Shown: positions 1 through 64,000 of the stretch, piece after piece
How the letters are laid out: the number at the start of each line of letters is the position of its first letter
Position numbering within the stretch: the stretch's first letter is position 1
DNA from: Auanema rhodensis
Lineage: Eukaryota > Animalia > Nematoda
Reading direction: 5' to 3'
NCBI GenBank assembly: GCA_964057225.1
Contig: OZ059894.1
Location: 11,718,001 to 11,782,000, forward strand
Length of the DNA: 64,000 nt
Notes under the pieces: model-generated
Seen by the model: the letters and a program-made list of their open reading frames with translations, nothing else
What the model was told of the DNA's origin: nothing
Database searches by the model: none
Translations under genes and position numbers: made by a program

Positions 1-152
1 TCGACCCGTGAGGTGGAGCTAGCAAGCCAGCATCTACCTCAAGTCTCAAAAATCGGTTAACCTTATTGTGAACCAATGGAACACATATCGAAGGTTAATT
101 CGATAAGAACGATTACTACACTTTGATCTTAGCCAAAAGGCCGAGAAGCGAT
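1..152 (-). ncRNA. U2: U2 snRNA (3' end cut by window edge)
   Basis: Reverse complement begins ATCGCTTCTCGGCCTTTTGGCTAAGATCAAAGTGTAGTA; Sm site ATTTTTG. Confidence 0.95.
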
Positions 153-594
153 ACAGCATAGCCATGAGTATCAAAGACATCAAGCAAATGTATCGTACTT
201 GTTACGAGTGCACTCTCTCATTTGAATATAAAAGTGTGGTTTGACAATCTTGACTGTACAGGTCATAAATGGCTCATATAAACTGTGGATTTACTCAACT
301 TTTGGACTTATTTTTTTCTTATTCGAAGCGCTGCACTTTTTTCTATTCTTTTTATTCAAATACTTGTATATAGTTTTATATGTACGGTTGCAAAGTTTCC
401 GAATATTTTATATATTTTTATACAATAATTAGGAGAAGGTTAATACAATGAAATCTCCCAACTTTACAGTGTTTGTATTGCTTACAGTATCTAGAACAAC
501 CACTCTTGTAATATTAGAGCACATATCAATCAACAACTTTTTCTAGTTATCAAAGCTTTTTTATTTCTTCAAGATATTTCAAATAAAATATAAA

Positions 595-713
595 AGCTTA
601 CGACACCCGGGATTCCCAAGCCGTCTCCGATCCAAGTACTAACCGGGCCCAACGTTGCTTGACTTGCCAGATCGGACGGGATGGCGTACTTTCAACGTGG
701 TATGGTCGTAAGC
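595..713 (-). rRNA. 5S: 5S rRNA
   Basis: Reverse complement GCTTACGACCATACCACGTTGAAAGTACGCCATCCCGTCCGATCTGGCAAGTCAAGC...AGTACTTGGATCGGAGAC...GTCGTAAGCT, 119 nt, followed by T-runs; nematode-like. Confidence 0.97.
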
Positions 714-954
714 AATGTTATATTCTTCATTATCAGTTATATCACTCTAAATCTTGTTGTTAATAGTTAGGACCACAAAGAAAACAACAGGAACAGTAAC
801 AAATGAAATGCCCAAACTTTACAGTGTTCGAGTTATTTACAGTATCTAAGACTACCTCTGTCGTGTTATTAGAGCAAACATTCGATTAACAACAACTTTT
901 TTTTAGTTATCAAAGCTTTTTTATTTCTTCAAAAAATTTCAAATAAAATATAAA

Positions 955-1073
955 AGCTTACGACACCCGGGATTCCCAAGCCGTCTCCGATCCAAGTACT
1001 AACCGGGCCCAACGTTGCTTGACTTGCCAGATCGGACGGGATGGCGTACTTTCAACGTGGTATGGTCGTAAGC
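955..1073 (-). rRNA. 5S: 5S rRNA
   Basis: Second copy in a 360-bp subrepeat. Confidence 0.97.
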
Positions 1074-1215
1074 AATGTCATATTCTTCATTATCAGTTAT
1101 ATCACTCTAAATCTTGTTGTTAATAGATACGACCACAAAGAAAACAACAGGAACAGTAACAATAACAAAAAAAATTTTTTTTTCACCTATGTGTCTAAAG
1201 GTTAGCCATGTATCC

Positions 1216-1218
<3 letters not shown>

Positions 1219-1261
<43 letters not shown>
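1219..1261. repeat. (TA)n microsatellite (representative; one per unit, (TA)11 to (TA)33)
   Basis: Directly visible. Shortest at 27778-27800, longest at 22790-22856. Confidence 0.98.
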
Positions 1262-1263
<2 letters not shown>

Positions 1264-2077
1264 ACAGTAAAAAGTCCAATCAAGAGAGAAATTTTTTCAA
1301 CACATAGTTGTTTTTTTTTTAAATATCATTGTTTTTCCTCATAACTCGGTTTAAACTCGTTCTAACCCGTTGAAATACGTCTAGAAAGTCTTTATAACAT
1401 GCATATGTATGATAGAACTTCATATTTATTGTAATAGAAAATTTTATTTTCAGACGTCTTGGTTAACAATGATATGTTTTACCCCCTTATAATTTTTATC
1501 ATAATGTTCCTTATACGGAACGCTCAATGAAACTTGCTTCCAGAAAAATTTCTTTCTATTTTTTCTTCATATGTACGTAGATACTATAGAGAACTATGAT
1601 AGAAAACTTTAACATTCACGAAATCATCATTTCTCATTACGCTACGGAGGTTTAAAAAGCTGTGTTTTACCTTATAATAGACCGGAAAACCCTTGTGTTA
1701 AAACTGGACCGTTTTTACACATATAAAAATGTCCCGTATTCGGGACCCTAATGTAACTTTTGATTCCCTATATTTTTTTTCATGAAATTTACAATCTACT
1801 GTAGAAAGAAGAATTATTTTTATAAAAACTGTAAATTTTTGAAAAATGAAAACAAAACGAAAACAAAAACAACTTTTTTTTGAACATTTTCTCACACAAG
1901 GGTCCCCCCTTACCTACTTTTTTTCTCATTACTCGTTTCAACCTCATCCGATCACTCTGCAAACATGTTTAATCGTTCTAACTTGTTGAAATACGTCTTA
2001 AAAGTCTAAACAACATGCATATGCATAATAGAAACCACCCGAATAGGCCCCCACGCACTAAACGAGATATATACATT

Positions 2078-2210
2078 ACCAGTATAGTAATAGAACACAT
2101 ATTGAAGATTAATTCGATAAGAACAATTTATTGACGTAGAGAATGTTTGTTCCGAAAAACTACAATATTAAACTATAAAAGTAACAAAAGCGTAGAGGCA
2201 GCAAAGACAT
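2078..2210 (-). pseudogene. Fossil junction present in every unit (representative copy): family-A-like 5' end + degenerate U2 nt ~39-79 + family-A-like 3' end
   Basis: accagtatagtaatagaacacatattgaagattaattcgataagaacaatttattgacgtagagaatgtttgttccgaaaaactacaatattaaa aligns by eye to the family A 5' junction (from 19148) and 3' junction (18341-18415). Confidence 0.8.
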
Positions 2211-2443
2211 GAATAAACATAAATGTAAATACAGAATTACCAGGTAGTACATAAGTATGACAAAAAATTATAAGAAAGCCATGAAAATAGAAGGTTTGTG
2301 AACAAATGAGAGGTACATCTTTGATCGTATAGTCATTTCTAAACCGTTCGTATGCTGCAGCATCGTCATAAGCGTCACTCAAGTTGAATTTCCATGTGTA
2401 CTACACGATTTTCATTCTTATTGTTACATTCTTTCCCTGAGGG

Positions 2444-2629
2444 AATGGGCCGTTCCCGCCAGCAGTGCAAGAGCGGGTCGACCCGTGAGGTGGAGCTAGC
2501 AAGCCAGCATCTACCTCAAGTCTCAAAAATCGGTTAACCTTATTGTGAACCAATGGAACACATATCGAAGGTTAATTCGATAAGAACGATTACTACACTT
2601 TGATCTTAGCCAAAAGGCCGAGAAGCGAT
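2444..2629 (-). ncRNA. U2: U2 snRNA
   Basis: Conserved 5' end, GTAGTA branch recognition sequence, stem IIa/IIc elements, Sm site at nt 100-106, stem-loop IV with TTGCAC. 3' end approximate. Confidence 0.97.
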
Positions 2630-3071
2630 ACAGCATAGCCATGAGTATCAAAGACATCAAGCAAATGTATCGTACTTGTTACGAGTGCACTCTCTCATTT
2701 GAATATAAAAGTGTGGTTTGACAATCTTGACTGTACAGGTCATAAATGGCTCATATAAACTGTGGATTTACTCAACTTTTGGACTTATTTTTTTCTTATT
2801 CGAAGCGCTGCACTTTTTTCTATTCTTTTTATTCAAATACTTGTATATAGTTTTATATGTACGGTTGCAAAGTTTCCGAATATTTTATATATTTTTATAC
2901 AATAATTAGGAGAAGGTTAATACAATGAAATCTCCCAACTTTACAGTGTTTGTATTGCTTACAGTATCTAGAACAACCACTCTTGTAATATTAGAGCACA
3001 TATCAATCAACAACTTTTTCTAGTTATCAAAGCTTTTTTATTTCTTCAAGATATTTCAAATAAAATATAAA

Positions 3072-3190
3072 AGCTTACGACACCCGGGATTCCCAAGCCG
3101 TCTCCGATCCAAGTACTAACCGGGCCCAACGTTGCTTGACTTGCCAGATCGGACGGGATGGCGTACTTTCAACGTGGTATGGTCGTAAGC
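3072..3190 (-). rRNA. 5S: 5S rRNA
   Basis: Array copy. Confidence 0.96.
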
Positions 3191-3431
3191 AATGTTATAT
3201 TCTTCATTATCAGTTATATCACTCTAAATCTTGTTGTTAATAGTTAGGACCACAAAGAAAACAACAGGAACAGTAACAAATGAAATGCCCAAACTTTACA
3301 GTGTTCGAGTTATTTACAGTATCTAAGACTACCTCTGTCGTGTTATTAGAGCAAACATTCGATTAACAACAACTTTTTTTTAGTTATCAAAGCTTTTTTA
3401 TTTCTTCAAAAAATTTCAAATAAAATATAAA

Positions 3432-3550
3432 AGCTTACGACACCCGGGATTCCCAAGCCGTCTCCGATCCAAGTACTAACCGGGCCCAACGTTGCTTGAC
3501 TTGCCAGATCGGACGGGATGGCGTACTTTCAACGTGGTATGGTCGTAAGC
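3432..3550 (-). rRNA. 5S: 5S rRNA
   Basis: Array copy. Confidence 0.96.
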
Positions 3551-3692
3551 AATGTCATATTCTTCATTATCAGTTATATCACTCTAAATCTTGTTGTTAA
3601 TAGATACGACCACAAAGAAAACAACAGGAACAGTAACAATAACAAAAAAAATTTTTTTTTCACCTATGTGTCTAAAGGTTAGCCATGTATCC

Positions 3693-3726
<34 letters not shown>

Positions 3727-4906
3727 ACAGTAAAAAGTCCAATCAAGAGAGAAATTTTTTCAACACATAGTTGTTTTTTTTTTAAATATCATTGTTTTTC
3801 CTCATAACTCGGTTTAAACTCGTTCTAACCCGTTGAAATACGTCTAGAAAGTCTTTATAACATGCATATGTATGATAGAACTTCATATTTATTGTAATAG
3901 AAAATTTTATTTTCAGACGTCTTGGTTAACAATGATATGTTTTACCCCCTTATAATTTTTATCATAATGTTCCTTATACGGAACGCTCAATGAAACTTGC
4001 TTCCAGAAAAATTTCTTTCTATTTTTTCTTCATATGTACGTAGATACTATAGAGAACTATGATAGAAAACTTTAACATTCACGAAATCATCATTTCTCAT
4101 TACGCTACGGAGGTTTAAAAAGCTGTGTTTTACCTTATAATAGACCGGAAAACCCTTGTGTTAAAACTGGACCGTTTTTACACATATAAAAATGTCCCGT
4201 ATTCGGGACCCTAATGTAACTTTTGATTCCCTATATTTTTTTTCATGAAATTTACAATCTACTGTAGAAAGAAGAATTATTTTTATAAAAACTGTAAATT
4301 TTTGAAAAATGAAAACAAAACGAAAACAAAAACAACTTTTTTTTGAACATTTTCTCACACAAGGGTCCCCCCTTACCTACTTTTTTTCTCATTACTCGTT
4401 TCAACCTCATCCGATCACTCTGCAAACATGTTTAATCGTTCTAACTTGTTGAAATACGTCTTAAAAGTCTAAACAACATGCATATGCATAATAGAAACCA
4501 CCCGAATAGGCCCCCACGCACTAAACGAGATATATACATTACCAGTATAGTAATAGAACACATATTGAAGATTAATTCGATAAGAACAATTTATTGACGT
4601 AGAGAATGTTTGTTCCGAAAAACTACAATATTAAACTATAAAAGTAACAAAAGCGTAGAGGCAGCAAAGACATGAATAAACATAAATGTAAATACAGAAT
4701 TACCAGGTAGTACATAAGTATGACAAAAAATTATAAGAAAGCCATGAAAATAGAAGGTTTGTGAACAAATGAGAGGTACATCTTTGATCGTATAGTCATT
4801 TCTAAACCGTTCGTATGCTGCAGCATCGTCATAAGCGTCACTCAAGTTGAATTTCCATGTGTACTACACGATTTTCATTCTTATTGTTACATTCTTTCCC
4901 TGAGGG

Positions 4907-5092
4907 AATGGGCCGTTCCCGCCAGCAGTGCAAGAGCGGGTCGACCCGTGAGGTGGAGCTAGCAAGCCAGCATCTACCTCAAGTCTCAAAAATCGGTTAA
5001 CCTTATTGTGAACCAATGGAACACATATCGAAGGTTAATTCGATAAGAACGATTACTACACTTTGATCTTAGCCAAAAGGCCGAGAAGCGAT
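4907..5092 (-). ncRNA. U2: U2 snRNA
   Basis: Array copy of 2444..2629. Confidence 0.96.
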
Positions 5093-5534
5093 ACAGCATA
5101 GCCATGAGTATCAAAGACATCAAGCAAATGTATCGTACTTGTTACGAGTGCACTCTCTCATTTGAATATAAAAGTGTGGTTTGACAATCTTGACTGTACA
5201 GGTCATAAATGGCTCATATAAACTGTGGATTTACTCAACTTTTGGACTTATTTTTTTCTTATTCGAAGCGCTGCACTTTTTTCTATTCTTTTTATTCAAA
5301 TACTTGTATATAGTTTTATATGTACGGTTGCAAAGTTTCCGAATATTTTATATATTTTTATACAATAATTAGGAGAAGGTTAATACAATGAAATCTCCCA
5401 ACTTTACAGTGTTTGTATTGCTTACAGTATCTAGAACAACCACTCTTGTAATATTAGAGCACATATCAATCAACAACTTTTTCTAGTTATCAAAGCTTTT
5501 TTATTTCTTCAAGATATTTCAAATAAAATATAAA

Positions 5535-5653
5535 AGCTTACGACACCCGGGATTCCCAAGCCGTCTCCGATCCAAGTACTAACCGGGCCCAACGTTGCTT
5601 GACTTGCCAGATCGGACGGGATGGCGTACTTTCAACGTGGTATGGTCGTAAGC
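5535..5653 (-). rRNA. 5S: 5S rRNA (only copy in this unit)
   Basis: Array copy with hybrid flanks. Confidence 0.96.
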
Positions 5654-5795
5654 AATGTCATATTCTTCATTATCAGTTATATCACTCTAAATCTTGTTGT
5701 TAATAGATACGACCACAAAGAAAACAACAGGAACAGTAACAATAACAAAAAAAATTTTTTTTTCACCTATGTGTCTAAAGGTTAGCCATGTATCC

Positions 5796-5837
<42 letters not shown>

Positions 5838-7017
5838 ACAGTAAAAAGTCCAATCAAGAGAGAAATTTTTTCAACACATAGTTGTTTTTTTTTTAAATAT
5901 CATTGTTTTTCCTCATAACTCGGTTTAAACTCGTTCTAACCCGTTGAAATACGTCTAGAAAGTCTTTATAACATGCATATGTATGATAGAACTTCATATT
6001 TATTGTAATAGAAAATTTTATTTTCAGACGTCTTGGTTAACAATGATATGTTTTACCCCCTTATAATTTTTATCATAATGTTCCTTATACGGAACGCTCA
6101 ATGAAACTTGCTTCCAGAAAAATTTCTTTCTATTTTTTCTTCATATGTACGTAGATACTATAGAGAACTATGATAGAAAACTTTAACATTCACGAAATCA
6201 TCATTTCTCATTACGCTACGGAGGTTTAAAAAGCTGTGTTTTACCTTATAATAGACCGGAAAACCCTTGTGTTAAAACTGGACCGTTTTTACACATATAA
6301 AAATGTCCCGTATTCGGGACCCTAATGTAACTTTTGATTCCCTATATTTTTTTTCATGAAATTTACAATCTACTGTAGAAAGAAGAATTATTTTTATAAA
6401 AACTGTAAATTTTTGAAAAATGAAAACAAAACGAAAACAAAAACAACTTTTTTTTGAACATTTTCTCACACAAGGGTCCCCCCTTACCTACTTTTTTTCT
6501 CATTACTCGTTTCAACCTCATCCGATCACTCTGCAAACATGTTTAATCGTTCTAACTTGTTGAAATACGTCTTAAAAGTCTAAACAACATGCATATGCAT
6601 AATAGAAACCACCCGAATAGGCCCCCACGCACTAAACGAGATATATACATTACCAGTATAGTAATAGAACACATATTGAAGATTAATTCGATAAGAACAA
6701 TTTATTGACGTAGAGAATGTTTGTTCCGAAAAACTACAATATTAAACTATAAAAGTAACAAAAGCGTAGAGGCAGCAAAGACATGAATAAACATAAATGT
6801 AAATACAGAATTACCAGGTAGTACATAAGTATGACAAAAAATTATAAGAAAGCCATGAAAATAGAAGGTTTGTGAACAAATGAGAGGTACATCTTTGATC
6901 GTATAGTCATTTCTAAACCGTTCGTATGCTGCAGCATCGTCATAAGCGTCACTCAAGTTGAATTTCCATGTGTACTACACGATTTTCATTCTTATTGTTA
7001 CATTCTTTCCCTGAGGG

Positions 7018-7166
7018 AATGGGCCGTTCCCGCCAGCAGTGCAAGAGCGGGTCGACCCGTGAGGTGGAGCTAGCAAGCCAGCATCTACCTCAAGTCTCAA
7101 AAATCGGTTAACCTTATTGTGAACCAATGGAACACATATCGAAGGTTAATTCGATAAGAACGATTA
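7018..7166 (-). pseudogene. U2: U2 snRNA 3' part (nt 38-end), interrupted by retrotransposon copy 1
   Basis: U2 match stops at the element 3' junction. Confidence 0.92.
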
Positions 7167-10100
7167 ATGGTTTATTGGATAACTAATGTTATGAAACAAT
7201 AAATAACCAATAAAAAAGAGCCCAGAATCGGGGAGACGGTATTACCAGTACAACTTAAAACAACAAGTGATTAAAAAGTACAAAATAAAACACATTACCA
7301 ACAGAGGCTAAAACGACTCAAGAGTCGGGGGAGTGGGTTAAAAAAAGTAATGAATAACAAAAAAAATGAATAATAAAGCAGAACAGTGAAAAGTAAATAT
7401 CAAGTGCCGCTATGATCAAACAATTTGAGTGCCTACGGCAATGGTGTTAAAAATAAACAACAAAATACATGTACCAATGAAGGTCAGAAAGAGAGAAAGA
7501 AAAAAGACAAAAATAAGTAATACAAAAAGTAAAAAATATATTACAATCAAATCACAAACAAGTCAATGGATAATTTCTTCTTCATACTGCCTTACACCAG
7601 AAACATGTTCCACGTAGATATTCCTGGCCCACTTGATGGTATCGGCGACGACGAGCTTCTCCATTAGCCGGTTGTAGTGGCTGCTGATCTTGAGTGATCG
7701 GAGGGCTTGTACGTTGAGCGGGTCCATAGTTCCAAGCATTCCTACAACATACGCTTCTACACTAGTCTTATAACCAAGACATTGGTATTGGCTGGCTATG
7801 TCAGCATATTTCCTCTCCTTTATCATACGCGCGGCTATCATGGCTTGTCGGCGGTTTTCATAGCTCACTGTAACATCAACGATACTACAGTGTTTTGCGT
7901 CATGATCGACCACTACTATGTCAGGTCGGAGTGTACTATTAATGCCAGGAAGAGGCTGGTTAGTGTAAACTTCTCCGTTTTTAGGCTCTGGCAGGGCTTT
8001 GATAAGACGGTCCACGATGTTGTTGTGGCGGAGTTGGATTGCTCTCGTGTGAAAGTGGCAGTGTCCAAGAACATGTGCAGCAGTTTCGTTGGGGTAACTA
8101 CACCTGCGGCACTGTTTGTTTCCTTCTCCGTGTCTTCTACAGCCATTGAGCTGGAGAGTATTAAGTCGAGCCTTGTGGATGAATCGCCAATCAGCAAACC
8201 GTATGAAATCTCCCTTCGCCATAAAGTGATTGGACGCTTTGTTGAGCATTGTGACATCAAAGACTTTCCCTTGATCCGGTTTTTGAAGAAGGATCCGAAG
8301 GTCTTTCAGCCATAATGCACGTCGCAGGCTTCTGTGGCATAGTGAAGGTGTTAACAGTTGGTTGTTTAGATTGAGTTCTAAACCACTTTCGAGGCATGTC
8401 CAGTTAGCGTTGATGAGTTTCTTGAGTTGACGCATCGCTACTCTTACTCTAGTCCAGATGGAGGAAACATCAGATGTTTCGGTGTCGAAAATGCCATCAA
8501 CGGAACCGTTGTAATATGCAGCTGTCTCATCGTTACTGGCTTGACGTTTAATCCTTTTTGATGCTACTTTTATTGAGTCTTGATGCGCAATATCAGCTAC
8601 TACAAGATCAGATGACTTCAAAAGTTGGTAGGCATGAGTGACTTCACAGACGTCTGACAGGTGTTGGAGTCGAGAGAGACCAAGTCCGCCGTAGTTAGTT
8701 GGCAGGTAGATTGGTTCAGCACTGGCGTTTGGAGGATAGTGCATCCATCTACGGGCACAGCGTTTGAGTTCTTTGTCAAAGGCGACTAGTTTACTCTTTG
8801 GGACGTGGCCATTCGTCATATGAAAATTAAGGCAGGGCATCAGGAAGGTGCGTACTGCGTCAGCTTTCTGCCATTCAGCCAGTAAGGATTTGTCAATTTT
8901 TTCCAAGTGTTGACTCATGATATTCACTGTTGGAACCGCAGACTTATGTAAATGCATTCCAGTAGGGATTCCCAGGTGGGAGTAGCTGTCAAATTTGCTG
9001 AGAGCGGGTAGAAAGCAGCTCTGAAGCATGTATGAGGCTGTTGATATTTTCCCTTTGTCGATCGTCAAAGTGGCGCATTTCGCTGGTTTGAAGGTCAAGC
9101 CTGTGAAATTAGCCGCATTTGATGCTGCGTCCAACATTTTCTGTAGATCTTCTGATGATGAGGAGACCAGGGCAAGGTCATCGGCGTACGCTAGCACAGC
9201 GATGTTGTGATTGTGTAGCTTATAGCCTGTAGAGGTTTCCAAGATGGTTTTAATTAGAGGTTCAATGGCAAGGTTGAACAGGATCGGAGATAGTGGGGAT
9301 CCTTGTAACACACCTGCGTGAACTGGAATGGTCGAAGTGAGTCCGGAGCCTGTCTGGATTCTTGTAGAGGCATCTGTGTATAGAGCTCGTACTCGGGATA
9401 TTGAGGCTTCAGCCATTCCTGACCATCTTAGAACGTCTAGCAGAGTTTCGTGTGGCAGCGATCCAAAAGCGTTTGCGAGATCAAGCCAAGCAATTGCAAT
9501 TTTCTCACGTTTACGTTTAGCGTCTGCAATGGTACTTTGCAACAAAAAGTTGTGTTCCATGCATCCAGCTTTGGCCACAAAGCCCTTTTGGGAGGGAGAA
9601 AGTCTTTTTTCTGCTCTTGCCCATGTTAGCAGTCGATGCGTAAGACAAGCTGAGTACGTCTTACCAATTGTGCACGAAAGTGCTATTGGTCGCCAGTTGT
9701 TAATGTCAGCTTTATCACCTTTCTTATGGATGAGGACGGTGGTCGACTCTTTCCAGGAAAAAGGGATGTGTCCTAGCTTGTGTACGGTGTTAAATATCGC
9801 TGCTAATATGTGACCTCCTTGGTCAAATTTCTTCCAGTGCGAGTATCGAAGTCCATCAGCTCCTGGAGCCGTATCGCTGCAACGTCGTATGCGTTCCCAG
9901 ACTTCCAAAGGGGTGAAAACACCTTCTAATGGGTCGGTACTAGTTGGCAAATCCGGTCTGGTGACTGTGATGGGGAGGGCTGGGCCTTGACTGCTGTGAA
10001 CAGAAAGGAAGTGTTTTTCAACATCTGCAGATGGTATGGTGCAGGTTTCACTTTGTTCTCCGAGCAGTTGTCGAAAGGCTTTCTTCTTGTTGGCCCTCCA

Positions 10101-10893
10101 AAGCTTCTGGATCTTCATCGCCTGGGTTTTTTGGTCTTCCTCAGGTTGTGTGTGTGGTCGGCGCCTTTGTCGGAAGTTGGGAACTTTGATCATAATGTCA
10201 AGAGACTTTCTGATTGTGTCTACCAACTCTTCCAGGACCTGCTCGAGCTCACTTTTGCACACTACCTTTTTAATTCTATCCACCCAAATATTTTCAGAGT
10301 TTCTATTCGGATCAGGGTCGGCAAAAGATGGTTCTGTACTCGGAACCCTGATCTCGTTGAATATTTCACTCTCTCGCGGAAGGGGGGAAACTTCGGCCTC
10401 TGGGGACAAGTCCAGAATTGGGGCCTCAAATAAGCGTACCGTTGATGGAGATCCTTGTTCCTGTCCACTGGATGATGTTTCCTCCATTGTACGCTCCTCC
10501 ACGGGCGGGGTGGTCGTCCTTGTGCCTGGTGGGCGGGTGTTCCTGATCCTCCGCAATATAGGGCGGGAACTGGGCTCTCTCGGAGATAGAGGTGAGATCA
10601 CCACAGTTTCCTCTATGATGCGGAGGCATCCTTCAGCTTTTTTCTGATGGCTTTTAACGGCCTTCAGATTGCTGGTGAGGCCACAGGCACGGCACTCAAA
10701 TTCTACTCCGACCTCATGTTCTCTCCGAAGATGGCGGACGAGACCATTGTGGTCTGAGTAGGATCGCGGAATAGGAGCGCAGATTGAACAAGAAAAAGGG
10801 CTCTGAAGAGGCACCTTTAGCTTGTAAAGCCCTTGCTCCATCTCTAGCAGATCTAAAGACTTACGTAGTACAGTTGCAATATCGATTTAGCCA
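7167..10893 (-). mobile_element. Full-length U2-targeting non-LTR retrotransposon (RLE type, Utopia-like), copy 1
   Basis: Single RT/RLE ORF. The 3' end abuts U2 nt ~38-40 (AATAAACCAT|TAATCGTTCTT) and the 5' end is preceded by U2 nt 1-96. Same orientation as U2. U2 targeting by an RLE element matches the Utopia group. Confidence 0.93.
7563..10841 (-). CDS. Non-LTR retrotransposon polyprotein (zinc fingers, reverse transcriptase, CCHC knuckle, restriction-like endonuclease), 1092 aa
   Basis: N-terminal CSIC..H..H and CRAC..H..C fingers. RT motifs APGADG, WRPIAL, QKGF, LDLANAFGS, GVLQGSPLSP, YADDL. CRRC-x8-H-x4-C knuckle. RHN..RPD..D..KERKY endonuclease motif. Confidence 0.97.
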   Translation of the reverse strand: MEQGLYKLKVPLQSPFSCSICAPIPRSYSDHNGLVRHLRREHEVGVEFECRACGLTSNLKAVKSHQKKAEGCLRIIEETVVISPLSPREPSSRPILRRIRNTRPPGTRTTTPPVEERTMEETSSSGQEQGSPSTVRLFEAPILDLSPEAEVSPLPRESEIFNEIRVPSTEPSFADPDPNRNSENIWVDRIKKVVCKSELEQVLEELVDTIRKSLDIMIKVPNFRQRRRPHTQPEEDQKTQAMKIQKLWRANKKKAFRQLLGEQSETCTIPSADVEKHFLSVHSSQGPALPITVTRPDLPTSTDPLEGVFTPLEVWERIRRCSDTAPGADGLRYSHWKKFDQGGHILAAIFNTVHKLGHIPFSWKESTTVLIHKKGDKADINNWRPIALSCTIGKTYSACLTHRLLTWARAEKRLSPSQKGFVAKAGCMEHNFLLQSTIADAKRKREKIAIAWLDLANAFGSLPHETLLDVLRWSGMAEASISRVRALYTDASTRIQTGSGLTSTIPVHAGVLQGSPLSPILFNLAIEPLIKTILETSTGYKLHNHNIAVLAYADDLALVSSSSEDLQKMLDAASNAANFTGLTFKPAKCATLTIDKGKISTASYMLQSCFLPALSKFDSYSHLGIPTGMHLHKSAVPTVNIMSQHLEKIDKSLLAEWQKADAVRTFLMPCLNFHMTNGHVPKSKLVAFDKELKRCARRWMHYPPNASAEPIYLPTNYGGLGLSRLQHLSDVCEVTHAYQLLKSSDLVVADIAHQDSIKVASKRIKRQASNDETAAYYNGSVDGIFDTETSDVSSIWTRVRVAMRQLKKLINANWTCLESGLELNLNNQLLTPSLCHRSLRRALWLKDLRILLQKPDQGKVFDVTMLNKASNHFMAKGDFIRFADWRFIHKARLNTLQLNGCRRHGEGNKQCRRCSYPNETAAHVLGHCHFHTRAIQLRHNNIVDRLIKALPEPKNGEVYTNQPLPGINSTLRPDIVVVDHDAKHCSIVDVTVSYENRRQAMIAARMIKERKYADIASQYQCLGYKTSVEAYVVGMLGTMDPLNVQALRSLKISSHYNRLMEKLVVADTIKWARNIYVEHVSGVRQYEEEIIH

Positions 10894-10989
10894 TTAACCT
10901 TATTGTGAACCAATGGAACACATATCGAAGGTTAATTCGATAAGAACGATTACTACACTTTGATCTTAGCCAAAAGGCCGAGAAGCGAT
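10894..10989 (-). pseudogene. U2: U2 snRNA 5' part (nt 1-96) heading retrotransposon copy 1
   Basis: U2 match ends at GGTTAA, before the Sm site. Confidence 0.92.
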
Positions 10990-11431
10990 ACAGCATAGCC
11001 ATGAGTATCAAAGACATCAAGCAAATGTATCGTACTTGTTACGAGTGCACTCTCTCATTTGAATATAAAAGTGTGGTTTGACAATCTTGACTGTACAGGT
11101 CATAAATGGCTCATATAAACTGTGGATTTACTCAACTTTTGGACTTATTTTTTTCTTATTCGAAGCGCTGCACTTTTTTCTATTCTTTTTATTCAAATAC
11201 TTGTATATAGTTTTATATGTACGGTTGCAAAGTTTCCGAATATTTTATATATTTTTATACAATAATTAGGAGAAGGTTAATACAATGAAATCTCCCAACT
11301 TTACAGTGTTTGTATTGCTTACAGTATCTAGAACAACCACTCTTGTAATATTAGAGCACATATCAATCAACAACTTTTTCTAGTTATCAAAGCTTTTTTA
11401 TTTCTTCAAGATATTTCAAATAAAATATAAA

Positions 11432-11550
11432 AGCTTACGACACCCGGGATTCCCAAGCCGTCTCCGATCCAAGTACTAACCGGGCCCAACGTTGCTTGAC
11501 TTGCCAGATCGGACGGGATGGCGTACTTTCAACGTGGTATGGTCGTAAGC
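11432..11550 (-). rRNA. 5S: 5S rRNA
   Basis: Array copy. Confidence 0.96.
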
Positions 11551-11791
11551 AATGTTATATTCTTCATTATCAGTTATATCACTCTAAATCTTGTTGTTAA
11601 TAGTTAGGACCACAAAGAAAACAACAGGAACAGTAACAAATGAAATGCCCAAACTTTACAGTGTTCGAGTTATTTACAGTATCTAAGACTACCTCTGTCG
11701 TGTTATTAGAGCAAACATTCGATTAACAACAACTTTTTTTTAGTTATCAAAGCTTTTTTATTTCTTCAAAAAATTTCAAATAAAATATAAA

Positions 11792-11910
11792 AGCTTACGA
11801 CACCCGGGATTCCCAAGCCGTCTCCGATCCAAGTACTAACCGGGCCCAACGTTGCTTGACTTGCCAGATCGGACGGGATGGCGTACTTTCAACGTGGTAT
11901 GGTCGTAAGC
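11792..11910 (-). rRNA. 5S: 5S rRNA
   Basis: Array copy. Confidence 0.96.
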
Positions 11911-12052
11911 AATGTCATATTCTTCATTATCAGTTATATCACTCTAAATCTTGTTGTTAATAGATACGACCACAAAGAAAACAACAGGAACAGTAACAAT
12001 AACAAAAAAAATTTTTTTTTCACCTATGTGTCTAAAGGTTAGCCATGTATCC

Positions 12053-12092
<40 letters not shown>

Positions 12093-13272
12093 ACAGTAAA
12101 AAGTCCAATCAAGAGAGAAATTTTTTCAACACATAGTTGTTTTTTTTTTAAATATCATTGTTTTTCCTCATAACTCGGTTTAAACTCGTTCTAACCCGTT
12201 GAAATACGTCTAGAAAGTCTTTATAACATGCATATGTATGATAGAACTTCATATTTATTGTAATAGAAAATTTTATTTTCAGACGTCTTGGTTAACAATG
12301 ATATGTTTTACCCCCTTATAATTTTTATCATAATGTTCCTTATACGGAACGCTCAATGAAACTTGCTTCCAGAAAAATTTCTTTCTATTTTTTCTTCATA
12401 TGTACGTAGATACTATAGAGAACTATGATAGAAAACTTTAACATTCACGAAATCATCATTTCTCATTACGCTACGGAGGTTTAAAAAGCTGTGTTTTACC
12501 TTATAATAGACCGGAAAACCCTTGTGTTAAAACTGGACCGTTTTTACACATATAAAAATGTCCCGTATTCGGGACCCTAATGTAACTTTTGATTCCCTAT
12601 ATTTTTTTTCATGAAATTTACAATCTACTGTAGAAAGAAGAATTATTTTTATAAAAACTGTAAATTTTTGAAAAATGAAAACAAAACGAAAACAAAAACA
12701 ACTTTTTTTTGAACATTTTCTCACACAAGGGTCCCCCCTTACCTACTTTTTTTCTCATTACTCGTTTCAACCTCATCCGATCACTCTGCAAACATGTTTA
12801 ATCGTTCTAACTTGTTGAAATACGTCTTAAAAGTCTAAACAACATGCATATGCATAATAGAAACCACCCGAATAGGCCCCCACGCACTAAACGAGATATA
12901 TACATTACCAGTATAGTAATAGAACACATATTGAAGATTAATTCGATAAGAACAATTTATTGACGTAGAGAATGTTTGTTCCGAAAAACTACAATATTAA
13001 ACTATAAAAGTAACAAAAGCGTAGAGGCAGCAAAGACATGAATAAACATAAATGTAAATACAGAATTACCAGGTAGTACATAAGTATGACAAAAAATTAT
13101 AAGAAAGCCATGAAAATAGAAGGTTTGTGAACAAATGAGAGGTACATCTTTGATCGTATAGTCATTTCTAAACCGTTCGTATGCTGCAGCATCGTCATAA
13201 GCGTCACTCAAGTTGAATTTCCATGTGTACTACACGATTTTCATTCTTATTGTTACATTCTTTCCCTGAGGG

Positions 13273-13458
13273 AATGGGCCGTTCCCGCCAGCAGTGCAAG
13301 AGCGGGTCGACCCGTGAGGTGGAGCTAGCAAGCCAGCATCTACCTCAAGTCTCAAAAATCGGTTAACCTTATTGTGAACCAATGGAACACATATCGAAGG
13401 TTAATTCGATAAGAACGATTACTACACTTTGATCTTAGCCAAAAGGCCGAGAAGCGAT
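13273..13458 (-). ncRNA. U2: U2 snRNA
   Basis: Array copy. Confidence 0.96.
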
Positions 13459-13900
13459 ACAGCATAGCCATGAGTATCAAAGACATCAAGCAAATGTATC
13501 GTACTTGTTACGAGTGCACTCTCTCATTTGAATATAAAAGTGTGGTTTGACAATCTTGACTGTACAGGTCATAAATGGCTCATATAAACTGTGGATTTAC
13601 TCAACTTTTGGACTTATTTTTTTCTTATTCGAAGCGCTGCACTTTTTTCTATTCTTTTTATTCAAATACTTGTATATAGTTTTATATGTACGGTTGCAAA
13701 GTTTCCGAATATTTTATATATTTTTATACAATAATTAGGAGAAGGTTAATACAATGAAATCTCCCAACTTTACAGTGTTTGTATTGCTTACAGTATCTAG
13801 AACAACCACTCTTGTAATATTAGAGCACATATCAATCAACAACTTTTTCTAGTTATCAAAGCTTTTTTATTTCTTCAAGATATTTCAAATAAAATATAAA

Positions 13901-14019
13901 AGCTTACGACACCCGGGATTCCCAAGCCGTCTCCGATCCAAGTACTAACCGGGCCCAACGTTGCTTGACTTGCCAGATCGGACGGGATGGCGTACTTTCA
14001 ACGTGGTATGGTCGTAAGC
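13901..14019 (-). rRNA. 5S: 5S rRNA
   Basis: Array copy. Confidence 0.96.
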
Positions 14020-14260
14020 AATGTTATATTCTTCATTATCAGTTATATCACTCTAAATCTTGTTGTTAATAGTTAGGACCACAAAGAAAACAACAGGAAC
14101 AGTAACAAATGAAATGCCCAAACTTTACAGTGTTCGAGTTATTTACAGTATCTAAGACTACCTCTGTCGTGTTATTAGAGCAAACATTCGATTAACAACA
14201 ACTTTTTTTTAGTTATCAAAGCTTTTTTATTTCTTCAAAAAATTTCAAATAAAATATAAA

Positions 14261-14379
14261 AGCTTACGACACCCGGGATTCCCAAGCCGTCTCCGATCCA
14301 AGTACTAACCGGGCCCAACGTTGCTTGACTTGCCAGATCGGACGGGATGGCGTACTTTCAACGTGGTATGGTCGTAAGC
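14261..14379 (-). rRNA. 5S: 5S rRNA
   Basis: Array copy. Confidence 0.96.
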
Positions 14380-14521
14380 AATGTCATATTCTTCATTATC
14401 AGTTATATCACTCTAAATCTTGTTGTTAATAGATACGACCACAAAGAAAACAACAGGAACAGTAACAATAACAAAAAAAATTTTTTTTTCACCTATGTGT
14501 CTAAAGGTTAGCCATGTATCC

Positions 14522-14567
<46 letters not shown>

Positions 14568-15747
14568 ACAGTAAAAAGTCCAATCAAGAGAGAAATTTTT
14601 TCAACACATAGTTGTTTTTTTTTTAAATATCATTGTTTTTCCTCATAACTCGGTTTAAACTCGTTCTAACCCGTTGAAATACGTCTAGAAAGTCTTTATA
14701 ACATGCATATGTATGATAGAACTTCATATTTATTGTAATAGAAAATTTTATTTTCAGACGTCTTGGTTAACAATGATATGTTTTACCCCCTTATAATTTT
14801 TATCATAATGTTCCTTATACGGAACGCTCAATGAAACTTGCTTCCAGAAAAATTTCTTTCTATTTTTTCTTCATATGTACGTAGATACTATAGAGAACTA
14901 TGATAGAAAACTTTAACATTCACGAAATCATCATTTCTCATTACGCTACGGAGGTTTAAAAAGCTGTGTTTTACCTTATAATAGACCGGAAAACCCTTGT
15001 GTTAAAACTGGACCGTTTTTACACATATAAAAATGTCCCGTATTCGGGACCCTAATGTAACTTTTGATTCCCTATATTTTTTTTCATGAAATTTACAATC
15101 TACTGTAGAAAGAAGAATTATTTTTATAAAAACTGTAAATTTTTGAAAAATGAAAACAAAACGAAAACAAAAACAACTTTTTTTTGAACATTTTCTCACA
15201 CAAGGGTCCCCCCTTACCTACTTTTTTTCTCATTACTCGTTTCAACCTCATCCGATCACTCTGCAAACATGTTTAATCGTTCTAACTTGTTGAAATACGT
15301 CTTAAAAGTCTAAACAACATGCATATGCATAATAGAAACCACCCGAATAGGCCCCCACGCACTAAACGAGATATATACATTACCAGTATAGTAATAGAAC
15401 ACATATTGAAGATTAATTCGATAAGAACAATTTATTGACGTAGAGAATGTTTGTTCCGAAAAACTACAATATTAAACTATAAAAGTAACAAAAGCGTAGA
15501 GGCAGCAAAGACATGAATAAACATAAATGTAAATACAGAATTACCAGGTAGTACATAAGTATGACAAAAAATTATAAGAAAGCCATGAAAATAGAAGGTT
15601 TGTGAACAAATGAGAGGTACATCTTTGATCGTATAGTCATTTCTAAACCGTTCGTATGCTGCAGCATCGTCATAAGCGTCACTCAAGTTGAATTTCCATG
15701 TGTACTACACGATTTTCATTCTTATTGTTACATTCTTTCCCTGAGGG

Positions 15748-15933
15748 AATGGGCCGTTCCCGCCAGCAGTGCAAGAGCGGGTCGACCCGTGAGGTGGAGC
15801 TAGCAAGCCAGCATCTACCTCAAGTCTCAAAAATCGGTTAACCTTATTGTGAACCAATGGAACACATATCGAAGGTTAATTCGATAAGAACGATTACTAC
15901 ACTTTGATCTTAGCCAAAAGGCCGAGAAGCGAT
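15748..15933 (-). ncRNA. U2: U2 snRNA
   Basis: Array copy. Confidence 0.96.
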
Positions 15934-16375
15934 ACAGCATAGCCATGAGTATCAAAGACATCAAGCAAATGTATCGTACTTGTTACGAGTGCACTCTCTC
16001 ATTTGAATATAAAAGTGTGGTTTGACAATCTTGACTGTACAGGTCATAAATGGCTCATATAAACTGTGGATTTACTCAACTTTTGGACTTATTTTTTTCT
16101 TATTCGAAGCGCTGCACTTTTTTCTATTCTTTTTATTCAAATACTTGTATATAGTTTTATATGTACGGTTGCAAAGTTTCCGAATATTTTATATATTTTT
16201 ATACAATAATTAGGAGAAGGTTAATACAATGAAATCTCCCAACTTTACAGTGTTTGTATTGCTTACAGTATCTAGAACAACCACTCTTGTAATATTAGAG
16301 CACATATCAATCAACAACTTTTTCTAGTTATCAAAGCTTTTTTATTTCTTCAAGATATTTCAAATAAAATATAAA

Positions 16376-16494
16376 AGCTTACGACACCCGGGATTCCCAA
16401 GCCGTCTCCGATCCAAGTACTAACCGGGCCCAACGTTGCTTGACTTGCCAGATCGGACGGGATGGCGTACTTTCAACGTGGTATGGTCGTAAGC
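16376..16494 (-). rRNA. 5S: 5S rRNA
   Basis: Array copy. Confidence 0.96.
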
Positions 16495-16735
16495 AATGTT
16501 ATATTCTTCATTATCAGTTATATCACTCTAAATCTTGTTGTTAATAGTTAGGACCACAAAGAAAACAACAGGAACAGTAACAAATGAAATGCCCAAACTT
16601 TACAGTGTTCGAGTTATTTACAGTATCTAAGACTACCTCTGTCGTGTTATTAGAGCAAACATTCGATTAACAACAACTTTTTTTTAGTTATCAAAGCTTT
16701 TTTATTTCTTCAAAAAATTTCAAATAAAATATAAA

Positions 16736-16854
16736 AGCTTACGACACCCGGGATTCCCAAGCCGTCTCCGATCCAAGTACTAACCGGGCCCAACGTTGCT
16801 TGACTTGCCAGATCGGACGGGATGGCGTACTTTCAACGTGGTATGGTCGTAAGC
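16736..16854 (-). rRNA. 5S: 5S rRNA
   Basis: Array copy. Confidence 0.96.
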
Positions 16855-16996
16855 AATGTCATATTCTTCATTATCAGTTATATCACTCTAAATCTTGTTG
16901 TTAATAGATACGACCACAAAGAAAACAACAGGAACAGTAACAATAACAAAAAAAATTTTTTTTTCACCTATGTGTCTAAAGGTTAGCCATGTATCC

Positions 16997-17042
<46 letters not shown>

Positions 17043-18222
17043 ACAGTAAAAAGTCCAATCAAGAGAGAAATTTTTTCAACACATAGTTGTTTTTTTTTAA
17101 AATATCATTGTTTTTCCTCATAACTCGGTTTAAACTCGTTCTAACCCGTTGAAATACGTCTAGAAAGTCTTTATAACATGCATATGTATGATAGAACTTC
17201 ATATTTATTGTAATAGAAAATTTTATTTTCAGACGTCTTGGTTAACAATGATATGTTTTACCCCCTTATAATTTTTATCATAATGTTCCTTATACGGAAC
17301 GCTCAATGAAACTTGCTTCCAGAAAAATTTCTTTCTATTTTTTCTTCATATGTACGTAGATACTATAGAGAACTATGATAGAAAACTTTAACATTCACGA
17401 AATCATCATTTCTCATTACGCTACGGAGGTTTAAAAAGCTGTGTTTTACCTTATAATAGACCGGAAAACCCTTGTGTTAAAACTGGACCGTTTTTACACA
17501 TATAAAAATGTCCCGTATTCGGGACCCTAATGTAACTTTTGATTCCCTATATTTTTTTTCATGAAATTTACAATCTACTGTAGAAAGAAGAATTATTTTT
17601 ATAAAAACTGTAAATTTTTGAAAAATGAAAACAAAACGAAAACAAAAACAACTTTTTTTTGAACATTTTCTCACACAAGGGTCCCCCCTTACCTACTTTT
17701 TTTCTCATTACTCGTTTCAACCTCATCCGATCACTCTGCAAACATGTTTAATCGTTCTAACTTGTTGAAATACGTCTTAAAAGTCTAAACAACATGCATA
17801 TGCATAATAGAAACCACCCGAATAGGCCCCCACGCACTAAACGAGATATATACATTACCAGTATAGTAATAGAACACATATTGAAGATTAATTCGATAAG
17901 AACAATTTATTGACGTAGAGAATGTTTGTTCCGAAAAACTACAATATTAAACTATAAAAGTAACAAAAGCGTAGAGGCAGCAAAGACATGAATAAACATA
18001 AATGTAAATACAGAATTACCAGGTAGTACATAAGTATGACAAAAAATTATAAGAAAGCCATGAAAATAGAAGGTTTGTGAACAAATGAGAGGTACATCTT
18101 TGATCGTATAGTCATTTCTAAACCGTTCGTATGCTGCAGCATCGTCATAAGCGTCACTCAAGTTGAATTTCCATGTGTACTACACGATTTTCATTCTTAT
18201 TGTTACATTCTTTCCCTGAGGG

Positions 18223-18370
18223 AATGGGCCGTTCCCGCCAGCAGTGCAAGAGCGGGTCGACCCGTGAGGTGGAGCTAGCAAGCCAGCATCTACCTCAAGT
18301 CTCAAAAATCGGTTAACCTTATTGTGAACCAATGGAACACATATCGAAGGTTAATTCGATAAGAACGATT
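18223..18370 (-). pseudogene. U2: U2 snRNA 3' part (nt 39-end), interrupted by family A element
   Basis: U2 match stops at the junction. Confidence 0.92.
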
Positions 18371-19157
18371 TATTGAAGTAGATAATGTTTGTCCCGGAGG
18401 ACTACAATATTAAAATAATTACTGAAGCCCGAAGGCAGCGAGAAATAGTAAGGATACTACCTGCACTGAGTGCGTCGTATCATAAAAAAAGAGATAGCTA
18501 ATGGGCAAGTTGAAGAGCTTGAAATTAACAATGACGTCACTAGAAGTAAAGTTTTCTATCTGCAGCTGCGGGTAAAGAGGGTCAGCGTAAGCAGAATTCA
18601 ATTCTACCAACAATTAGTGGGAACATTGAGAGAACAGATGAAGGAGGAAATTGTAACTTCAAGTAAAATAGATTATATCTTCAGCTGCGGGTAAAGAGAG
18701 TCAGCTTTGTACAGATTACTAGTTTACATAAGAAGTGGTAACATTTCAAAAAAGGAGCACAACATAAAAAACGAGACTACGGACTATGAGGTAAATGTTA
18801 TCATTGTCTGGATCGATGATTCGGCATTTGATTGCAGCTGCGGATTGAGTGGATCAGCTTGCATGGCGTCCGCATTCGACATCAGGGAAAATGATGAGTT
18901 TCTTGAGGTCCGGCTCGGCGGGCTGTTATGTCCTATTCCCTGTTGATGGTGTTGTTGTCCTTGAGCTTGTTCTTCTTCCCAGAAAAAAAAAACTGTGAAG
19001 CTGAAGAGTCCTATTAAACGTCTTTAAACGCAAGATTAATAAGAAGCTACTACAGCTAACACAGGACCGCCTCAAGGCCTGGTAGATCAACCAGTGTTGC
19101 TTCAATCACCAAGTATTGCGGCCTGGGCCCTTGGATCAATTCACAACACCAGTATAG
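18371..19157 (-). mobile_element. Non-autonomous U2-targeting short retroelement, family A (787 bp), copy 1
   Basis: Inserted at U2 nt 39/40, preceded by U2 nt 1-79 (41-bp duplication of nt 39-79). No long ORF. 3' terminus resembles that of the autonomous element. Confidence 0.85.
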
Positions 19158-19236
19158 CAATGGAACACATATCGAAGGTTAATTCGATAAGAACGATTAC
19201 TACACTTTGATCTTAGCCAAAAGGCCGAGAAGCGAT
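19158..19236 (-). pseudogene. U2: U2 snRNA 5' part (nt 1-79) heading family A element
   Basis: U2 match ends at CCATTG. Confidence 0.92.
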
Positions 19237-19678
19237 ACAGCATAGCCATGAGTATCAAAGACATCAAGCAAATGTATCGTACTTGTTACGAGTGCACTCT
19301 CTCATTTGAATATAAAAGTGTGGTTTGACAATCTTGACTGTACAGGTCATAAATGGCTCATATAAACTGTGGATTTACTCAACTTTTGGACTTATTTTTT
19401 TCTTATTCGAAGCGCTGCACTTTTTTCTATTCTTTTTATTCAAATACTTGTATATAGTTTTATATGTACGGTTGCAAAGTTTCCGAATATTTTATATATT
19501 TTTATACAATAATTAGGAGAAGGTTAATACAATGAAATCTCCCAACTTTACAGTGTTTGTATTGCTTACAGTATCTAGAACAACCACTCTTGTAATATTA
19601 GAGCACATATCAATCAACAACTTTTTCTAGTTATCAAAGCTTTTTTATTTCTTCAAGATATTTCAAATAAAATATAAA

Positions 19679-19797
19679 AGCTTACGACACCCGGGATTCC
19701 CAAGCCGTCTCCGATCCAAGTACTAACCGGGCCCAACGTTGCTTGACTTGCCAGATCGGACGGGATGGCGTACTTTCAACGTGGTATGGTCGTAAGC
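19679..19797 (-). rRNA. 5S: 5S rRNA
   Basis: Array copy. Confidence 0.96.
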
Positions 19798-20038
19798 AAT
19801 GTTATATTCTTCATTATCAGTTATATCACTCTAAATCTTGTTGTTAATAGTTAGGACCACAAAGAAAACAACAGGAACAGTAACAAATGAAATGCCCAAA
19901 CTTTACAGTGTTCGAGTTATTTACAGTATCTAAGACTACCTCTGTCGTGTTATTAGAGCAAACATTCGATTAACAACAACTTTTTTTTAGTTATCAAAGC
20001 TTTTTTATTTCTTCAAAAAATTTCAAATAAAATATAAA

Positions 20039-20157
20039 AGCTTACGACACCCGGGATTCCCAAGCCGTCTCCGATCCAAGTACTAACCGGGCCCAACGTT
20101 GCTTGACTTGCCAGATCGGACGGGATGGCGTACTTTCAACGTGGTATGGTCGTAAGC
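20039..20157 (-). rRNA. 5S: 5S rRNA
   Basis: Array copy. Confidence 0.96.
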
Positions 20158-20299
20158 AATGTCATATTCTTCATTATCAGTTATATCACTCTAAATCTTG
20201 TTGTTAATAGATACGACCACAAAGAAAACAACAGGAACAGTAACAATAACAAAAAAAATTTTTTTTTCACCTATGTGTCTAAAGGTTAGCCATGTATCC

Positions 20300-20357
<58 letters not shown>

Positions 20358-21537
20358 ACAGTAAAAAGTCCAATCAAGAGAGAAATTTTTTCAACACATA
20401 GTTGTTTTTTTTTTAAATATCATTGTTTTTCCTCATAACTCGGTTTAAACTCGTTCTAACCCGTTGAAATACGTCTAGAAAGTCTTTATAACATGCATAT
20501 GTATGATAGAACTTCATATTTATTGTAATAGAAAATTTTATTTTCAGACGTCTTGGTTAACAATGATATGTTTTACCCCCTTATAATTTTTATCATAATG
20601 TTCCTTATACGGAACGCTCAATGAAACTTGCTTCCAGAAAAATTTCTTTCTATTTTTTCTTCATATGTACGTAGATACTATAGAGAACTATGATAGAAAA
20701 CTTTAACATTCACGAAATCATCATTTCTCATTACGCTACGGAGGTTTAAAAAGCTGTGTTTTACCTTATAATAGACCGGAAAACCCTTGTGTTAAAACTG
20801 GACCGTTTTTACACATATAAAAATGTCCCGTGTTCGGGACCCTAATGTAACTTTTGATTCCCTATATTTTTTTTCATGAAATTTACAATCTACTGTAGAA
20901 AGAAGAATTATTTTTATAAAAACTGTAAATTTTTGAAAAATGAAAACAAAACGAAAACAAAAACAACTTTTTTTTGAACATTTTCTCACACAAGGGTCCC
21001 CCCTTACCTACTTTTTTTCTCATTACTCGTTTCAACCTCATCCGATCACTCTGCAAACATGTTTAATCGTTCTAACTTGTTGAAATACGTCTTAAAAGTC
21101 TAAACAACATGCATATGCATAATAGAAACCACCCGAATAGGCCCCCACGCACTAAACGAGATATATACATTACCAGTATAGTAATAGAACACATATTGAA
21201 GATTAATTCGATAAGAACAATTTATTGACGTAGAGAATGTTTGTTCCGAAAAACTACAATATTAAACTATAAAAGTAACAAAAGCGTAGAGGCAGCAAAG
21301 ACATGAATAAACATAAATGTAAATACAGAATTACCAGGTAGTACATAAGTATGACAAAAAATTATAAGAAAGCCATGAAAATAGAAGGTTTGTGAACAAA
21401 TGAGAGGTACATCTTTGATCGTATAGTCATTTCTAAACCGTTCGTATGCTGCAGCATCGTCATAAGCGTCACTCAAGTTGAATTTCCATGTGTACTACAC
21501 GATTTTCATTCTTATTGTTACATTCTTTCCCTGAGGG

Positions 21538-21723
21538 AATGGGCCGTTCCCGCCAGCAGTGCAAGAGCGGGTCGACCCGTGAGGTGGAGCTAGCAAGCCA
21601 GCATCTACCTCAAGTCTCAAAAATCGGTTAACCTTATTGTGAACCAATGGAACACATATCGAAGGTTAATTCGATAAGAACGATTACTACACTTTGATCT
21701 TAGCCAAAAGGCCGAGAAGCGAT
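21538..21723 (-). ncRNA. U2: U2 snRNA
   Basis: Array copy. Confidence 0.96.
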
Positions 21724-22165
21724 ACAGCATAGCCATGAGTATCAAAGACATCAAGCAAATGTATCGTACTTGTTACGAGTGCACTCTCTCATTTGAATAT
21801 AAAAGTGTGGTTTGACAATCTTGACTGTACAGGTCATAAATGGCTCATATAAACTGTGGATTTACTCAACTTTTGGACTTATTTTTTTCTTATTCGAAGC
21901 GCTGCACTTTTTTCTATTCTTTTTATTCAAATACTTGTATATAGTTTTATATGTACGGTTGCAAAGTTTCCGAATATTTTATATATTTTTATACAATAAT
22001 TAGGAGAAGGTTAATACAATGAAATCTCCCAACTTTACAGTGTTTGTATTGCTTACAGTATCTAGAACAACCACTCTTGTAATATTAGAGCACATATCAA
22101 TCAACAACTTTTTCTAGTTATCAAAGCTTTTTTATTTCTTCAAGATATTTCAAATAAAATATAAA

Positions 22166-22284
22166 AGCTTACGACACCCGGGATTCCCAAGCCGTCTCCG
22201 ATCCAAGTACTAACCGGGCCCAACGTTGCTTGACTTGCCAGATCGGACGGGATGGCGTACTTTCAACGTGGTATGGTCGTAAGC
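22166..22284 (-). rRNA. 5S: 5S rRNA
   Basis: Array copy. Confidence 0.96.
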
Positions 22285-22525
22285 AATGTTATATTCTTCA
22301 TTATCAGTTATATCACTCTAAATCTTGTTGTTAATAGTTAGGACCACAAAGAAAACAACAGGAACAGTAACAAATGAAATGCCCAAACTTTACAGTGTTC
22401 GAGTTATTTACAGTATCTAAGACTACCTCTGTCGTGTTATTAGAGCAAACATTCGATTAACAACAACTTTTTTTTAGTTATCAAAGCTTTTTTATTTCTT
22501 CAAAAAATTTCAAATAAAATATAAA

Positions 22526-22644
22526 AGCTTACGACACCCGGGATTCCCAAGCCGTCTCCGATCCAAGTACTAACCGGGCCCAACGTTGCTTGACTTGCCA
22601 GATCGGACGGGATGGCGTACTTTCAACGTGGTATGGTCGTAAGC
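22526..22644 (-). rRNA. 5S: 5S rRNA
   Basis: Array copy. Confidence 0.96.
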
Positions 22645-22786
22645 AATGTCATATTCTTCATTATCAGTTATATCACTCTAAATCTTGTTGTTAATAGATA
22701 CGACCACAAAGAAAACAACAGGAACAGTAACAATAACAAAAAAAATTTTTTTTTCACCTATGTGTCTAAAGGTTAGCCATGTATCC

Positions 22787-22858
<72 letters not shown>

Positions 22859-24038
22859 ACAGTAAAAAGTCCAATCAAGAGAGAAATTTTTTCAACACAT
22901 AGTTTTTTTTTTTTTAAATATCATTGTTTTTCCTCATAACTCGGTTTAAACTCGTTCTAACCCGTTGAAATACGTCTAGAAAGTCTTTATAACATGCATA
23001 TGTATGATAGAACTTCATATTTATTGTAATAGAAAATTTTATTTTCAGACGTCTTGGTTAACAATGATATGTTTTACCCCCTTATAATTTTTATCATAAT
23101 GTTCCTTATACGGAACGCTCAATGAAACTTGCTTCCAGAAAAATTTCTTTCTATTTTTTCTTCATATGTACGTAGATACTATAGAGAACTATGATAGAAA
23201 ACTTTAACATTCACGAAATCATCATTTCTCATTACGCTACGGAGGTTTAAAAAGCTGTGTTTTACCTTATAATAGACCGGAAAACCCTTGTGTTAAAACT
23301 GGACCGTTTTTACACATATAAAAATGTCCCGTATTCGGGACCCTAATGTAACTTTTGATTCCCTATATTTTTTTTCATGAAATTTACAATCTACTGTAGA
23401 AAGAAGAATTATTTTTATAAAAACTGTAAATTTTTGAAAAATGAAAACAAAACGAAAACAAAAACAACTTTTTTTTGAACATTTTCTCACACAAGGGTCC
23501 CCCCTTACCTACTTTTTTTCTCATTACTCGTTTCAACCTCATCCGATCACTCTGCAAACATGTTTAATCGTTCTAACTTGTTGAAATACGTCTTAAAAGT
23601 CTAAACAACATGCATATGCATAATAGAAACCACCCGAATAGGCCCCCACGCACTAAACGAGATATATACATTACCAGTATAGTAATAGAACACATATTGA
23701 AGATTAATTCGATAAGAACAATTTATTGACGTAGAGAATGTTTGTTCCGAAAAACTACAATATTAAACTATAAAAGTAACAAAAGCGTAGAGGCAGCAAA
23801 GACATGAATAAACATAAATGTAAATACAGAATTACCAGGTAGTACATAAGTATGACAAAAAATTATAAGAAAGCCATGAAAATAGAAGGTTTGTGAACAA
23901 ATGAGAGGTACATCTTTGATCGTATAGTCATTTCTAAACCGTTCGTATGCTGCAGCATCGTCATAAGCGTCACTCAAGTTGAATTTCCATGTGTACTACA
24001 CGATTTTCATTCTTATTGTTACATTCTTTCCCTGAGGG

Positions 24039-24224
24039 AATGGGCCGTTCCCGCCAGCAGTGCAAGAGCGGGTCGACCCGTGAGGTGGAGCTAGCAAGCC
24101 AGCATCTACCTCAAGTCTCAAAAATCGGTTAACCTTATTGTGAACCAATGGAACACATATCGAAGGTTAATTCGATAAGAACGATTACTACACTTTGATC
24201 TTAGCCAAAAGGCCGAGAAGCGAT
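24039..24224 (-). ncRNA. U2: U2 snRNA
   Basis: Array copy. Confidence 0.96.
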
Positions 24225-24666
24225 ACAGCATAGCCATGAGTATCAAAGACATCAAGCAAATGTATCGTACTTGTTACGAGTGCACTCTCTCATTTGAATA
24301 TAAAAGTGTGGTTTGACAATCTTGACTGTACAGGTCATAAATGGCTCATATAAACTGTGGATTTACTCAACTTTTGGACTTATTTTTTTCTTATTCGAAG
24401 CGCTGCACTTTTTTCTATTCTTTTTATTCAAATACTTGTATATAGTTTTATATGTACGGTTGCAAAGTTTCCGAATATTTTATATATTTTTATACAATAA
24501 TTAGGAGAAGGTTAATACAATGAAATCTCCCAACTTTACAGTGTTTGTATTGCTTACAGTATCTAGAACAACCACTCTTGTAATATTAGAGCACATATCA
24601 ATCAACAACTTTTTCTAGTTATCAAAGCTTTTTTATTTCTTCAAGATATTTCAAATAAAATATAAA

Positions 24667-24785
24667 AGCTTACGACACCCGGGATTCCCAAGCCGTCTCC
24701 GATCCAAGTACTAACCGGGCCCAACGTTGCTTGACTTGCCAGATCGGACGGGATGGCGTACTTTCAACGTGGTATGGTCGTAAGC
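24667..24785 (-). rRNA. 5S: 5S rRNA
   Basis: Array copy. Confidence 0.96.
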
Positions 24786-25026
24786 AATGTTATATTCTTC
24801 ATTATCAGTTATATCACTCTAAATCTTGTTGTTAATAGTTAGGACCACAAAGAAAACAACAGGAACAGTAACAAATGAAATGCCCAAACTTTACAGTGTT
24901 CGAGTTATTTACAGTATCTAAGACTACCTCTGTCGTGTTATTAGAGCAAACATTCGATTAACAACAACTTTTTTTTAGTTATCAAAGCTTTTTTATTTCT
25001 TCAAAAAATTTCAAATAAAATATAAA

Positions 25027-25145
25027 AGCTTACGACACCCGGGATTCCCAAGCCGTCTCCGATCCAAGTACTAACCGGGCCCAACGTTGCTTGACTTGCC
25101 AGATCGGACGGGATGGCGTACTTTCAACGTGGTATGGTCGTAAGC
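25027..25145 (-). rRNA. 5S: 5S rRNA
   Basis: Array copy. Confidence 0.96.
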
Positions 25146-25287
25146 AATGTCATATTCTTCATTATCAGTTATATCACTCTAAATCTTGTTGTTAATAGAT
25201 ACGACCACAAAGAAAACAACAGGAACAGTAACAATAACAAAAAAAATTTTTTTTTCACCTATGTGTCTAAAGGTTAGCCATGTATCC

Positions 25288-25345
<58 letters not shown>

Positions 25346-26525
25346 ACAGTAAAAAGTCCAATCAAGAGAGAAATTTTTTCAACACATAGTTGTTTTTTTT
25401 TTAAATATCATTGTTTTTCCTCATAACTCGGTTTAAACTCGTTCTAACCCGTTGAAATACGTCTAGAAAGTCTTTATAACATGCATATGTATGATAGAAC
25501 TTCATATTTATTGTAATAGAAAATTTTATTTTCAGACGTCTTGGTTAACAATGATATGTTTTACCCCCTTATAATTTTTATCATAATGTTCCTTATACGG
25601 AACGCTCAATGAAACTTGCTTCCAGAAAAATTTCTTTCTATTTTTTCTTCATATGTACGTAGATACTATAGAGAACTATGATAGAAAACTTTAACATTCA
25701 CGAAATCATCATTTCTCATTACGCTACGGAGGTTTAAAAAGCTGTGTTTTACCTTATAATAGACCGGAAAACCCTTGTGTTAAAACTGGACCGTTTTTAC
25801 ACATATAAAAATGTCCCGTATTCGGGACCCTAATGTAACTTTTGATTCCCTATATTTTTTTTCATGAAATTTACAATCTACTGTAGAAAGAAGAATTATT
25901 TTTATAAAAACTGTAAATTTTTGAAAAATGAAAACAAAACGAAAACAAAAACAACTTTTTTTTGAACATTTTCTCACACAAGGGTCCCCCCTTACCTACT
26001 TTTTTTCTCATTACTCGTTTCAACCTCATCCGATCACTCTGCAAACATGTTTAATCGTTCTAACTTGTTGAAATACGTCTTAAAAGTCTAAACAACATGC
26101 ATATGCATAATAGAAACCACCCGAATAGGCCCCCACGCACTAAACGAGATATATACATTACCAGTATAGTAATAGAACACATATTGAAGATTAATTCGAT
26201 AAGAACAATTTATTGACGTAGAGAATGTTTGTTCCGAAAAACTACAATATTAAACTATAAAAGTAACAAAAGCGTAGAGGCAGCAAAGACATGAATAAAC
26301 ATAAATGTAAATACAGAATTACCAGGTAGTACATAAGTATGACAAAAAATTATAAGAAAGCCATGAAAATAGAAGGTTTGTGAACAAATGAGAGGTACAT
26401 CTTTGATCGTATAGTCATTTCTAAACCGTTCGTATGCTGCAGCATCGTCATAAGCGTCACTCAAGTTGAATTTCCATGTGTACTACACGATTTTCATTCT
26501 TATTGTTACATTCTTTCCCTGAGGG

Positions 26526-26711
26526 AATGGGCCGTTCCCGCCAGCAGTGCAAGAGCGGGTCGACCCGTGAGGTGGAGCTAGCAAGCCAGCATCTACCTCA
26601 AGTCTCAAAAATCGGTTAACCTTATTGTGAACCAATGGAACACATATCGAAGGTTAATTCGATAAGAACGATTACTACACTTTGATCTTAGCCAAAAGGC
26701 CGAGAAGCGAT
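26526..26711 (-). ncRNA. U2: U2 snRNA
   Basis: Array copy. Confidence 0.96.
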
Positions 26712-27153
26712 ACAGCATAGCCATGAGTATCAAAGACATCAAGCAAATGTATCGTACTTGTTACGAGTGCACTCTCTCATTTGAATATAAAAGTGTGGTT
26801 TGACAATCTTGACTGTACAGGTCATAAATGGCTCATATAAACTGTGGATTTACTCAACTTTTGGACTTATTTTTTTCTTATTCGAAGCGCTGCACTTTTT
26901 TCTATTCTTTTTATTCAAATACTTGTATATAGTTTTATATGTACGGTTGCAAAGTTTCCGAATATTTTATATATTTTTATACAATAATTAGGAGAAGGTT
27001 AATACAATGAAATCTCCCAACTTTACAGTGTTTGTATTGCTTACAGTATCTAGAACAACCACTCTTGTAATATTAGAGCACATATCAATCAACAACTTTT
27101 TCTAGTTATCAAAGCTTTTTTATTTCTTCAAGATATTTCAAATAAAATATAAA

Positions 27154-27272
27154 AGCTTACGACACCCGGGATTCCCAAGCCGTCTCCGATCCAAGTACTA
27201 ACCGGGCCCAACGTTGCTTGACTTGCCAGATCGGACGGGATGGCGTACTTTCAACGTGGTATGGTCGTAAGC
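27154..27272 (-). rRNA. 5S: 5S rRNA
   Basis: Array copy. Confidence 0.96.
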
Positions 27273-27513
27273 AATGTTATATTCTTCATTATCAGTTATA
27301 TCACTCTAAATCTTGTTGTTAATAGTTAGGACCACAAAGAAAACAACAGGAACAGTAACAAATGAAATGCCCAAACTTTACAGTGTTCGAGTTATTTACA
27401 GTATCTAAGACTACCTCTGTCGTGTTATTAGAGCAAACATTCGATTAACAACAACTTTTTTTTAGTTATCAAAGCTTTTTTATTTCTTCAAAAAATTTCA
27501 AATAAAATATAAA

Positions 27514-27632
27514 AGCTTACGACACCCGGGATTCCCAAGCCGTCTCCGATCCAAGTACTAACCGGGCCCAACGTTGCTTGACTTGCCAGATCGGACGGGA
27601 TGGCGTACTTTCAACGTGGTATGGTCGTAAGC
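27514..27632 (-). rRNA. 5S: 5S rRNA
   Basis: Array copy. Confidence 0.96.
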
Positions 27633-28982
27633 AATGTCATATTCTTCATTATCAGTTATATCACTCTAAATCTTGTTGTTAATAGATACGACCACAAAGA
27701 AAACAACAGGAACAGTAACAATAACAAAAAAAATTTTTTTTTCACCTATGTGTCTAAAGGTTAGCCATGTATCCGTTTATATATATATATATATATATAT
27801 CAACAGTAAAAAGTCCAATCAAGAGAGAAATTTTTTCAACACATAGTTGTTTTTTTTTTAAATATCATTGTTTTTCCTCATAACTCGGTTTAAACTCGTT
27901 CTAACCCGTTGAAATACGTCTAGAAAGTCTTTATAACATGCATATGTATGATAGAACTTCATATTTATTGTAATAGAAAATTTTATTTTCAGACGTCTTG
28001 GTTAACAATGATATGTTTTACCCCCTTATAATTTTTATCATAATGTTCCTTATACGGAACGCTCAATGAAACTTGCTTCCAGAAAAATTTCTTTCTATTT
28101 TTTCTTCATATGTACGTAGATACTATAGAGAACTATGATAGAAAACTTTAACATTCACGAAATCATCATTTCTCATTACGCTACGGAGGTTTAAAAAGCT
28201 GTGTTTTACCTTATAATAGACCGGAAAACCCTTGTGTTAAAACTGGACCGTTTTTACACATATAAAAATGTCCCGTATTCGGGACCCTAATGTAACTTTT
28301 GATTCCCTATATTTTTTTTCATGAAATTTACAATCTACTGTAGAAAGAAGAATTATTTTTATAAAAACTGTAAATTTTTGAAAAATGAAAACAAAACGAA
28401 AACAAAAACAACTTTTTTTTGAACATTTTCTCACACAAGGGTCCCCCCTTACCTACTTTTTTTCTCATTACTCGTTTCAACCTCATCCGATCACTCTGCA
28501 AACATGTTTAATCGTTCTAACTTGTTGAAATACGTCTTAAAAGTCTAAACAACATGCATATGCATAATAGAAACCACCCGAATAGGCCCCCACGCACTAA
28601 ACGAGATATATACATTACCAGTATAGTAATAGAACACATATTGAAGATTAATTCGATAAGAACAATTTATTGACGTAGAGAATGTTTGTTCCGAAAAACT
28701 ACAATATTAAACTATAAAAGTAACAAAAGCGTAGAGGCAGCAAAGACATGAATAAACATAAATGTAAATACAGAATTACCAGGTAGTACATAAGTATGAC
28801 AAAAAATTATAAGAAAGCCATGAAAATAGAAGGTTTGTGAACAAATGAGAGGTACATCTTTGATCGTATAGTCATTTCTAAACCGTTCGTATGCTGCAGC
28901 ATCGTCATAAGCGTCACTCAAGTTGAATTTCCATGTGTACTACACGATTTTCATTCTTATTGTTACATTCTTTCCCTGAGGG

Positions 28983-29168
28983 AATGGGCCGTTCCCGCCA
29001 GCAGTGCAAGAGCGGGTCGACCCGTGAGGTGGAGCTAGCAAGCCAGCATCTACCTCAAGTCTCAAAAATCGGTTAACCTTATTGTGAACCAATGGAACAC
29101 ATATCGAAGGTTAATTCGATAAGAACGATTACTACACTTTGATCTTAGCCAAAAGGCCGAGAAGCGAT
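28983..29168 (-). ncRNA. U2: U2 snRNA
   Basis: Array copy. Confidence 0.96.
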
Positions 29169-29610
29169 ACAGCATAGCCATGAGTATCAAAGACATCAAG
29201 CAAATGTATCGTACTTGTTACGAGTGCACTCTCTCATTTGAATATAAAAGTGTGGTTTGACAATCTTGACTGTACAGGTCATAAATGGCTCATATAAACT
29301 GTGGATTTACTCAACTTTTGGACTTATTTTTTTCTTATTCGAAGCGCTGCACTTTTTTCTATTCTTTTTATTCAAATACTTGTATATAGTTTTATATGTA
29401 CGGTTGCAAAGTTTCCGAATATTTTATATATTTTTATACAATAATTAGGAGAAGGTTAATACAATGAAATCTCCCAACTTTACAGTGTTTGTATTGCTTA
29501 CAGTATCTAGAACAACCACTCTTGTAATATTAGAGCACATATCAATCAACAACTTTTTCTAGTTATCAAAGCTTTTTTATTTCTTCAAGATATTTCAAAT
29601 AAAATATAAA

Positions 29611-29729
29611 AGCTTACGACACCCGGGATTCCCAAGCCGTCTCCGATCCAAGTACTAACCGGGCCCAACGTTGCTTGACTTGCCAGATCGGACGGGATGG
29701 CGTACTTTCAACGTGGTATGGTCGTAAGC
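29611..29729 (-). rRNA. 5S: 5S rRNA
   Basis: Array copy. Confidence 0.96.
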
Positions 29730-29970
29730 AATGTTATATTCTTCATTATCAGTTATATCACTCTAAATCTTGTTGTTAATAGTTAGGACCACAAAGAAAA
29801 CAACAGGAACAGTAACAAATGAAATGCCCAAACTTTACAGTGTTCGAGTTATTTACAGTATCTAAGACTACCTCTGTCGTGTTATTAGAGCAAACATTCG
29901 ATTAACAACAACTTTTTTTTAGTTATCAAAGCTTTTTTATTTCTTCAAAAAATTTCAAATAAAATATAAA

Positions 29971-30089
29971 AGCTTACGACACCCGGGATTCCCAAGCCGT
30001 CTCCGATCCAAGTACTAACCGGGCCCAACGTTGCTTGACTTGCCAGATCGGACGGGATGGCGTACTTTCAACGTGGTATGGTCGTAAGC
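29971..30089 (-). rRNA. 5S: 5S rRNA
   Basis: Array copy. Confidence 0.96.
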
Positions 30090-30231
30090 AATGTCATATT
30101 CTTCATTATCAGTTATATCACTCTAAATCTTGTTGTTAATAGATACGACCACAAAGAAAACAACAGGAACAGTAACAATAACAAAAAAAATTTTTTTTTC
30201 ACCTATGTGTCTAAAGGTTAGCCATGTATCC

Positions 30232-30287
<56 letters not shown>

Positions 30288-31467
30288 ACAGTAAAAAGTC
30301 CAATCAAGAGAGAAATTTTTTCAACACATAGTTGTTTTTTTTTTAAATATCATTGTTTTTCCTCATAACTCGGTTTAAACTCGTTCTAACCCGTTGAAAT
30401 ACGTCTAGAAAGTCTTTATAACATGCATATGTATGATAGAACTTCATATTTATTGTAATAGAAAATTTTATTTTCAGACGTCTTGGTTAACAATGATATG
30501 TTTTACCCCCTTATAATTTTTATCATAATGTTCCTTATACGGAACGCTCAATGAAACTTGCTTCCAGAAAAATTTCTTTCTATTTTTTCTTCATATGTAC
30601 GTAGATACTATAGAGAACTATGATAGAAAACTTTAACATTCACGAAATCATCATTTCTCATTACGCTACGGAGGTTTAAAAAGCTGTGTTTTACCTTATA
30701 ATAGACCGGAAAACCCTTGTGTTAAAACTGGACCGTTTTTACACATATAAAAATGTCCCGTATTCGGGACCCTAATGTAACTTTTGATTCCCTATATTTT
30801 TTTTCATGAAATTTACAATCTACTGTAGAAAGAAGAATTATTTTTATAAAAACTGTAAATTTTTGAAAAATGAAAACAAAACGAAAACAAAAACAACTTT
30901 TTTTTGAACATTTTCTCACACAAGGGTCCCCCCTTACCTACTTTTTTTCTCATTACTCGTTTCAACCTCATCCGATCACTCTGCAAACATGTTTAATCGT
31001 TCTAACTTGTTGAAATACGTCTTAAAAGTCTAAACAACATGCATATGCATAATAGAAACCACCCGAATAGGCCCCCACGCACTAAACGAGATATATACAT
31101 TACCAGTATAGTAATAGAACACATATTGAAGATTAATTCGATAAGAACAATTTATTGACGTAGAGAATGTTTGTTCCGAAAAACTACAATATTAAACTAT
31201 AAAAGTAACAAAAGCGTAGAGGCAGCAAAGACATGAATAAACATAAATGTAAATACAGAATTACCAGGTAGTACATAAGTATGACAAAAAATTATAAGAA
31301 AGCCATGAAAATAGAAGGTTTGTGAACAAATGAGAGGTACATCTTTGATCGTATAGTCATTTCTAAACCGTTCGTATGCTGCAGCATCGTCATAAGCGTC
31401 ACTCAAGTTGAATTTCCATGTGTACTACACGATTTTCATTCTTATTGTTACATTCTTTCCCTGAGGG

Positions 31468-31653
31468 AATGGGCCGTTCCCGCCAGCAGTGCAAGAGCGG
31501 GTCGACCCGTGAGGTGGAGCTAGCAAGCCAGCATCTACCTCAAGTCTCAAAAATCGGTTAACCTTATTGTGAACCAATGGAACACATATCGAAGGTTAAT
31601 TCGATAAGAACGATTACTACACTTTGATCTTAGCCAAAAGGCCGAGAAGCGAT
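31468..31653 (-). ncRNA. U2: U2 snRNA
   Basis: Array copy. Confidence 0.96.
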
Positions 31654-32095
31654 ACAGCATAGCCATGAGTATCAAAGACATCAAGCAAATGTATCGTACT
31701 TGTTACGAGTGCACTCTCTCATTTGAATATAAAAGTGTGGTTTGACAATCTTGACTGTACAGGTCATAAATGGCTCATATAAACTGTGGATTTACTCAAC
31801 TTTTGGACTTATTTTTTTCTTATTCGAAGCGCTGCACTTTTTTCTATTCTTTTTATTCAAATACTTGTATATAGTTTTATATGTACGGTTGCAAAGTTTC
31901 CGAATATTTTATATATTTTTATACAATAATTAGGAGAAGGTTAATACAATGAAATCTCCCAACTTTACAGTGTTTGTATTGCTTACAGTATCTAGAACAA
32001 CCACTCTTGTAATATTAGAGCACATATCAATCAACAACTTTTTCTAGTTATCAAAGCTTTTTTATTTCTTCAAGATATTTCAAATAAAATATAAA

Positions 32096-32214
32096 AGCTT
32101 ACGACACCCGGGATTCCCAAGCCGTCTCCGATCCAAGTACTAACCGGGCCCAACGTTGCTTGACTTGCCAGATCGGACGGGATGGCGTACTTTCAACGTG
32201 GTATGGTCGTAAGC
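32096..32214 (-). rRNA. 5S: 5S rRNA
   Basis: Array copy. Confidence 0.96.
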
Positions 32215-32455
32215 AATGTTATATTCTTCATTATCAGTTATATCACTCTAAATCTTGTTGTTAATAGTTAGGACCACAAAGAAAACAACAGGAACAGTAA
32301 CAAATGAAATGCCCAAACTTTACAGTGTTCGAGTTATTTACAGTATCTAAGACTACCTCTGTCGTGTTATTAGAGCAAACATTCGATTAACAACAACTTT
32401 TTTTTAGTTATCAAAGCTTTTTTATTTCTTCAAAAAATTTCAAATAAAATATAAA

Positions 32456-32574
32456 AGCTTACGACACCCGGGATTCCCAAGCCGTCTCCGATCCAAGTAC
32501 TAACCGGGCCCAACGTTGCTTGACTTGCCAGATCGGACGGGATGGCGTACTTTCAACGTGGTATGGTCGTAAGC
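32456..32574 (-). rRNA. 5S: 5S rRNA
   Basis: Array copy. Confidence 0.96.
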
Positions 32575-32716
32575 AATGTCATATTCTTCATTATCAGTTA
32601 TATCACTCTAAATCTTGTTGTTAATAGATACGACCACAAAGAAAACAACAGGAACAGTAACAATAACAAAAAAAATTTTTTTTTCACCTATGTGTCTAAA
32701 GGTTAGCCATGTATCC

Positions 32717-32774
<58 letters not shown>

Positions 32775-33954
32775 ACAGTAAAAAGTCCAATCAAGAGAGA
32801 AATTTTTTCAACACATAGTTGTTTTTTTTTTAAATATCATTGTTTTTCCTCATAACTCGGTTTAAACTCGTTCTAACCCGTTGAAATACGTCTAGAAAGT
32901 CTTTATAACATGCATATGTATGATAGAACTTCATATTTATTGTAATAGAAAATTTTATTTTCAGACGTCTTGGTTAACAATGATATGTTTTACCCCCTTA
33001 TAATTTTTATCATAATGTTCCTTATACGGAACGCTCAATGAAACTTGCTTCCAGAAAAATTTCTTTCTATTTTTTCTTCATATGTACGTAGATACTATAG
33101 AGAACTATGATAGAAAACTTTAACATTCACGAAATCATCATTTCTCATTACGCTACGGAGGTTTAAAAAGCTGTGTTTTACCTTATAATAGACCGGAAAA
33201 CCCTTGTGTTAAAACTGGACCGTTTTTACACATATAAAAATGTCCCGTATTCGGGACCCTAATGTAACTTTTGATTCCCTATATTTTTTTTCATGAAATT
33301 TACAATCTACTGTAGAAAGAAGAATTATTTTTATAAAAACTGTAAATTTTTGAAAAATGAAAACAAAACGAAAACAAAAACAACTTTTTTTTGAACATTT
33401 TCTCACACAAGGGTCCCCCCTTACCTACTTTTTTTCTCATTACTCGTTTCAACCTCATCCGATCACTCTGCAAACATGTTTAATCGTTCTAACTTGTTGA
33501 AATACGTCTTAAAAGTCTAAACAACATGCATATGCATAATAGAAACCACCCGAATAGGCCCCCACGCACTAAACGAGATATATACATTACCAGTATAGTA
33601 ATAGAACACATATTGAAGATTAATTCGATAAGAACAATTTATTGACGTAGAGAATGTTTGTTCCGAAAAACTACAATATTAAACTATAAAAGTAACAAAA
33701 GCGTAGAGGCAGCAAAGACATGAATAAACATAAATGTAAATACAGAATTACCAGGTAGTACATAAGTATGACAAAAAATTATAAGAAAGCCATGAAAATA
33801 GAAGGTTTGTGAACAAATGAGAGGTACATCTTTGATCGTATAGTCATTTCTAAACCGTTCGTATGCTGCAGCATCGTCATAAGCGTCACTCAAGTTGAAT
33901 TTCCATGTGTACTACACGATTTTCATTCTTATTGTTACATTCTTTCCCTGAGGG

Positions 33955-34102
33955 AATGGGCCGTTCCCGCCAGCAGTGCAAGAGCGGGTCGACCCGTGAG
34001 GTGGAGCTAGCAAGCCAGCATCTACCTCAAGTCTCAAAAATCGGTTAACCTTATTGTGAACCAATGGAACACATATCGAAGGTTAATTCGATAAGAACGA
34101 TT
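33955..34102 (-). pseudogene. U2: U2 snRNA 3' part (nt 39-end), interrupted by family A + retrotransposon stack
   Basis: U2 match stops at the junction. Confidence 0.92.
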
Positions 34103-34889
34103 TATTGAAGTAGATAATGTTTGTCCCGGAGGACTACAATATTAAAATAATTACTGAAGCCCGAAGGCAGCGAGAAATAGTAAGGATACTACCTGCACTG
34201 AGTGCGTCGTATCATAAAAAAAGAGATAGCTAATGGGCAAGTTGAAGAGCTTGAAATTAACAATGACGTCACTAGAAGTAAAGTTTTCTATCTGCAGCTG
34301 CGGGTAAAGAGGGTCAGCGTAAGCAGAATTCAATTCTACCAACAATTAGTGGGAACATTGAGAGAACAGATGAAGGAGGAAATTGTAACTTCAAGTAAAA
34401 TAGATTATATCTTCAGCTGCGGGTAAAGAGAGTCAGCTTTGTACAGATTACTAGTTTACATAAGAAGTGGTAACATTTCAAAAAAGGAGCACAACATAAA
34501 AAACGAGACTACGGACTATGAGGTAAATGTTATCATTGTCTGGATCGATGATTCGGCATTTGATTGCAGCTGCGGATTGAGTGGATCAGCTTGCATGGCG
34601 TCCGCATTCGACATCAGGGAAAATGATGAGTTTCTTGAGGTCCGGCTCGGCGGGCTGTTATGTCCTATTCCCTGTTGATGGTGTTGTTGTCCTTGAGCTT
34701 GTTCTTCTTCCCAGAAAAAAAAAACTGTGAAGCTGAAGAGTCCTATTAAACGTCTTTAAACGCAAGATTAATAAGAAGCTACTACAGCTAACACAGGACC
34801 GCCTCAAGGCCTGGTAGATCAACCAGTGTTGCTTCAATCACCAAGTATTGCGGCCTGGGCCCTTGGATCAATTCACAACACCAGTATAG
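34103..34889 (-). mobile_element. Non-autonomous U2-targeting short retroelement, family A, copy 2
   Basis: Appears identical to 18371..19157 by eye, with identical short ORFs in the track and the same junctions. Confidence 0.85.
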
Positions 34890-34931
34890 CAATGGAACAC
34901 ATATCGAAGGTTAATTCGATAAGAACGATTA
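34890..34931 (-). pseudogene. U2: U2 fragment (nt 38-79) between stacked elements
   Basis: caatggaacacatatcgaaggttaattcgataagaacgatta. Confidence 0.9.
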
Positions 34932-37900
34932 ATGGTTTATTGAATAACTAATGTTATGATACAATAAATAACCAATAAAAAAGAGCCCAGAATCGGGGAG
35001 ACGGTATTACCAGTACAACTTAAAACAGCAAGTAATTAAAAAGTACATAATAAGACACATTGCCAACAGAGGCTAAAACGACTCAAGAGTCGGGGGAGTG
35101 GGTTAAAAAAAAATGAACAAAAAAAATGAATATTAAAGCAGAACAATGAGAAATCAAGTGCCGCTATGATCAAACAATTTGAGTGCCTACGGCAATGATG
35201 TTAAAAATAAACAACAAAATACATGTACCAATGAAGGTCAGAAAGAAAGAAACAAAAGACAAAATAAGTAATACAAAAAGTAAATACATTACAATCAAAT
35301 CACAAACAAGTCAATTGATAATTTCTTCTTCATATTGCCTTACACCAGAAACATGTTCCACGTAGATATTCCTGGCCCACTTGATGGTATCGGCGACGAC
35401 GAGCTTCTCCATTAGCCGGTTGTAGTGGCTGCTGATCTTGAGTGATCGGAGGGCTTGTCCGTTGAGCGGGTCCATAGTTCCAAGCATTCCTACGACATAC
35501 GCTTCTACACTAGTCTTATAACCAAGACATTGGTATTGGCTGGCTATGTCAGCATATTTCCTCTCCTTTATCATACGCGCGGCTATCATGGCTTGACGGC
35601 GGTTTTCATAGCTCACTGTAACATCAACGATACTACAGTGTTTTGCGTCATGATCGACCACTACTATGTCAGGTCGGAGTGTACTATTAATGCCAGGAAG
35701 AGGCTGGTTAGTGTAAACTTCTCCGTTTTTAGGCTCTGGCAGGGCTTTGATAAGACGGTCCACGATGTTGTTGTGGCGGAGTTGGATTGCTCTCGTGTGA
35801 GAGTGGCAGTGTCCAAGAACATGTGCAGCAGTTTCGTTGGAGTAACTACACCTGCGGCACTGTTTGTTTCCTTCTCCGTGTCTTCTACAGCCATTGAGCT
35901 GGAGAGTATTGAGTCGAGCCTTGTGGATGAATCGCCAATCAGCAAACCGTATGAAATCTCCCTTCGCCATAAAGTGATTGGACGCTTTGTTGAGCATTGT
36001 GACATCAAAGACTTTCCCTTGATCCGGTTTTTGAAGAAGGATCCGAAGGTCTTTCAGCCATAATGCACGTCGCAGGCTTCTGTGGCATAGTGAAGGTGTT
36101 AACAGTTGGTTGTTTAGATTGAGTTCTAAACCACTTTCGAGGCATGTCCAGTTAGCGTTGATGAGTTTCTTGAGTTGACGCATCGCTACTCTTACTCTAG
36201 TCCAGATGGAGGAAACATCAGATGTTTCGGTGTCGAAAATGCCATCAACGGAACCGTTGTAATATGCAGCTGTCTCATCGTTACTGGCTTGACGTTTAAT
36301 CCTTTTTGATGCTACTTTTTTTGAGTCTTGATGCGCAATATCAGCTACTACAAGATCAGATGACTTCAAAAGTTGGTAGGCATGAGTGACTTCACAGACG
36401 TCTGACAGGTGTTGGAGTCGAGAGAGACCAAGTCCGCCGTAGTTAGTTGGCAGGTAGATTGGTTCAGCACTGGCGTTTGGAGGATAGTGCATCCATCTAC
36501 GGGCACAGCGTTTGAGTTCTTTGTCAAAGGCGACTAGTTTACTCTTTGGGACGTGGCCATTCGTCATATGAAAATTAAGGCAGGGCATCAGGAAGGTGCG
36601 TACTGCGTCAGCTTTCTGCCATTCAGCAAGTAAGGATTTGTCAATTTTTTCCAAGTGTTGACTCATAATATTCACTGTTGGAACCGCAGACTTATGTAAA
36701 TGCATTCCAGTAGGGATTCCCAGGTGGGAGTAGCTGTCAAATTTGCTAAGAGCGGGTAGAGAGGAGCTCTGTAGCATGTATGAGGCTGTTGATATTTTCC
36801 CTTTGTCGATCGTCAAGGTGGCGCATTTCGCTGGTTTGAAGGTCAAGCCTGTGAAATTAGCCGCATTTGATGCTGCGTCCAACATTTTCTGTAGATCTTC
36901 TGATGATGAGGAGACCAGGGCAAGGTCATCGGCGTACGCTAGCACAGCGATGTTGTGGTTGTGTAGCTTATAGCCTGTAGAGGTTTCCAAGATGGTTTTA
37001 ATTAGAGGTTCAATGGCAAGGTTGAACAGGATCGGAGATAGTGGGGATCCTTGTAACACACCTGCGTGAACTGGAATGGTCGAAGTGAGTCCGGAGCCTG
37101 TCTGGATTCTTGTAGAGGCATCTGTGTATAGAGCTCGTACTCGGGATATTGAGGCTTCAGCCATTCCTGACCATCTTAGAACGTCTAGCAGAGTTTCGTG
37201 TGGCAGCGATCCAAAAGCGTTTGCGAGATCAAGCCAAGCAATTGCAATTTTCTCACGTTTACGTTTAGCGTCCGCAATGGTACTTTGCAACATAAAGTTG
37301 TGTTCCATGCATCCAGCTTTGGCCACAAAGCCCTTTTGGGAGGGAGAAAGTCTTTTTTCTGCTCTTGCCCATGTTAGCAGTCGATGCGTAAGACAAGCTG
37401 AGTACGTCTTACCAATTGTGCACGAAAGTGCTATTGGTCGCCAGTTGTTAATGTCAGCTTTATCACCTTTCTTATGGATGAGGACGGTGGTCGACTCTTT
37501 CCAGGAAAAAGGGATGTGTCCTAGCTTGTGTACGGTGTTAAATATCGCTGCTAATATGTGACCTCCTTGGTCAAATTTCTTCCAGTGCGAGTATCGAAGT
37601 CCATCAGCTCCTGGAGCCGTATCGCTGCAACGTCGTATGCGTTCCCAGACTTCCAAAGGGGTGAAAACACCTTCTAGTGGGTCGGTACTAGCTGGCAAAT
37701 CCGGTCTGGTGACTGTGATGGGGAGGGCTGGGCCTTGACTGCTGTGAACAGAAAGGAAGTGTTTTTCAACCTCTGCAGATGGTATGGTGCAGGTTTCACT
37801 TTGTTCTCCGAGCAGTTGTCGAAAGGCTTTCTTCTTGTTGGCCCTCCAAAGCTTCTGGAGCTTCATCGCCTGGGTTTTTTGGTCTTCCTCAGGTTGTGTG

Positions 37901-38641
37901 TGTGGTCGGCGCCTTTGTCGGAAGTTGGGAACTTTGATCATAATGTCAAGAGACTTTCTGATTGTGTCTACCAACTCTTCCAGGACCTGCTCGAGCTCAC
38001 TTTTGCACACTACCTTTTTAATTCTATCCACCCAAATATTTTCAGAGTTTCTATTCGGATCAGGGTCGGCAAAAGATGGTTCTGTACTCGGAACCCTGAT
38101 CTCGTTGAATATTTCACTCTCTCGCGGAAGGGGGGAAACTTCGGCCTCTGGGGACAAGTCCAGAATTGGGGCCTCAAACAAGCGTACCGTTGATGGAGAT
38201 CCTTGTTCCTGTCCACTGGATGATGTTTCCTCCATTGTACGCTCCTCCACGGGCGGGGTGGTCGTCCTTGTGCCTGGTGGGCGGGTGTTCCTGATCCTCC
38301 GCAATATAGGGCGGGAACTGGGCTCTCTCGGAGATAGAGGTGAGATCACCACAGTTTCCTCTATGATGCGGAGACATCCTTCAGCTTTTTTCTGATGGCT
38401 TTTAACGGCCTTCAGATTGCTGGTGAGGCCACAGGCACGGCACTCAAATTCTACTCTGACCTCATGTTCTCTCCGAAGATGGCGGACGAGACCATTGTGG
38501 TCTGAGTAGGATCGCGGAATAGGAGCGCAGATTGAACACGAAAAAGGGCTCTGAAGAGGCACCTTTAGCTTGTAAAGCCCTTGCTCCATCTCTAGCAGAT
38601 CTAAAGACTTACGTAGTACAGTTGCAATATCGATTTAGCCA
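34932..38641 (-). mobile_element. Full-length U2-targeting non-LTR retrotransposon (Utopia-like), copy 2
   Basis: Same structure and same junction positions as copy 1. Inserted into the U2 head of a family-A short element. 3' UTR has indels relative to copy 1. Confidence 0.93.
35311..38589 (-). CDS. Non-LTR retrotransposon polyprotein (ZnF-RT-CCHC-RLE), 1092 aa
   Basis: Intact ORF with the same motifs as 7563..10841 and about a dozen amino-acid differences by eye. Confidence 0.97.
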   Translation of the reverse strand: MEQGLYKLKVPLQSPFSCSICAPIPRSYSDHNGLVRHLRREHEVRVEFECRACGLTSNLKAVKSHQKKAEGCLRIIEETVVISPLSPREPSSRPILRRIRNTRPPGTRTTTPPVEERTMEETSSSGQEQGSPSTVRLFEAPILDLSPEAEVSPLPRESEIFNEIRVPSTEPSFADPDPNRNSENIWVDRIKKVVCKSELEQVLEELVDTIRKSLDIMIKVPNFRQRRRPHTQPEEDQKTQAMKLQKLWRANKKKAFRQLLGEQSETCTIPSAEVEKHFLSVHSSQGPALPITVTRPDLPASTDPLEGVFTPLEVWERIRRCSDTAPGADGLRYSHWKKFDQGGHILAAIFNTVHKLGHIPFSWKESTTVLIHKKGDKADINNWRPIALSCTIGKTYSACLTHRLLTWARAEKRLSPSQKGFVAKAGCMEHNFMLQSTIADAKRKREKIAIAWLDLANAFGSLPHETLLDVLRWSGMAEASISRVRALYTDASTRIQTGSGLTSTIPVHAGVLQGSPLSPILFNLAIEPLIKTILETSTGYKLHNHNIAVLAYADDLALVSSSSEDLQKMLDAASNAANFTGLTFKPAKCATLTIDKGKISTASYMLQSSSLPALSKFDSYSHLGIPTGMHLHKSAVPTVNIMSQHLEKIDKSLLAEWQKADAVRTFLMPCLNFHMTNGHVPKSKLVAFDKELKRCARRWMHYPPNASAEPIYLPTNYGGLGLSRLQHLSDVCEVTHAYQLLKSSDLVVADIAHQDSKKVASKRIKRQASNDETAAYYNGSVDGIFDTETSDVSSIWTRVRVAMRQLKKLINANWTCLESGLELNLNNQLLTPSLCHRSLRRALWLKDLRILLQKPDQGKVFDVTMLNKASNHFMAKGDFIRFADWRFIHKARLNTLQLNGCRRHGEGNKQCRRCSYSNETAAHVLGHCHSHTRAIQLRHNNIVDRLIKALPEPKNGEVYTNQPLPGINSTLRPDIVVVDHDAKHCSIVDVTVSYENRRQAMIAARMIKERKYADIASQYQCLGYKTSVEAYVVGMLGTMDPLNGQALRSLKISSHYNRLMEKLVVADTIKWARNIYVEHVSGVRQYEEEIIN

Positions 38642-38737
38642 TTAACCTTATTGTGAACCAATGGAACACATATCGAAGGTTAATTCGATAAGAACGATTA
38701 CTACACTTTGATCTTAGCCAAAAGGCCGAGAAGCGAT
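38642..38737 (-). pseudogene. U2: U2 snRNA 5' part (nt 1-96) without its upstream flank, heading retrotransposon copy 2
   Basis: Match ends exactly at U2 +1; the normal upstream flank is absent. Confidence 0.92.
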
Positions 38738-39591
38738 CGAGCGATGATAGAAAACTTTAACATTCACGAAATCATCATTTCTCATTACGCTACGGAGGTT
38801 TAAAAAGCTGTGTTTTACCTTATAATAGACCGGAAAACCCTTGTGTTAAAACTGGACCGTTTTTACACATATAAAAATGTCCCGTATTCGGGACCCTAAT
38901 GTAACTTTTGATTCCCTATATTTTTTTTCATGAAATTTACAATCTACTGTAGAAAGAAGAATTATTTTTATAAAAACTGTAAATTTTTGAAAAATGAAAA
39001 CAAAACGAAAACAAAAACAACTTTTTTTTGAACATTTTCTCACACAAGGGTCCCCCCTTACCTACTTTTTTTCTCATTACTCGTTTCAACCTCATCCGAT
39101 CACTCTGCAAACATGTTTAATCGTTCTAACTTGTTGAAATACGTCTTAAAAGTCTAAACAACATGCATATGCATAATAGAAACCACCCGAATAGGCCCCC
39201 ACGCACTAAACGAGATATATACATTACCAGTATAGTAATAGAACACATATTGAAGATTAATTCGATAAGAACAATTTATTGACGTAGAGAATGTTTGTTC
39301 CGAAAAACTACAATATTAAACTATAAAAGTAACAAAAGCGTAGAGGCAGCAAAGACATGAATAAACATAAATGTAAATACAGAATTACCAGGTAGTACAT
39401 AAGTATGACAAAAAATTATAAGAAAGCCATGAAAATAGAAGGTTTGTGAACAAATGAGAGGTACATCTTTGATCGTATAGTCATTTCTAAACCGTTCGTA
39501 TGCTGCAGCATCGTCATAAGCGTCACTCAAGTTGAATTTCCATGTGTACTACACGATTTTCATTCTTATTGTTACATTCTTTCCCTGAGGG

Positions 39592-39777
39592 AATGGGCCG
39601 TTCCCGCCAGCAGTGCAAGAGCGGGTCGACCCGTGAGGTGGAGCTAGCAAGCCAGCATCTACCTCAAGTCTCAAAAATCGGTTAACCTTATTGTGAACCA
39701 ATGGAACACATATCGAAGGTTAATTCGATAAGAACGATTACTACACTTTGATCTTAGCCAAAAGGCCGAGAAGCGAT
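39592..39777 (-). ncRNA. U2: U2 snRNA
   Basis: Array copy. Confidence 0.96.
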
Positions 39778-40219
39778 ACAGCATAGCCATGAGTATCAAA
39801 GACATCAAGCAAATGTATCGTACTTGTTACGAGTGCACTCTCTCATTTGAATATAAAAGTGTGGTTTGACAATCTTGACTGTACAGGTCATAAATGGCTC
39901 ATATAAACTGTGGATTTACTCAACTTTTGGACTTATTTTTTTCTTATTCGAAGCGCTGCACTTTTTTCTATTCTTTTTATTCAAATACTTGTATATAGTT
40001 TTATATGTACGGTTGCAAAGTTTCCGAATATTTTATATATTTTTATACAATAATTAGGAGAAGGTTAATACAATGAAATCTCCCAACTTTACAGTGTTTG
40101 TATTGCTTACAGTATCTAGAACAACCACTCTTGTAATATTAGAGCACATATCAATCAACAACTTTTTCTAGTTATCAAAGCTTTTTTATTTCTTCAAGAT
40201 ATTTCAAATAAAATATAAA

Positions 40220-40338
40220 AGCTTACGACACCCGGGATTCCCAAGCCGTCTCCGATCCAAGTACTAACCGGGCCCAACGTTGCTTGACTTGCCAGATCGG
40301 ACGGGATGGCGTACTTTCAACGTGGTATGGTCGTAAGC
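40220..40338 (-). rRNA. 5S: 5S rRNA
   Basis: Array copy. Confidence 0.96.
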
Positions 40339-40579
40339 AATGTTATATTCTTCATTATCAGTTATATCACTCTAAATCTTGTTGTTAATAGTTAGGACCA
40401 CAAAGAAAACAACAGGAACAGTAACAAATGAAATGCCCAAACTTTACAGTGTTCGAGTTATTTACAGTATCTAAGACTACCTCTGTCGTGTTATTAGAGC
40501 AAACATTCGATTAACAACAACTTTTTTTTAGTTATCAAAGCTTTTTTATTTCTTCAAAAAATTTCAAATAAAATATAAA

Positions 40580-40698
40580 AGCTTACGACACCCGGGATTC
40601 CCAAGCCGTCTCCGATCCAAGTACTAACCGGGCCCAACGTTGCTTGACTTGCCAGATCGGACGGGATGGCGTACTTTCAACGTGGTATGGTCGTAAGC
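40580..40698 (-). rRNA. 5S: 5S rRNA
   Basis: Array copy. Confidence 0.96.
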
Positions 40699-40840
40699 AA
40701 TGTCATATTCTTCATTATCAGTTATATCACTCTAAATCTTGTTGTTAATAGATACGACCACAAAGAAAACAACAGGAACAGTAACAATAACAAAAAAAAT
40801 TTTTTTTTCACCTATGTGTCTAAAGGTTAGCCATGTATCC

Positions 40841-40898
<58 letters not shown>

Positions 40899-42078
40899 AC
40901 AGTAAAAAGTCCAATCAAGAGAGAAATTTTTTCAACACATAGTTGTTTTTTTTTTAAATATCATTGTTTTTCCTCATAACTCGGTTTAAACTCGTTCTAA
41001 CCCGTTGAAATACGTCTAGAAAGTCTTTATAACATGCATATGTATGATAGAACTTCATATTTATTGTAATAGAAAATTTTATTTTCAGACGTCTTGGTTA
41101 ACAATGATATGTTTTACCCCCTTATAATTTTTATCATAATGTTCCTTATACGGAACGCTCAATGAAACTTGCTTCCAGAAAAATTTCTTTCTATTTTTTC
41201 TTCATATGTACGTAGATACTATAGAGAACTATGATAGAAAACTTTAACATTCACGAAATCATCATTTCTCATTACGCTACGGAGGTTTAAAAAGCTGTGT
41301 TTTACCTTATAATAGACCGGAAAACCCTTGTGTTAAAACTGGACCGTTTTTACACATATAAAAATGTCCCGTATTCGGGACCCTAATGTAACTTTTGATT
41401 CCCTATATTTTTTTTCATGAAATTTACAATCTACTGTAGAAAGAAGAATTATTTTTATAAAAACTGTAAATTTTTGAAAAATGAAAACAAAACGAAAACA
41501 AAAACAACTTTTTTTTGAACATTTTCTCACACAAGGGTCCCCCCTTACCTACTTTTTTTCTCATTACTCGTTTCAACCTCATCCGATCACTCTGCAAACA
41601 TGTTTAATCGTTCTAACTTGTTGAAATACGTCTTAAAAGTCTAAACAACATGCATATGCATAATAGAAACCACCCGAATAGGCCCCCACGCACTAAACGA
41701 GATATATACATTACCAGTATAGTAATAGAACACATATTGAAGATTAATTCGATAAGAACAATTTATTGACGTAGAGAATGTTTGTTCCGAAAAACTACAA
41801 TATTAAACTATAAAAGTAACAAAAGCGTAGAGGCAGCAAAGACATGAATAAACATAAATGTAAATACAGAATTACCAGGTAGTACATAAGTATGACAAAA
41901 AATTATAAGAAAGCCATGAAAATAGAAGGTTTGTGAACAAATGAGAGGTACATCTTTGATCGTATAGTCATTTCTAAACCGTTCGTATGCTGCAGCATCG
42001 TCATAAGCGTCACTCAAGTTGAATTTCCATGTGTACTACACGATTTTCATTCTTATTGTTACATTCTTTCCCTGAGGG

Positions 42079-42226
42079 AATGGGCCGTTCCCGCCAGCAG
42101 TGCAAGAGCGGGTCGACCCGTGAGGTGGAGCTAGCAAGCCAGCATCTACCTCAAGTCTCAAAAATCGGTTAACCTTATTGTGAACCAATGGAACACATAT
42201 CGAAGGTTAATTCGATAAGAACGATT
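42079..42226 (-). pseudogene. U2: U2 snRNA 3' part (nt 39-end), interrupted by family B element
   Basis: U2 match stops at the junction. Confidence 0.92.
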
Positions 42227-43091
42227 TATTGAAGTAGGAAATGTTTTGCCCCGTAGGACTACAAGTAAATATTATCTAGCACAAGGCTATTAGAGAATGA
42301 TAAGATACTACCTGCACTAAGTGCGTCGCATCGTAAAGGGAAAAAAAATTAAACAATGGGAGTTTAACAGCATGAAATTGAGAGAAAAGACATATCCGAG
42401 TGTGAATAAAATTACGGGTGAACGGAACATGGAGTACGAGAGACATACAAAACGAGACTAAGTGAAAAGAAAAAGTCTTGTATCACGTTCATGAAGGTTC
42501 GACGGATCCGGTAAGAAGCTGCGGGTTCAGAAGGTCAGCTTTCATCTCGTAGTCGTGGCGCATCAGGAATTTGTGAAGCTTTCCGGCTTTGCAGACGGCT
42601 GTATTGGTCCTCGTAGGATGGTGGAAGATGTTGTCGCTTAGTGATGTTACACATAAAGATATGCAAAAATAGAACAATTCAAAGAAAAAGAGCACAATTA
42701 AAACGAGATTTGGAGAGAAGAGAAGTCTTATATCACTTTCGATGGTTCGGAAGCTCCAGTCTGCTGCTGCGGTTTAGGGGGTGCAACTGGCATGTCGGAG
42801 GCGTAGCACATCATAGGTCAAGCTTGCTGGACTCCCGGCTCGGCTGGTGGCTGTGAGTTTTCCTTGTGCTTGTTCTCGGTGGTGGTCCCTGGGCTGTCTC
42901 TTCACCAAAAATTACTATACTAATTGCACATTTCATTTAAACGACCCATTTCAGAAGCTTTAAGAGGAAAAGCTACAATTAGCATAGGACCGCCTCAAGG
43001 CCTGGTGGATCATTCAATTTAGTTTCAATCGCCAAGTATAGCGGCCTGGGCCCTTGGGTCAATTCACTGAACCAGTGTAGTATCGATTGTT
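42227..43091 (-). mobile_element. Non-autonomous U2-targeting short retroelement, family B (865 bp)
   Basis: Same insertion site and same U2 nt 1-79 head as family A. Clearly homologous 5' and 3' terminal blocks with a diverged interior. Confidence 0.85.
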
Positions 43092-43170
43092 CAATGGAAC
43101 ACATATCGAAGGTTAATTCGATAAGAACGATTACTACACTTTGATCTTAGCCAAAAGGCCGAGAAGCGAT
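43092..43170 (-). pseudogene. U2: U2 snRNA 5' part (nt 1-79) heading family B element
   Basis: U2 match ends at CCATTG. Confidence 0.92.
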
Positions 43171-43612
43171 ACAGCATAGCCATGAGTATCAAAGACATCA
43201 AGCAAATGTATCGTACTTGTTACGTGTGCACTCTCTCATTTGAATATAAAAGTGTGGTTTGACAATCTTGACTGTACAGGTCATAAATGGCTCATATAAA
43301 CTGTGGATTTACTCAACTTTTGGACTTATTTTTTTCTTATTCGAAGCGCTGCACTTTTTTCTATTCTTTTTATTCAAATACTTGTATATAGTTTTATATG
43401 TACGGTTGCAAAGTTTCCGAATATTTTATATATTTTTATACAATAATTAGGAGAAGGTTAATACAATGAAATCTCCCAACTTTACAGTGTTTGTATTGCT
43501 TACAGTATCTAGAACAACCACTCTTGTAATATTAGAGCACATATCAATCAACAACTTTTTCTAGTTATCAAAGCTTTTTTATTTCTTCAAGATATTTCAA
43601 ATAAAATATAAA

Positions 43613-43731
43613 AGCTTACGACACCCGGGATTCCCAAGCCGTCTCCGATCCAAGTACTAACCGGGCCCAACGTTGCTTGACTTGCCAGATCGGACGGGAT
43701 GGCGTACTTTCAACGTGGTATGGTCGTAAGC
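43613..43731 (-). rRNA. 5S: 5S rRNA
   Basis: Array copy. Confidence 0.96.
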
Positions 43732-43972
43732 AATGTTATATTCTTCATTATCAGTTATATCACTCTAAATCTTGTTGTTAATAGTTAGGACCACAAAGAA
43801 AACAACAGGAACAGTAACAAATGAAATGCCCAAACTTTACAGTGTTCGAGTTATTTACAGTATCTAAGACTACCTCTGTCGTGTTATTAGAGCAAACATT
43901 CGATTAACAACAACTTTTTTTTAGTTATCAAAGCTTTTTTATTTCTTCAAAAAATTTCAAATAAAATATAAA

Positions 43973-44091
43973 AGCTTACGACACCCGGGATTCCCAAGCC
44001 GTCTCCGATCCAAGTACTAACCGGGCCCAACGTTGCTTGACTTGCCAGATCGGACGGGATGGCGTACTTTCAACGTGGTATGGTCGTAAGC
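43973..44091 (-). rRNA. 5S: 5S rRNA
   Basis: Array copy. Confidence 0.96.
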
Positions 44092-44233
44092 AATGTCATA
44101 TTCTTCATTATCAGTTATATCACTCTAAATCTTGTTGTTAATAGATACGACCACAAAGAAAACAACAGGAACAGTAACAATAACAAAAAAAATTTTTTTT
44201 TCACCTATGTGTCTAAAGGTTAGCCATGTATCC

Positions 44234-44289
<56 letters not shown>

Positions 44290-45469
44290 ACAGTAAAAAG
44301 TCCAATCAAGAGAGAAATTTTTTCAACACATAGTTGTTTTTTTTTTAAATATCATTGTTTTTCCTCATAACTCGGTTTAAACTCGTTCTAACCCGTTGAA
44401 ATACGTCTAGAAAGTCTTTATAACATGCATATGTATGATAGAACTTCATATTTATTGTAATAGAAAATTTTATTTTCAGACGTCTTGGTTAACAATGATA
44501 TGTTTTACCCCCTTATAATTTTTATCATAATGTTCCTTATACGGAACGCTCAATGAAACTTGCTTCCAGAAAAATTTCTTTCTATTTTTTCTTCATATGT
44601 ACGTAGATACTATAGAGAACTATGATAGAAAACTTTAACATTCACGAAATCATCATTTCTCATTACGCTACGGAGGTTTAAAAAGCTGTGTTTTACCTTA
44701 TAATAGACCGGAAAACCCTTGTGTTAAAACTGGACCGTTTTTACACATATAAAAATGTCCCGTATTCGGGACCCTAATGTAACTTTTGATTCCCTATATT
44801 TTTTTTCATGAAATTTACAATCTACTGTAGAAAGAAGAATTATTTTTATAAAAACTGTAAATTTTTGAAAAATGAAAACAAAACGAAAACAAAAACAACT
44901 TTTTTTTGAACATTTTCTCACACAAGGGTCCCCCCTTACCTACTTTTTTTCTCATTACTCGTTTCAACCTCATCCGATCACTCTGCAAACATGTTTAATC
45001 GTTCTAACTTGTTGAAATACGTCTTAAAAGTCTAAACAACATGCATATGCATAATAGAAACCACCCGAATAGGCCCCCACGCACTAAACGAGATATATAC
45101 ATTACCAGTATAGTAATAGAACACATATTGAAGATTAATTCGATAAGAACAATTTATTGACGTAGAGAATGTTTGTTCCGAAAAACTACAATATTAAACT
45201 ATAAAAGTAACAAAAGCGTAGAGGCAGCAAAGACATGAATAAACATAAATGTAAATACAGAATTACCAGGTAGTACATAAGTATGACAAAAAATTATAAG
45301 AAAGCCATGAAAATAGAAGGTTTGTGAACAAATGAGAGGTACATCTTTGATCGTATAGTCATTTCTAAACCGTTCGTATGCTGCAGCATCGTCATAAGCG
45401 TCACTCAAGTTGAATTTCCATGTGTACTACACGATTTTCATTCTTATTGTTACATTCTTTCCCTGAGGG

Positions 45470-45655
45470 AATGGGCCGTTCCCGCCAGCAGTGCAAGAGC
45501 GGGTCGACCCGTGAGGTGGAGCTAGCAAGCCAGCATCTACCTCAAGTCTCAAAAATCGGTTAACCTTATTGTGAACCAATGGAACACATATCGAAGGTTA
45601 ATTCGATAAGAACGATTACTACACTTTGATCTTAGCCAAAAGGCCGAGAAGCGAT
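45470..45655 (-). ncRNA. U2: U2 snRNA
   Basis: Array copy. Confidence 0.96.
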
Positions 45656-46097
45656 ACAGCATAGCCATGAGTATCAAAGACATCAAGCAAATGTATCGTA
45701 CTTGTTACGAGTGCACTCTCTCATTTGAATATAAAAGTGTGGTTTGACAATCTTGACTGTACAGGTCATAAATGGCTCATATAAACTGTGGATTTACTCA
45801 ACTTTTGGACTTATTTTTTTCTTATTCGAAGCGCTGCACTTTTTTCTATTCTTTTTATTCAAATACTTGTATATAGTTTTATATGTACGGTTGCAAAGTT
45901 TCCGAATATTTTATATATTTTTATACAATAATTAGGAGAAGGTTAATACAATGAAATCTCCCAACTTTACAGTGTTTGTATTGCTTACAGTATCTAGAAC
46001 AACCACTCTTGTAATATTAGAGCACATATCAATCAACAACTTTTTCTAGTTATCAAAGCTTTTTTATTTCTTCAAGATATTTCAAATAAAATATAAA

Positions 46098-46216
46098 AGC
46101 TTACGACACCCGGGATTCCCAAGCCGTCTCCGATCCAAGTACTAACCGGGCCCAACGTTGCTTGACTTGCCAGATCGGACGGGATGGCGTACTTTCAACG
46201 TGGTATGGTCGTAAGC
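46098..46216 (-). rRNA. 5S: 5S rRNA
   Basis: Array copy. Confidence 0.96.
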
Positions 46217-46457
46217 AATGTTATATTCTTCATTATCAGTTATATCACTCTAAATCTTGTTGTTAATAGTTAGGACCACAAAGAAAACAACAGGAACAGT
46301 AACAAATGAAATGCCCAAACTTTACAGTGTTCGAGTTATTTACAGTATCTAAGACTACCTCTGTCGTGTTATTAGAGCAAACATTCGATTAACAACAACT
46401 TTTTTTTAGTTATCAAAGCTTTTTTATTTCTTCAAAAAATTTCAAATAAAATATAAA

Positions 46458-46576
46458 AGCTTACGACACCCGGGATTCCCAAGCCGTCTCCGATCCAAGT
46501 ACTAACCGGGCCCAACGTTGCTTGACTTGCCAGATCGGACGGGATGGCGTACTTTCAACGTGGTATGGTCGTAAGC
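46458..46576 (-). rRNA. 5S: 5S rRNA
   Basis: Array copy. Confidence 0.96.
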
Positions 46577-46718
46577 AATGTCATATTCTTCATTATCAGT
46601 TATATCACTCTAAATCTTGTTGTTAATAGATACGACCACAAAGAAAACAACAGGAACAGTAACAATAACAAAAAAAATTTTTTTTTCACCTATGTGTCTA
46701 AAGGTTAGCCATGTATCC

Positions 46719-46766
<48 letters not shown>

Positions 46767-47946
46767 ACAGTAAAAAGTCCAATCAAGAGAGAAATTTTTT
46801 CAACACATAGTTGTTTTTTTTTTAAATATCATTGTTTTTCCTCATAACTCGGTTTAAACTCGTTCTAACCCGTTGAAATACGTCTAGAAAGTCTTTATAA
46901 CATGCATATGTATGATAGAACTTCATATTTATTGTAATAGAAAATTTTATTTTCAGACGTCTTGGTTAACAATGATATGTTTTACCCCCTTATAATTTTT
47001 ATCATAATGTTCCTTATACGGAACGCTCAATGAAACTTGCTTCCAGAAAAATTTCTTTCTATTTTTTCTTCATATGTACGTAGATACTATAGAGAACTAT
47101 GATAGAAAACTTTAACATTCACGAAATCATCATTTCTCATTACGCTACGGAGGTTTAAAAAGCTGTGTTTTACCTTATAATAGACCGGAAAACCCTTGTG
47201 TTAAAACTGGACCGTTTTTACACATATAAAAATGTCCCGTATTCGGGACCCTAATGTAACTTTTGATTCCCTATATTTTTTTTCATGAAATTTACAATCT
47301 ACTGTAGAAAGAAGAATTATTTTTATAAAAACTGTAAATTTTTGAAAAATGAAAACAAAACGAAAACAAAAACAACTTTTTTTTGAACATTTTCTCACAC
47401 AAGGGTCCCCCCTTACCTACTTTTTTTCTCATTACTCGTTTCAACCTCATCCGATCACTCTGCAAACATGTTTAATCGTTCTAACTTGTTGAAATACGTC
47501 TTAAAAGTCTAAACAACATGCATATGCATAATAGAAACCACCCGAATAGGCCCCCACGCACTAAACGAGATATATACATTACCAGTATAGTAATAGAACA
47601 CATATTGAAGATTAATTCGATAAGAACAATTTATTGACGTAGAGAATGTTTGTTCCGAAAAACTACAATATTAAACTATAAAAGTAACAAAAGCGTAGAG
47701 GCAGCAAAGACATGAATAAACATAAATGTAAATACAGAATTACCAGGTAGTACATAAGTATGACAAAAAATTATAAGAAAGCCATGAAAATAGAAGGTTT
47801 GTGAACAAATGAGAGGTACATCTTTGATCGTATAGTCATTTCTAAACCGTTCGTATGCTGCAGCATCGTCATAAGCGTCACTCAAGTTGAATTTCCATGT
47901 GTACTACACGATTTTCATTCTTATTGTTACATTCTTTCCCTGAGGG

Positions 47947-48132
47947 AATGGGCCGTTCCCGCCAGCAGTGCAAGAGCGGGTCGACCCGTGAGGTGGAGCT
48001 AGCAAGCCAGCATCTACCTCAAGTCTCAAAAATCGGTTAACCTTATTGTGAACCAATGGAACACATATCGAAGGTTAATTCGATAAGAACGATTACTACA
48101 CTTTGATCTTAGCCAAAAGGCCGAGAAGCGAT
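47947..48132 (-). ncRNA. U2: U2 snRNA
   Basis: Array copy. Confidence 0.96.
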
Positions 48133-48574
48133 ACAGCATAGCCATGAGTATCAAAGACATCAAGCAAATGTATCGTACTTGTTACGAGTGCACTCTCTCA
48201 TTTGAATATAAAAGTGTGGTTTGACAATCTTGACTGTACAGGTCATAAATGGCTCATATAAACTGTGGATTTACTCAACTTTTGGACTTATTTTTTTCTT
48301 ATTCGAAGCGCTGCACTTTTTTCTATTCTTTTTATTCAAATACTTGTATATAGTTTTATATGTACGGTTGCAAAGTTTCCGAATATTTTATATATTTTTA
48401 TACAATAATTAGGAGAAGGTTAATACAATGAAATCTCCCAACTTTACAGTGTTTGTATTGCTTACAGTATCTAGAACAACCACTCTTGTAATATTAGAGC
48501 ACATATCAATCAACAACTTTTTCTAGTTATCAAAGCTTTTTTATTTCTTCAAGATATTTCAAATAAAATATAAA

Positions 48575-48693
48575 AGCTTACGACACCCGGGATTCCCAAG
48601 CCGTCTCCGATCCAAGTACTAACCGGGCCCAACGTTGCTTGACTTGCCAGATCGGACGGGATGGCGTACTTTCAACGTGGTATGGTCGTAAGC
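48575..48693 (-). rRNA. 5S: 5S rRNA
   Basis: Array copy. Confidence 0.96.
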
Positions 48694-48934
48694 AATGTTA
48701 TATTCTTCATTATCAGTTATATCACTCTAAATCTTGTTGTTAATAGTTAGGACCACAAAGAAAACAACAGGAACAGTAACAAATGAAATGCCCAAACTTT
48801 ACAGTGTTCGAGTTATTTACAGTATCTAAGACTACCTCTGTCGTGTTATTAGAGCAAACATTCGATTAACAACAACTTTTTTTTAGTTATCAAAGCTTTT
48901 TTATTTCTTCAAAAAATTTCAAATAAAATATAAA

Positions 48935-49053
48935 AGCTTACGACACCCGGGATTCCCAAGCCGTCTCCGATCCAAGTACTAACCGGGCCCAACGTTGCTT
49001 GACTTGCCAGATCGGACGGGATGGCGTACTTTCAACGTGGTATGGTCGTAAGC
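48935..49053 (-). rRNA. 5S: 5S rRNA
   Basis: Array copy. Confidence 0.96.
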
Positions 49054-49195
49054 AATGTCATATTCTTCATTATCAGTTATATCACTCTAAATCTTGTTGT
49101 TAATAGATACGACCACAAAGAAAACAACAGGAACAGTAACAATAACAAAAAAAATTTTTTTTTCACCTATGTGTCTAAAGGTTAGCCATGTATCC

Positions 49196-49245
<50 letters not shown>

Positions 49246-50425
49246 ACAGTAAAAAGTCCAATCAAGAGAGAAATTTTTTCAACACATAGTTGTTTTTTTT
49301 TTAAATATCATTGTTTTTCCTCATAACTCGGTTTAAACTCGTTCTAACCCGTTGAAATACGTCTAGAAAGTCTTTATAACATGCATATGTATGATAGAAC
49401 TTCATATTTATTGTAATAGAAAATTTTATTTTCAGACGTCTTGGTTAACAATGATATGTTTTACCCCCTTATAATTTTTATCATAATGTTCCTTATACGG
49501 AACGCTCAATGAAACTTGCTTCCAGAAAAATTTCTTTCTATTTTTTCTTCATATGTACGTAGATACTATAGAGAACTATGATAGAAAACTTTAACATTTA
49601 CGAAATCATCATTTCTCATTACGCTACGGAGGTTTAAAAAGCTGTGTTTTACCTTATAATAGACCGGAAAACCCTTGTGTTAAAACTGGACCGTTTTTAC
49701 ACATATAAAAATGTCCCGTATTCGGGACCCTAATGTAACTTTTGATTCCCTATATTTTTTTTCATGAAATTTACAATCTACTGTAGAAAGAAGAATTATT
49801 TTTATAAAAACTGTAAATTTTTGAAAAATGAAAACAAAACGAAAACAAAAACAACTTTTTTTTGAACATTTTCTCACACAAGGGTCCCCCCTTACCTACT
49901 TTTTTTCTCATTACTCGTTTCAACCTCATCCGATCACTCTGCAAACATGTTTAATCGTTCTAACTTGTTGAAATACGTCTTAAAAGTCTAAACAACATGC
50001 ATATGCATAATAGAAACCACCCGAATAGGCCCCCACGCACTAAACGAGATATATACATTACCAGTATAGTAATAGAACACATATTGAAGATTAATTCGAT
50101 AAGAACAATTTATTGACGTAGAGAATGTTTGTTCCGAAAAACTACAATATTAAACTATAAAAGTAACAAAAGCGTAGAGGCAGCAAAGACATGAATAAAC
50201 ATAAATGTAAATACAGAATTACCAGGTAGTACATAAGTATGACAAAAAATTATAAGAAAGCCATGAAAATAGAAGGTTTGTGAACAAATGAGAGGTACAT
50301 CTTTGATCGTATAGTCATTTCTAAACCGTTCGTATGCTGCAGCATCGTCATAAGCGTCACTCAAGTTGAATTTCCATGTGTACTACACGATTTTCATTCT
50401 TATTGTTACATTCTTTCCCTGAGGG

Positions 50426-50611
50426 AATGGGCCGTTCCCGCCAGCAGTGCAAGAGCGGGTCGACCCGTGAGGTGGAGCTAGCAAGCCAGCATCTACCTCA
50501 AGTCTCAAAAATCGGTTAACCTTATTGTGAACCAATGGAACACATATCGAAGGTTAATTCGATAAGAACGATTACTACACTTTGATCTTAGCCAAAAGGC
50601 CGAGAAGCGAT
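50426..50611 (-). ncRNA. U2: U2 snRNA
   Basis: Array copy. Confidence 0.96.
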
Positions 50612-51053
50612 ACAGCATAGCCATGAGTATCAAAGACATCAAGCAAATGTATCGTACTTGTTACGAGTGCACTCTCTCATTTGAATATAAAAGTGTGGTT
50701 TGACAATCTTGACTGTACAGGTCATAAATGGCTCATATAAACTGTGGATTTACTCAACTTTTGGACTTATTTTTTTCTTATTCGAAGCGCTGCACTTTTT
50801 TCTATTCTTTTTATTCAAATACTTGTATATAGTTTTATATGTACGGTTGCAAAGTTTCCGAATATTTTATATATTTTTATACAATAATTAGGAGAAGGTT
50901 AATACAATGAAATCTCCCAACTTTACAGTGTTTGTATTGCTTACAGTATCTAGAACAACCACTCTTGTAATATTAGAGCACATATCAATCAACAACTTTT
51001 TCTAGTTATCAAAGCTTTTTTATTTCTTCAAGATATTTCAAATAAAATATAAA

Positions 51054-51172
51054 AGCTTACGACACCCGGGATTCCCAAGCCGTCTCCGATCCAAGTACTA
51101 ACCGGGCCCAACGTTGCTTGACTTGCCAGATCGGACGGGATGGCGTACTTTCAACGTGGTATGGTCGTAAGC
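51054..51172 (-). rRNA. 5S: 5S rRNA
   Basis: Array copy. Confidence 0.96.
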
Positions 51173-51413
51173 AATGTTATATTCTTCATTATCAGTTATA
51201 TCACTCTAAATCTTGTTGTTAATAGTTAGGACCACAAAGAAAACAACAGGAACAGTAACAAATGAAATGCCCAAACTTTACAGTGTTCGAGTTATTTACA
51301 GTATCTAAGACTACCTCTGTCGTGTTATTAGAGCAAACATTCGATTAACAACAACTTTTTTTTAGTTATCAAAGCTTTTTTATTTCTTCAAAAAATTTCA
51401 AATAAAATATAAA

Positions 51414-51532
51414 AGCTTACGACACCCGGGATTCCCAAGCCGTCTCCGATCCAAGTACTAACCGGGCCCAACGTTGCTTGACTTGCCAGATCGGACGGGA
51501 TGGCGTACTTTCAACGTGGTATGGTCGTAAGC
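51414..51532 (-). rRNA. 5S: 5S rRNA
   Basis: Array copy. Confidence 0.96.
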
Positions 51533-51687
51533 AATGTCATATTCTTCATTATCAGTTATATCACTCTAAATCTTGTTGTTAATAGATACGACCACAAAGA
51601 AAACAACAGGAACAGTAACAATAACAAAAAAAATTTTTTTTTCACCTATGTGTCTAAAGGTTAGCCATGTATCCGTTTATATATATA

Positions 51688-52384
51688 CAGTCCTGTGCGA
51701 AATAGTTGGGACACTCACTAGAATCCCTTATACCTTCTCAGACAAACTACAAAAAATCAGAAAAAATATATTTTGAGTGTTAAAAAATGATAATGAACTT
51801 AGAAAAAATTTAAAAAAATCAAAAAATTATGTTTAAAAGTATTTTCCGGAGTCTCCGAAATTTTCATAAACTGCTTGAAGTCTTCTTTTTTGAATTTCAG
51901 AAGTTTCATCAAGACTTCAGAAACAATTTTTTTATAGAATGTTAGGAGTACACTAAACGTCATTTTTTCTTTTGAACGGGAGAATTTGGTTGTATGTTAA
52001 CCAAGTTATCTTCATAGATATTCAGTAAGATTCAGATGCTGAAGCTTACTTGTTTGAAGCTATGCCATAGGAAAAACTTAGTTATTGATTGAGCTTTGTG
52101 CTAAGAATCATTTTAGAATATTTTTTAATGAATTAACATGTTCCTAATCTCAAATTTTGTTAAATCAAAAGGGATTATTCAAAATAGTTAAAAAACACTA
52201 AATTTCCTTATAAATTTAGAAAACAATATTGAAATCAGTTTTAGTTATATTAACATATATTTTGACTGAATATAAACTATATGAACTCGCAAAATTTTTG
52301 AAATTAAAAAAAAATTTTTTTTGTAGTTTGAAGGGGTTTTCTGGGGCCTCTAACATAGGGGTGTCCCAACTATTTCGCACAGGA

Positions 52385-52387
<3 letters not shown>
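51688..52387. mobile_element. 700-bp MITE, Tc1/mariner-type, copy 1
   Basis: Perfect 27-bp TIR CAGTCCTGTGCGAAATAGTTGGGACAC, flanked by TA inside the (TA)n tract. Subterminal inverted CAAACTACAAAAAA. AT-rich, no transposase. Confidence 0.92.
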
Positions 52388-52422
<35 letters not shown>

Positions 52423-53602
52423 ACAGTAAAAAGTCCAATCAAGAGAGAAATTTTTTCAACACATAGTTGTTTTTTTTTTAAATATCATTGTTTTTCCTCA
52501 TAACTCGGTTTAAACTCGTTCTAACCCGTTGAAATACGTCTAGAAAGTCTTTATAACATGCATATGTATGATAGAACTTCATATTTATTGTAATAGAAAA
52601 TTTTATTTTCAGACGTCTTGGTTAACAATGATATGTTTTACCCCCTTATAATTTTTATCATAATGTTCCTTATACGGAACGCTCAATGAAACTTGCTTCC
52701 AGAAAAATTTCTTTCTATTTTTTCTTCATATGTACGTAGATACTATAGAGAACTATGATAGAAAACTTTAACATTTACGAAATCATCATTTCTCATTACG
52801 CTACGGAGGTTTAAAAAGCTGTGTTTTACCTTATAATAGACCGGAAAACCCTTGTGTTAAAACTGGACCGTTTTTACACATATAAAAATGTCCCGTATTC
52901 GGGACCCTAATGTAACTTTTGATTCCCTATATTTTTTTTCATGAAATTTACAATCTACTGTAGAAAGAAGAATTATTTTTATAAAAACTGTAAATTTTTG
53001 AAAAATGAAAACAAAACGAAAACAAAAACAACTTTTTTTTGAACATTTTCTCACACAAGGGTCCCCCCTTACCTACTTTTTTTCTCATTACTCGTTTCAA
53101 CCTCATCCGATCACTCTGCAAACATGTTTAATCGTTCTAACTTGTTGAAATACGTCTTAAAAGTCTAAACAACATGCATATGCATAATAGAAACCACCCG
53201 AATAGGCCCCCACGCACTAAACGAGATATATACATTACCAGTATAGTAATAGAACACATATTGAAGATTAATTCGATAAGAACAATTTATTGACGTAGAG
53301 AATGTTTGTTCCGAAAAACTACAATATTAAACTATAAAAGTAACAAAAGCGTAGAGGCAGCAAAGACATGAATAAACATAAATGTAAATACAGAATTACC
53401 AGGTAGTACATAAGTATGACAAAAAATTATAAGAAAGCCATGAAAATAGAAGGTTTGTGAACAAATGAGAGGTACATCTTTGATCGTATAGTCATTTCTA
53501 AACCGTTCGTATGCTGCAGCATCGTCATAAGCGTCACTCAAGTTGAATTTCCATGTGTACTACACGATTTTCATTCTTATTGTTACATTCTTTCCCTGAG
53601 GG

Positions 53603-53788
53603 AATGGGCCGTTCCCGCCAGCAGTGCAAGAGCGGGTCGACCCGTGAGGTGGAGCTAGCAAGCCAGCATCTACCTCAAGTCTCAAAAATCGGTTAACCTT
53701 ATTGTGAACCAATGGAACACATATCGAAGGTTAATTCGATAAGAACGATTACTACACTTTGATCTTAGCCAAAAGGCCGAGAAGCGAT
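53603..53788 (-). ncRNA. U2: U2 snRNA
   Basis: Array copy. Confidence 0.96.
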
Positions 53789-54230
53789 ACAGCATAGCCA
53801 TGAGTATCAAAGACATCAAGCAAATGTATCGTACTTGTTACGAGTGCACTCTCTCATTTGAATATAAAAGTGTGGTTTGACAATCTTGACTGTACAGGTC
53901 ATAAATGGCTCATATAAACTGTGGATTTACTCAACTTTTGGACTTATTTTTTTCTTATTCGAAGCGCTGCACTTTTTTCTATTCTTTTTATTCAAATACT
54001 TGTATATAGTTTTATATGTACGGTTGCAAAGTTTCCGAATATTTTATATATTTTTATACAATAATTAGGAGAAGGTTAATACAATGAAATCTCCCAACTT
54101 TACAGTGTTTGTATTGCTTACAGTATCTAGAACAACCACTCTTGTAATATTAGAGCACATATCAATCAACAACTTTTTCTAGTTATCAAAGCTTTTTTAT
54201 TTCTTCAAGATATTTCAAATAAAATATAAA

Positions 54231-54349
54231 AGCTTACGACACCCGGGATTCCCAAGCCGTCTCCGATCCAAGTACTAACCGGGCCCAACGTTGCTTGACT
54301 TGCCAGATCGGACGGGATGGCGTACTTTCAACGTGGTATGGTCGTAAGC
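54231..54349 (-). rRNA. 5S: 5S rRNA
   Basis: Array copy. Confidence 0.96.
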
Positions 54350-54590
54350 AATGTTATATTCTTCATTATCAGTTATATCACTCTAAATCTTGTTGTTAAT
54401 AGTTAGGACCACAAAGAAAACAACAGGAACAGTAACAAATGAAATGCCCAAACTTTACAGTGTTCGAGTTATTTACAGTATCTAAGACTACCTCTGTCGT
54501 GTTATTAGAGCAAACATTCGATTAACAACAACTTTTTTTTAGTTATCAAAGCTTTTTTATTTCTTCAAAAAATTTCAAATAAAATATAAA

Positions 54591-54709
54591 AGCTTACGAC
54601 ACCCGGGATTCCCAAGCCGTCTCCGATCCAAGTACTAACCGGGCCCAACGTTGCTTGACTTGCCAGATCGGACGGGATGGCGTACTTTCAACGTGGTATG
54701 GTCGTAAGC
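54591..54709 (-). rRNA. 5S: 5S rRNA
   Basis: Array copy. Confidence 0.96.
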
Positions 54710-54851
54710 AATGTCATATTCTTCATTATCAGTTATATCACTCTAAATCTTGTTGTTAATAGATACGACCACAAAGAAAACAACAGGAACAGTAACAATA
54801 ACAAAAAAAATTTTTTTTTCACCTATGTGTCTAAAGGTTAGCCATGTATCC

Positions 54852-54899
<48 letters not shown>

Positions 54900-56079
54900 A
54901 CAGTAAAAAGTCCAATCAAGAGAGAAATTTTTTCAACACATAGTTGTTTTTTTTTTAAATATCATTGTTTTTCCTCATAACTCGGTTTAAACTCGTTCTA
55001 ACCCGTTGAAATACGTCTAGAAAGTCTTTATAACATGCATATGTATGATAGAACTTCATATTTATTGTAATAGAAAATTTTATTTTCAGACGTCTTGGTT
55101 AACAATGATATGTTTTACCCCCTTATAATTTTTATCATAATGTTCCTTATACGGAACGCTCAATGAAACTTGCTTCCAGAAAAATTTCTTTCTATTTTTT
55201 CTTCATATGTACGTAGATACTATAGAGAACTATGATAGAAAACTTTAACATTCACGAAATCATCATTTCTCATTACGCTACGGAGGTTTAAAAAGCTGTG
55301 TTTTACCTTATAATAGACCGGAAAACCCTTGTGTTAAAACTGGACCGTTTTTACACATATAAAAATGTCCCGTATTCGGGACCCTAATGTAACTTTTGAT
55401 TCCCTATATTTTTTTTCATGAAATTTACAATCTACTGTAGAAAGAAGAATTATTTTTATAAAAACTGTAAATTTTTGAAAAATGAAAACAAAACGAAAAC
55501 AAAAACAACTTTTTTTTGAACATTTTCTCACACAAGGGTCCCCCCTTACCTACTTTTTTTCTCATTACTCGTTTCAACCTCATCCGATCACTCTGCAAAC
55601 ATGTTTAATCGTTCTAACTTGTTGAAATACGTCTTAAAAGTCTAAACAACATGCATATGCATAATAGAAACCACCCGAATAGGCCCCCACGCACTAAACG
55701 AGATATATACATTACCAGTATAGTAATAGAACACATATTGAAGATTAATTCGATAAGAACAATTTATTGACGTAGAGAATGTTTGTTCCGAAAAACTACA
55801 ATATTAAACTATAAAAGTAACAAAAGCGTAGAGGCAGCAAAGACATGAATAAACATAAATGTAAATACAGAATTACCAGGTAGTACATAAGTATGACAAA
55901 AAATTATAAGAAAGCCATGAAAATAGAAGGTTTGTGAACAAATGAGAGGTACATCTTTGATCGTATAGTCATTTCTAAACCGTTCGTATGCTGCAGCATC
56001 GTCATAAGCGTCACTCAAGTTGAATTTCCATGTGTACTACACGATTTTCATTCTTATTGTTACATTCTTTCCCTGAGGG

Positions 56080-56265
56080 AATGGGCCGTTCCCGCCAGCA
56101 GTGCAAGAGCGGGTCGACCCGTGAGGTGGAGCTAGCAAGCCAGCATCTACCTCAAGTCTCAAAAATCGGTTAACCTTATTGTGAACCAATGGAACACATA
56201 TCGAAGGTTAATTCGATAAGAACGATTACTACACTTTGATCTTAGCCAAAAGGCCGAGAAGCGAT
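56080..56265 (-). ncRNA. U2: U2 snRNA
   Basis: Array copy. Confidence 0.96.
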
Positions 56266-56707
56266 ACAGCATAGCCATGAGTATCAAAGACATCAAGCAA
56301 ATGTATCGTACTTGTTACGAGTGCACTCTCTCATTTGAATATAAAAGTGTGGTTTGACAATCTTGACTGTACAGGTCATAAATGGCTCATATAAACTGTG
56401 GATTTACTCAACTTTTGGACTTATTTTTTTCTTATTCGAAGCGCTGCACTTTTTTCTATTCTTTTTATTCAAATACTTGTATATAGTTTTATATGTACGG
56501 TTGCAAAGTTTCCGAATATTTTATATATTTTTATACAATAATTAGGAGAAGGTTAATACAATGAAATCTCCCAACTTTACAGTGTTTGTATTGCTTACAG
56601 TATCTAGAACAACCACTCTTGTAATATTAGAGCACATATCAATCAACAACTTTTTCTAGTTATCAAAGCTTTTTTATTTCTTCAAGATATTTCAAATAAA
56701 ATATAAA

Positions 56708-56826
56708 AGCTTACGACACCCGGGATTCCCAAGCCGTCTCCGATCCAAGTACTAACCGGGCCCAACGTTGCTTGACTTGCCAGATCGGACGGGATGGCGT
56801 ACTTTCAACGTGGTATGGTCGTAAGC
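56708..56826 (-). rRNA. 5S: 5S rRNA
   Basis: Array copy. Confidence 0.96.
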
Positions 56827-57067
56827 AATGTTATATTCTTCATTATCAGTTATATCACTCTAAATCTTGTTGTTAATAGTTAGGACCACAAAGAAAACAA
56901 CAGGAACAGTAACAAATGAAATGCCCAAACTTTACAGTGTTCGAGTTATTTACAGTATCTAAGACTACCTCTGTCGTGTTATTAGAGCAAACATTCGATT
57001 AACAACAACTTTTTTTTAGTTATCAAAGCTTTTTTATTTCTTCAAAAAATTTCAAATAAAATATAAA

Positions 57068-57186
57068 AGCTTACGACACCCGGGATTCCCAAGCCGTCTC
57101 CGATCCAAGTACTAACCGGGCCCAACGTTGCTTGACTTGCCAGATCGGACGGGATGGCGTACTTTCAACGTGGTATGGTCGTAAGC
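57068..57186 (-). rRNA. 5S: 5S rRNA
   Basis: Array copy. Confidence 0.96.
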
Positions 57187-57328
57187 AATGTCATATTCTT
57201 CATTATCAGTTATATCACTCTAAATCTTGTTGTTAATAGATACGACCACAAAGAAAACAACAGGAACAGTAACAATAACAAAAAAAATTTTTTTTTCACC
57301 TATGTGTCTAAAGGTTAGCCATGTATCC

Positions 57329-57378
<50 letters not shown>

Positions 57379-58558
57379 ACAGTAAAAAGTCCAATCAAGA
57401 GAGAAATTTTTTCAACACATAGTTGTTTTTTTTTTAAATATCATTGTTTTTCCTCATAACTCGGTTTAAACTCGTTCTAACCCGTTGAAATACGTCTAGA
57501 AAGTCTTTATAACATGCATATGTATGATAGAACTTCATATTTATTGTAATAGAAAATTTTATTTTCAGACGTCTTGGTTAACAATGATATGTTTTACCCC
57601 CTTATAATTTTTATCATAATGTTCCTTATACGGAACGCTCAATGAAACTTGCTTCCAGAAAAATTTCTTTCTATTTTTTCTTCATATGTACGTAGATACT
57701 ATAGAGAACTATGATAGAAAACTTTAACATTTACGAAATCATCATTTCTCATTACGCTACGGAGGTTTAAAAAGCTGTGTTTTACCTTATAATAGACCGG
57801 AAAACCCTTGTGTTAAAACTGGACCGTTTTTACACATATAAAAATGTCCCGTATTCGGGACCCTAATGTAACTTTTGATTCCCTATATTTTTTTTCATGA
57901 AATTTACAATCTACTGTAGAAAGAAGAATTATTTTTATAAAAACTGTAAATTTTTGAAAAATGAAAACAAAACGAAAACAAAAACAACTTTTTTTTGAAC
58001 ATTTTCTCACACAAGGGTCCCCCCTTACCTACTTTTTTTCTCATTACTCGTTTCAACCTCATCCGATCACTCTGCAAACATGTTTAATCGTTCTAACTTG
58101 TTGAAATACGTCTTAAAAGTCTAAACAACATGCATATGCATAATAGAAACCACCCGAATAGGCCCCCACGCACTAAACGAGATATATACATTACCAGTAT
58201 AGTAATAGAACACATATTGAAGATTAATTCGATAAGAACAATTTATTGACGTAGAGAATGTTTGTTCCGAAAAACTACAATATTAAACTATAAAAGTAAC
58301 AAAAGCGTAGAGGCAGCAAAGACATGAATAAACATAAATGTAAATACAGAATTACCAGGTAGTACATAAGTATGACAAAAAATTATAAGAAAGCCATGAA
58401 AATAGAAGGTTTGTGAACAAATGAGAGGTACATCTTTGATCGTATAGTCATTTCTAAACCGTTCGTATGCTGCAGCATCGTCATAAGCGTCACTCAAGTT
58501 GAATTTCCATGTGTACTACACGATTTTCATTCTTATTGTTACATTCTTTCCCTGAGGG

Positions 58559-58744
58559 AATGGGCCGTTCCCGCCAGCAGTGCAAGAGCGGGTCGACCCG
58601 TGAGGTGGAGCTAGCAAGCCAGCATCTACCTCAAGTCTCAAAAATCGGTTAACCTTATTGTGAACCAATGGAACACATATCGAAGGTTAATTCGATAAGA
58701 ACGATTACTACACTTTGATCTTAGCCAAAAGGCCGAGAAGCGAT
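58559..58744 (-). ncRNA. U2: U2 snRNA
   Basis: Array copy. Confidence 0.96.
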
Positions 58745-59186
58745 ACAGAATAGCCATGAGTATCAAAGACATCAAGCAAATGTATCGTACTTGTTACGAG
58801 TGCACTCTCTCATTTGAATATAAAAGTGTGGTTTGACAATCTTGACTGTACAGGTCATAAATGGCTCATATAAACTGTGGATTTACTCAACTTTTGGACT
58901 TATTTTTTTCTTATTCGAAGCGCTGCACTTTTTTCTATTCTTTTTATTCAAATACTTGTATATAGTTTTATATGTACGGTTGCAAAGTTTCCGAATATTT
59001 TATATATTTTTATACAATAATTAGGAGAAGGTTAATACAATGAAATCTCCCAACTTTACAGTGTTTGTATTGCTTACAGTATCTAGAACAACCACTCTTG
59101 TAATATTAGAGCACATATCAATCAACAACTTTTTCTAGTTATCAAAGCTTTTTTATTTCTTCAAGATATTTCAAATAAAATATAAA

Positions 59187-59305
59187 AGCTTACGACACCC
59201 GGGATTCCCAAGCCGTCTCCGATCCAAGTACTAACCGGGCCCAACGTTGCTTGACTTGCCAGATCGGACGGGATGGCGTACTTTCAACGTGGTATGGTCG
59301 TAAGC
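59187..59305 (-). rRNA. 5S: 5S rRNA
   Basis: Array copy. Confidence 0.96.
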
Positions 59306-59546
59306 AATGTTATATTCTTCATTATCAGTTATATCACTCTAAATCTTGTTGTTAATAGTTAGGACCACAAAGAAAACAACAGGAACAGTAACAAATGAAA
59401 TGCCCAAACTTTACAGTGTTCGAGTTATTTACAGTATCTAAGACTACCTCTGTCGTGTTATTAGAGCAAACATTCGATTAACAACAACTTTTTTTTAGTT
59501 ATCAAAGCTTTTTTATTTCTTCAAAAAATTTCAAATAAAATATAAA

Positions 59547-59665
59547 AGCTTACGACACCCGGGATTCCCAAGCCGTCTCCGATCCAAGTACTAACCGGGC
59601 CCAACGTTGCTTGACTTGCCAGATCGGACGGGATGGCGTACTTTCAACGTGGTATGGTCGTAAGC
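59547..59665 (-). rRNA. 5S: 5S rRNA
   Basis: Array copy. Confidence 0.96.
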
Positions 59666-59820
59666 AATGTCATATTCTTCATTATCAGTTATATCACTCT
59701 AAATCTTGTTGTTAATAGATACGACCACAAAGAAAACAACAGGAACAGTAACAATAACAAAAAAAATTTTTTTTTCACCTATGTGTCTAAAGGTTAGCCA
59801 TGTATCCGTTTATATATATA

Positions 59821-60517
59821 CAGTCCTGTGCGAAATAGTTGGGACACTCACTAGAATCCCTTATACCTTCTCAGACAAACTACAAAAAATCAGAAAAAAT
59901 ATATTTTGAGTGTTAAAAAATGATAATGAACTTAGAAAAAATTTAAAAAAATCAAAAAATTATGTTTAAAAGTATTTTCCGGAGTCTCCGAAATTTTCAT
60001 AAACTGCTTGAAGTCTTCTTTTTTGAATTTCAGAAGTTTCATCAAGACTTCAGAAACAATTTTTTTATAGAATGTTAGGAGTACACTAAACGTCATTTTT
60101 TCTTTTGAACGGGAGAATTTGGTTGTATGTTAACCAAGTTATCTTCATAGATATTCAGTAAGATTCAGATGCTGAAGCTTACTTGTTTGAAGCTATGCCA
60201 TAGGAAAAACTTAGTTATTGATTGAGCTTTGTGCTAAGAATCATTTTAGAATATTTTTTAATGAATTAACATGTTCCTAATCTCAAATTTTGTTAAATCA
60301 AAAGGGATTATTCAAAATAGTTAAAAAACACTAAATTTCCTTATAAATTTAGAAAACAATATTGAAATCAGTTTTAGTTATATTAACATATATTTTGACT
60401 GAATATAAACTATATGAACTCGCAAAATTTTTGAAATTAAAAAAAAATTTTTTTTGTAGTTTGAAGGGGTTTTCTGGGGCCTCTAACATAGGGGTGTCCC
60501 AACTATTTCGCACAGGA

Positions 60518-60520
<3 letters not shown>
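59821..60520. mobile_element. 700-bp MITE, Tc1/mariner-type, copy 2
   Basis: Same sequence, TIRs and position in the (TA)n tract as copy 1. Confidence 0.92.
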
Positions 60521-60555
<35 letters not shown>

Positions 60556-61735
60556 ACAGTAAAAAGTCCAATCAAGAGAGAAATTTTTTCAACACATAGT
60601 TGTTTTTTTTTTAAATATCATTGTTTTTCCTCATAACTCGGTTTAAACTCGTTCTAACCCGTTGAAATACGTCTAGAAAGTCTTTATAACATGCATATGT
60701 ATGATAGAACTTCATATTTATTGTAATAGAAAATTTTATTTTCAGACGTCTTGGTTAACAATGATATGTTTTACCCCCTTATAATTTTTATCATAATGTT
60801 CCTTATACGGAACGCTCAATGAAACTTGCTTCCAGAAAAATTTCTTTCTATTTTTTCTTCATATGTACGTAGATACTATAGAGAACTATGATAGAAAACT
60901 TTAACATTTACGAAATCATCATTTCTCATTACGCTACGGAGGTTTAAAAAGCTGTGTTTTACCTTATAATAGACCGGAAAACCCTTGTGTTAAAACTGGA
61001 CCGTTTTTACACATATAAAAATGTCCCGTATTCGGGACCCTAATGTAACTTTTGATTCCCTATATTTTTTTTCATGAAATTTACAATCTACTGTAGAAAG
61101 AAGAATTATTTTTATAAAAACTGTAAATTTTTGAAAAATGAAAACAAAACGAAAACAAAAACAACTTTTTTTTGAACATTTTCTCACACAAGGGTCCCCC
61201 CTTACCTACTTTTTTTCTCATTACTCGTTTCAACCTCATCCGATCACTCTGCAAACATGTTTAATCGTTCTAACTTGTTGAAATACGTCTTAAAAGTCTA
61301 AACAACATGCATATGCATAATAGAAACCACCCGAATAGGCCCCCACGCACTAAACGAGATATATACATTACCAGTATAGTAATAGAACACATATTGAAGA
61401 TTAATTCGATAAGAACAATTTATTGACGTAGAGAATGTTTGTTCCGAAAAACTACAATATTAAACTATAAAAGTAACAAAAGCGTAGAGGCAGCAAAGAC
61501 ATGAATAAACATAAATGTAAATACAGAATTACCAGGTAGTACATAAGTATGACAAAAAATTATAAGAAAGCCATGAAAATAGAAGGTTTGTGAACAAATG
61601 AGAGGTACATCTTTGATCGTATAGTCATTTCTAAACCGTTCGTATGCTGCAGCATCGTCATAAGCGTCACTCAAGTTGAATTTCCATGTGTACTACACGA
61701 TTTTCATTCTTATTGTTACATTCTTTCCCTGAGGG

Positions 61736-61921
61736 AATGGGCCGTTCCCGCCAGCAGTGGAAGAGCGGGTCGACCCGTGAGGTGGAGCTAGCAAGCCAGC
61801 ATCTACCTCAAGTCTCAAAAATCGGTTAACCTTATTGTGAACCAATGGAACACATATCGAAGGTTAATTCGATAAGAACGATTACTACACTTTGATCTTA
61901 GCCAAAAGGCCGAGAAGCGAT
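61736..61921 (-). ncRNA. U2: U2 snRNA (loop IV variant)
   Basis: Array copy with one substitution at 61760. Confidence 0.94.
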
Positions 61922-62363
61922 ACAGCATAGCCATGAGTATCAAAGACATCAAGCAAATGTATCGTACTTGTTACGAGTGCACTCTCTCATTTGAATATAA
62001 AAGTGTGGTTTGACAATCTTGACTGTACAGGTCATAAATGGCTCATATAAACTGTGGATTTACTCAACTTTTGGACTTATTTTTTTCTTATTCGAAGCGC
62101 TGCACTTTTTTCTATTCTTTTTATTCAAATACTTGTATATAGTTTTATATGTACGGTTGCAAAGTTTCCGAATATTTTATATATTTTTATACAATAATTA
62201 GGAGAAGGTTAATACAATGAAATCTCCCAACTTTACAGTGTTTGTATTGCTTACAGTATCTAGAACAACCACTCTTGTAATATTAGAGCACATATCAATC
62301 AACAACTTTTTCTAGTTATCAAAGCTTTTTTATTTCTTCAAGATATTTCAAATAAAATATAAA

Positions 62364-62482
62364 AGCTTACGACACCCGGGATTCCCAAGCCGTCTCCGAT
62401 CCAAGTACTAACCGGGCCCAACGTTGCTTGACTTGCCAGATCGGACGGGATGGCGTACTTTCAACGTGGTATGGTCGTAAGC
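62364..62482 (-). rRNA. 5S: 5S rRNA
   Basis: Array copy. Confidence 0.96.
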
Positions 62483-62723
62483 AATGTTATATTCTTCATT
62501 ATCAGTTATATCACTCTAAATCTTGTTGTTAATAGTTAGGACCACAAAGAAAACAACAGGAACAGTAACAAATGAAATGCCCAAACTTTACAGTGTTCGA
62601 GTTATTTACAGTATCTAAGACTACCTCTGTCGTGTTATTAGAGCAAACATTCGATTAACAACAACTTTTTTTTAGTTATCAAAGCTTTTTTATTTCTTCA
62701 AAAAATTTCAAATAAAATATAAA

Positions 62724-62842
62724 AGCTTACGACACCCGGGATTCCCAAGCCGTCTCCGATCCAAGTACTAACCGGGCCCAACGTTGCTTGACTTGCCAGA
62801 TCGGACGGGATGGCGTACTTTCAACGTGGTATGGTCGTAAGC
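62724..62842 (-). rRNA. 5S: 5S rRNA
   Basis: Array copy. Confidence 0.96.
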
Positions 62843-62984
62843 AATGTCATATTCTTCATTATCAGTTATATCACTCTAAATCTTGTTGTTAATAGATACG
62901 ACCACAAAGAAAACAACAGGAACAGTAACAATAACAAAAAAAATTTTTTTTTCACCTATGTGTCTAAAGGTTAGCCATGTATCC

Positions 62985-63032
<48 letters not shown>

Positions 63033-64000
63033 ACAGTAAAAAGTCCAATCAAGAGAGAAATTTTTTCAACACATAGTTGTTTTTTTTTAAAATATCATTG
63101 TTTTTCCTCATAACTCGGTTTAAACTCGTTCTAACCCGTTGAAATACGTCTAGAAAGTCTTTATAACATGCATATGTATGATAGAACTTCATATTTATTG
63201 TAATAGAAAATTTTATTTTCAGACGTCTTGGTTAACAATGATATGTTTTACCCCCTTATAATTTTTATCATAATGTTCCTTATACGGAACGCTCAATGAA
63301 ACTTGCTTCCAGAAAAATTTCTTTCTATTTTTTCTTCATATGTACGTAGATACTATAGAGAACTATGATAGAAAACTTTAACATTCACGAAATCATCATT
63401 TCTCATTACGCTACGGAGGTTTAAAAAGCTGTGTTTTACCTTATAATAGACCGGAAAACCCTTGTGTTAAAACTGGACCGTTTTTACACATATAAAAATG
63501 TCCCGTATTCGGGACCCTAATGTAACTTTTGATTCCCTATATTTTTTTTCATGAAATTTACAATCTACTGTAGAAAGAAGAATTATTTTTATAAAAACTG
63601 TAAATTTTTGAAAAATGAAAACAAAACGAAAACAAAAACAACTTTTTTTTGAACATTTTCTCACACAAGGGTCCCCCCTTACCTACTTTTTTTCTCATTA
63701 CTCGTTTCAACCTCATCCGATCACTCTGCAAACATGTTTAATCGTTCTAACTTGTTGAAATACGTCTTAAAAGTCTAAACAACATGCATATGCATAATAG
63801 AAACCACCCGAATAGGCCCCCACGCACTAAACGAGATATATACATTACCAGTATAGTAATAGAACACATATTGAAGATTAATTCGATAAGAACAATTTAT
63901 TGACGTAGAGAATGTTTGTTCCGAAAAACTACAATATTAAACTATAAAAGTAACAAAAGCGTAGAGGCAGCAAAGACATGAATAAACATAAATGTAAATA

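What the first reader, a model, noticed from the sequence alone, without database searches (positions are those of the whole stretch)
18371..43170. Two families of U2-headed, site-specific non-autonomous retroelements sharing a target with a Utopia-like LINE
Seen: family A (787 bp; 18371-19157 and 34103-34889) and family B (865 bp; 42227-43091) sit at the same U2 position (nt 39/40) and in the same orientation as the 3.7-kb RT/RLE element. They have no long ORF and no visible similarity to its ORF. They share a U2 nt 1-79 head and have conserved ~100-150 nt terminal blocks around a diverged interior. Established: Utopia elements are RLE non-LTR retrotransposons that target U2 genes, and non-autonomous partners are known for R2 (SIDEs). 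Inference: these are U2-promoter-driven SINE-like parasites mobilised in trans by a Utopia-type protein, and the A/B divergence implies long persistence. I do not know of a description of such elements but cannot confirm novelty.
Basis: partly seen in the sequence, partly recalled or inferred. Interest (0 to 1): 0.9.

Follow-up and report, generated by a model that had tools for sequence, protein, structure and literature searches.

The report
U2-headed non-coding riders of Utopia
Inside a roundworm's huge array of U2 snRNA genes, four families of short non-coding elements sit at exactly the spot used by a U2-specific jumping gene (Utopia) and appear to borrow both its enzyme and the U2 gene's own promoter. 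No such partner has been described for this kind of element in the papers searched.

Summary
The window is a tandem array of about 2.48-kb units (U2 + two 5S genes).

- **Copies:** there are four ORF-less families, not two: A 29 copies, B 12, C 3, D 3. All 47 lie in this one array on the U2 strand.
- **Flanks:** each copy is preceded by U2 ending at nt 79 and followed by U2 from nt 39, the published Utopia site.
- **Autonomous element:** the 3.7-kb element E (ZF-RT-CCHC-RLE) is always preceded by U2 ending at nt 96.
- **Conservation:** the ends are conserved (5' 76-97%, 3' 66-90%) and the interiors are not (33-56%). Stem columns of the 3' hairpins are spared, and their only changes are G·U wobbles that pair only on the U2-sense RNA.
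- **No kinship to E:** there is no sequence or coding similarity to E, no known ribozyme and no pol III-compatible body.
- **E's RNA start:** three E copies join foreign DNA exactly at U2 +1, so E's RNA starts at the U2 transcription start and carries its head. The same is inferred, not shown, for A-D.

Best reading (0.6): promoter-less, U2-co-transcribed non-autonomous retroelements moved by Utopia-type RT. They work like R2 SIDEs but are not deletion derivatives of E.

Not shown: RNA, new insertions or use by E. Spread by array recombination alone remains a rival. Other agents of this scan reached the same view of E's head on other DNA of this genome.

The parts
18371..19157 (-). Family A copy 1 (787 bp, no ORF). 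The 5' conserved block is about 19050-19157 and the 3' conserved block about 18371-18495.
19158..19236 (-). U2 nt 1-79 'head' upstream of A1, 100% identical to U2, preceded by the canonical spacer and promoter region.
18219..18370 (-). U2 nt 39-190 downstream of A1. It supplies the Sm site, the 3' stem-loops and the normal U2 3' end.
34103..34889 (-). Family A copy 2, identical to copy 1, stacked directly downstream of E2.
34890..34931 (-). Linker of U2 nt 38-79 between E2 and A2. It is the 3' flank of E and the head remnant of A.
34932..38641 (-). E2, an autonomous Utopia-type element (3710 bp). ORF at 35311-38589, 1092 aa.
38642..38737 (-). U2 nt 1-96 head of E2.
38738..38743 (-). 6-nt filler (CGCTCG) joining U2 +1 to spacer position 844. 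1453 bp, including the U2 promoter and both 5S genes, are missing. This is the footprint of a cDNA that ended at the RNA 5' end.
42227..43091 (-). Family B (865 bp, no ORF).
43092..43170 (-). U2 nt 1-79 head of B. B's first bases (AACA...) restore a U2 stem-loop IIb-like hairpin.
42075..42226 (-). U2 nt 39-190 downstream of B.
7167..10893 (-). E1, an autonomous Utopia-type element (3727 bp). ORF at 7563-10841: two N-terminal zinc-finger-like motifs, RVT_1 with YADD, CCHC, then PD...E-x-K.
10894..10989 (-). U2 nt 1-96 head of E1. It stops just before the Sm site.
7014..7166 (-). U2 nt 38-190 downstream of E1.
26160..26260 (-). Fossil present in every array unit (one example). It reads: A-D-type 3' end (85%), U2 nt 39-78 (90%), then the start of an A-type 5' block.

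Best explanation
A, B, C and D are four lineages of promoter-less, non-coding, site-specific retroelements. They live only in U2 snRNA genes at the Utopia site (nt 38/39).

Proposed cycle:
1. The host U2 promoter transcribes, from U2 +1, a chimeric RNA: U2 1-79 + body + U2 39-190.
2. A Utopia-type RLE/RT protein nicks the bottom strand of an empty U2 gene at 38/39. E is the only such protein seen in this assembly.
3. The U2 39-190 tail of the RNA pairs with the nicked primer, so reverse transcription starts precisely at the element's last base.
4. The cDNA runs to U2 +1.
5. Its U2 1-79 part anneals to the upstream half of the target. The new copy therefore sits again behind a complete U2 promoter, with an apparent 41-bp 'duplication' that is inherited and not made by a staggered cut.

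The conserved 5' (about 108 nt) and 3' (about 125 nt) modules are RNA structures, presumably bound by the protein.

Shown here: the anatomy, the exclusivity of the site, family-specific heads, constraint on sense-strand hairpins, and that E's own template starts at U2 +1.

Inferred: that A-D RNA is made this way, that E's protein is the driver, and that copies arise by reverse transcription.
For: 1. Site exclusivity. All 47 copies in a 181-Mb genome lie in U2, in one orientation, with U2 ...79 upstream and U2 39... downstream, at 100% identity in the flanks. There are no orphan 5' or 3' blocks. This is the published Utopia 3' junction.

2. The head goes with the element that follows it, whatever lies upstream. 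It is 79 before every A-D and 96 before every E, also in stacks: E|38-79|B|39-79|A, Bx4, X|39-96|E. A non-autonomous element using E's nuclease would be expected to get E's 59-bp stagger if the repeats were true duplications.

3. E's template starts at U2 +1. Three E-headed copies are joined at exactly +1 to unrelated DNA. The partners are spacer position 844 plus a 6-nt filler, spacer position about 309 with AT microhomology, and a third on the plus strand.

4. Selection on the ends. 5' identity is 76-97% and 3' 66-90%, against 33-56% in the interior. A-versus-B differences hit 2 of 34 stem columns against 31 of 76 unpaired columns (p = 1e-4). Both stem changes are G·U wobbles that pair only on the U2-sense RNA. 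The loops are UNCG-type: UCCG in A, UACG in B. The 5' block has 3 pairs with changes on both sides, a level reached by 19 of 500 shuffles.

5. All four families contain T runs of 6-12. This excludes pol III and fits pol II from the U2 promoter.

6. E is intact and abundant. At least 42 scored copies are 98-100% identical, nearly all with open frames, and all lie in the array. Its domains are ZF-RT(YADD)-CCHC-PD..ExK.

7. Only one other junction type was found at the site. That scan samples about three quarters of possible junctions.

8. One copy is an A body with E's last 179 nt, as expected from a template switch.

9. Precedent. R2 RNAs that keep upstream 28S sequence give uniform 5' junctions by annealing (PMC3774820). 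R2 has non-autonomous SIDEs (PMC3414825).
Against:
- A-D ends share no detectable similarity with E's UTRs (z about 0). SIDEs and most stringent LINE/SINE pairs do share a 3' end.
- There are no 5'-truncated A-D copies, no A-D copy with a +1 junction, and none in the 10 or more dispersed U2 genes on C3, C4 and C8.
- Many copies clearly multiplied with array units: 13 A copies form one higher-order repeat at 11.94-11.98 Mb.
- Every stacked arrangement and the chimera can also be made by unequal crossing-over or deletion.
- Covariation rests on only 4 distinct sequences.
- Gene conversion started in the U2 flanks could help keep the ends alike.
- No relatives were found outside this genome.
Confidence: 0.6

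Rival explanations
1. Relics spread by the array. One or a few ancient insertions at the Utopia site diverged in place. They now multiply and shuffle only through unequal crossing-over and gene conversion among the roughly 500 homologous units. There is no present retrotransposition and no role for E.
For: - 13 A copies sit in a higher-order repeat, and copies within a family are 98.7-100% identical.
- All stacks are linked by U2 39-79 or 38-96 segments, which are ideal crossover substrates.
- There are no truncated copies and none in dispersed U2 genes.
- The ends are unrelated to E.
- A fossil stack is already fixed in every unit.
Against: - Neutral relics should not keep the ends at 76-97% while the interiors fall to 33-56%.
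- They should not spare stem columns while allowing only sense-strand-compatible wobbles.
- Four families are interspersed over 1.2 Mb and do not form one cluster each.
- Short conserved islands (AGCCGAGCCGG, CCGCAG) lie inside diverged interiors, away from any U2 homology.
Confidence: 0.2
2. True long target-site duplications. The 41-bp (A-D) and 59-bp (E) repeats are made at each insertion by staggered nicks. The bottom strand is cut at 38/39 and the top strand at 79/80 or 96/97. The head is not carried on the RNA.
For: - Reptile Utopia families make 20-bp TSDs (PMC4640811).
- Other first-reader notes of this scan report variable 73-117-bp U2 duplications around 5'-truncated E copies (not checked here). 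This suggests a real, distant top-strand break.
Against: - Elements that depend on E's nuclease would share its stagger, yet every A-D copy has 41 bp and every E has 59 bp.
- E inserted into a 1-79 head is still preceded by nt 80-96, which the target lacks (window 38642-38737 and 34890-34931). Recombination is needed to explain this away.
- Three E copies carry the complete head from +1 next to non-U2 DNA.

A hybrid is likely: a real distant top-strand break together with an inherited head.
Confidence: 0.1
3. Host-used chimeric RNA genes. U2-headed long RNAs are kept because they do something for the cell. One possibility is regulating U2 or splicing through their branch-site-like motifs and anti-branch-site sequence. 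Transposition would be only their origin.
For: - The structured ends are conserved.
- CTGAY-pyrimidine-CCGCAG motifs occur 1-3 times in every family.
- UACUAC-like sequences complementary to the U2 branch-point-binding site lie just after the head in B and E.
Against: - Interiors diverge almost freely and differ in length (742-865 bp).
- Copy numbers vary from 3 to 29.
- Every copy disrupts a U2 gene.
- No relatives were found elsewhere.
- No expression data are available.
Confidence: 0.05

Closest known systems
R2 SIDEs (Short Internally Deleted Elements) of Drosophila (Eickbush & Eickbush 2012, PMC3414825)
   Same: Short, non-coding and site-specific. They sit at the same site and in the same orientation as an RLE-type autonomous element in a tandem RNA-gene array. 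They have no promoter of their own and are co-transcribed with the host gene. They are presumed to be moved in trans by TPRT.
   Different: SIDEs consist of the parent's own 5' ribozyme and 3' UTR. A-D show no similarity to E's ends and no known ribozyme. The 5' end of their RNA would be set by the U2 transcription start, not by self-cleavage. The host gene is a pol II snRNA gene, not pol I rDNA. There are four old, diverged lineages.
Utopia, the U2-specific RLE non-LTR retrotransposons (Kojima & Jurka 2015, PMC4640811)
   Same: E has the Utopia architecture (ZF-RT-CCHC-RLE). Its insertion leaves U2 from nt 38/39 downstream. A-D use the identical 3' junction. Stacked and tandem copies inside U2 arrays were also seen in Nasonia and Phytophthora.
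   Different: [quoted passage not shown] Here the 5' flank is a fixed, family-specific U2 head carried on the RNA.
SINEU, crocodilian SINEs with U1/U2-derived heads (Kojima 2015, PMC4494074)
   Same: Short non-coding retroposons whose 5' part is U2 sequence. They have internal T runs, so pol III is unlikely. Transcription from upstream flanking promoters has been proposed. No LINE sharing the 3' end is known for SINEU-1.
   Different: SINEU copies are dispersed (preferring a Mariner element), were probably moved by Tx1, and gained their heads by template switching onto snRNA. A-D never leave U2 genes, and their head is in register with the target and regenerates it.
R2 elements whose ribozyme cuts upstream in 28S (Eickbush, Burke & Eickbush 2013, PMC3774820)
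   Same: [quoted passage not shown] This is the same logic proposed here for the U2 heads.
   Different: There the retained host sequence is at most 36 nt and is defined by a ribozyme. Here it is 79 or 96 nt and is defined by the transcription start.

Membership tests
Utopia (for the autonomous element E) | Single ORF with N-terminal zinc finger(s), RT, and a C-terminal CCHC zinc finger plus PD-(D/E)xK restriction-like endonuclease | tested here: met
   RVT_1 at E = 5e-28. Also C2H2-like motifs at residues 18 and 50, YADD at 552, CCHC at 911-928, and PD at 973 followed downstream by an acidic-x-K motif.
Utopia (for the autonomous element E) | Insertion in U2 snRNA genes with the downstream U2 starting at nt 39 | tested here: met
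   Both E copies in the window, and every complete E 3' junction in the DNA held here, are followed by U2 from nt 38/39; the one-base T is ambiguous. All 42 scored copies lie in the U2 array.
Utopia (for the autonomous element E) | RT groups with named Utopia families in a phylogeny | not tested
   Only similarity lists are available. The best named hits are nematode (Plectus, 46%), scorpion, wasps and oomycete RNase H-RT proteins. No Repbase references and no tree.
SIDE-type internally deleted derivative of the resident autonomous element | 5' and 3' ends homologous to those of the autonomous element | tested here: not met
   Local alignments of the A-D ends against E's ends score no better than shuffles. 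tblastn was blank. The only shared strings are AATCGATA and (T)ACTAC in the first 30 nt of B and E, and a 16-mer shared by the A interior and the E ORF.
SIDE-type internally deleted derivative of the resident autonomous element | Self-cleaving ribozyme at the 5' end | tested here: not met
   Rfam scans at permissive E-values found no ribozyme family in A, B or E. An undescribed ribozyme cannot be excluded.
SIDE-type internally deleted derivative of the resident autonomous element | Same insertion site and orientation as the autonomous element, within the same gene array | tested here: met
   47 of 47 copies.
Classical SINE | Head with an internal pol III promoter (tRNA, 7SL or 5S) | tested here: not met
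   The head is U2 nt 1-79, from a pol II gene with an external promoter. The bodies contain T runs of 6-12.
Classical SINE | 3' tail shared with the partner LINE | tested here: not met
   No coding element with this tail exists in the genome.
SINEU | snRNA-derived 5' head on a short non-coding retroposon | tested here: met
   U2 1-79 at 100% identity upstream of all copies that are first in their unit.
SINEU | Dispersed genomic copies with TSDs, mobilised by Tx1-type LINEs | tested here: not met
   There are no copies outside U2 genes.
TPRT-made retrocopies in general | Independent insertions: 5' truncations, variable 5' junctions or empty/filled polymorphism | tested here: inconclusive
   None were seen for A-D. 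The counts of 5' and 3' blocks match (47 against 46 plus 1 chimera). For E, three +1 junctions were seen.

The most novel reading that the evidence does not exclude
A self-renewing 'promoter-capture' life cycle for retroelements in pol II snRNA genes. Autonomous Utopia and at least four unrelated non-coding riders carry the 5' part of U2 on their RNA, so each new copy rebuilds both a promoter-driven donor and a fresh target.

The U2 39-190 tail of the co-transcript supplies primer pairing and possibly Sm assembly, cap hypermethylation and nuclear import. That would let RNAs with no similarity to the LINE's UTRs be copied. On this reading template choice is made by the host-gene flanks and not by the LINE 3' UTR. 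The riders' branch-site-like motifs could mean that they also engage the splicing machinery.
Probability: 0.2. Interest if true: 0.8.

Novelty: new variant of a known kind. Interest (0 to 1): 0.66.

Why it matters
Non-autonomous partners of site-specific RLE retrotransposons are rare. Those I found described are the R2 and R2/R1 SIDEs of Drosophila. In the papers searched, none is described for Utopia or for any snRNA-gene-specific element.

This locus offers four diverged riders next to an intact, abundant autonomous element. That makes a natural series for asking what an RLE-type reverse transcriptase needs in a template when the 3' UTR is not shared.

It also bears on a point the 2015 Utopia paper left open for its oomycete families: how the 5' junction forms. 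Here the U2 'duplication' is an inherited head, defined by the U2 transcription start.

R2-type enzymes are being developed for site-specific gene insertion. Rules by which short foreign RNAs flanked by target sequence are copied into a defined site are therefore of practical interest.

Tried and rejected
**Known ribozymes.** The conserved 5' block looked like a nested GC-rich pseudoknot, so I tested for HDV-like, hammerhead, twister and other ribozymes with Rfam at E up to 10 on A, B and E. Nothing was found.
- The two GC helices I drew by hand (H1 and H2) cross each other with a 0-nt and a 2-nt loop. They probably cannot coexist, and neither varies enough to test.
- In the RNAalifold nested fold of the 5' block, four pairs are broken in B and none has a change on both sides. 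I do not rely on it.

**Deleted parent.** tblastn with E and 120 homologues, and local DNA alignments against E, gave nothing.

**Another autonomous family carrying the A-D ends.** Pattern censuses found no orphan blocks. A junction scan found one odd junction only.

**Relatives elsewhere.**
- Two metagenome scans with the 5' and 3' blocks returned 0.
- The contig of the closest E homologue (L061) has no U2 flank.
- The second contig could not be fetched.

**Expression.** The four runs marked 'RNA?' that hold 40-81% of A's words may be DNA.

**Full array census.** Flank statistics rest on 205 kb held (the window plus 60 loci) and on pattern searches.

**Conserved small ORF in the interior.** Rejected. 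It is present in A and B, broken in C and absent in D.

**Dada-type DNA transposon.** Rejected. There are no terminal inverted repeats, and there is a 41-nt U2 repeat where a short TSD would be expected.


Full report
**What the window is**

Rfam finds 17 intact U2 genes, 41 5S genes and 9 partial U2 matches, all on the minus strand. Self-comparison shows a tandem array of about 2.48-kb units, each with one U2 and two 5S genes, 99-100% identical to one another.
- The window is G000:C1:11718001-11782000 of a 181-Mb, 112-contig assembly.
- Pattern hits place the array from about 10.91 to at least 12.30 Mb.
- Other notes of this scan call the organism an Auanema-type nematode (not checked by me).
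- This fits the best named relatives of the element's protein: Plectus 46%, Diploscapter, Panagrolaimus.

**Checking the observation**

Mapping a canonical unit onto the window gives five interruptions of U2, read here on the U2-sense strand:
- U2 1-96 | E1 (3727 bp) | U2 38-190.
- U2 1-79 | A1 (787 bp) | U2 39-190.
- U2 1-96 | E2 | U2 38-79 | A2 | U2 39-190.
- U2 1-79 | B (865 bp) | U2 39-190.

With U2 numbered from its Rfam-aligned first base, the 3' junction is 38/39. This is the site described for Utopia and Keno, where the 'downstream U2 started at nucleotide 39' (PMC4640811).

A-D have no ATG ORF longer than 70 aa and no protein-level similarity to E or to 120 of its homologues.

**Genome-wide census**
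- BLAST of A and B against the whole assembly hits only C1 10.9-12.1 Mb, minus strand. It reveals two more families: C (about 783 bp) and D (about 742 bp).
- An exact-pattern census finds the 5' block 47 times: A 29, B 12, C 3, D 3.
- The 3' block occurs 12 (B type) + 34 (A/C/D type) times. There were zero hits elsewhere and zero for the reversed control patterns.
- The one missing 3' block belongs to a chimera, described below.
- In the 205 kb I hold (window plus 60 loci), every copy is preceded by U2 ending at nt 79 and followed by U2 from nt 39. Every E whose 5' end lies in the held DNA is preceded by U2 ending at nt 96. E is followed by U2 from nt 38, except in the promoter-less stack described below.
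- Stacks occur: E|38-79|B|39-79|A, four B in tandem with 41-nt linkers, A|39-96|E, C between two E, and D|39-96|E.
- At least ten dispersed U2 genes on C3, C4 and C8 carry none of the 47 copies. With about 500 array targets, roughly one such hit would be expected, so this is not informative.

**The autonomous element**

E encodes 1092 aa:
- RVT_1.
- Two N-terminal zinc-finger-like motifs, YADD, a CCHC finger and a PD...E-x-K restriction-like nuclease motif.

This is the architecture that the Utopia paper gives. At least 42 scored copies, out of 205 first-look candidates, are 98-100% identical. Nearly all have open frames and all lie in the array. A junction scan designed to catch about three quarters of any other insert type at the site found a single odd junction. 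E is therefore the only coding candidate driver seen.

**Are the U2 'heads' target duplications or part of the element?**

Three observations favour inheritance through RNA.

1. The length goes with the element that follows it: 79 for all A-D and 96 for all E. This holds even when E sits in front of an A whose own head stops at 79. The 80-96 segment cannot have come from that target. Recombination could also produce this arrangement.

2. The U2 promoter and both 5S genes are missing.

3. A scan for U2 +1 preceded by a non-canonical base found four cases in the genome. Three can be placed by coordinates. All three are E heads with different upstream partners.
   - One is joined to spacer position about 309 through an AT microhomology.
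   - That point is 1-3 nt from the end of a fossil element (see below).

Breakpoints that fall repeatedly at the transcription start are what a cDNA copied to the 5' end of a U2-promoter transcript would leave when homology-guided joining fails.

This parallels R2 lineages that keep up to 36 nt of 28S on their RNA and therefore have uniform 5' junctions (PMC3774820).

Another agent of this scan reached the same view of E on other DNA of this genome. That is not independent proof. For A-D no +1 junction exists, so their inherited head is an inference by analogy and from point 1.

If true, they suggest a real, distant top-strand break as well. The heads would then be founder duplications that became heritable because transcription starts upstream of them.

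**Evidence that A-D are under selection as sense RNAs**
- Between families the 5' block is 76-97% identical, the 3' block 66-90% and the interior 33-56%.
- The consensus fold of the 3' block has three hairpins:
  - GAUAC..GCAC-UCA-GUGC..GUAUC.
  - GCC-UUCG-GGC, absent in B.
  - A terminal GUCC-UCCG-GGAC, which is GUCC-UACG-GGGC in B. Both loops are UNCG-type.
- A and B differ at 2 of 34 stem columns against 31 of 76 unpaired columns (p = 1e-4).
- Both stem changes (A-U to G·U and U-A to U·G) keep pairing only on the U2-sense strand.
- In the 5' block, a helix between nt 7-14 and 59-66 has two pairs with changes on both sides in B. A third such pair (C-G in A, U-A in C) extends a GC helix. 19 of 500 shuffles reach this level. 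With four distinct sequences this is suggestive only.
- Short islands (AGCCGAGCCGG, CCGCAG) survive inside diverged interiors.
- All families contain T runs of 6-12. Pol III is therefore implausible, and the intact U2 promoter upstream is the obvious source of transcripts.

**What A-D are not**
- They are not deletion derivatives of E. End-to-end alignments are at shuffle level. The exceptions are AATCGATA followed by (T)ACTAC within the first 30 nt of B and E, and one 16-mer shared by the A interior and the E ORF.
- They carry no Rfam ribozyme, and neither does E. This fits a 5' end set by transcription initiation.
- They are not tails of another coding element, since there are no orphan blocks.

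**Age**

Every array unit carries a fossil 262-362 nt downstream of U2. It consists of an A-D-type 3' end (85%), then U2 39-78 (90%), then the first bases of an A-type 5' block. A stack of such elements was therefore already present when the current unit was homogenised.

**Mechanism proposed**

The steps are as set out under best explanation. The co-transcript U2(1-79)-body-U2(39-190) provides three things:
- a defined 5' end;
- a 3' segment that can pair with the nicked bottom strand, as downstream 28S does for R2 (cited in PMC4494074);
- a 5' segment that anneals to the upstream target.

This could explain how RNAs with unrelated 3' ends are copied.

One copy at C1:11338491 is A nt 1-745 fused through TTTTAA to the last 179 nt of E, and it is followed by E's type of junction. 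This is either a template switch from E RNA to A RNA or a 3.65-kb deletion in an A-E stack.

**What remains open**
- No RNA was seen. 
- Much of the copy number is array amplification: 13 A copies lie in one higher-order repeat.
- Unequal crossing-over and gene conversion can produce every arrangement seen.
- No relatives were found in metagenomes.

I put 0.6 on the non-autonomous, U2-co-transcribed, Utopia-dependent reading, 0.2 on relics spread by the array alone, 0.1 on true long duplications and 0.05 on a host function.

**Comparison and novelty**

A-D work like R2 SIDEs (PMC3414825) but fail the two features that define SIDEs: ends derived from the parent, and a ribozyme. They share a U2 head with SINEU (PMC4494074) but are never dispersed.
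- The Utopia paper does not mention non-autonomous partners or promoters.
- A search of the paper library for non-autonomous elements in U2 genes returned only SINEU and an unrelated cytogenetic paper.

I class this as a new variant of a known kind.

Noticed in passing
window 51688-52387 and 59821-60520: Two identical 700-bp AT-rich inserts with terminal inverted repeats of about 27 bp (CAGTCCTGTGCGAAATAGTTGGGACAC...). They sit inside the spacer (TA)n microsatellite and look like a MITE with a TA target.
   Followed up: partly
window 26160-26260 (minus strand), and the same place in every unit: A fossil fixed in all array units 262-362 nt downstream of U2. It reads: A-D-type 3' end, U2 nt 39-78, then the start of an A-type 5' block.
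   Followed up: yes
window 38738-38743: The E2/A2 stack has lost the U2 promoter and both 5S genes (spacer positions 845-2297). The junction is a 6-nt filler placed exactly at U2 +1, so this stack is probably transcriptionally dead.
   Followed up: yes
G000:C1:11338491-11339237 (L029): A chimeric element: A nt 1-745 joined at a TTTTAA microhomology to the last 179 nt of E. It is followed by U2 38-96 and another E. It arose by template switch or by deletion.
   Followed up: partly
A nt 250-265 (window about 18893-18908) and E nt 2467-2483: A 16-nt exact match (CTCAAGAAACTCATCA) between the interior of family A and the E ORF. It is absent from B, C and D. About 0.001 such matches are expected by chance.
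   Followed up: no
interiors of A, B, C and D (e.g. window 18565-18584, 18684-18703 and 18837-18856, minus strand): A motif resembling a branch point, pyrimidine tract and 3' splice site (CTGAY...CCGCAG) recurs 1-3 times in every family. UACUAC-like sequences complementary to the U2 branch-site-binding region lie just after the head in B and E.
   Followed up: partly
window 4903-7013: One array unit carries a single 5S gene, with one 360-bp 5S sub-repeat deleted.
   Followed up: no
G000:C1 11.22-11.27 Mb: Four E copies lie on the plus strand, so a segment of the array is inverted.
   Followed up: no
G000:C3, C4 and C8 (10 places): Dispersed U2 genes with a different upstream sequence exist outside the array. 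None carries any of the 47 small elements.
   Followed up: partly
G000:C1:11388979-11389007: The only other junction type found at the U2 38/39 site ('TTT' before nt 39), lying in the head of an E copy. Its nature is unknown.
   Followed up: no

What the first reader, a model, noticed from the sequence alone, without database searches (positions are those of the whole stretch)
38731..38760. Aberrant 5' junction ends exactly at U2 +1: likely footprint of the RNA template
Seen: upstream of retrotransposon copy 2 the U2 match stops precisely at +1 (38737). Six non-matching bases follow (cgagcg, 38738-38743), then sequence resumes in the spacer at the equivalent of unit-1 position 1596. About 1.44 kb is missing, including the U2 upstream region, both 5S genes and the (TA)n tract. 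On the sense strand the junction reads ...TATC-ATCGCT-CG-ATCGCTTCTC, i.e. the first six U2 bases appear twice, and G replaces the normal T at -1. Inference: cDNA ran to the capped 5' end of a U2-initiated chimeric RNA (the extra G possibly cap-templated), re-engaged the RNA end, and joined upstream DNA through AT microhomology. This implies the element is transcribed from the U2 promoter and that this copy has lost its promoter.
Basis: partly seen in the sequence, partly recalled or inferred. Interest (0 to 1): 0.82.

Follow-up and report, generated by a model that had tools for sequence, protein, structure and literature searches.

The report
Retrotransposon junction marking U2 transcription start
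A jumping gene that lives inside U2 snRNA genes has one copy whose upstream edge sits exactly on the first base of U2 next to a 1.4-kb deletion, and three other independent copies show the same pattern, which suggests the element is copied from an RNA that starts at the U2 gene's own transcription start.

Summary
At 38642-38737 (- strand) U2 nt 1-96 ends exactly at +1. Six unmatched bases follow, and the array unit resumes 1429 bp further on. The U2 promoter region, both 5S genes and the (TA)n tract are missing.

The element is a Utopia-type restriction-like-endonuclease non-LTR retrotransposon with a 1092-aa ORF, inserted at U2 nt 38/39.

I examined 30 full-length 5' ends from the same 1.2-Mb array, plus 200 kb of array edge. 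Three more independent copies have upstream deletions of about 1.1, 1.6 and 2.0 kb. Their fixed edge is U2 nt 1 or 2, and each has a different spacer breakpoint and a different element haplotype. None of 43 uninterrupted U2 genes has such a junction.

Copies truncated at the 5' end abut U2 nt 20, 37/38 or 39 with no duplication. Full-length copies that landed in a short element's 79-nt U2 head still carry nt 1-96. So U2 1-96 is an element-borne head, not a target-site duplication.

Best reading: the RNA starts at U2 +1, and failed homology-guided 5' joining gave end-joined deletions.

The cap-derived G and the "re-engagement" detail are not reproduced in the other junctions. First readers had already flagged a sibling junction (L012) in the adjacent window of this genome.

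The parts
38744..39587 (-). Upstream flank of copy 2. It is array spacer (reference unit 1620-2463), 100% identical to the reference, and is followed by an intact U2 gene at 39588-39777.
38738..38743 (-). 6-nt filler at the aberrant 5' junction. It matches neither flank. Four of its bases plus the spacer's terminal AT repeat U2 nt 1-6.
38642..38737 (-). U2 head of the full-length element: U2 nt 1-96, ending just before the Sm site. 38737 is U2 +1.
34932..38641 (-). Body of full-length Utopia-type element, copy 2 (about 3.71 kb). It has an AATAAA motif a few bases before its 3' end.
35311..38589 (-). Intact ORF of 1092 aa. It has an N-terminal C2H2 zinc finger, an RVT_1 reverse transcriptase domain (aa 371-593), a C-terminal CCHC motif and a PD..D restriction-like endonuclease motif.
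34890..34931 (-). U2 nt 38/39-79. This is the remainder of the 79-nt head of the short element into which the full-length element inserted.
34103..34889 (-). Short non-autonomous element S1 (787 bp), 100% identical to the solo copy at 18371-19157.
33951..34102 (-). U2 nt 39-190, the 3' flank of the composite insertion.
7014..10989 (-). Copy 1, for comparison. It runs: canonical promoter, U2 1-96 (10894-10989), full-length body (7167-10893, ORF 7563-10841), then U2 38-190 (7014-7166).
18219..19236 (-). Solo short element S1 with its own U2 1-79 head (19158-19236) and 3' flank U2 39-190 (18219-18370). A second variant, S2, lies at 42075-43170.

Best explanation
Proposed mechanism, with each step marked as shown or inferred.

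1. The window is part of a roughly 1.2-Mb tandem array of 2.46-kb units (U2 snRNA plus two 5S rRNA genes) colonised by a Utopia-type RLE non-LTR retrotransposon. The element nicks U2 at nt 38/39. (Shown.)

2. Full-length elements carry U2 nt 1-96 as part of the element. This 'head' stops just before the Sm site. (Shown.)

3. Donor copies sit behind intact U2 promoters and are transcribed from U2 +1. (Inferred.)

4. After target-primed reverse transcription, the cDNA ends in the complement of U2 1-96. Normally its last 38 nt find the target's own U2 1-38 and give a seamless junction, as in the R2 model. (Inferred.)

5. In copy 2 the full-length element landed in the 79-nt head of a resident short element. 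The upstream DNA end was lost or resected, and the complete cDNA end was joined by end joining to spacer DNA 1429 bp upstream, with a 6-nt filler. (Structure shown; order of events inferred.)

6. The product is a coding-intact element that keeps its head from +1 but has lost the U2 promoter, both 5S genes and the (TA)n tract. (Shown.)
For: Coordinates of the junction.

Family: RT domain plus CCHC and PD..D motifs. The 3' flank always starts at U2 nt 38/39, which is the Utopia site (PMC4640811). A scorpion homologue is also followed by U2 from about nt 39.

Head, not target-site duplication:
- 5'-truncated copies abut U2 nt 20, 37/38, 39 or 2 behind a canonical promoter, with no nt 39-96.
- Two full-length copies sitting upstream of an S head (nt 38/39-79) still carry nt 1-96. 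These are window copy 2 and C1:11,063,615-11,069,884.

The +1 edge:
- Of 21 full-length heads seen, 16 have the canonical promoter and 5 have deletions (4 events).
- The spacer breakpoints in sense coordinates are 844, 1176, 285 and 711. U2 starts at nt 1, 2/3, 2 and 1. Microhomology is 0-2 nt or there is filler.
- The four copies belong to four different haplotype groups, and three of those groups also contain canonical-promoter copies; the L012 group's only other member, L021, sits behind a short element.
- All 43 uninterrupted U2 genes have canonical upstream sequence.

No ribozyme or other Rfam family was found in the leader, so nothing detected by Rfam predicts 5' processing.
Against: - There is no RNA evidence at all.
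- The junction could not be checked in reads.
- snRNA-type Pol II promoters normally make short transcripts, so a 3.8-kb product would be unusual.
- Two other aberrant copies have edges at nt 38 (L003) and nt 34 (L026), so not every rearrangement marks +1.
- The array is homogenised by duplication, so copy counts overstate the number of events. I counted L028 and L030 as one.
Confidence: 0.78

Rival explanations
1. An ordinary DNA-level deletion in the array (replication slippage, end joining after a random break, or unequal exchange) that happens to end at U2 +1 and has nothing to do with retrotransposition.
For: The array shows other rearrangements. One unit has lost a 5S repeat (4903-7013), there are inverted segments (L026, L029, L030), and copy 2's composite structure could also arise by unequal exchange between U2 39-79 repeats.
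Against: Four independent deletions share the same 1-2-nt right-hand edge but have four different left-hand edges, and all four lie in front of full-length heads. None lies in front of the 43 uninterrupted U2 genes. If edges fell at random within the 96-nt head, four of six aberrant edges landing in the first 3 nt would have a probability of about 1e-5 (own arithmetic).
Confidence: 0.04
2. The edge is set by the endonuclease, not by the RNA. Top-strand cleavage near U2 +1 would be followed by one-sided resection of the upstream end.
For: In Phytophthora, Utopia insertions lack U2 1-38 upstream. Kojima and Jurka suggested a top-strand cut upstream of the nick. L003 has an edge at nt 38, i.e. 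at the nick site, so endonuclease-defined edges may exist.
Against: Truncated insertions retain target U2 up to nt 20, 37/38 and 39, so the top strand is not cut at +1 here. Uninterrupted U2 genes would be cut equally, yet none shows the deletion. Perfect preservation of one end alongside 1-2 kb lost from the other is not how a free double-strand break behaves.
Confidence: 0.06
3. The head is added anew at each event by template switching from the element RNA to mature U2 snRNA, as in L1/U6 chimeras. On this reading +1 marks the 5' end of U2 snRNA, not of an element transcript.
For: R2-type reverse transcriptases do jump between templates (PMC12203849). snRNA heads on SINEU elements were ascribed to template switching (PMC4494074).
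Against: The U2/body joint is invariant. It is at nt 96 in all 21 full-length heads and at nt 79 in all 6 S heads. Fresh switches give variable joints. In addition, 16 full-length heads lie exactly behind canonical promoters.
Confidence: 0.07
4. Assembly artefact: a mis-join or collapse in a long tandem array.
For: Arrays of 1.2 Mb are hard to assemble, and no read check was possible.
Against: A mis-join between near-identical units would occur within homology. It would not occur at a non-homologous point with a 6-nt filler. Flanks are 100% identical to reference units right up to the joint. The L028 junction occurs twice in the assembly. Public runs of the same organism hold 0.8 of the sampled words of 38300-39200, though this does not single out the joint.
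Confidence: 0.05

Closest known systems
Utopia (U2 snRNA gene-specific RLE non-LTR retrotransposons; Kojima & Jurka 2015, PMC4640811)
   Same: Single ORF with RT and a C-terminal CCHC plus PD..D endonuclease motif. The 3' flank begins at U2 nt 39. 5' boundaries are variable, tandem insertions occur, and the elements live in U2 arrays. Nematodes and arthropods are listed hosts.
   Different: The paper treats extra U2 sequence at the 5' side as target-site duplication (0 bp in arthropods, 20 bp in reptiles) or as deletion. It does not discuss a promoter or a transcription start; the word 'promoter' does not occur in it. Here the 58 extra nt belong to the element, and the outer edge of the head maps to U2 +1.
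R2 (28S rDNA-specific RLE element)
   Same: No promoter of its own. It is expressed as a co-transcript of the host gene. Upstream host sequence on the RNA can guide a precise 5' junction. 5' truncations and upstream target deletions occur. (Co-transcription: PMC12203849; the rest is my own knowledge of work from the Eickbush laboratory.)
   Different: R2 rides on a Pol I transcript and frees its 5' end with an HDV-like ribozyme. Here no ribozyme was detected, and the 5' end appears to be the host gene's own Pol II snRNA-type start.
SLACS / CZAR / CRE elements in trypanosomatid spliced-leader RNA genes
   Same: RLE elements inserted a few nucleotides into a small Pol II RNA gene and reported to be transcribed from that gene's +1. 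This is from my own knowledge and was not verified in the papers read here.
   Different: A different clade, host gene and kingdom. Their head is only about 11 nt. No deletion-junction evidence of this kind is known to me.
L1 5'-junction biology (microhomology end joining, target deletions, extra G from the cap)
   Same: Full-length cDNA ends are joined to resected upstream DNA with 0-2 nt of microhomology or filler, together with kilobase target deletions (own knowledge).
   Different: L1 uses an APE endonuclease and an internal promoter. An extra G is frequent in L1 but is seen in only one of four junctions here.
SINEU (SINEs with U1/U2-derived heads; Kojima 2015, PMC4494074)
   Same: Retroelements whose 5' part is a U2 fragment. 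How they are transcribed is stated to be an open question.
   Different: SINEU are dispersed crocodilian SINEs mobilised by Tx1-type elements. They do not reside behind U2 promoters.

Membership tests
Utopia | Non-LTR element with a reverse transcriptase domain | tested here: met
   RVT_1 at aa 371-593, E = 6e-28.
Utopia | C-terminal restriction-like endonuclease (CCHC motif plus PD..D/ExK), and no APE domain | tested here: met
   The translation shows a C-x2-C...H-x3-C motif followed by RPD, 14 residues, then D. Pfam finds no Exo_endo_phos domain. The motifs were read by eye, not by a profile.
Utopia | Insertion in U2 snRNA genes with the 3' flank starting at U2 nt 39 | tested here: met
   Every 3' junction examined continues with U2 nt 38/39-190 or nt 38/39 of a head.
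Utopia | RT groups with Utopia in a phylogeny | tested here: inconclusive
   No Repbase Utopia sequences were available. The best named relatives come from nematodes, Centruroides and Dendroctonus ponderosae; nematodes and D. ponderosae are on the Utopia host list. One Centruroides homologue (38% identity, 99% coverage) is flanked by U2 fragments, with U2 from about nt 39 at its 3' side.
Host-promoter-driven site-specific RLE element (the R2 / SLACS strategy) | Element RNA starts at or is processed from the host gene transcript | tested here: inconclusive
   Indirect evidence only: four independent cDNA-end junctions at U2 nt 1-2. No RNA data were available.
Host-promoter-driven site-specific RLE element (the R2 / SLACS strategy) | Self-cleaving (HDV-like) ribozyme at the 5' end, as in R2 | tested here: not met
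   No Rfam family other than U2 was found in the whole window at gathering score, or in 38200-38704 at E up to 10. A divergent ribozyme could be missed.
Target-site duplication (58 bp) as the origin of U2 39-96 | All insertions, truncated ones included, are flanked upstream by U2 up to nt 96, and the duplicated segment copies whatever lies downstream of the nick | tested here: not met
   Truncated copies end at nt 20, 37/38 or 39. Full-length copies in S heads carry nt 80-96, which the target lacked.

The most novel reading that the evidence does not exclude
In this nematode a protein-coding retrotransposon is expressed as a 3.8-kb RNA from an snRNA-type Pol II promoter. Its inherited U2 head (nt 1-96 for the autonomous element, nt 1-79 for its short parasites) would do three jobs. 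It places the element behind the promoter. It supplies the 38-nt homology that makes 5' junctions seamless. And because it stops just short of the Sm site, it keeps the RNA out of the snRNP maturation path, so the RNA can stay m7G-capped and be translated. On this reading, 'target-site duplications' reported for other Utopia families would be heads too.
Probability: 0.4. Interest if true: 0.7.

Novelty: new variant of a known kind. Interest (0 to 1): 0.6.

Why it matters
How Utopia elements are expressed has not been described. The founding paper does not mention a promoter. A set of deletion junctions that all stop at the host gene's first base gives a DNA-only map of the template RNA's 5' end, and it points to hijacking of a U2 snRNA promoter.

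This extends the 'ride on the host gene's transcript' strategy of R2 (Pol I plus ribozyme) and SLACS (spliced-leader gene) to an snRNA gene in an animal. It also reinterprets apparent target-site duplications as element-borne heads.

The junctions show that failed 5' resolution removes 1-2 kb of the array, including 5S genes, so the element is an active source of array erosion.

Site-specific RLE elements are being developed as gene-insertion tools. How the RNA's 5' homology decides between clean and deleterious junctions is directly relevant to that work.

Tried and rejected
- **Raw-read test.** From then on no letters of 38705-38741 were sent to any search tool. I worked beside them (for example the Rfam scan of 38200-38704) or locally on data already fetched.
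- **Fetching the whole array.** I did not try other routes. As a result, 10 of the 40 full-length 5' ends listed got no locus; two of these lie inside the 200 kb fetched, so 8 remain unexamined, plus those not scored.
- **Cap-derived extra G as a general signature.** Rejected. It is seen only in this copy. In L012 the G is spacer-templated, L027 has a T run and L028 has none.
- **58-bp target-site duplication.** Rejected (see membership test).
- **Relatives as a test of head architecture.** A soil-metagenome contig of the closest homologue (55% identity) shows no U2 flank. Two other contigs had no DNA on hand. The Dendroctonus locus shows no U2 match. The Centruroides copy has U2 nt 18 to about 60 upstream and U2 from about nt 39 downstream, i.e. 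a head or duplication of about 20 nt that does not start at +1.
- **SLACS literature check.** The papers read did not state the start site, so that comparison rests on my memory.

Full report
**Setting**

The window is G000:C1:11,718,001-11,782,000 of a 181-Mb eukaryotic assembly. The window is filled with a tandem array of 2.46-kb units, each holding one U2 snRNA gene and two 5S rRNA genes, all on the - strand.

I use a reference unit (window 2440-4902) and a sense coordinate p_s = 2464 minus the unit position. U2 nt n then lies at p_s 2273+n.

**The observation**

- U2 model position 1 lies at 38737.
- Window 38642-38737 is U2 nt 96..1 at 100% identity.
- Window 38738-38743 matches nothing.
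- Window 38744-39587 is unit 1620-2463 (p_s 844..1) at 100% identity.

So 1429 bp of the unit are missing: the whole U2 upstream region, both 5S genes and the (TA)n tract. The small differences in numbers come from counting on another unit with a longer (TA)n tract.

**What the element is**

Both long insertions in the window carry an intact 1092-aa ORF (35311-38589 and 7563-10841, - strand). The ORF has:
- an N-terminal C2H2 zinc finger;
- an RVT_1 domain;
- a C-terminal CCHC motif and a PD..D motif.

Every 3' junction continues with U2 from nt 38/39. That is the defining site of Utopia, the U2-specific RLE non-LTR lineage (PMC4640811).

The closest proteins are metagenomic (55% identity). 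The closest named relatives come from nematodes, the scorpion Centruroides and Dendroctonus ponderosae. One Centruroides homologue is flanked by U2 fragments, with U2 from about nt 39 at its 3' side.

**Structure of copy 2**

Copy 2 is a composite. In sense order it reads:
1. spacer;
2. 6-nt filler;
3. U2 1-96;
4. full-length body (3.71 kb);
5. U2 38/39-79;
6. a 787-bp short element (S1);
7. U2 39-190.

Solo short elements have the form U2 1-79 / S / U2 39-190 (18219-19236 and 42075-43170).

**U2 39-96 is part of the element, not a target-site duplication**

Two lines of evidence support this.

First, 5'-truncated copies in the 200 kb I could fetch (C1:10.90-11.10 Mb), and one in L009, abut target U2 at nt 20, 37/38, 39 or 2 behind a canonical promoter, or abut more distant spacer. 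None has nt 39-96.

Second, two full-length copies sit upstream of an S head that only reaches nt 79, yet both carry nt 1-96. These are window copy 2 and C1:11,063,615-11,069,884. A staggered cut would instead have duplicated nt 39-79 plus 17 nt of S.

Each family therefore carries its own U2 'head': nt 1-96 for the autonomous element and nt 1-79 for S. Both stop before the Sm site at about nt 99-107.

A search of the genome with the first 202 nt of the body found at least 40 copies, all in C1:10.94-12.15 Mb. Thirty of them came with 1.5-kb flanks:

| Class | Loci | Count |
|---|---|---|
| Canonical promoter plus U2 1-96 | L002, L005, L007, L008, L010, L011, L013, L016-L018, L020, L022-L025 | 15 |
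| Behind another element, as X / U2 38/39-96 / full-length | L004, L006, L009, L014, L015, L019, L021, L029 | 8 |
| Aberrant | L001, L003, L012, L026, L027, L028, L030 | 7 |

Five of the seven aberrant loci, representing four events, are upstream deletions whose fixed edge is the start of U2:

| Locus | Spacer breakpoint (p_s) | Joint | U2 starts at | Deletion |
|---|---|---|---|---|
| L001 (this finding) | 844 | 6-nt filler | nt 1 | 1429 bp |
| L012 | 1176 | 1-nt microhomology | nt 2/3 | about 1.1 kb |
| L027 | 285 | T-run filler | nt 2 | about 2.0 kb |
| L028 and L030 (same joint, opposite orientations) | 711 | 2-nt AT microhomology | nt 1 | about 1.6 kb |

The four copies belong to four different sequence groups of the element. 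Three of these groups also contain canonical-promoter copies; the L012 group's only other member, L021, sits behind a short element. The events are therefore independent.

The other two aberrant loci have different edges. L003 has its edge at nt 38, the nick site, with a 14-nt AT-rich filler. L026 has an inverted element fragment joined at nt 34.

In a census of all 72 U2 5' parts in about 350 kb:
- the 43 uninterrupted U2 genes all have canonical upstream sequence;
- the 6 S heads all have canonical upstream sequence;
- only full-length heads show the +1-edged deletions.

**Mechanism**

The pattern is a fixed right edge at the first one or two bases of the U2 transcript, variable left edges 1-2 kb upstream, 0-2 nt of microhomology or short filler, and exclusive association with the element. 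This is the signature of a complete cDNA end joined to resected upstream DNA. It places the 5' end of the template RNA at U2 +1.

Sixteen full-length heads in the census lie directly behind intact U2 promoters. No ribozyme or other Rfam family is detectable in the leader. The simplest source of such an RNA is therefore initiation at the U2 promoter.

I infer that the first 38 nt of the head normally pair with the target's own U2 1-38 and give seamless junctions, by analogy with R2 (PMC12203849, and my own knowledge). The deletions would be the failures of that step.

Truncated copies that keep target U2 to nt 20-39 exclude a top-strand cut at +1 as the cause of the edge.

**What is not supported**

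- The untemplated G at -1 occurs only in this copy.
- The repeat of U2 nt 1-6 in the filler rests on four bases. The AT microhomology of L028 makes the reading attractive, but templated filler from end joining would look the same.
- There is no RNA evidence.

**Limits**

**Comparison and verdict**

The element is a Utopia. The strategy resembles R2 (host co-transcript) and, from memory, SLACS/CZAR (start at +1 of the spliced-leader gene). The junction biology resembles L1 5' end joining.

Three things appear to be new:
- the host promoter is an snRNA-type Pol II promoter;
- the U2 head is inherited by the element and is family-specific;
- the RNA start can be read from a set of deletion junctions.

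I rate it a new variant of a known kind, with interest 0.6 and confidence 0.78 in the main reading.

Noticed in passing
window 51688-52391 and 59821-60524; also C1:10,908,878-10,909,200 (87% identity): A 704-bp insertion in the array spacer is flanked by a 10-bp duplication of unit 1257-1266. It is present in two units 8133 bp apart, probably through array duplication. It is a different, unidentified mobile element.
   Followed up: partly
L003 (C1:11,387,245-11,390,446), locus 1428-1500: A full-length copy, 100% identical over 1.7 kb to window copy 2, has its upstream deletion edge at U2 nt 38, the endonuclease nick site. It has a 14-nt AT-rich filler and a spacer breakpoint only 52 bp from that of copy 2. 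It may record cleavage of a head without insertion, followed by end joining.
   Followed up: partly
L026 (C1:11,298,268-11,301,469), locus 1-1500: An inverted fragment of the element body (nt 2447 to 998, antisense) is joined to U2 nt 34-96 of a full-length copy with about 13 nt of overlap. This could be a 5' inversion or a palindromic rearrangement.
   Followed up: no
L028 / L030 and L029 (C1:11.249-11.283 Mb): The same aberrant junction occurs on both strands 32 kb apart. Several copies between 11.22 and 11.30 Mb are on the + strand. The array therefore contains a large inverted duplication.
   Followed up: no
window 4903-7013: One array unit has only one 5S gene, from a deletion between the two 360-bp 5S repeats. 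The same variant occurs at C1:11,024,945-11,027,055 and 11,039,357-11,041,471, and in L024 and L025.
   Followed up: partly
L004 locus 524-1441; L014 locus 700-1442: The short elements are diverse. One is an S1 5' part fused to the last 179 nt of the autonomous element. L014 holds a third variant, only 83-90% identical to S1 and S2. All share a ...CAATAAA 3' terminus with the autonomous element, as expected for parasites of its reverse transcriptase.
   Followed up: partly
window 38629-38641 (first 12 nt of the element body): The body begins with a near-copy of U2 nt 18-28, with one base missing. This may be a relic of how the head was first acquired. Other first-reader notes describe anti-U2 tracts in the leader.
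   Followed up: no
C1:11,024,894-11,024,944 (truncated copy T4) and reference unit p_s 34-41: Every unit carries, just downstream of the U2 3' end, an 8-nt copy of U2 nt 31-38. One truncated element is joined exactly there. This fits either a 2.26-kb deletion mediated by that homology or the use of a fossil target.
   Followed up: no
C1:10,900,001-11,100,000 (L031-L050): The left edge of the array is broken into unit fragments interleaved with tens of kb of unrelated sequence. Truncated elements are enriched there.
   Followed up: partly
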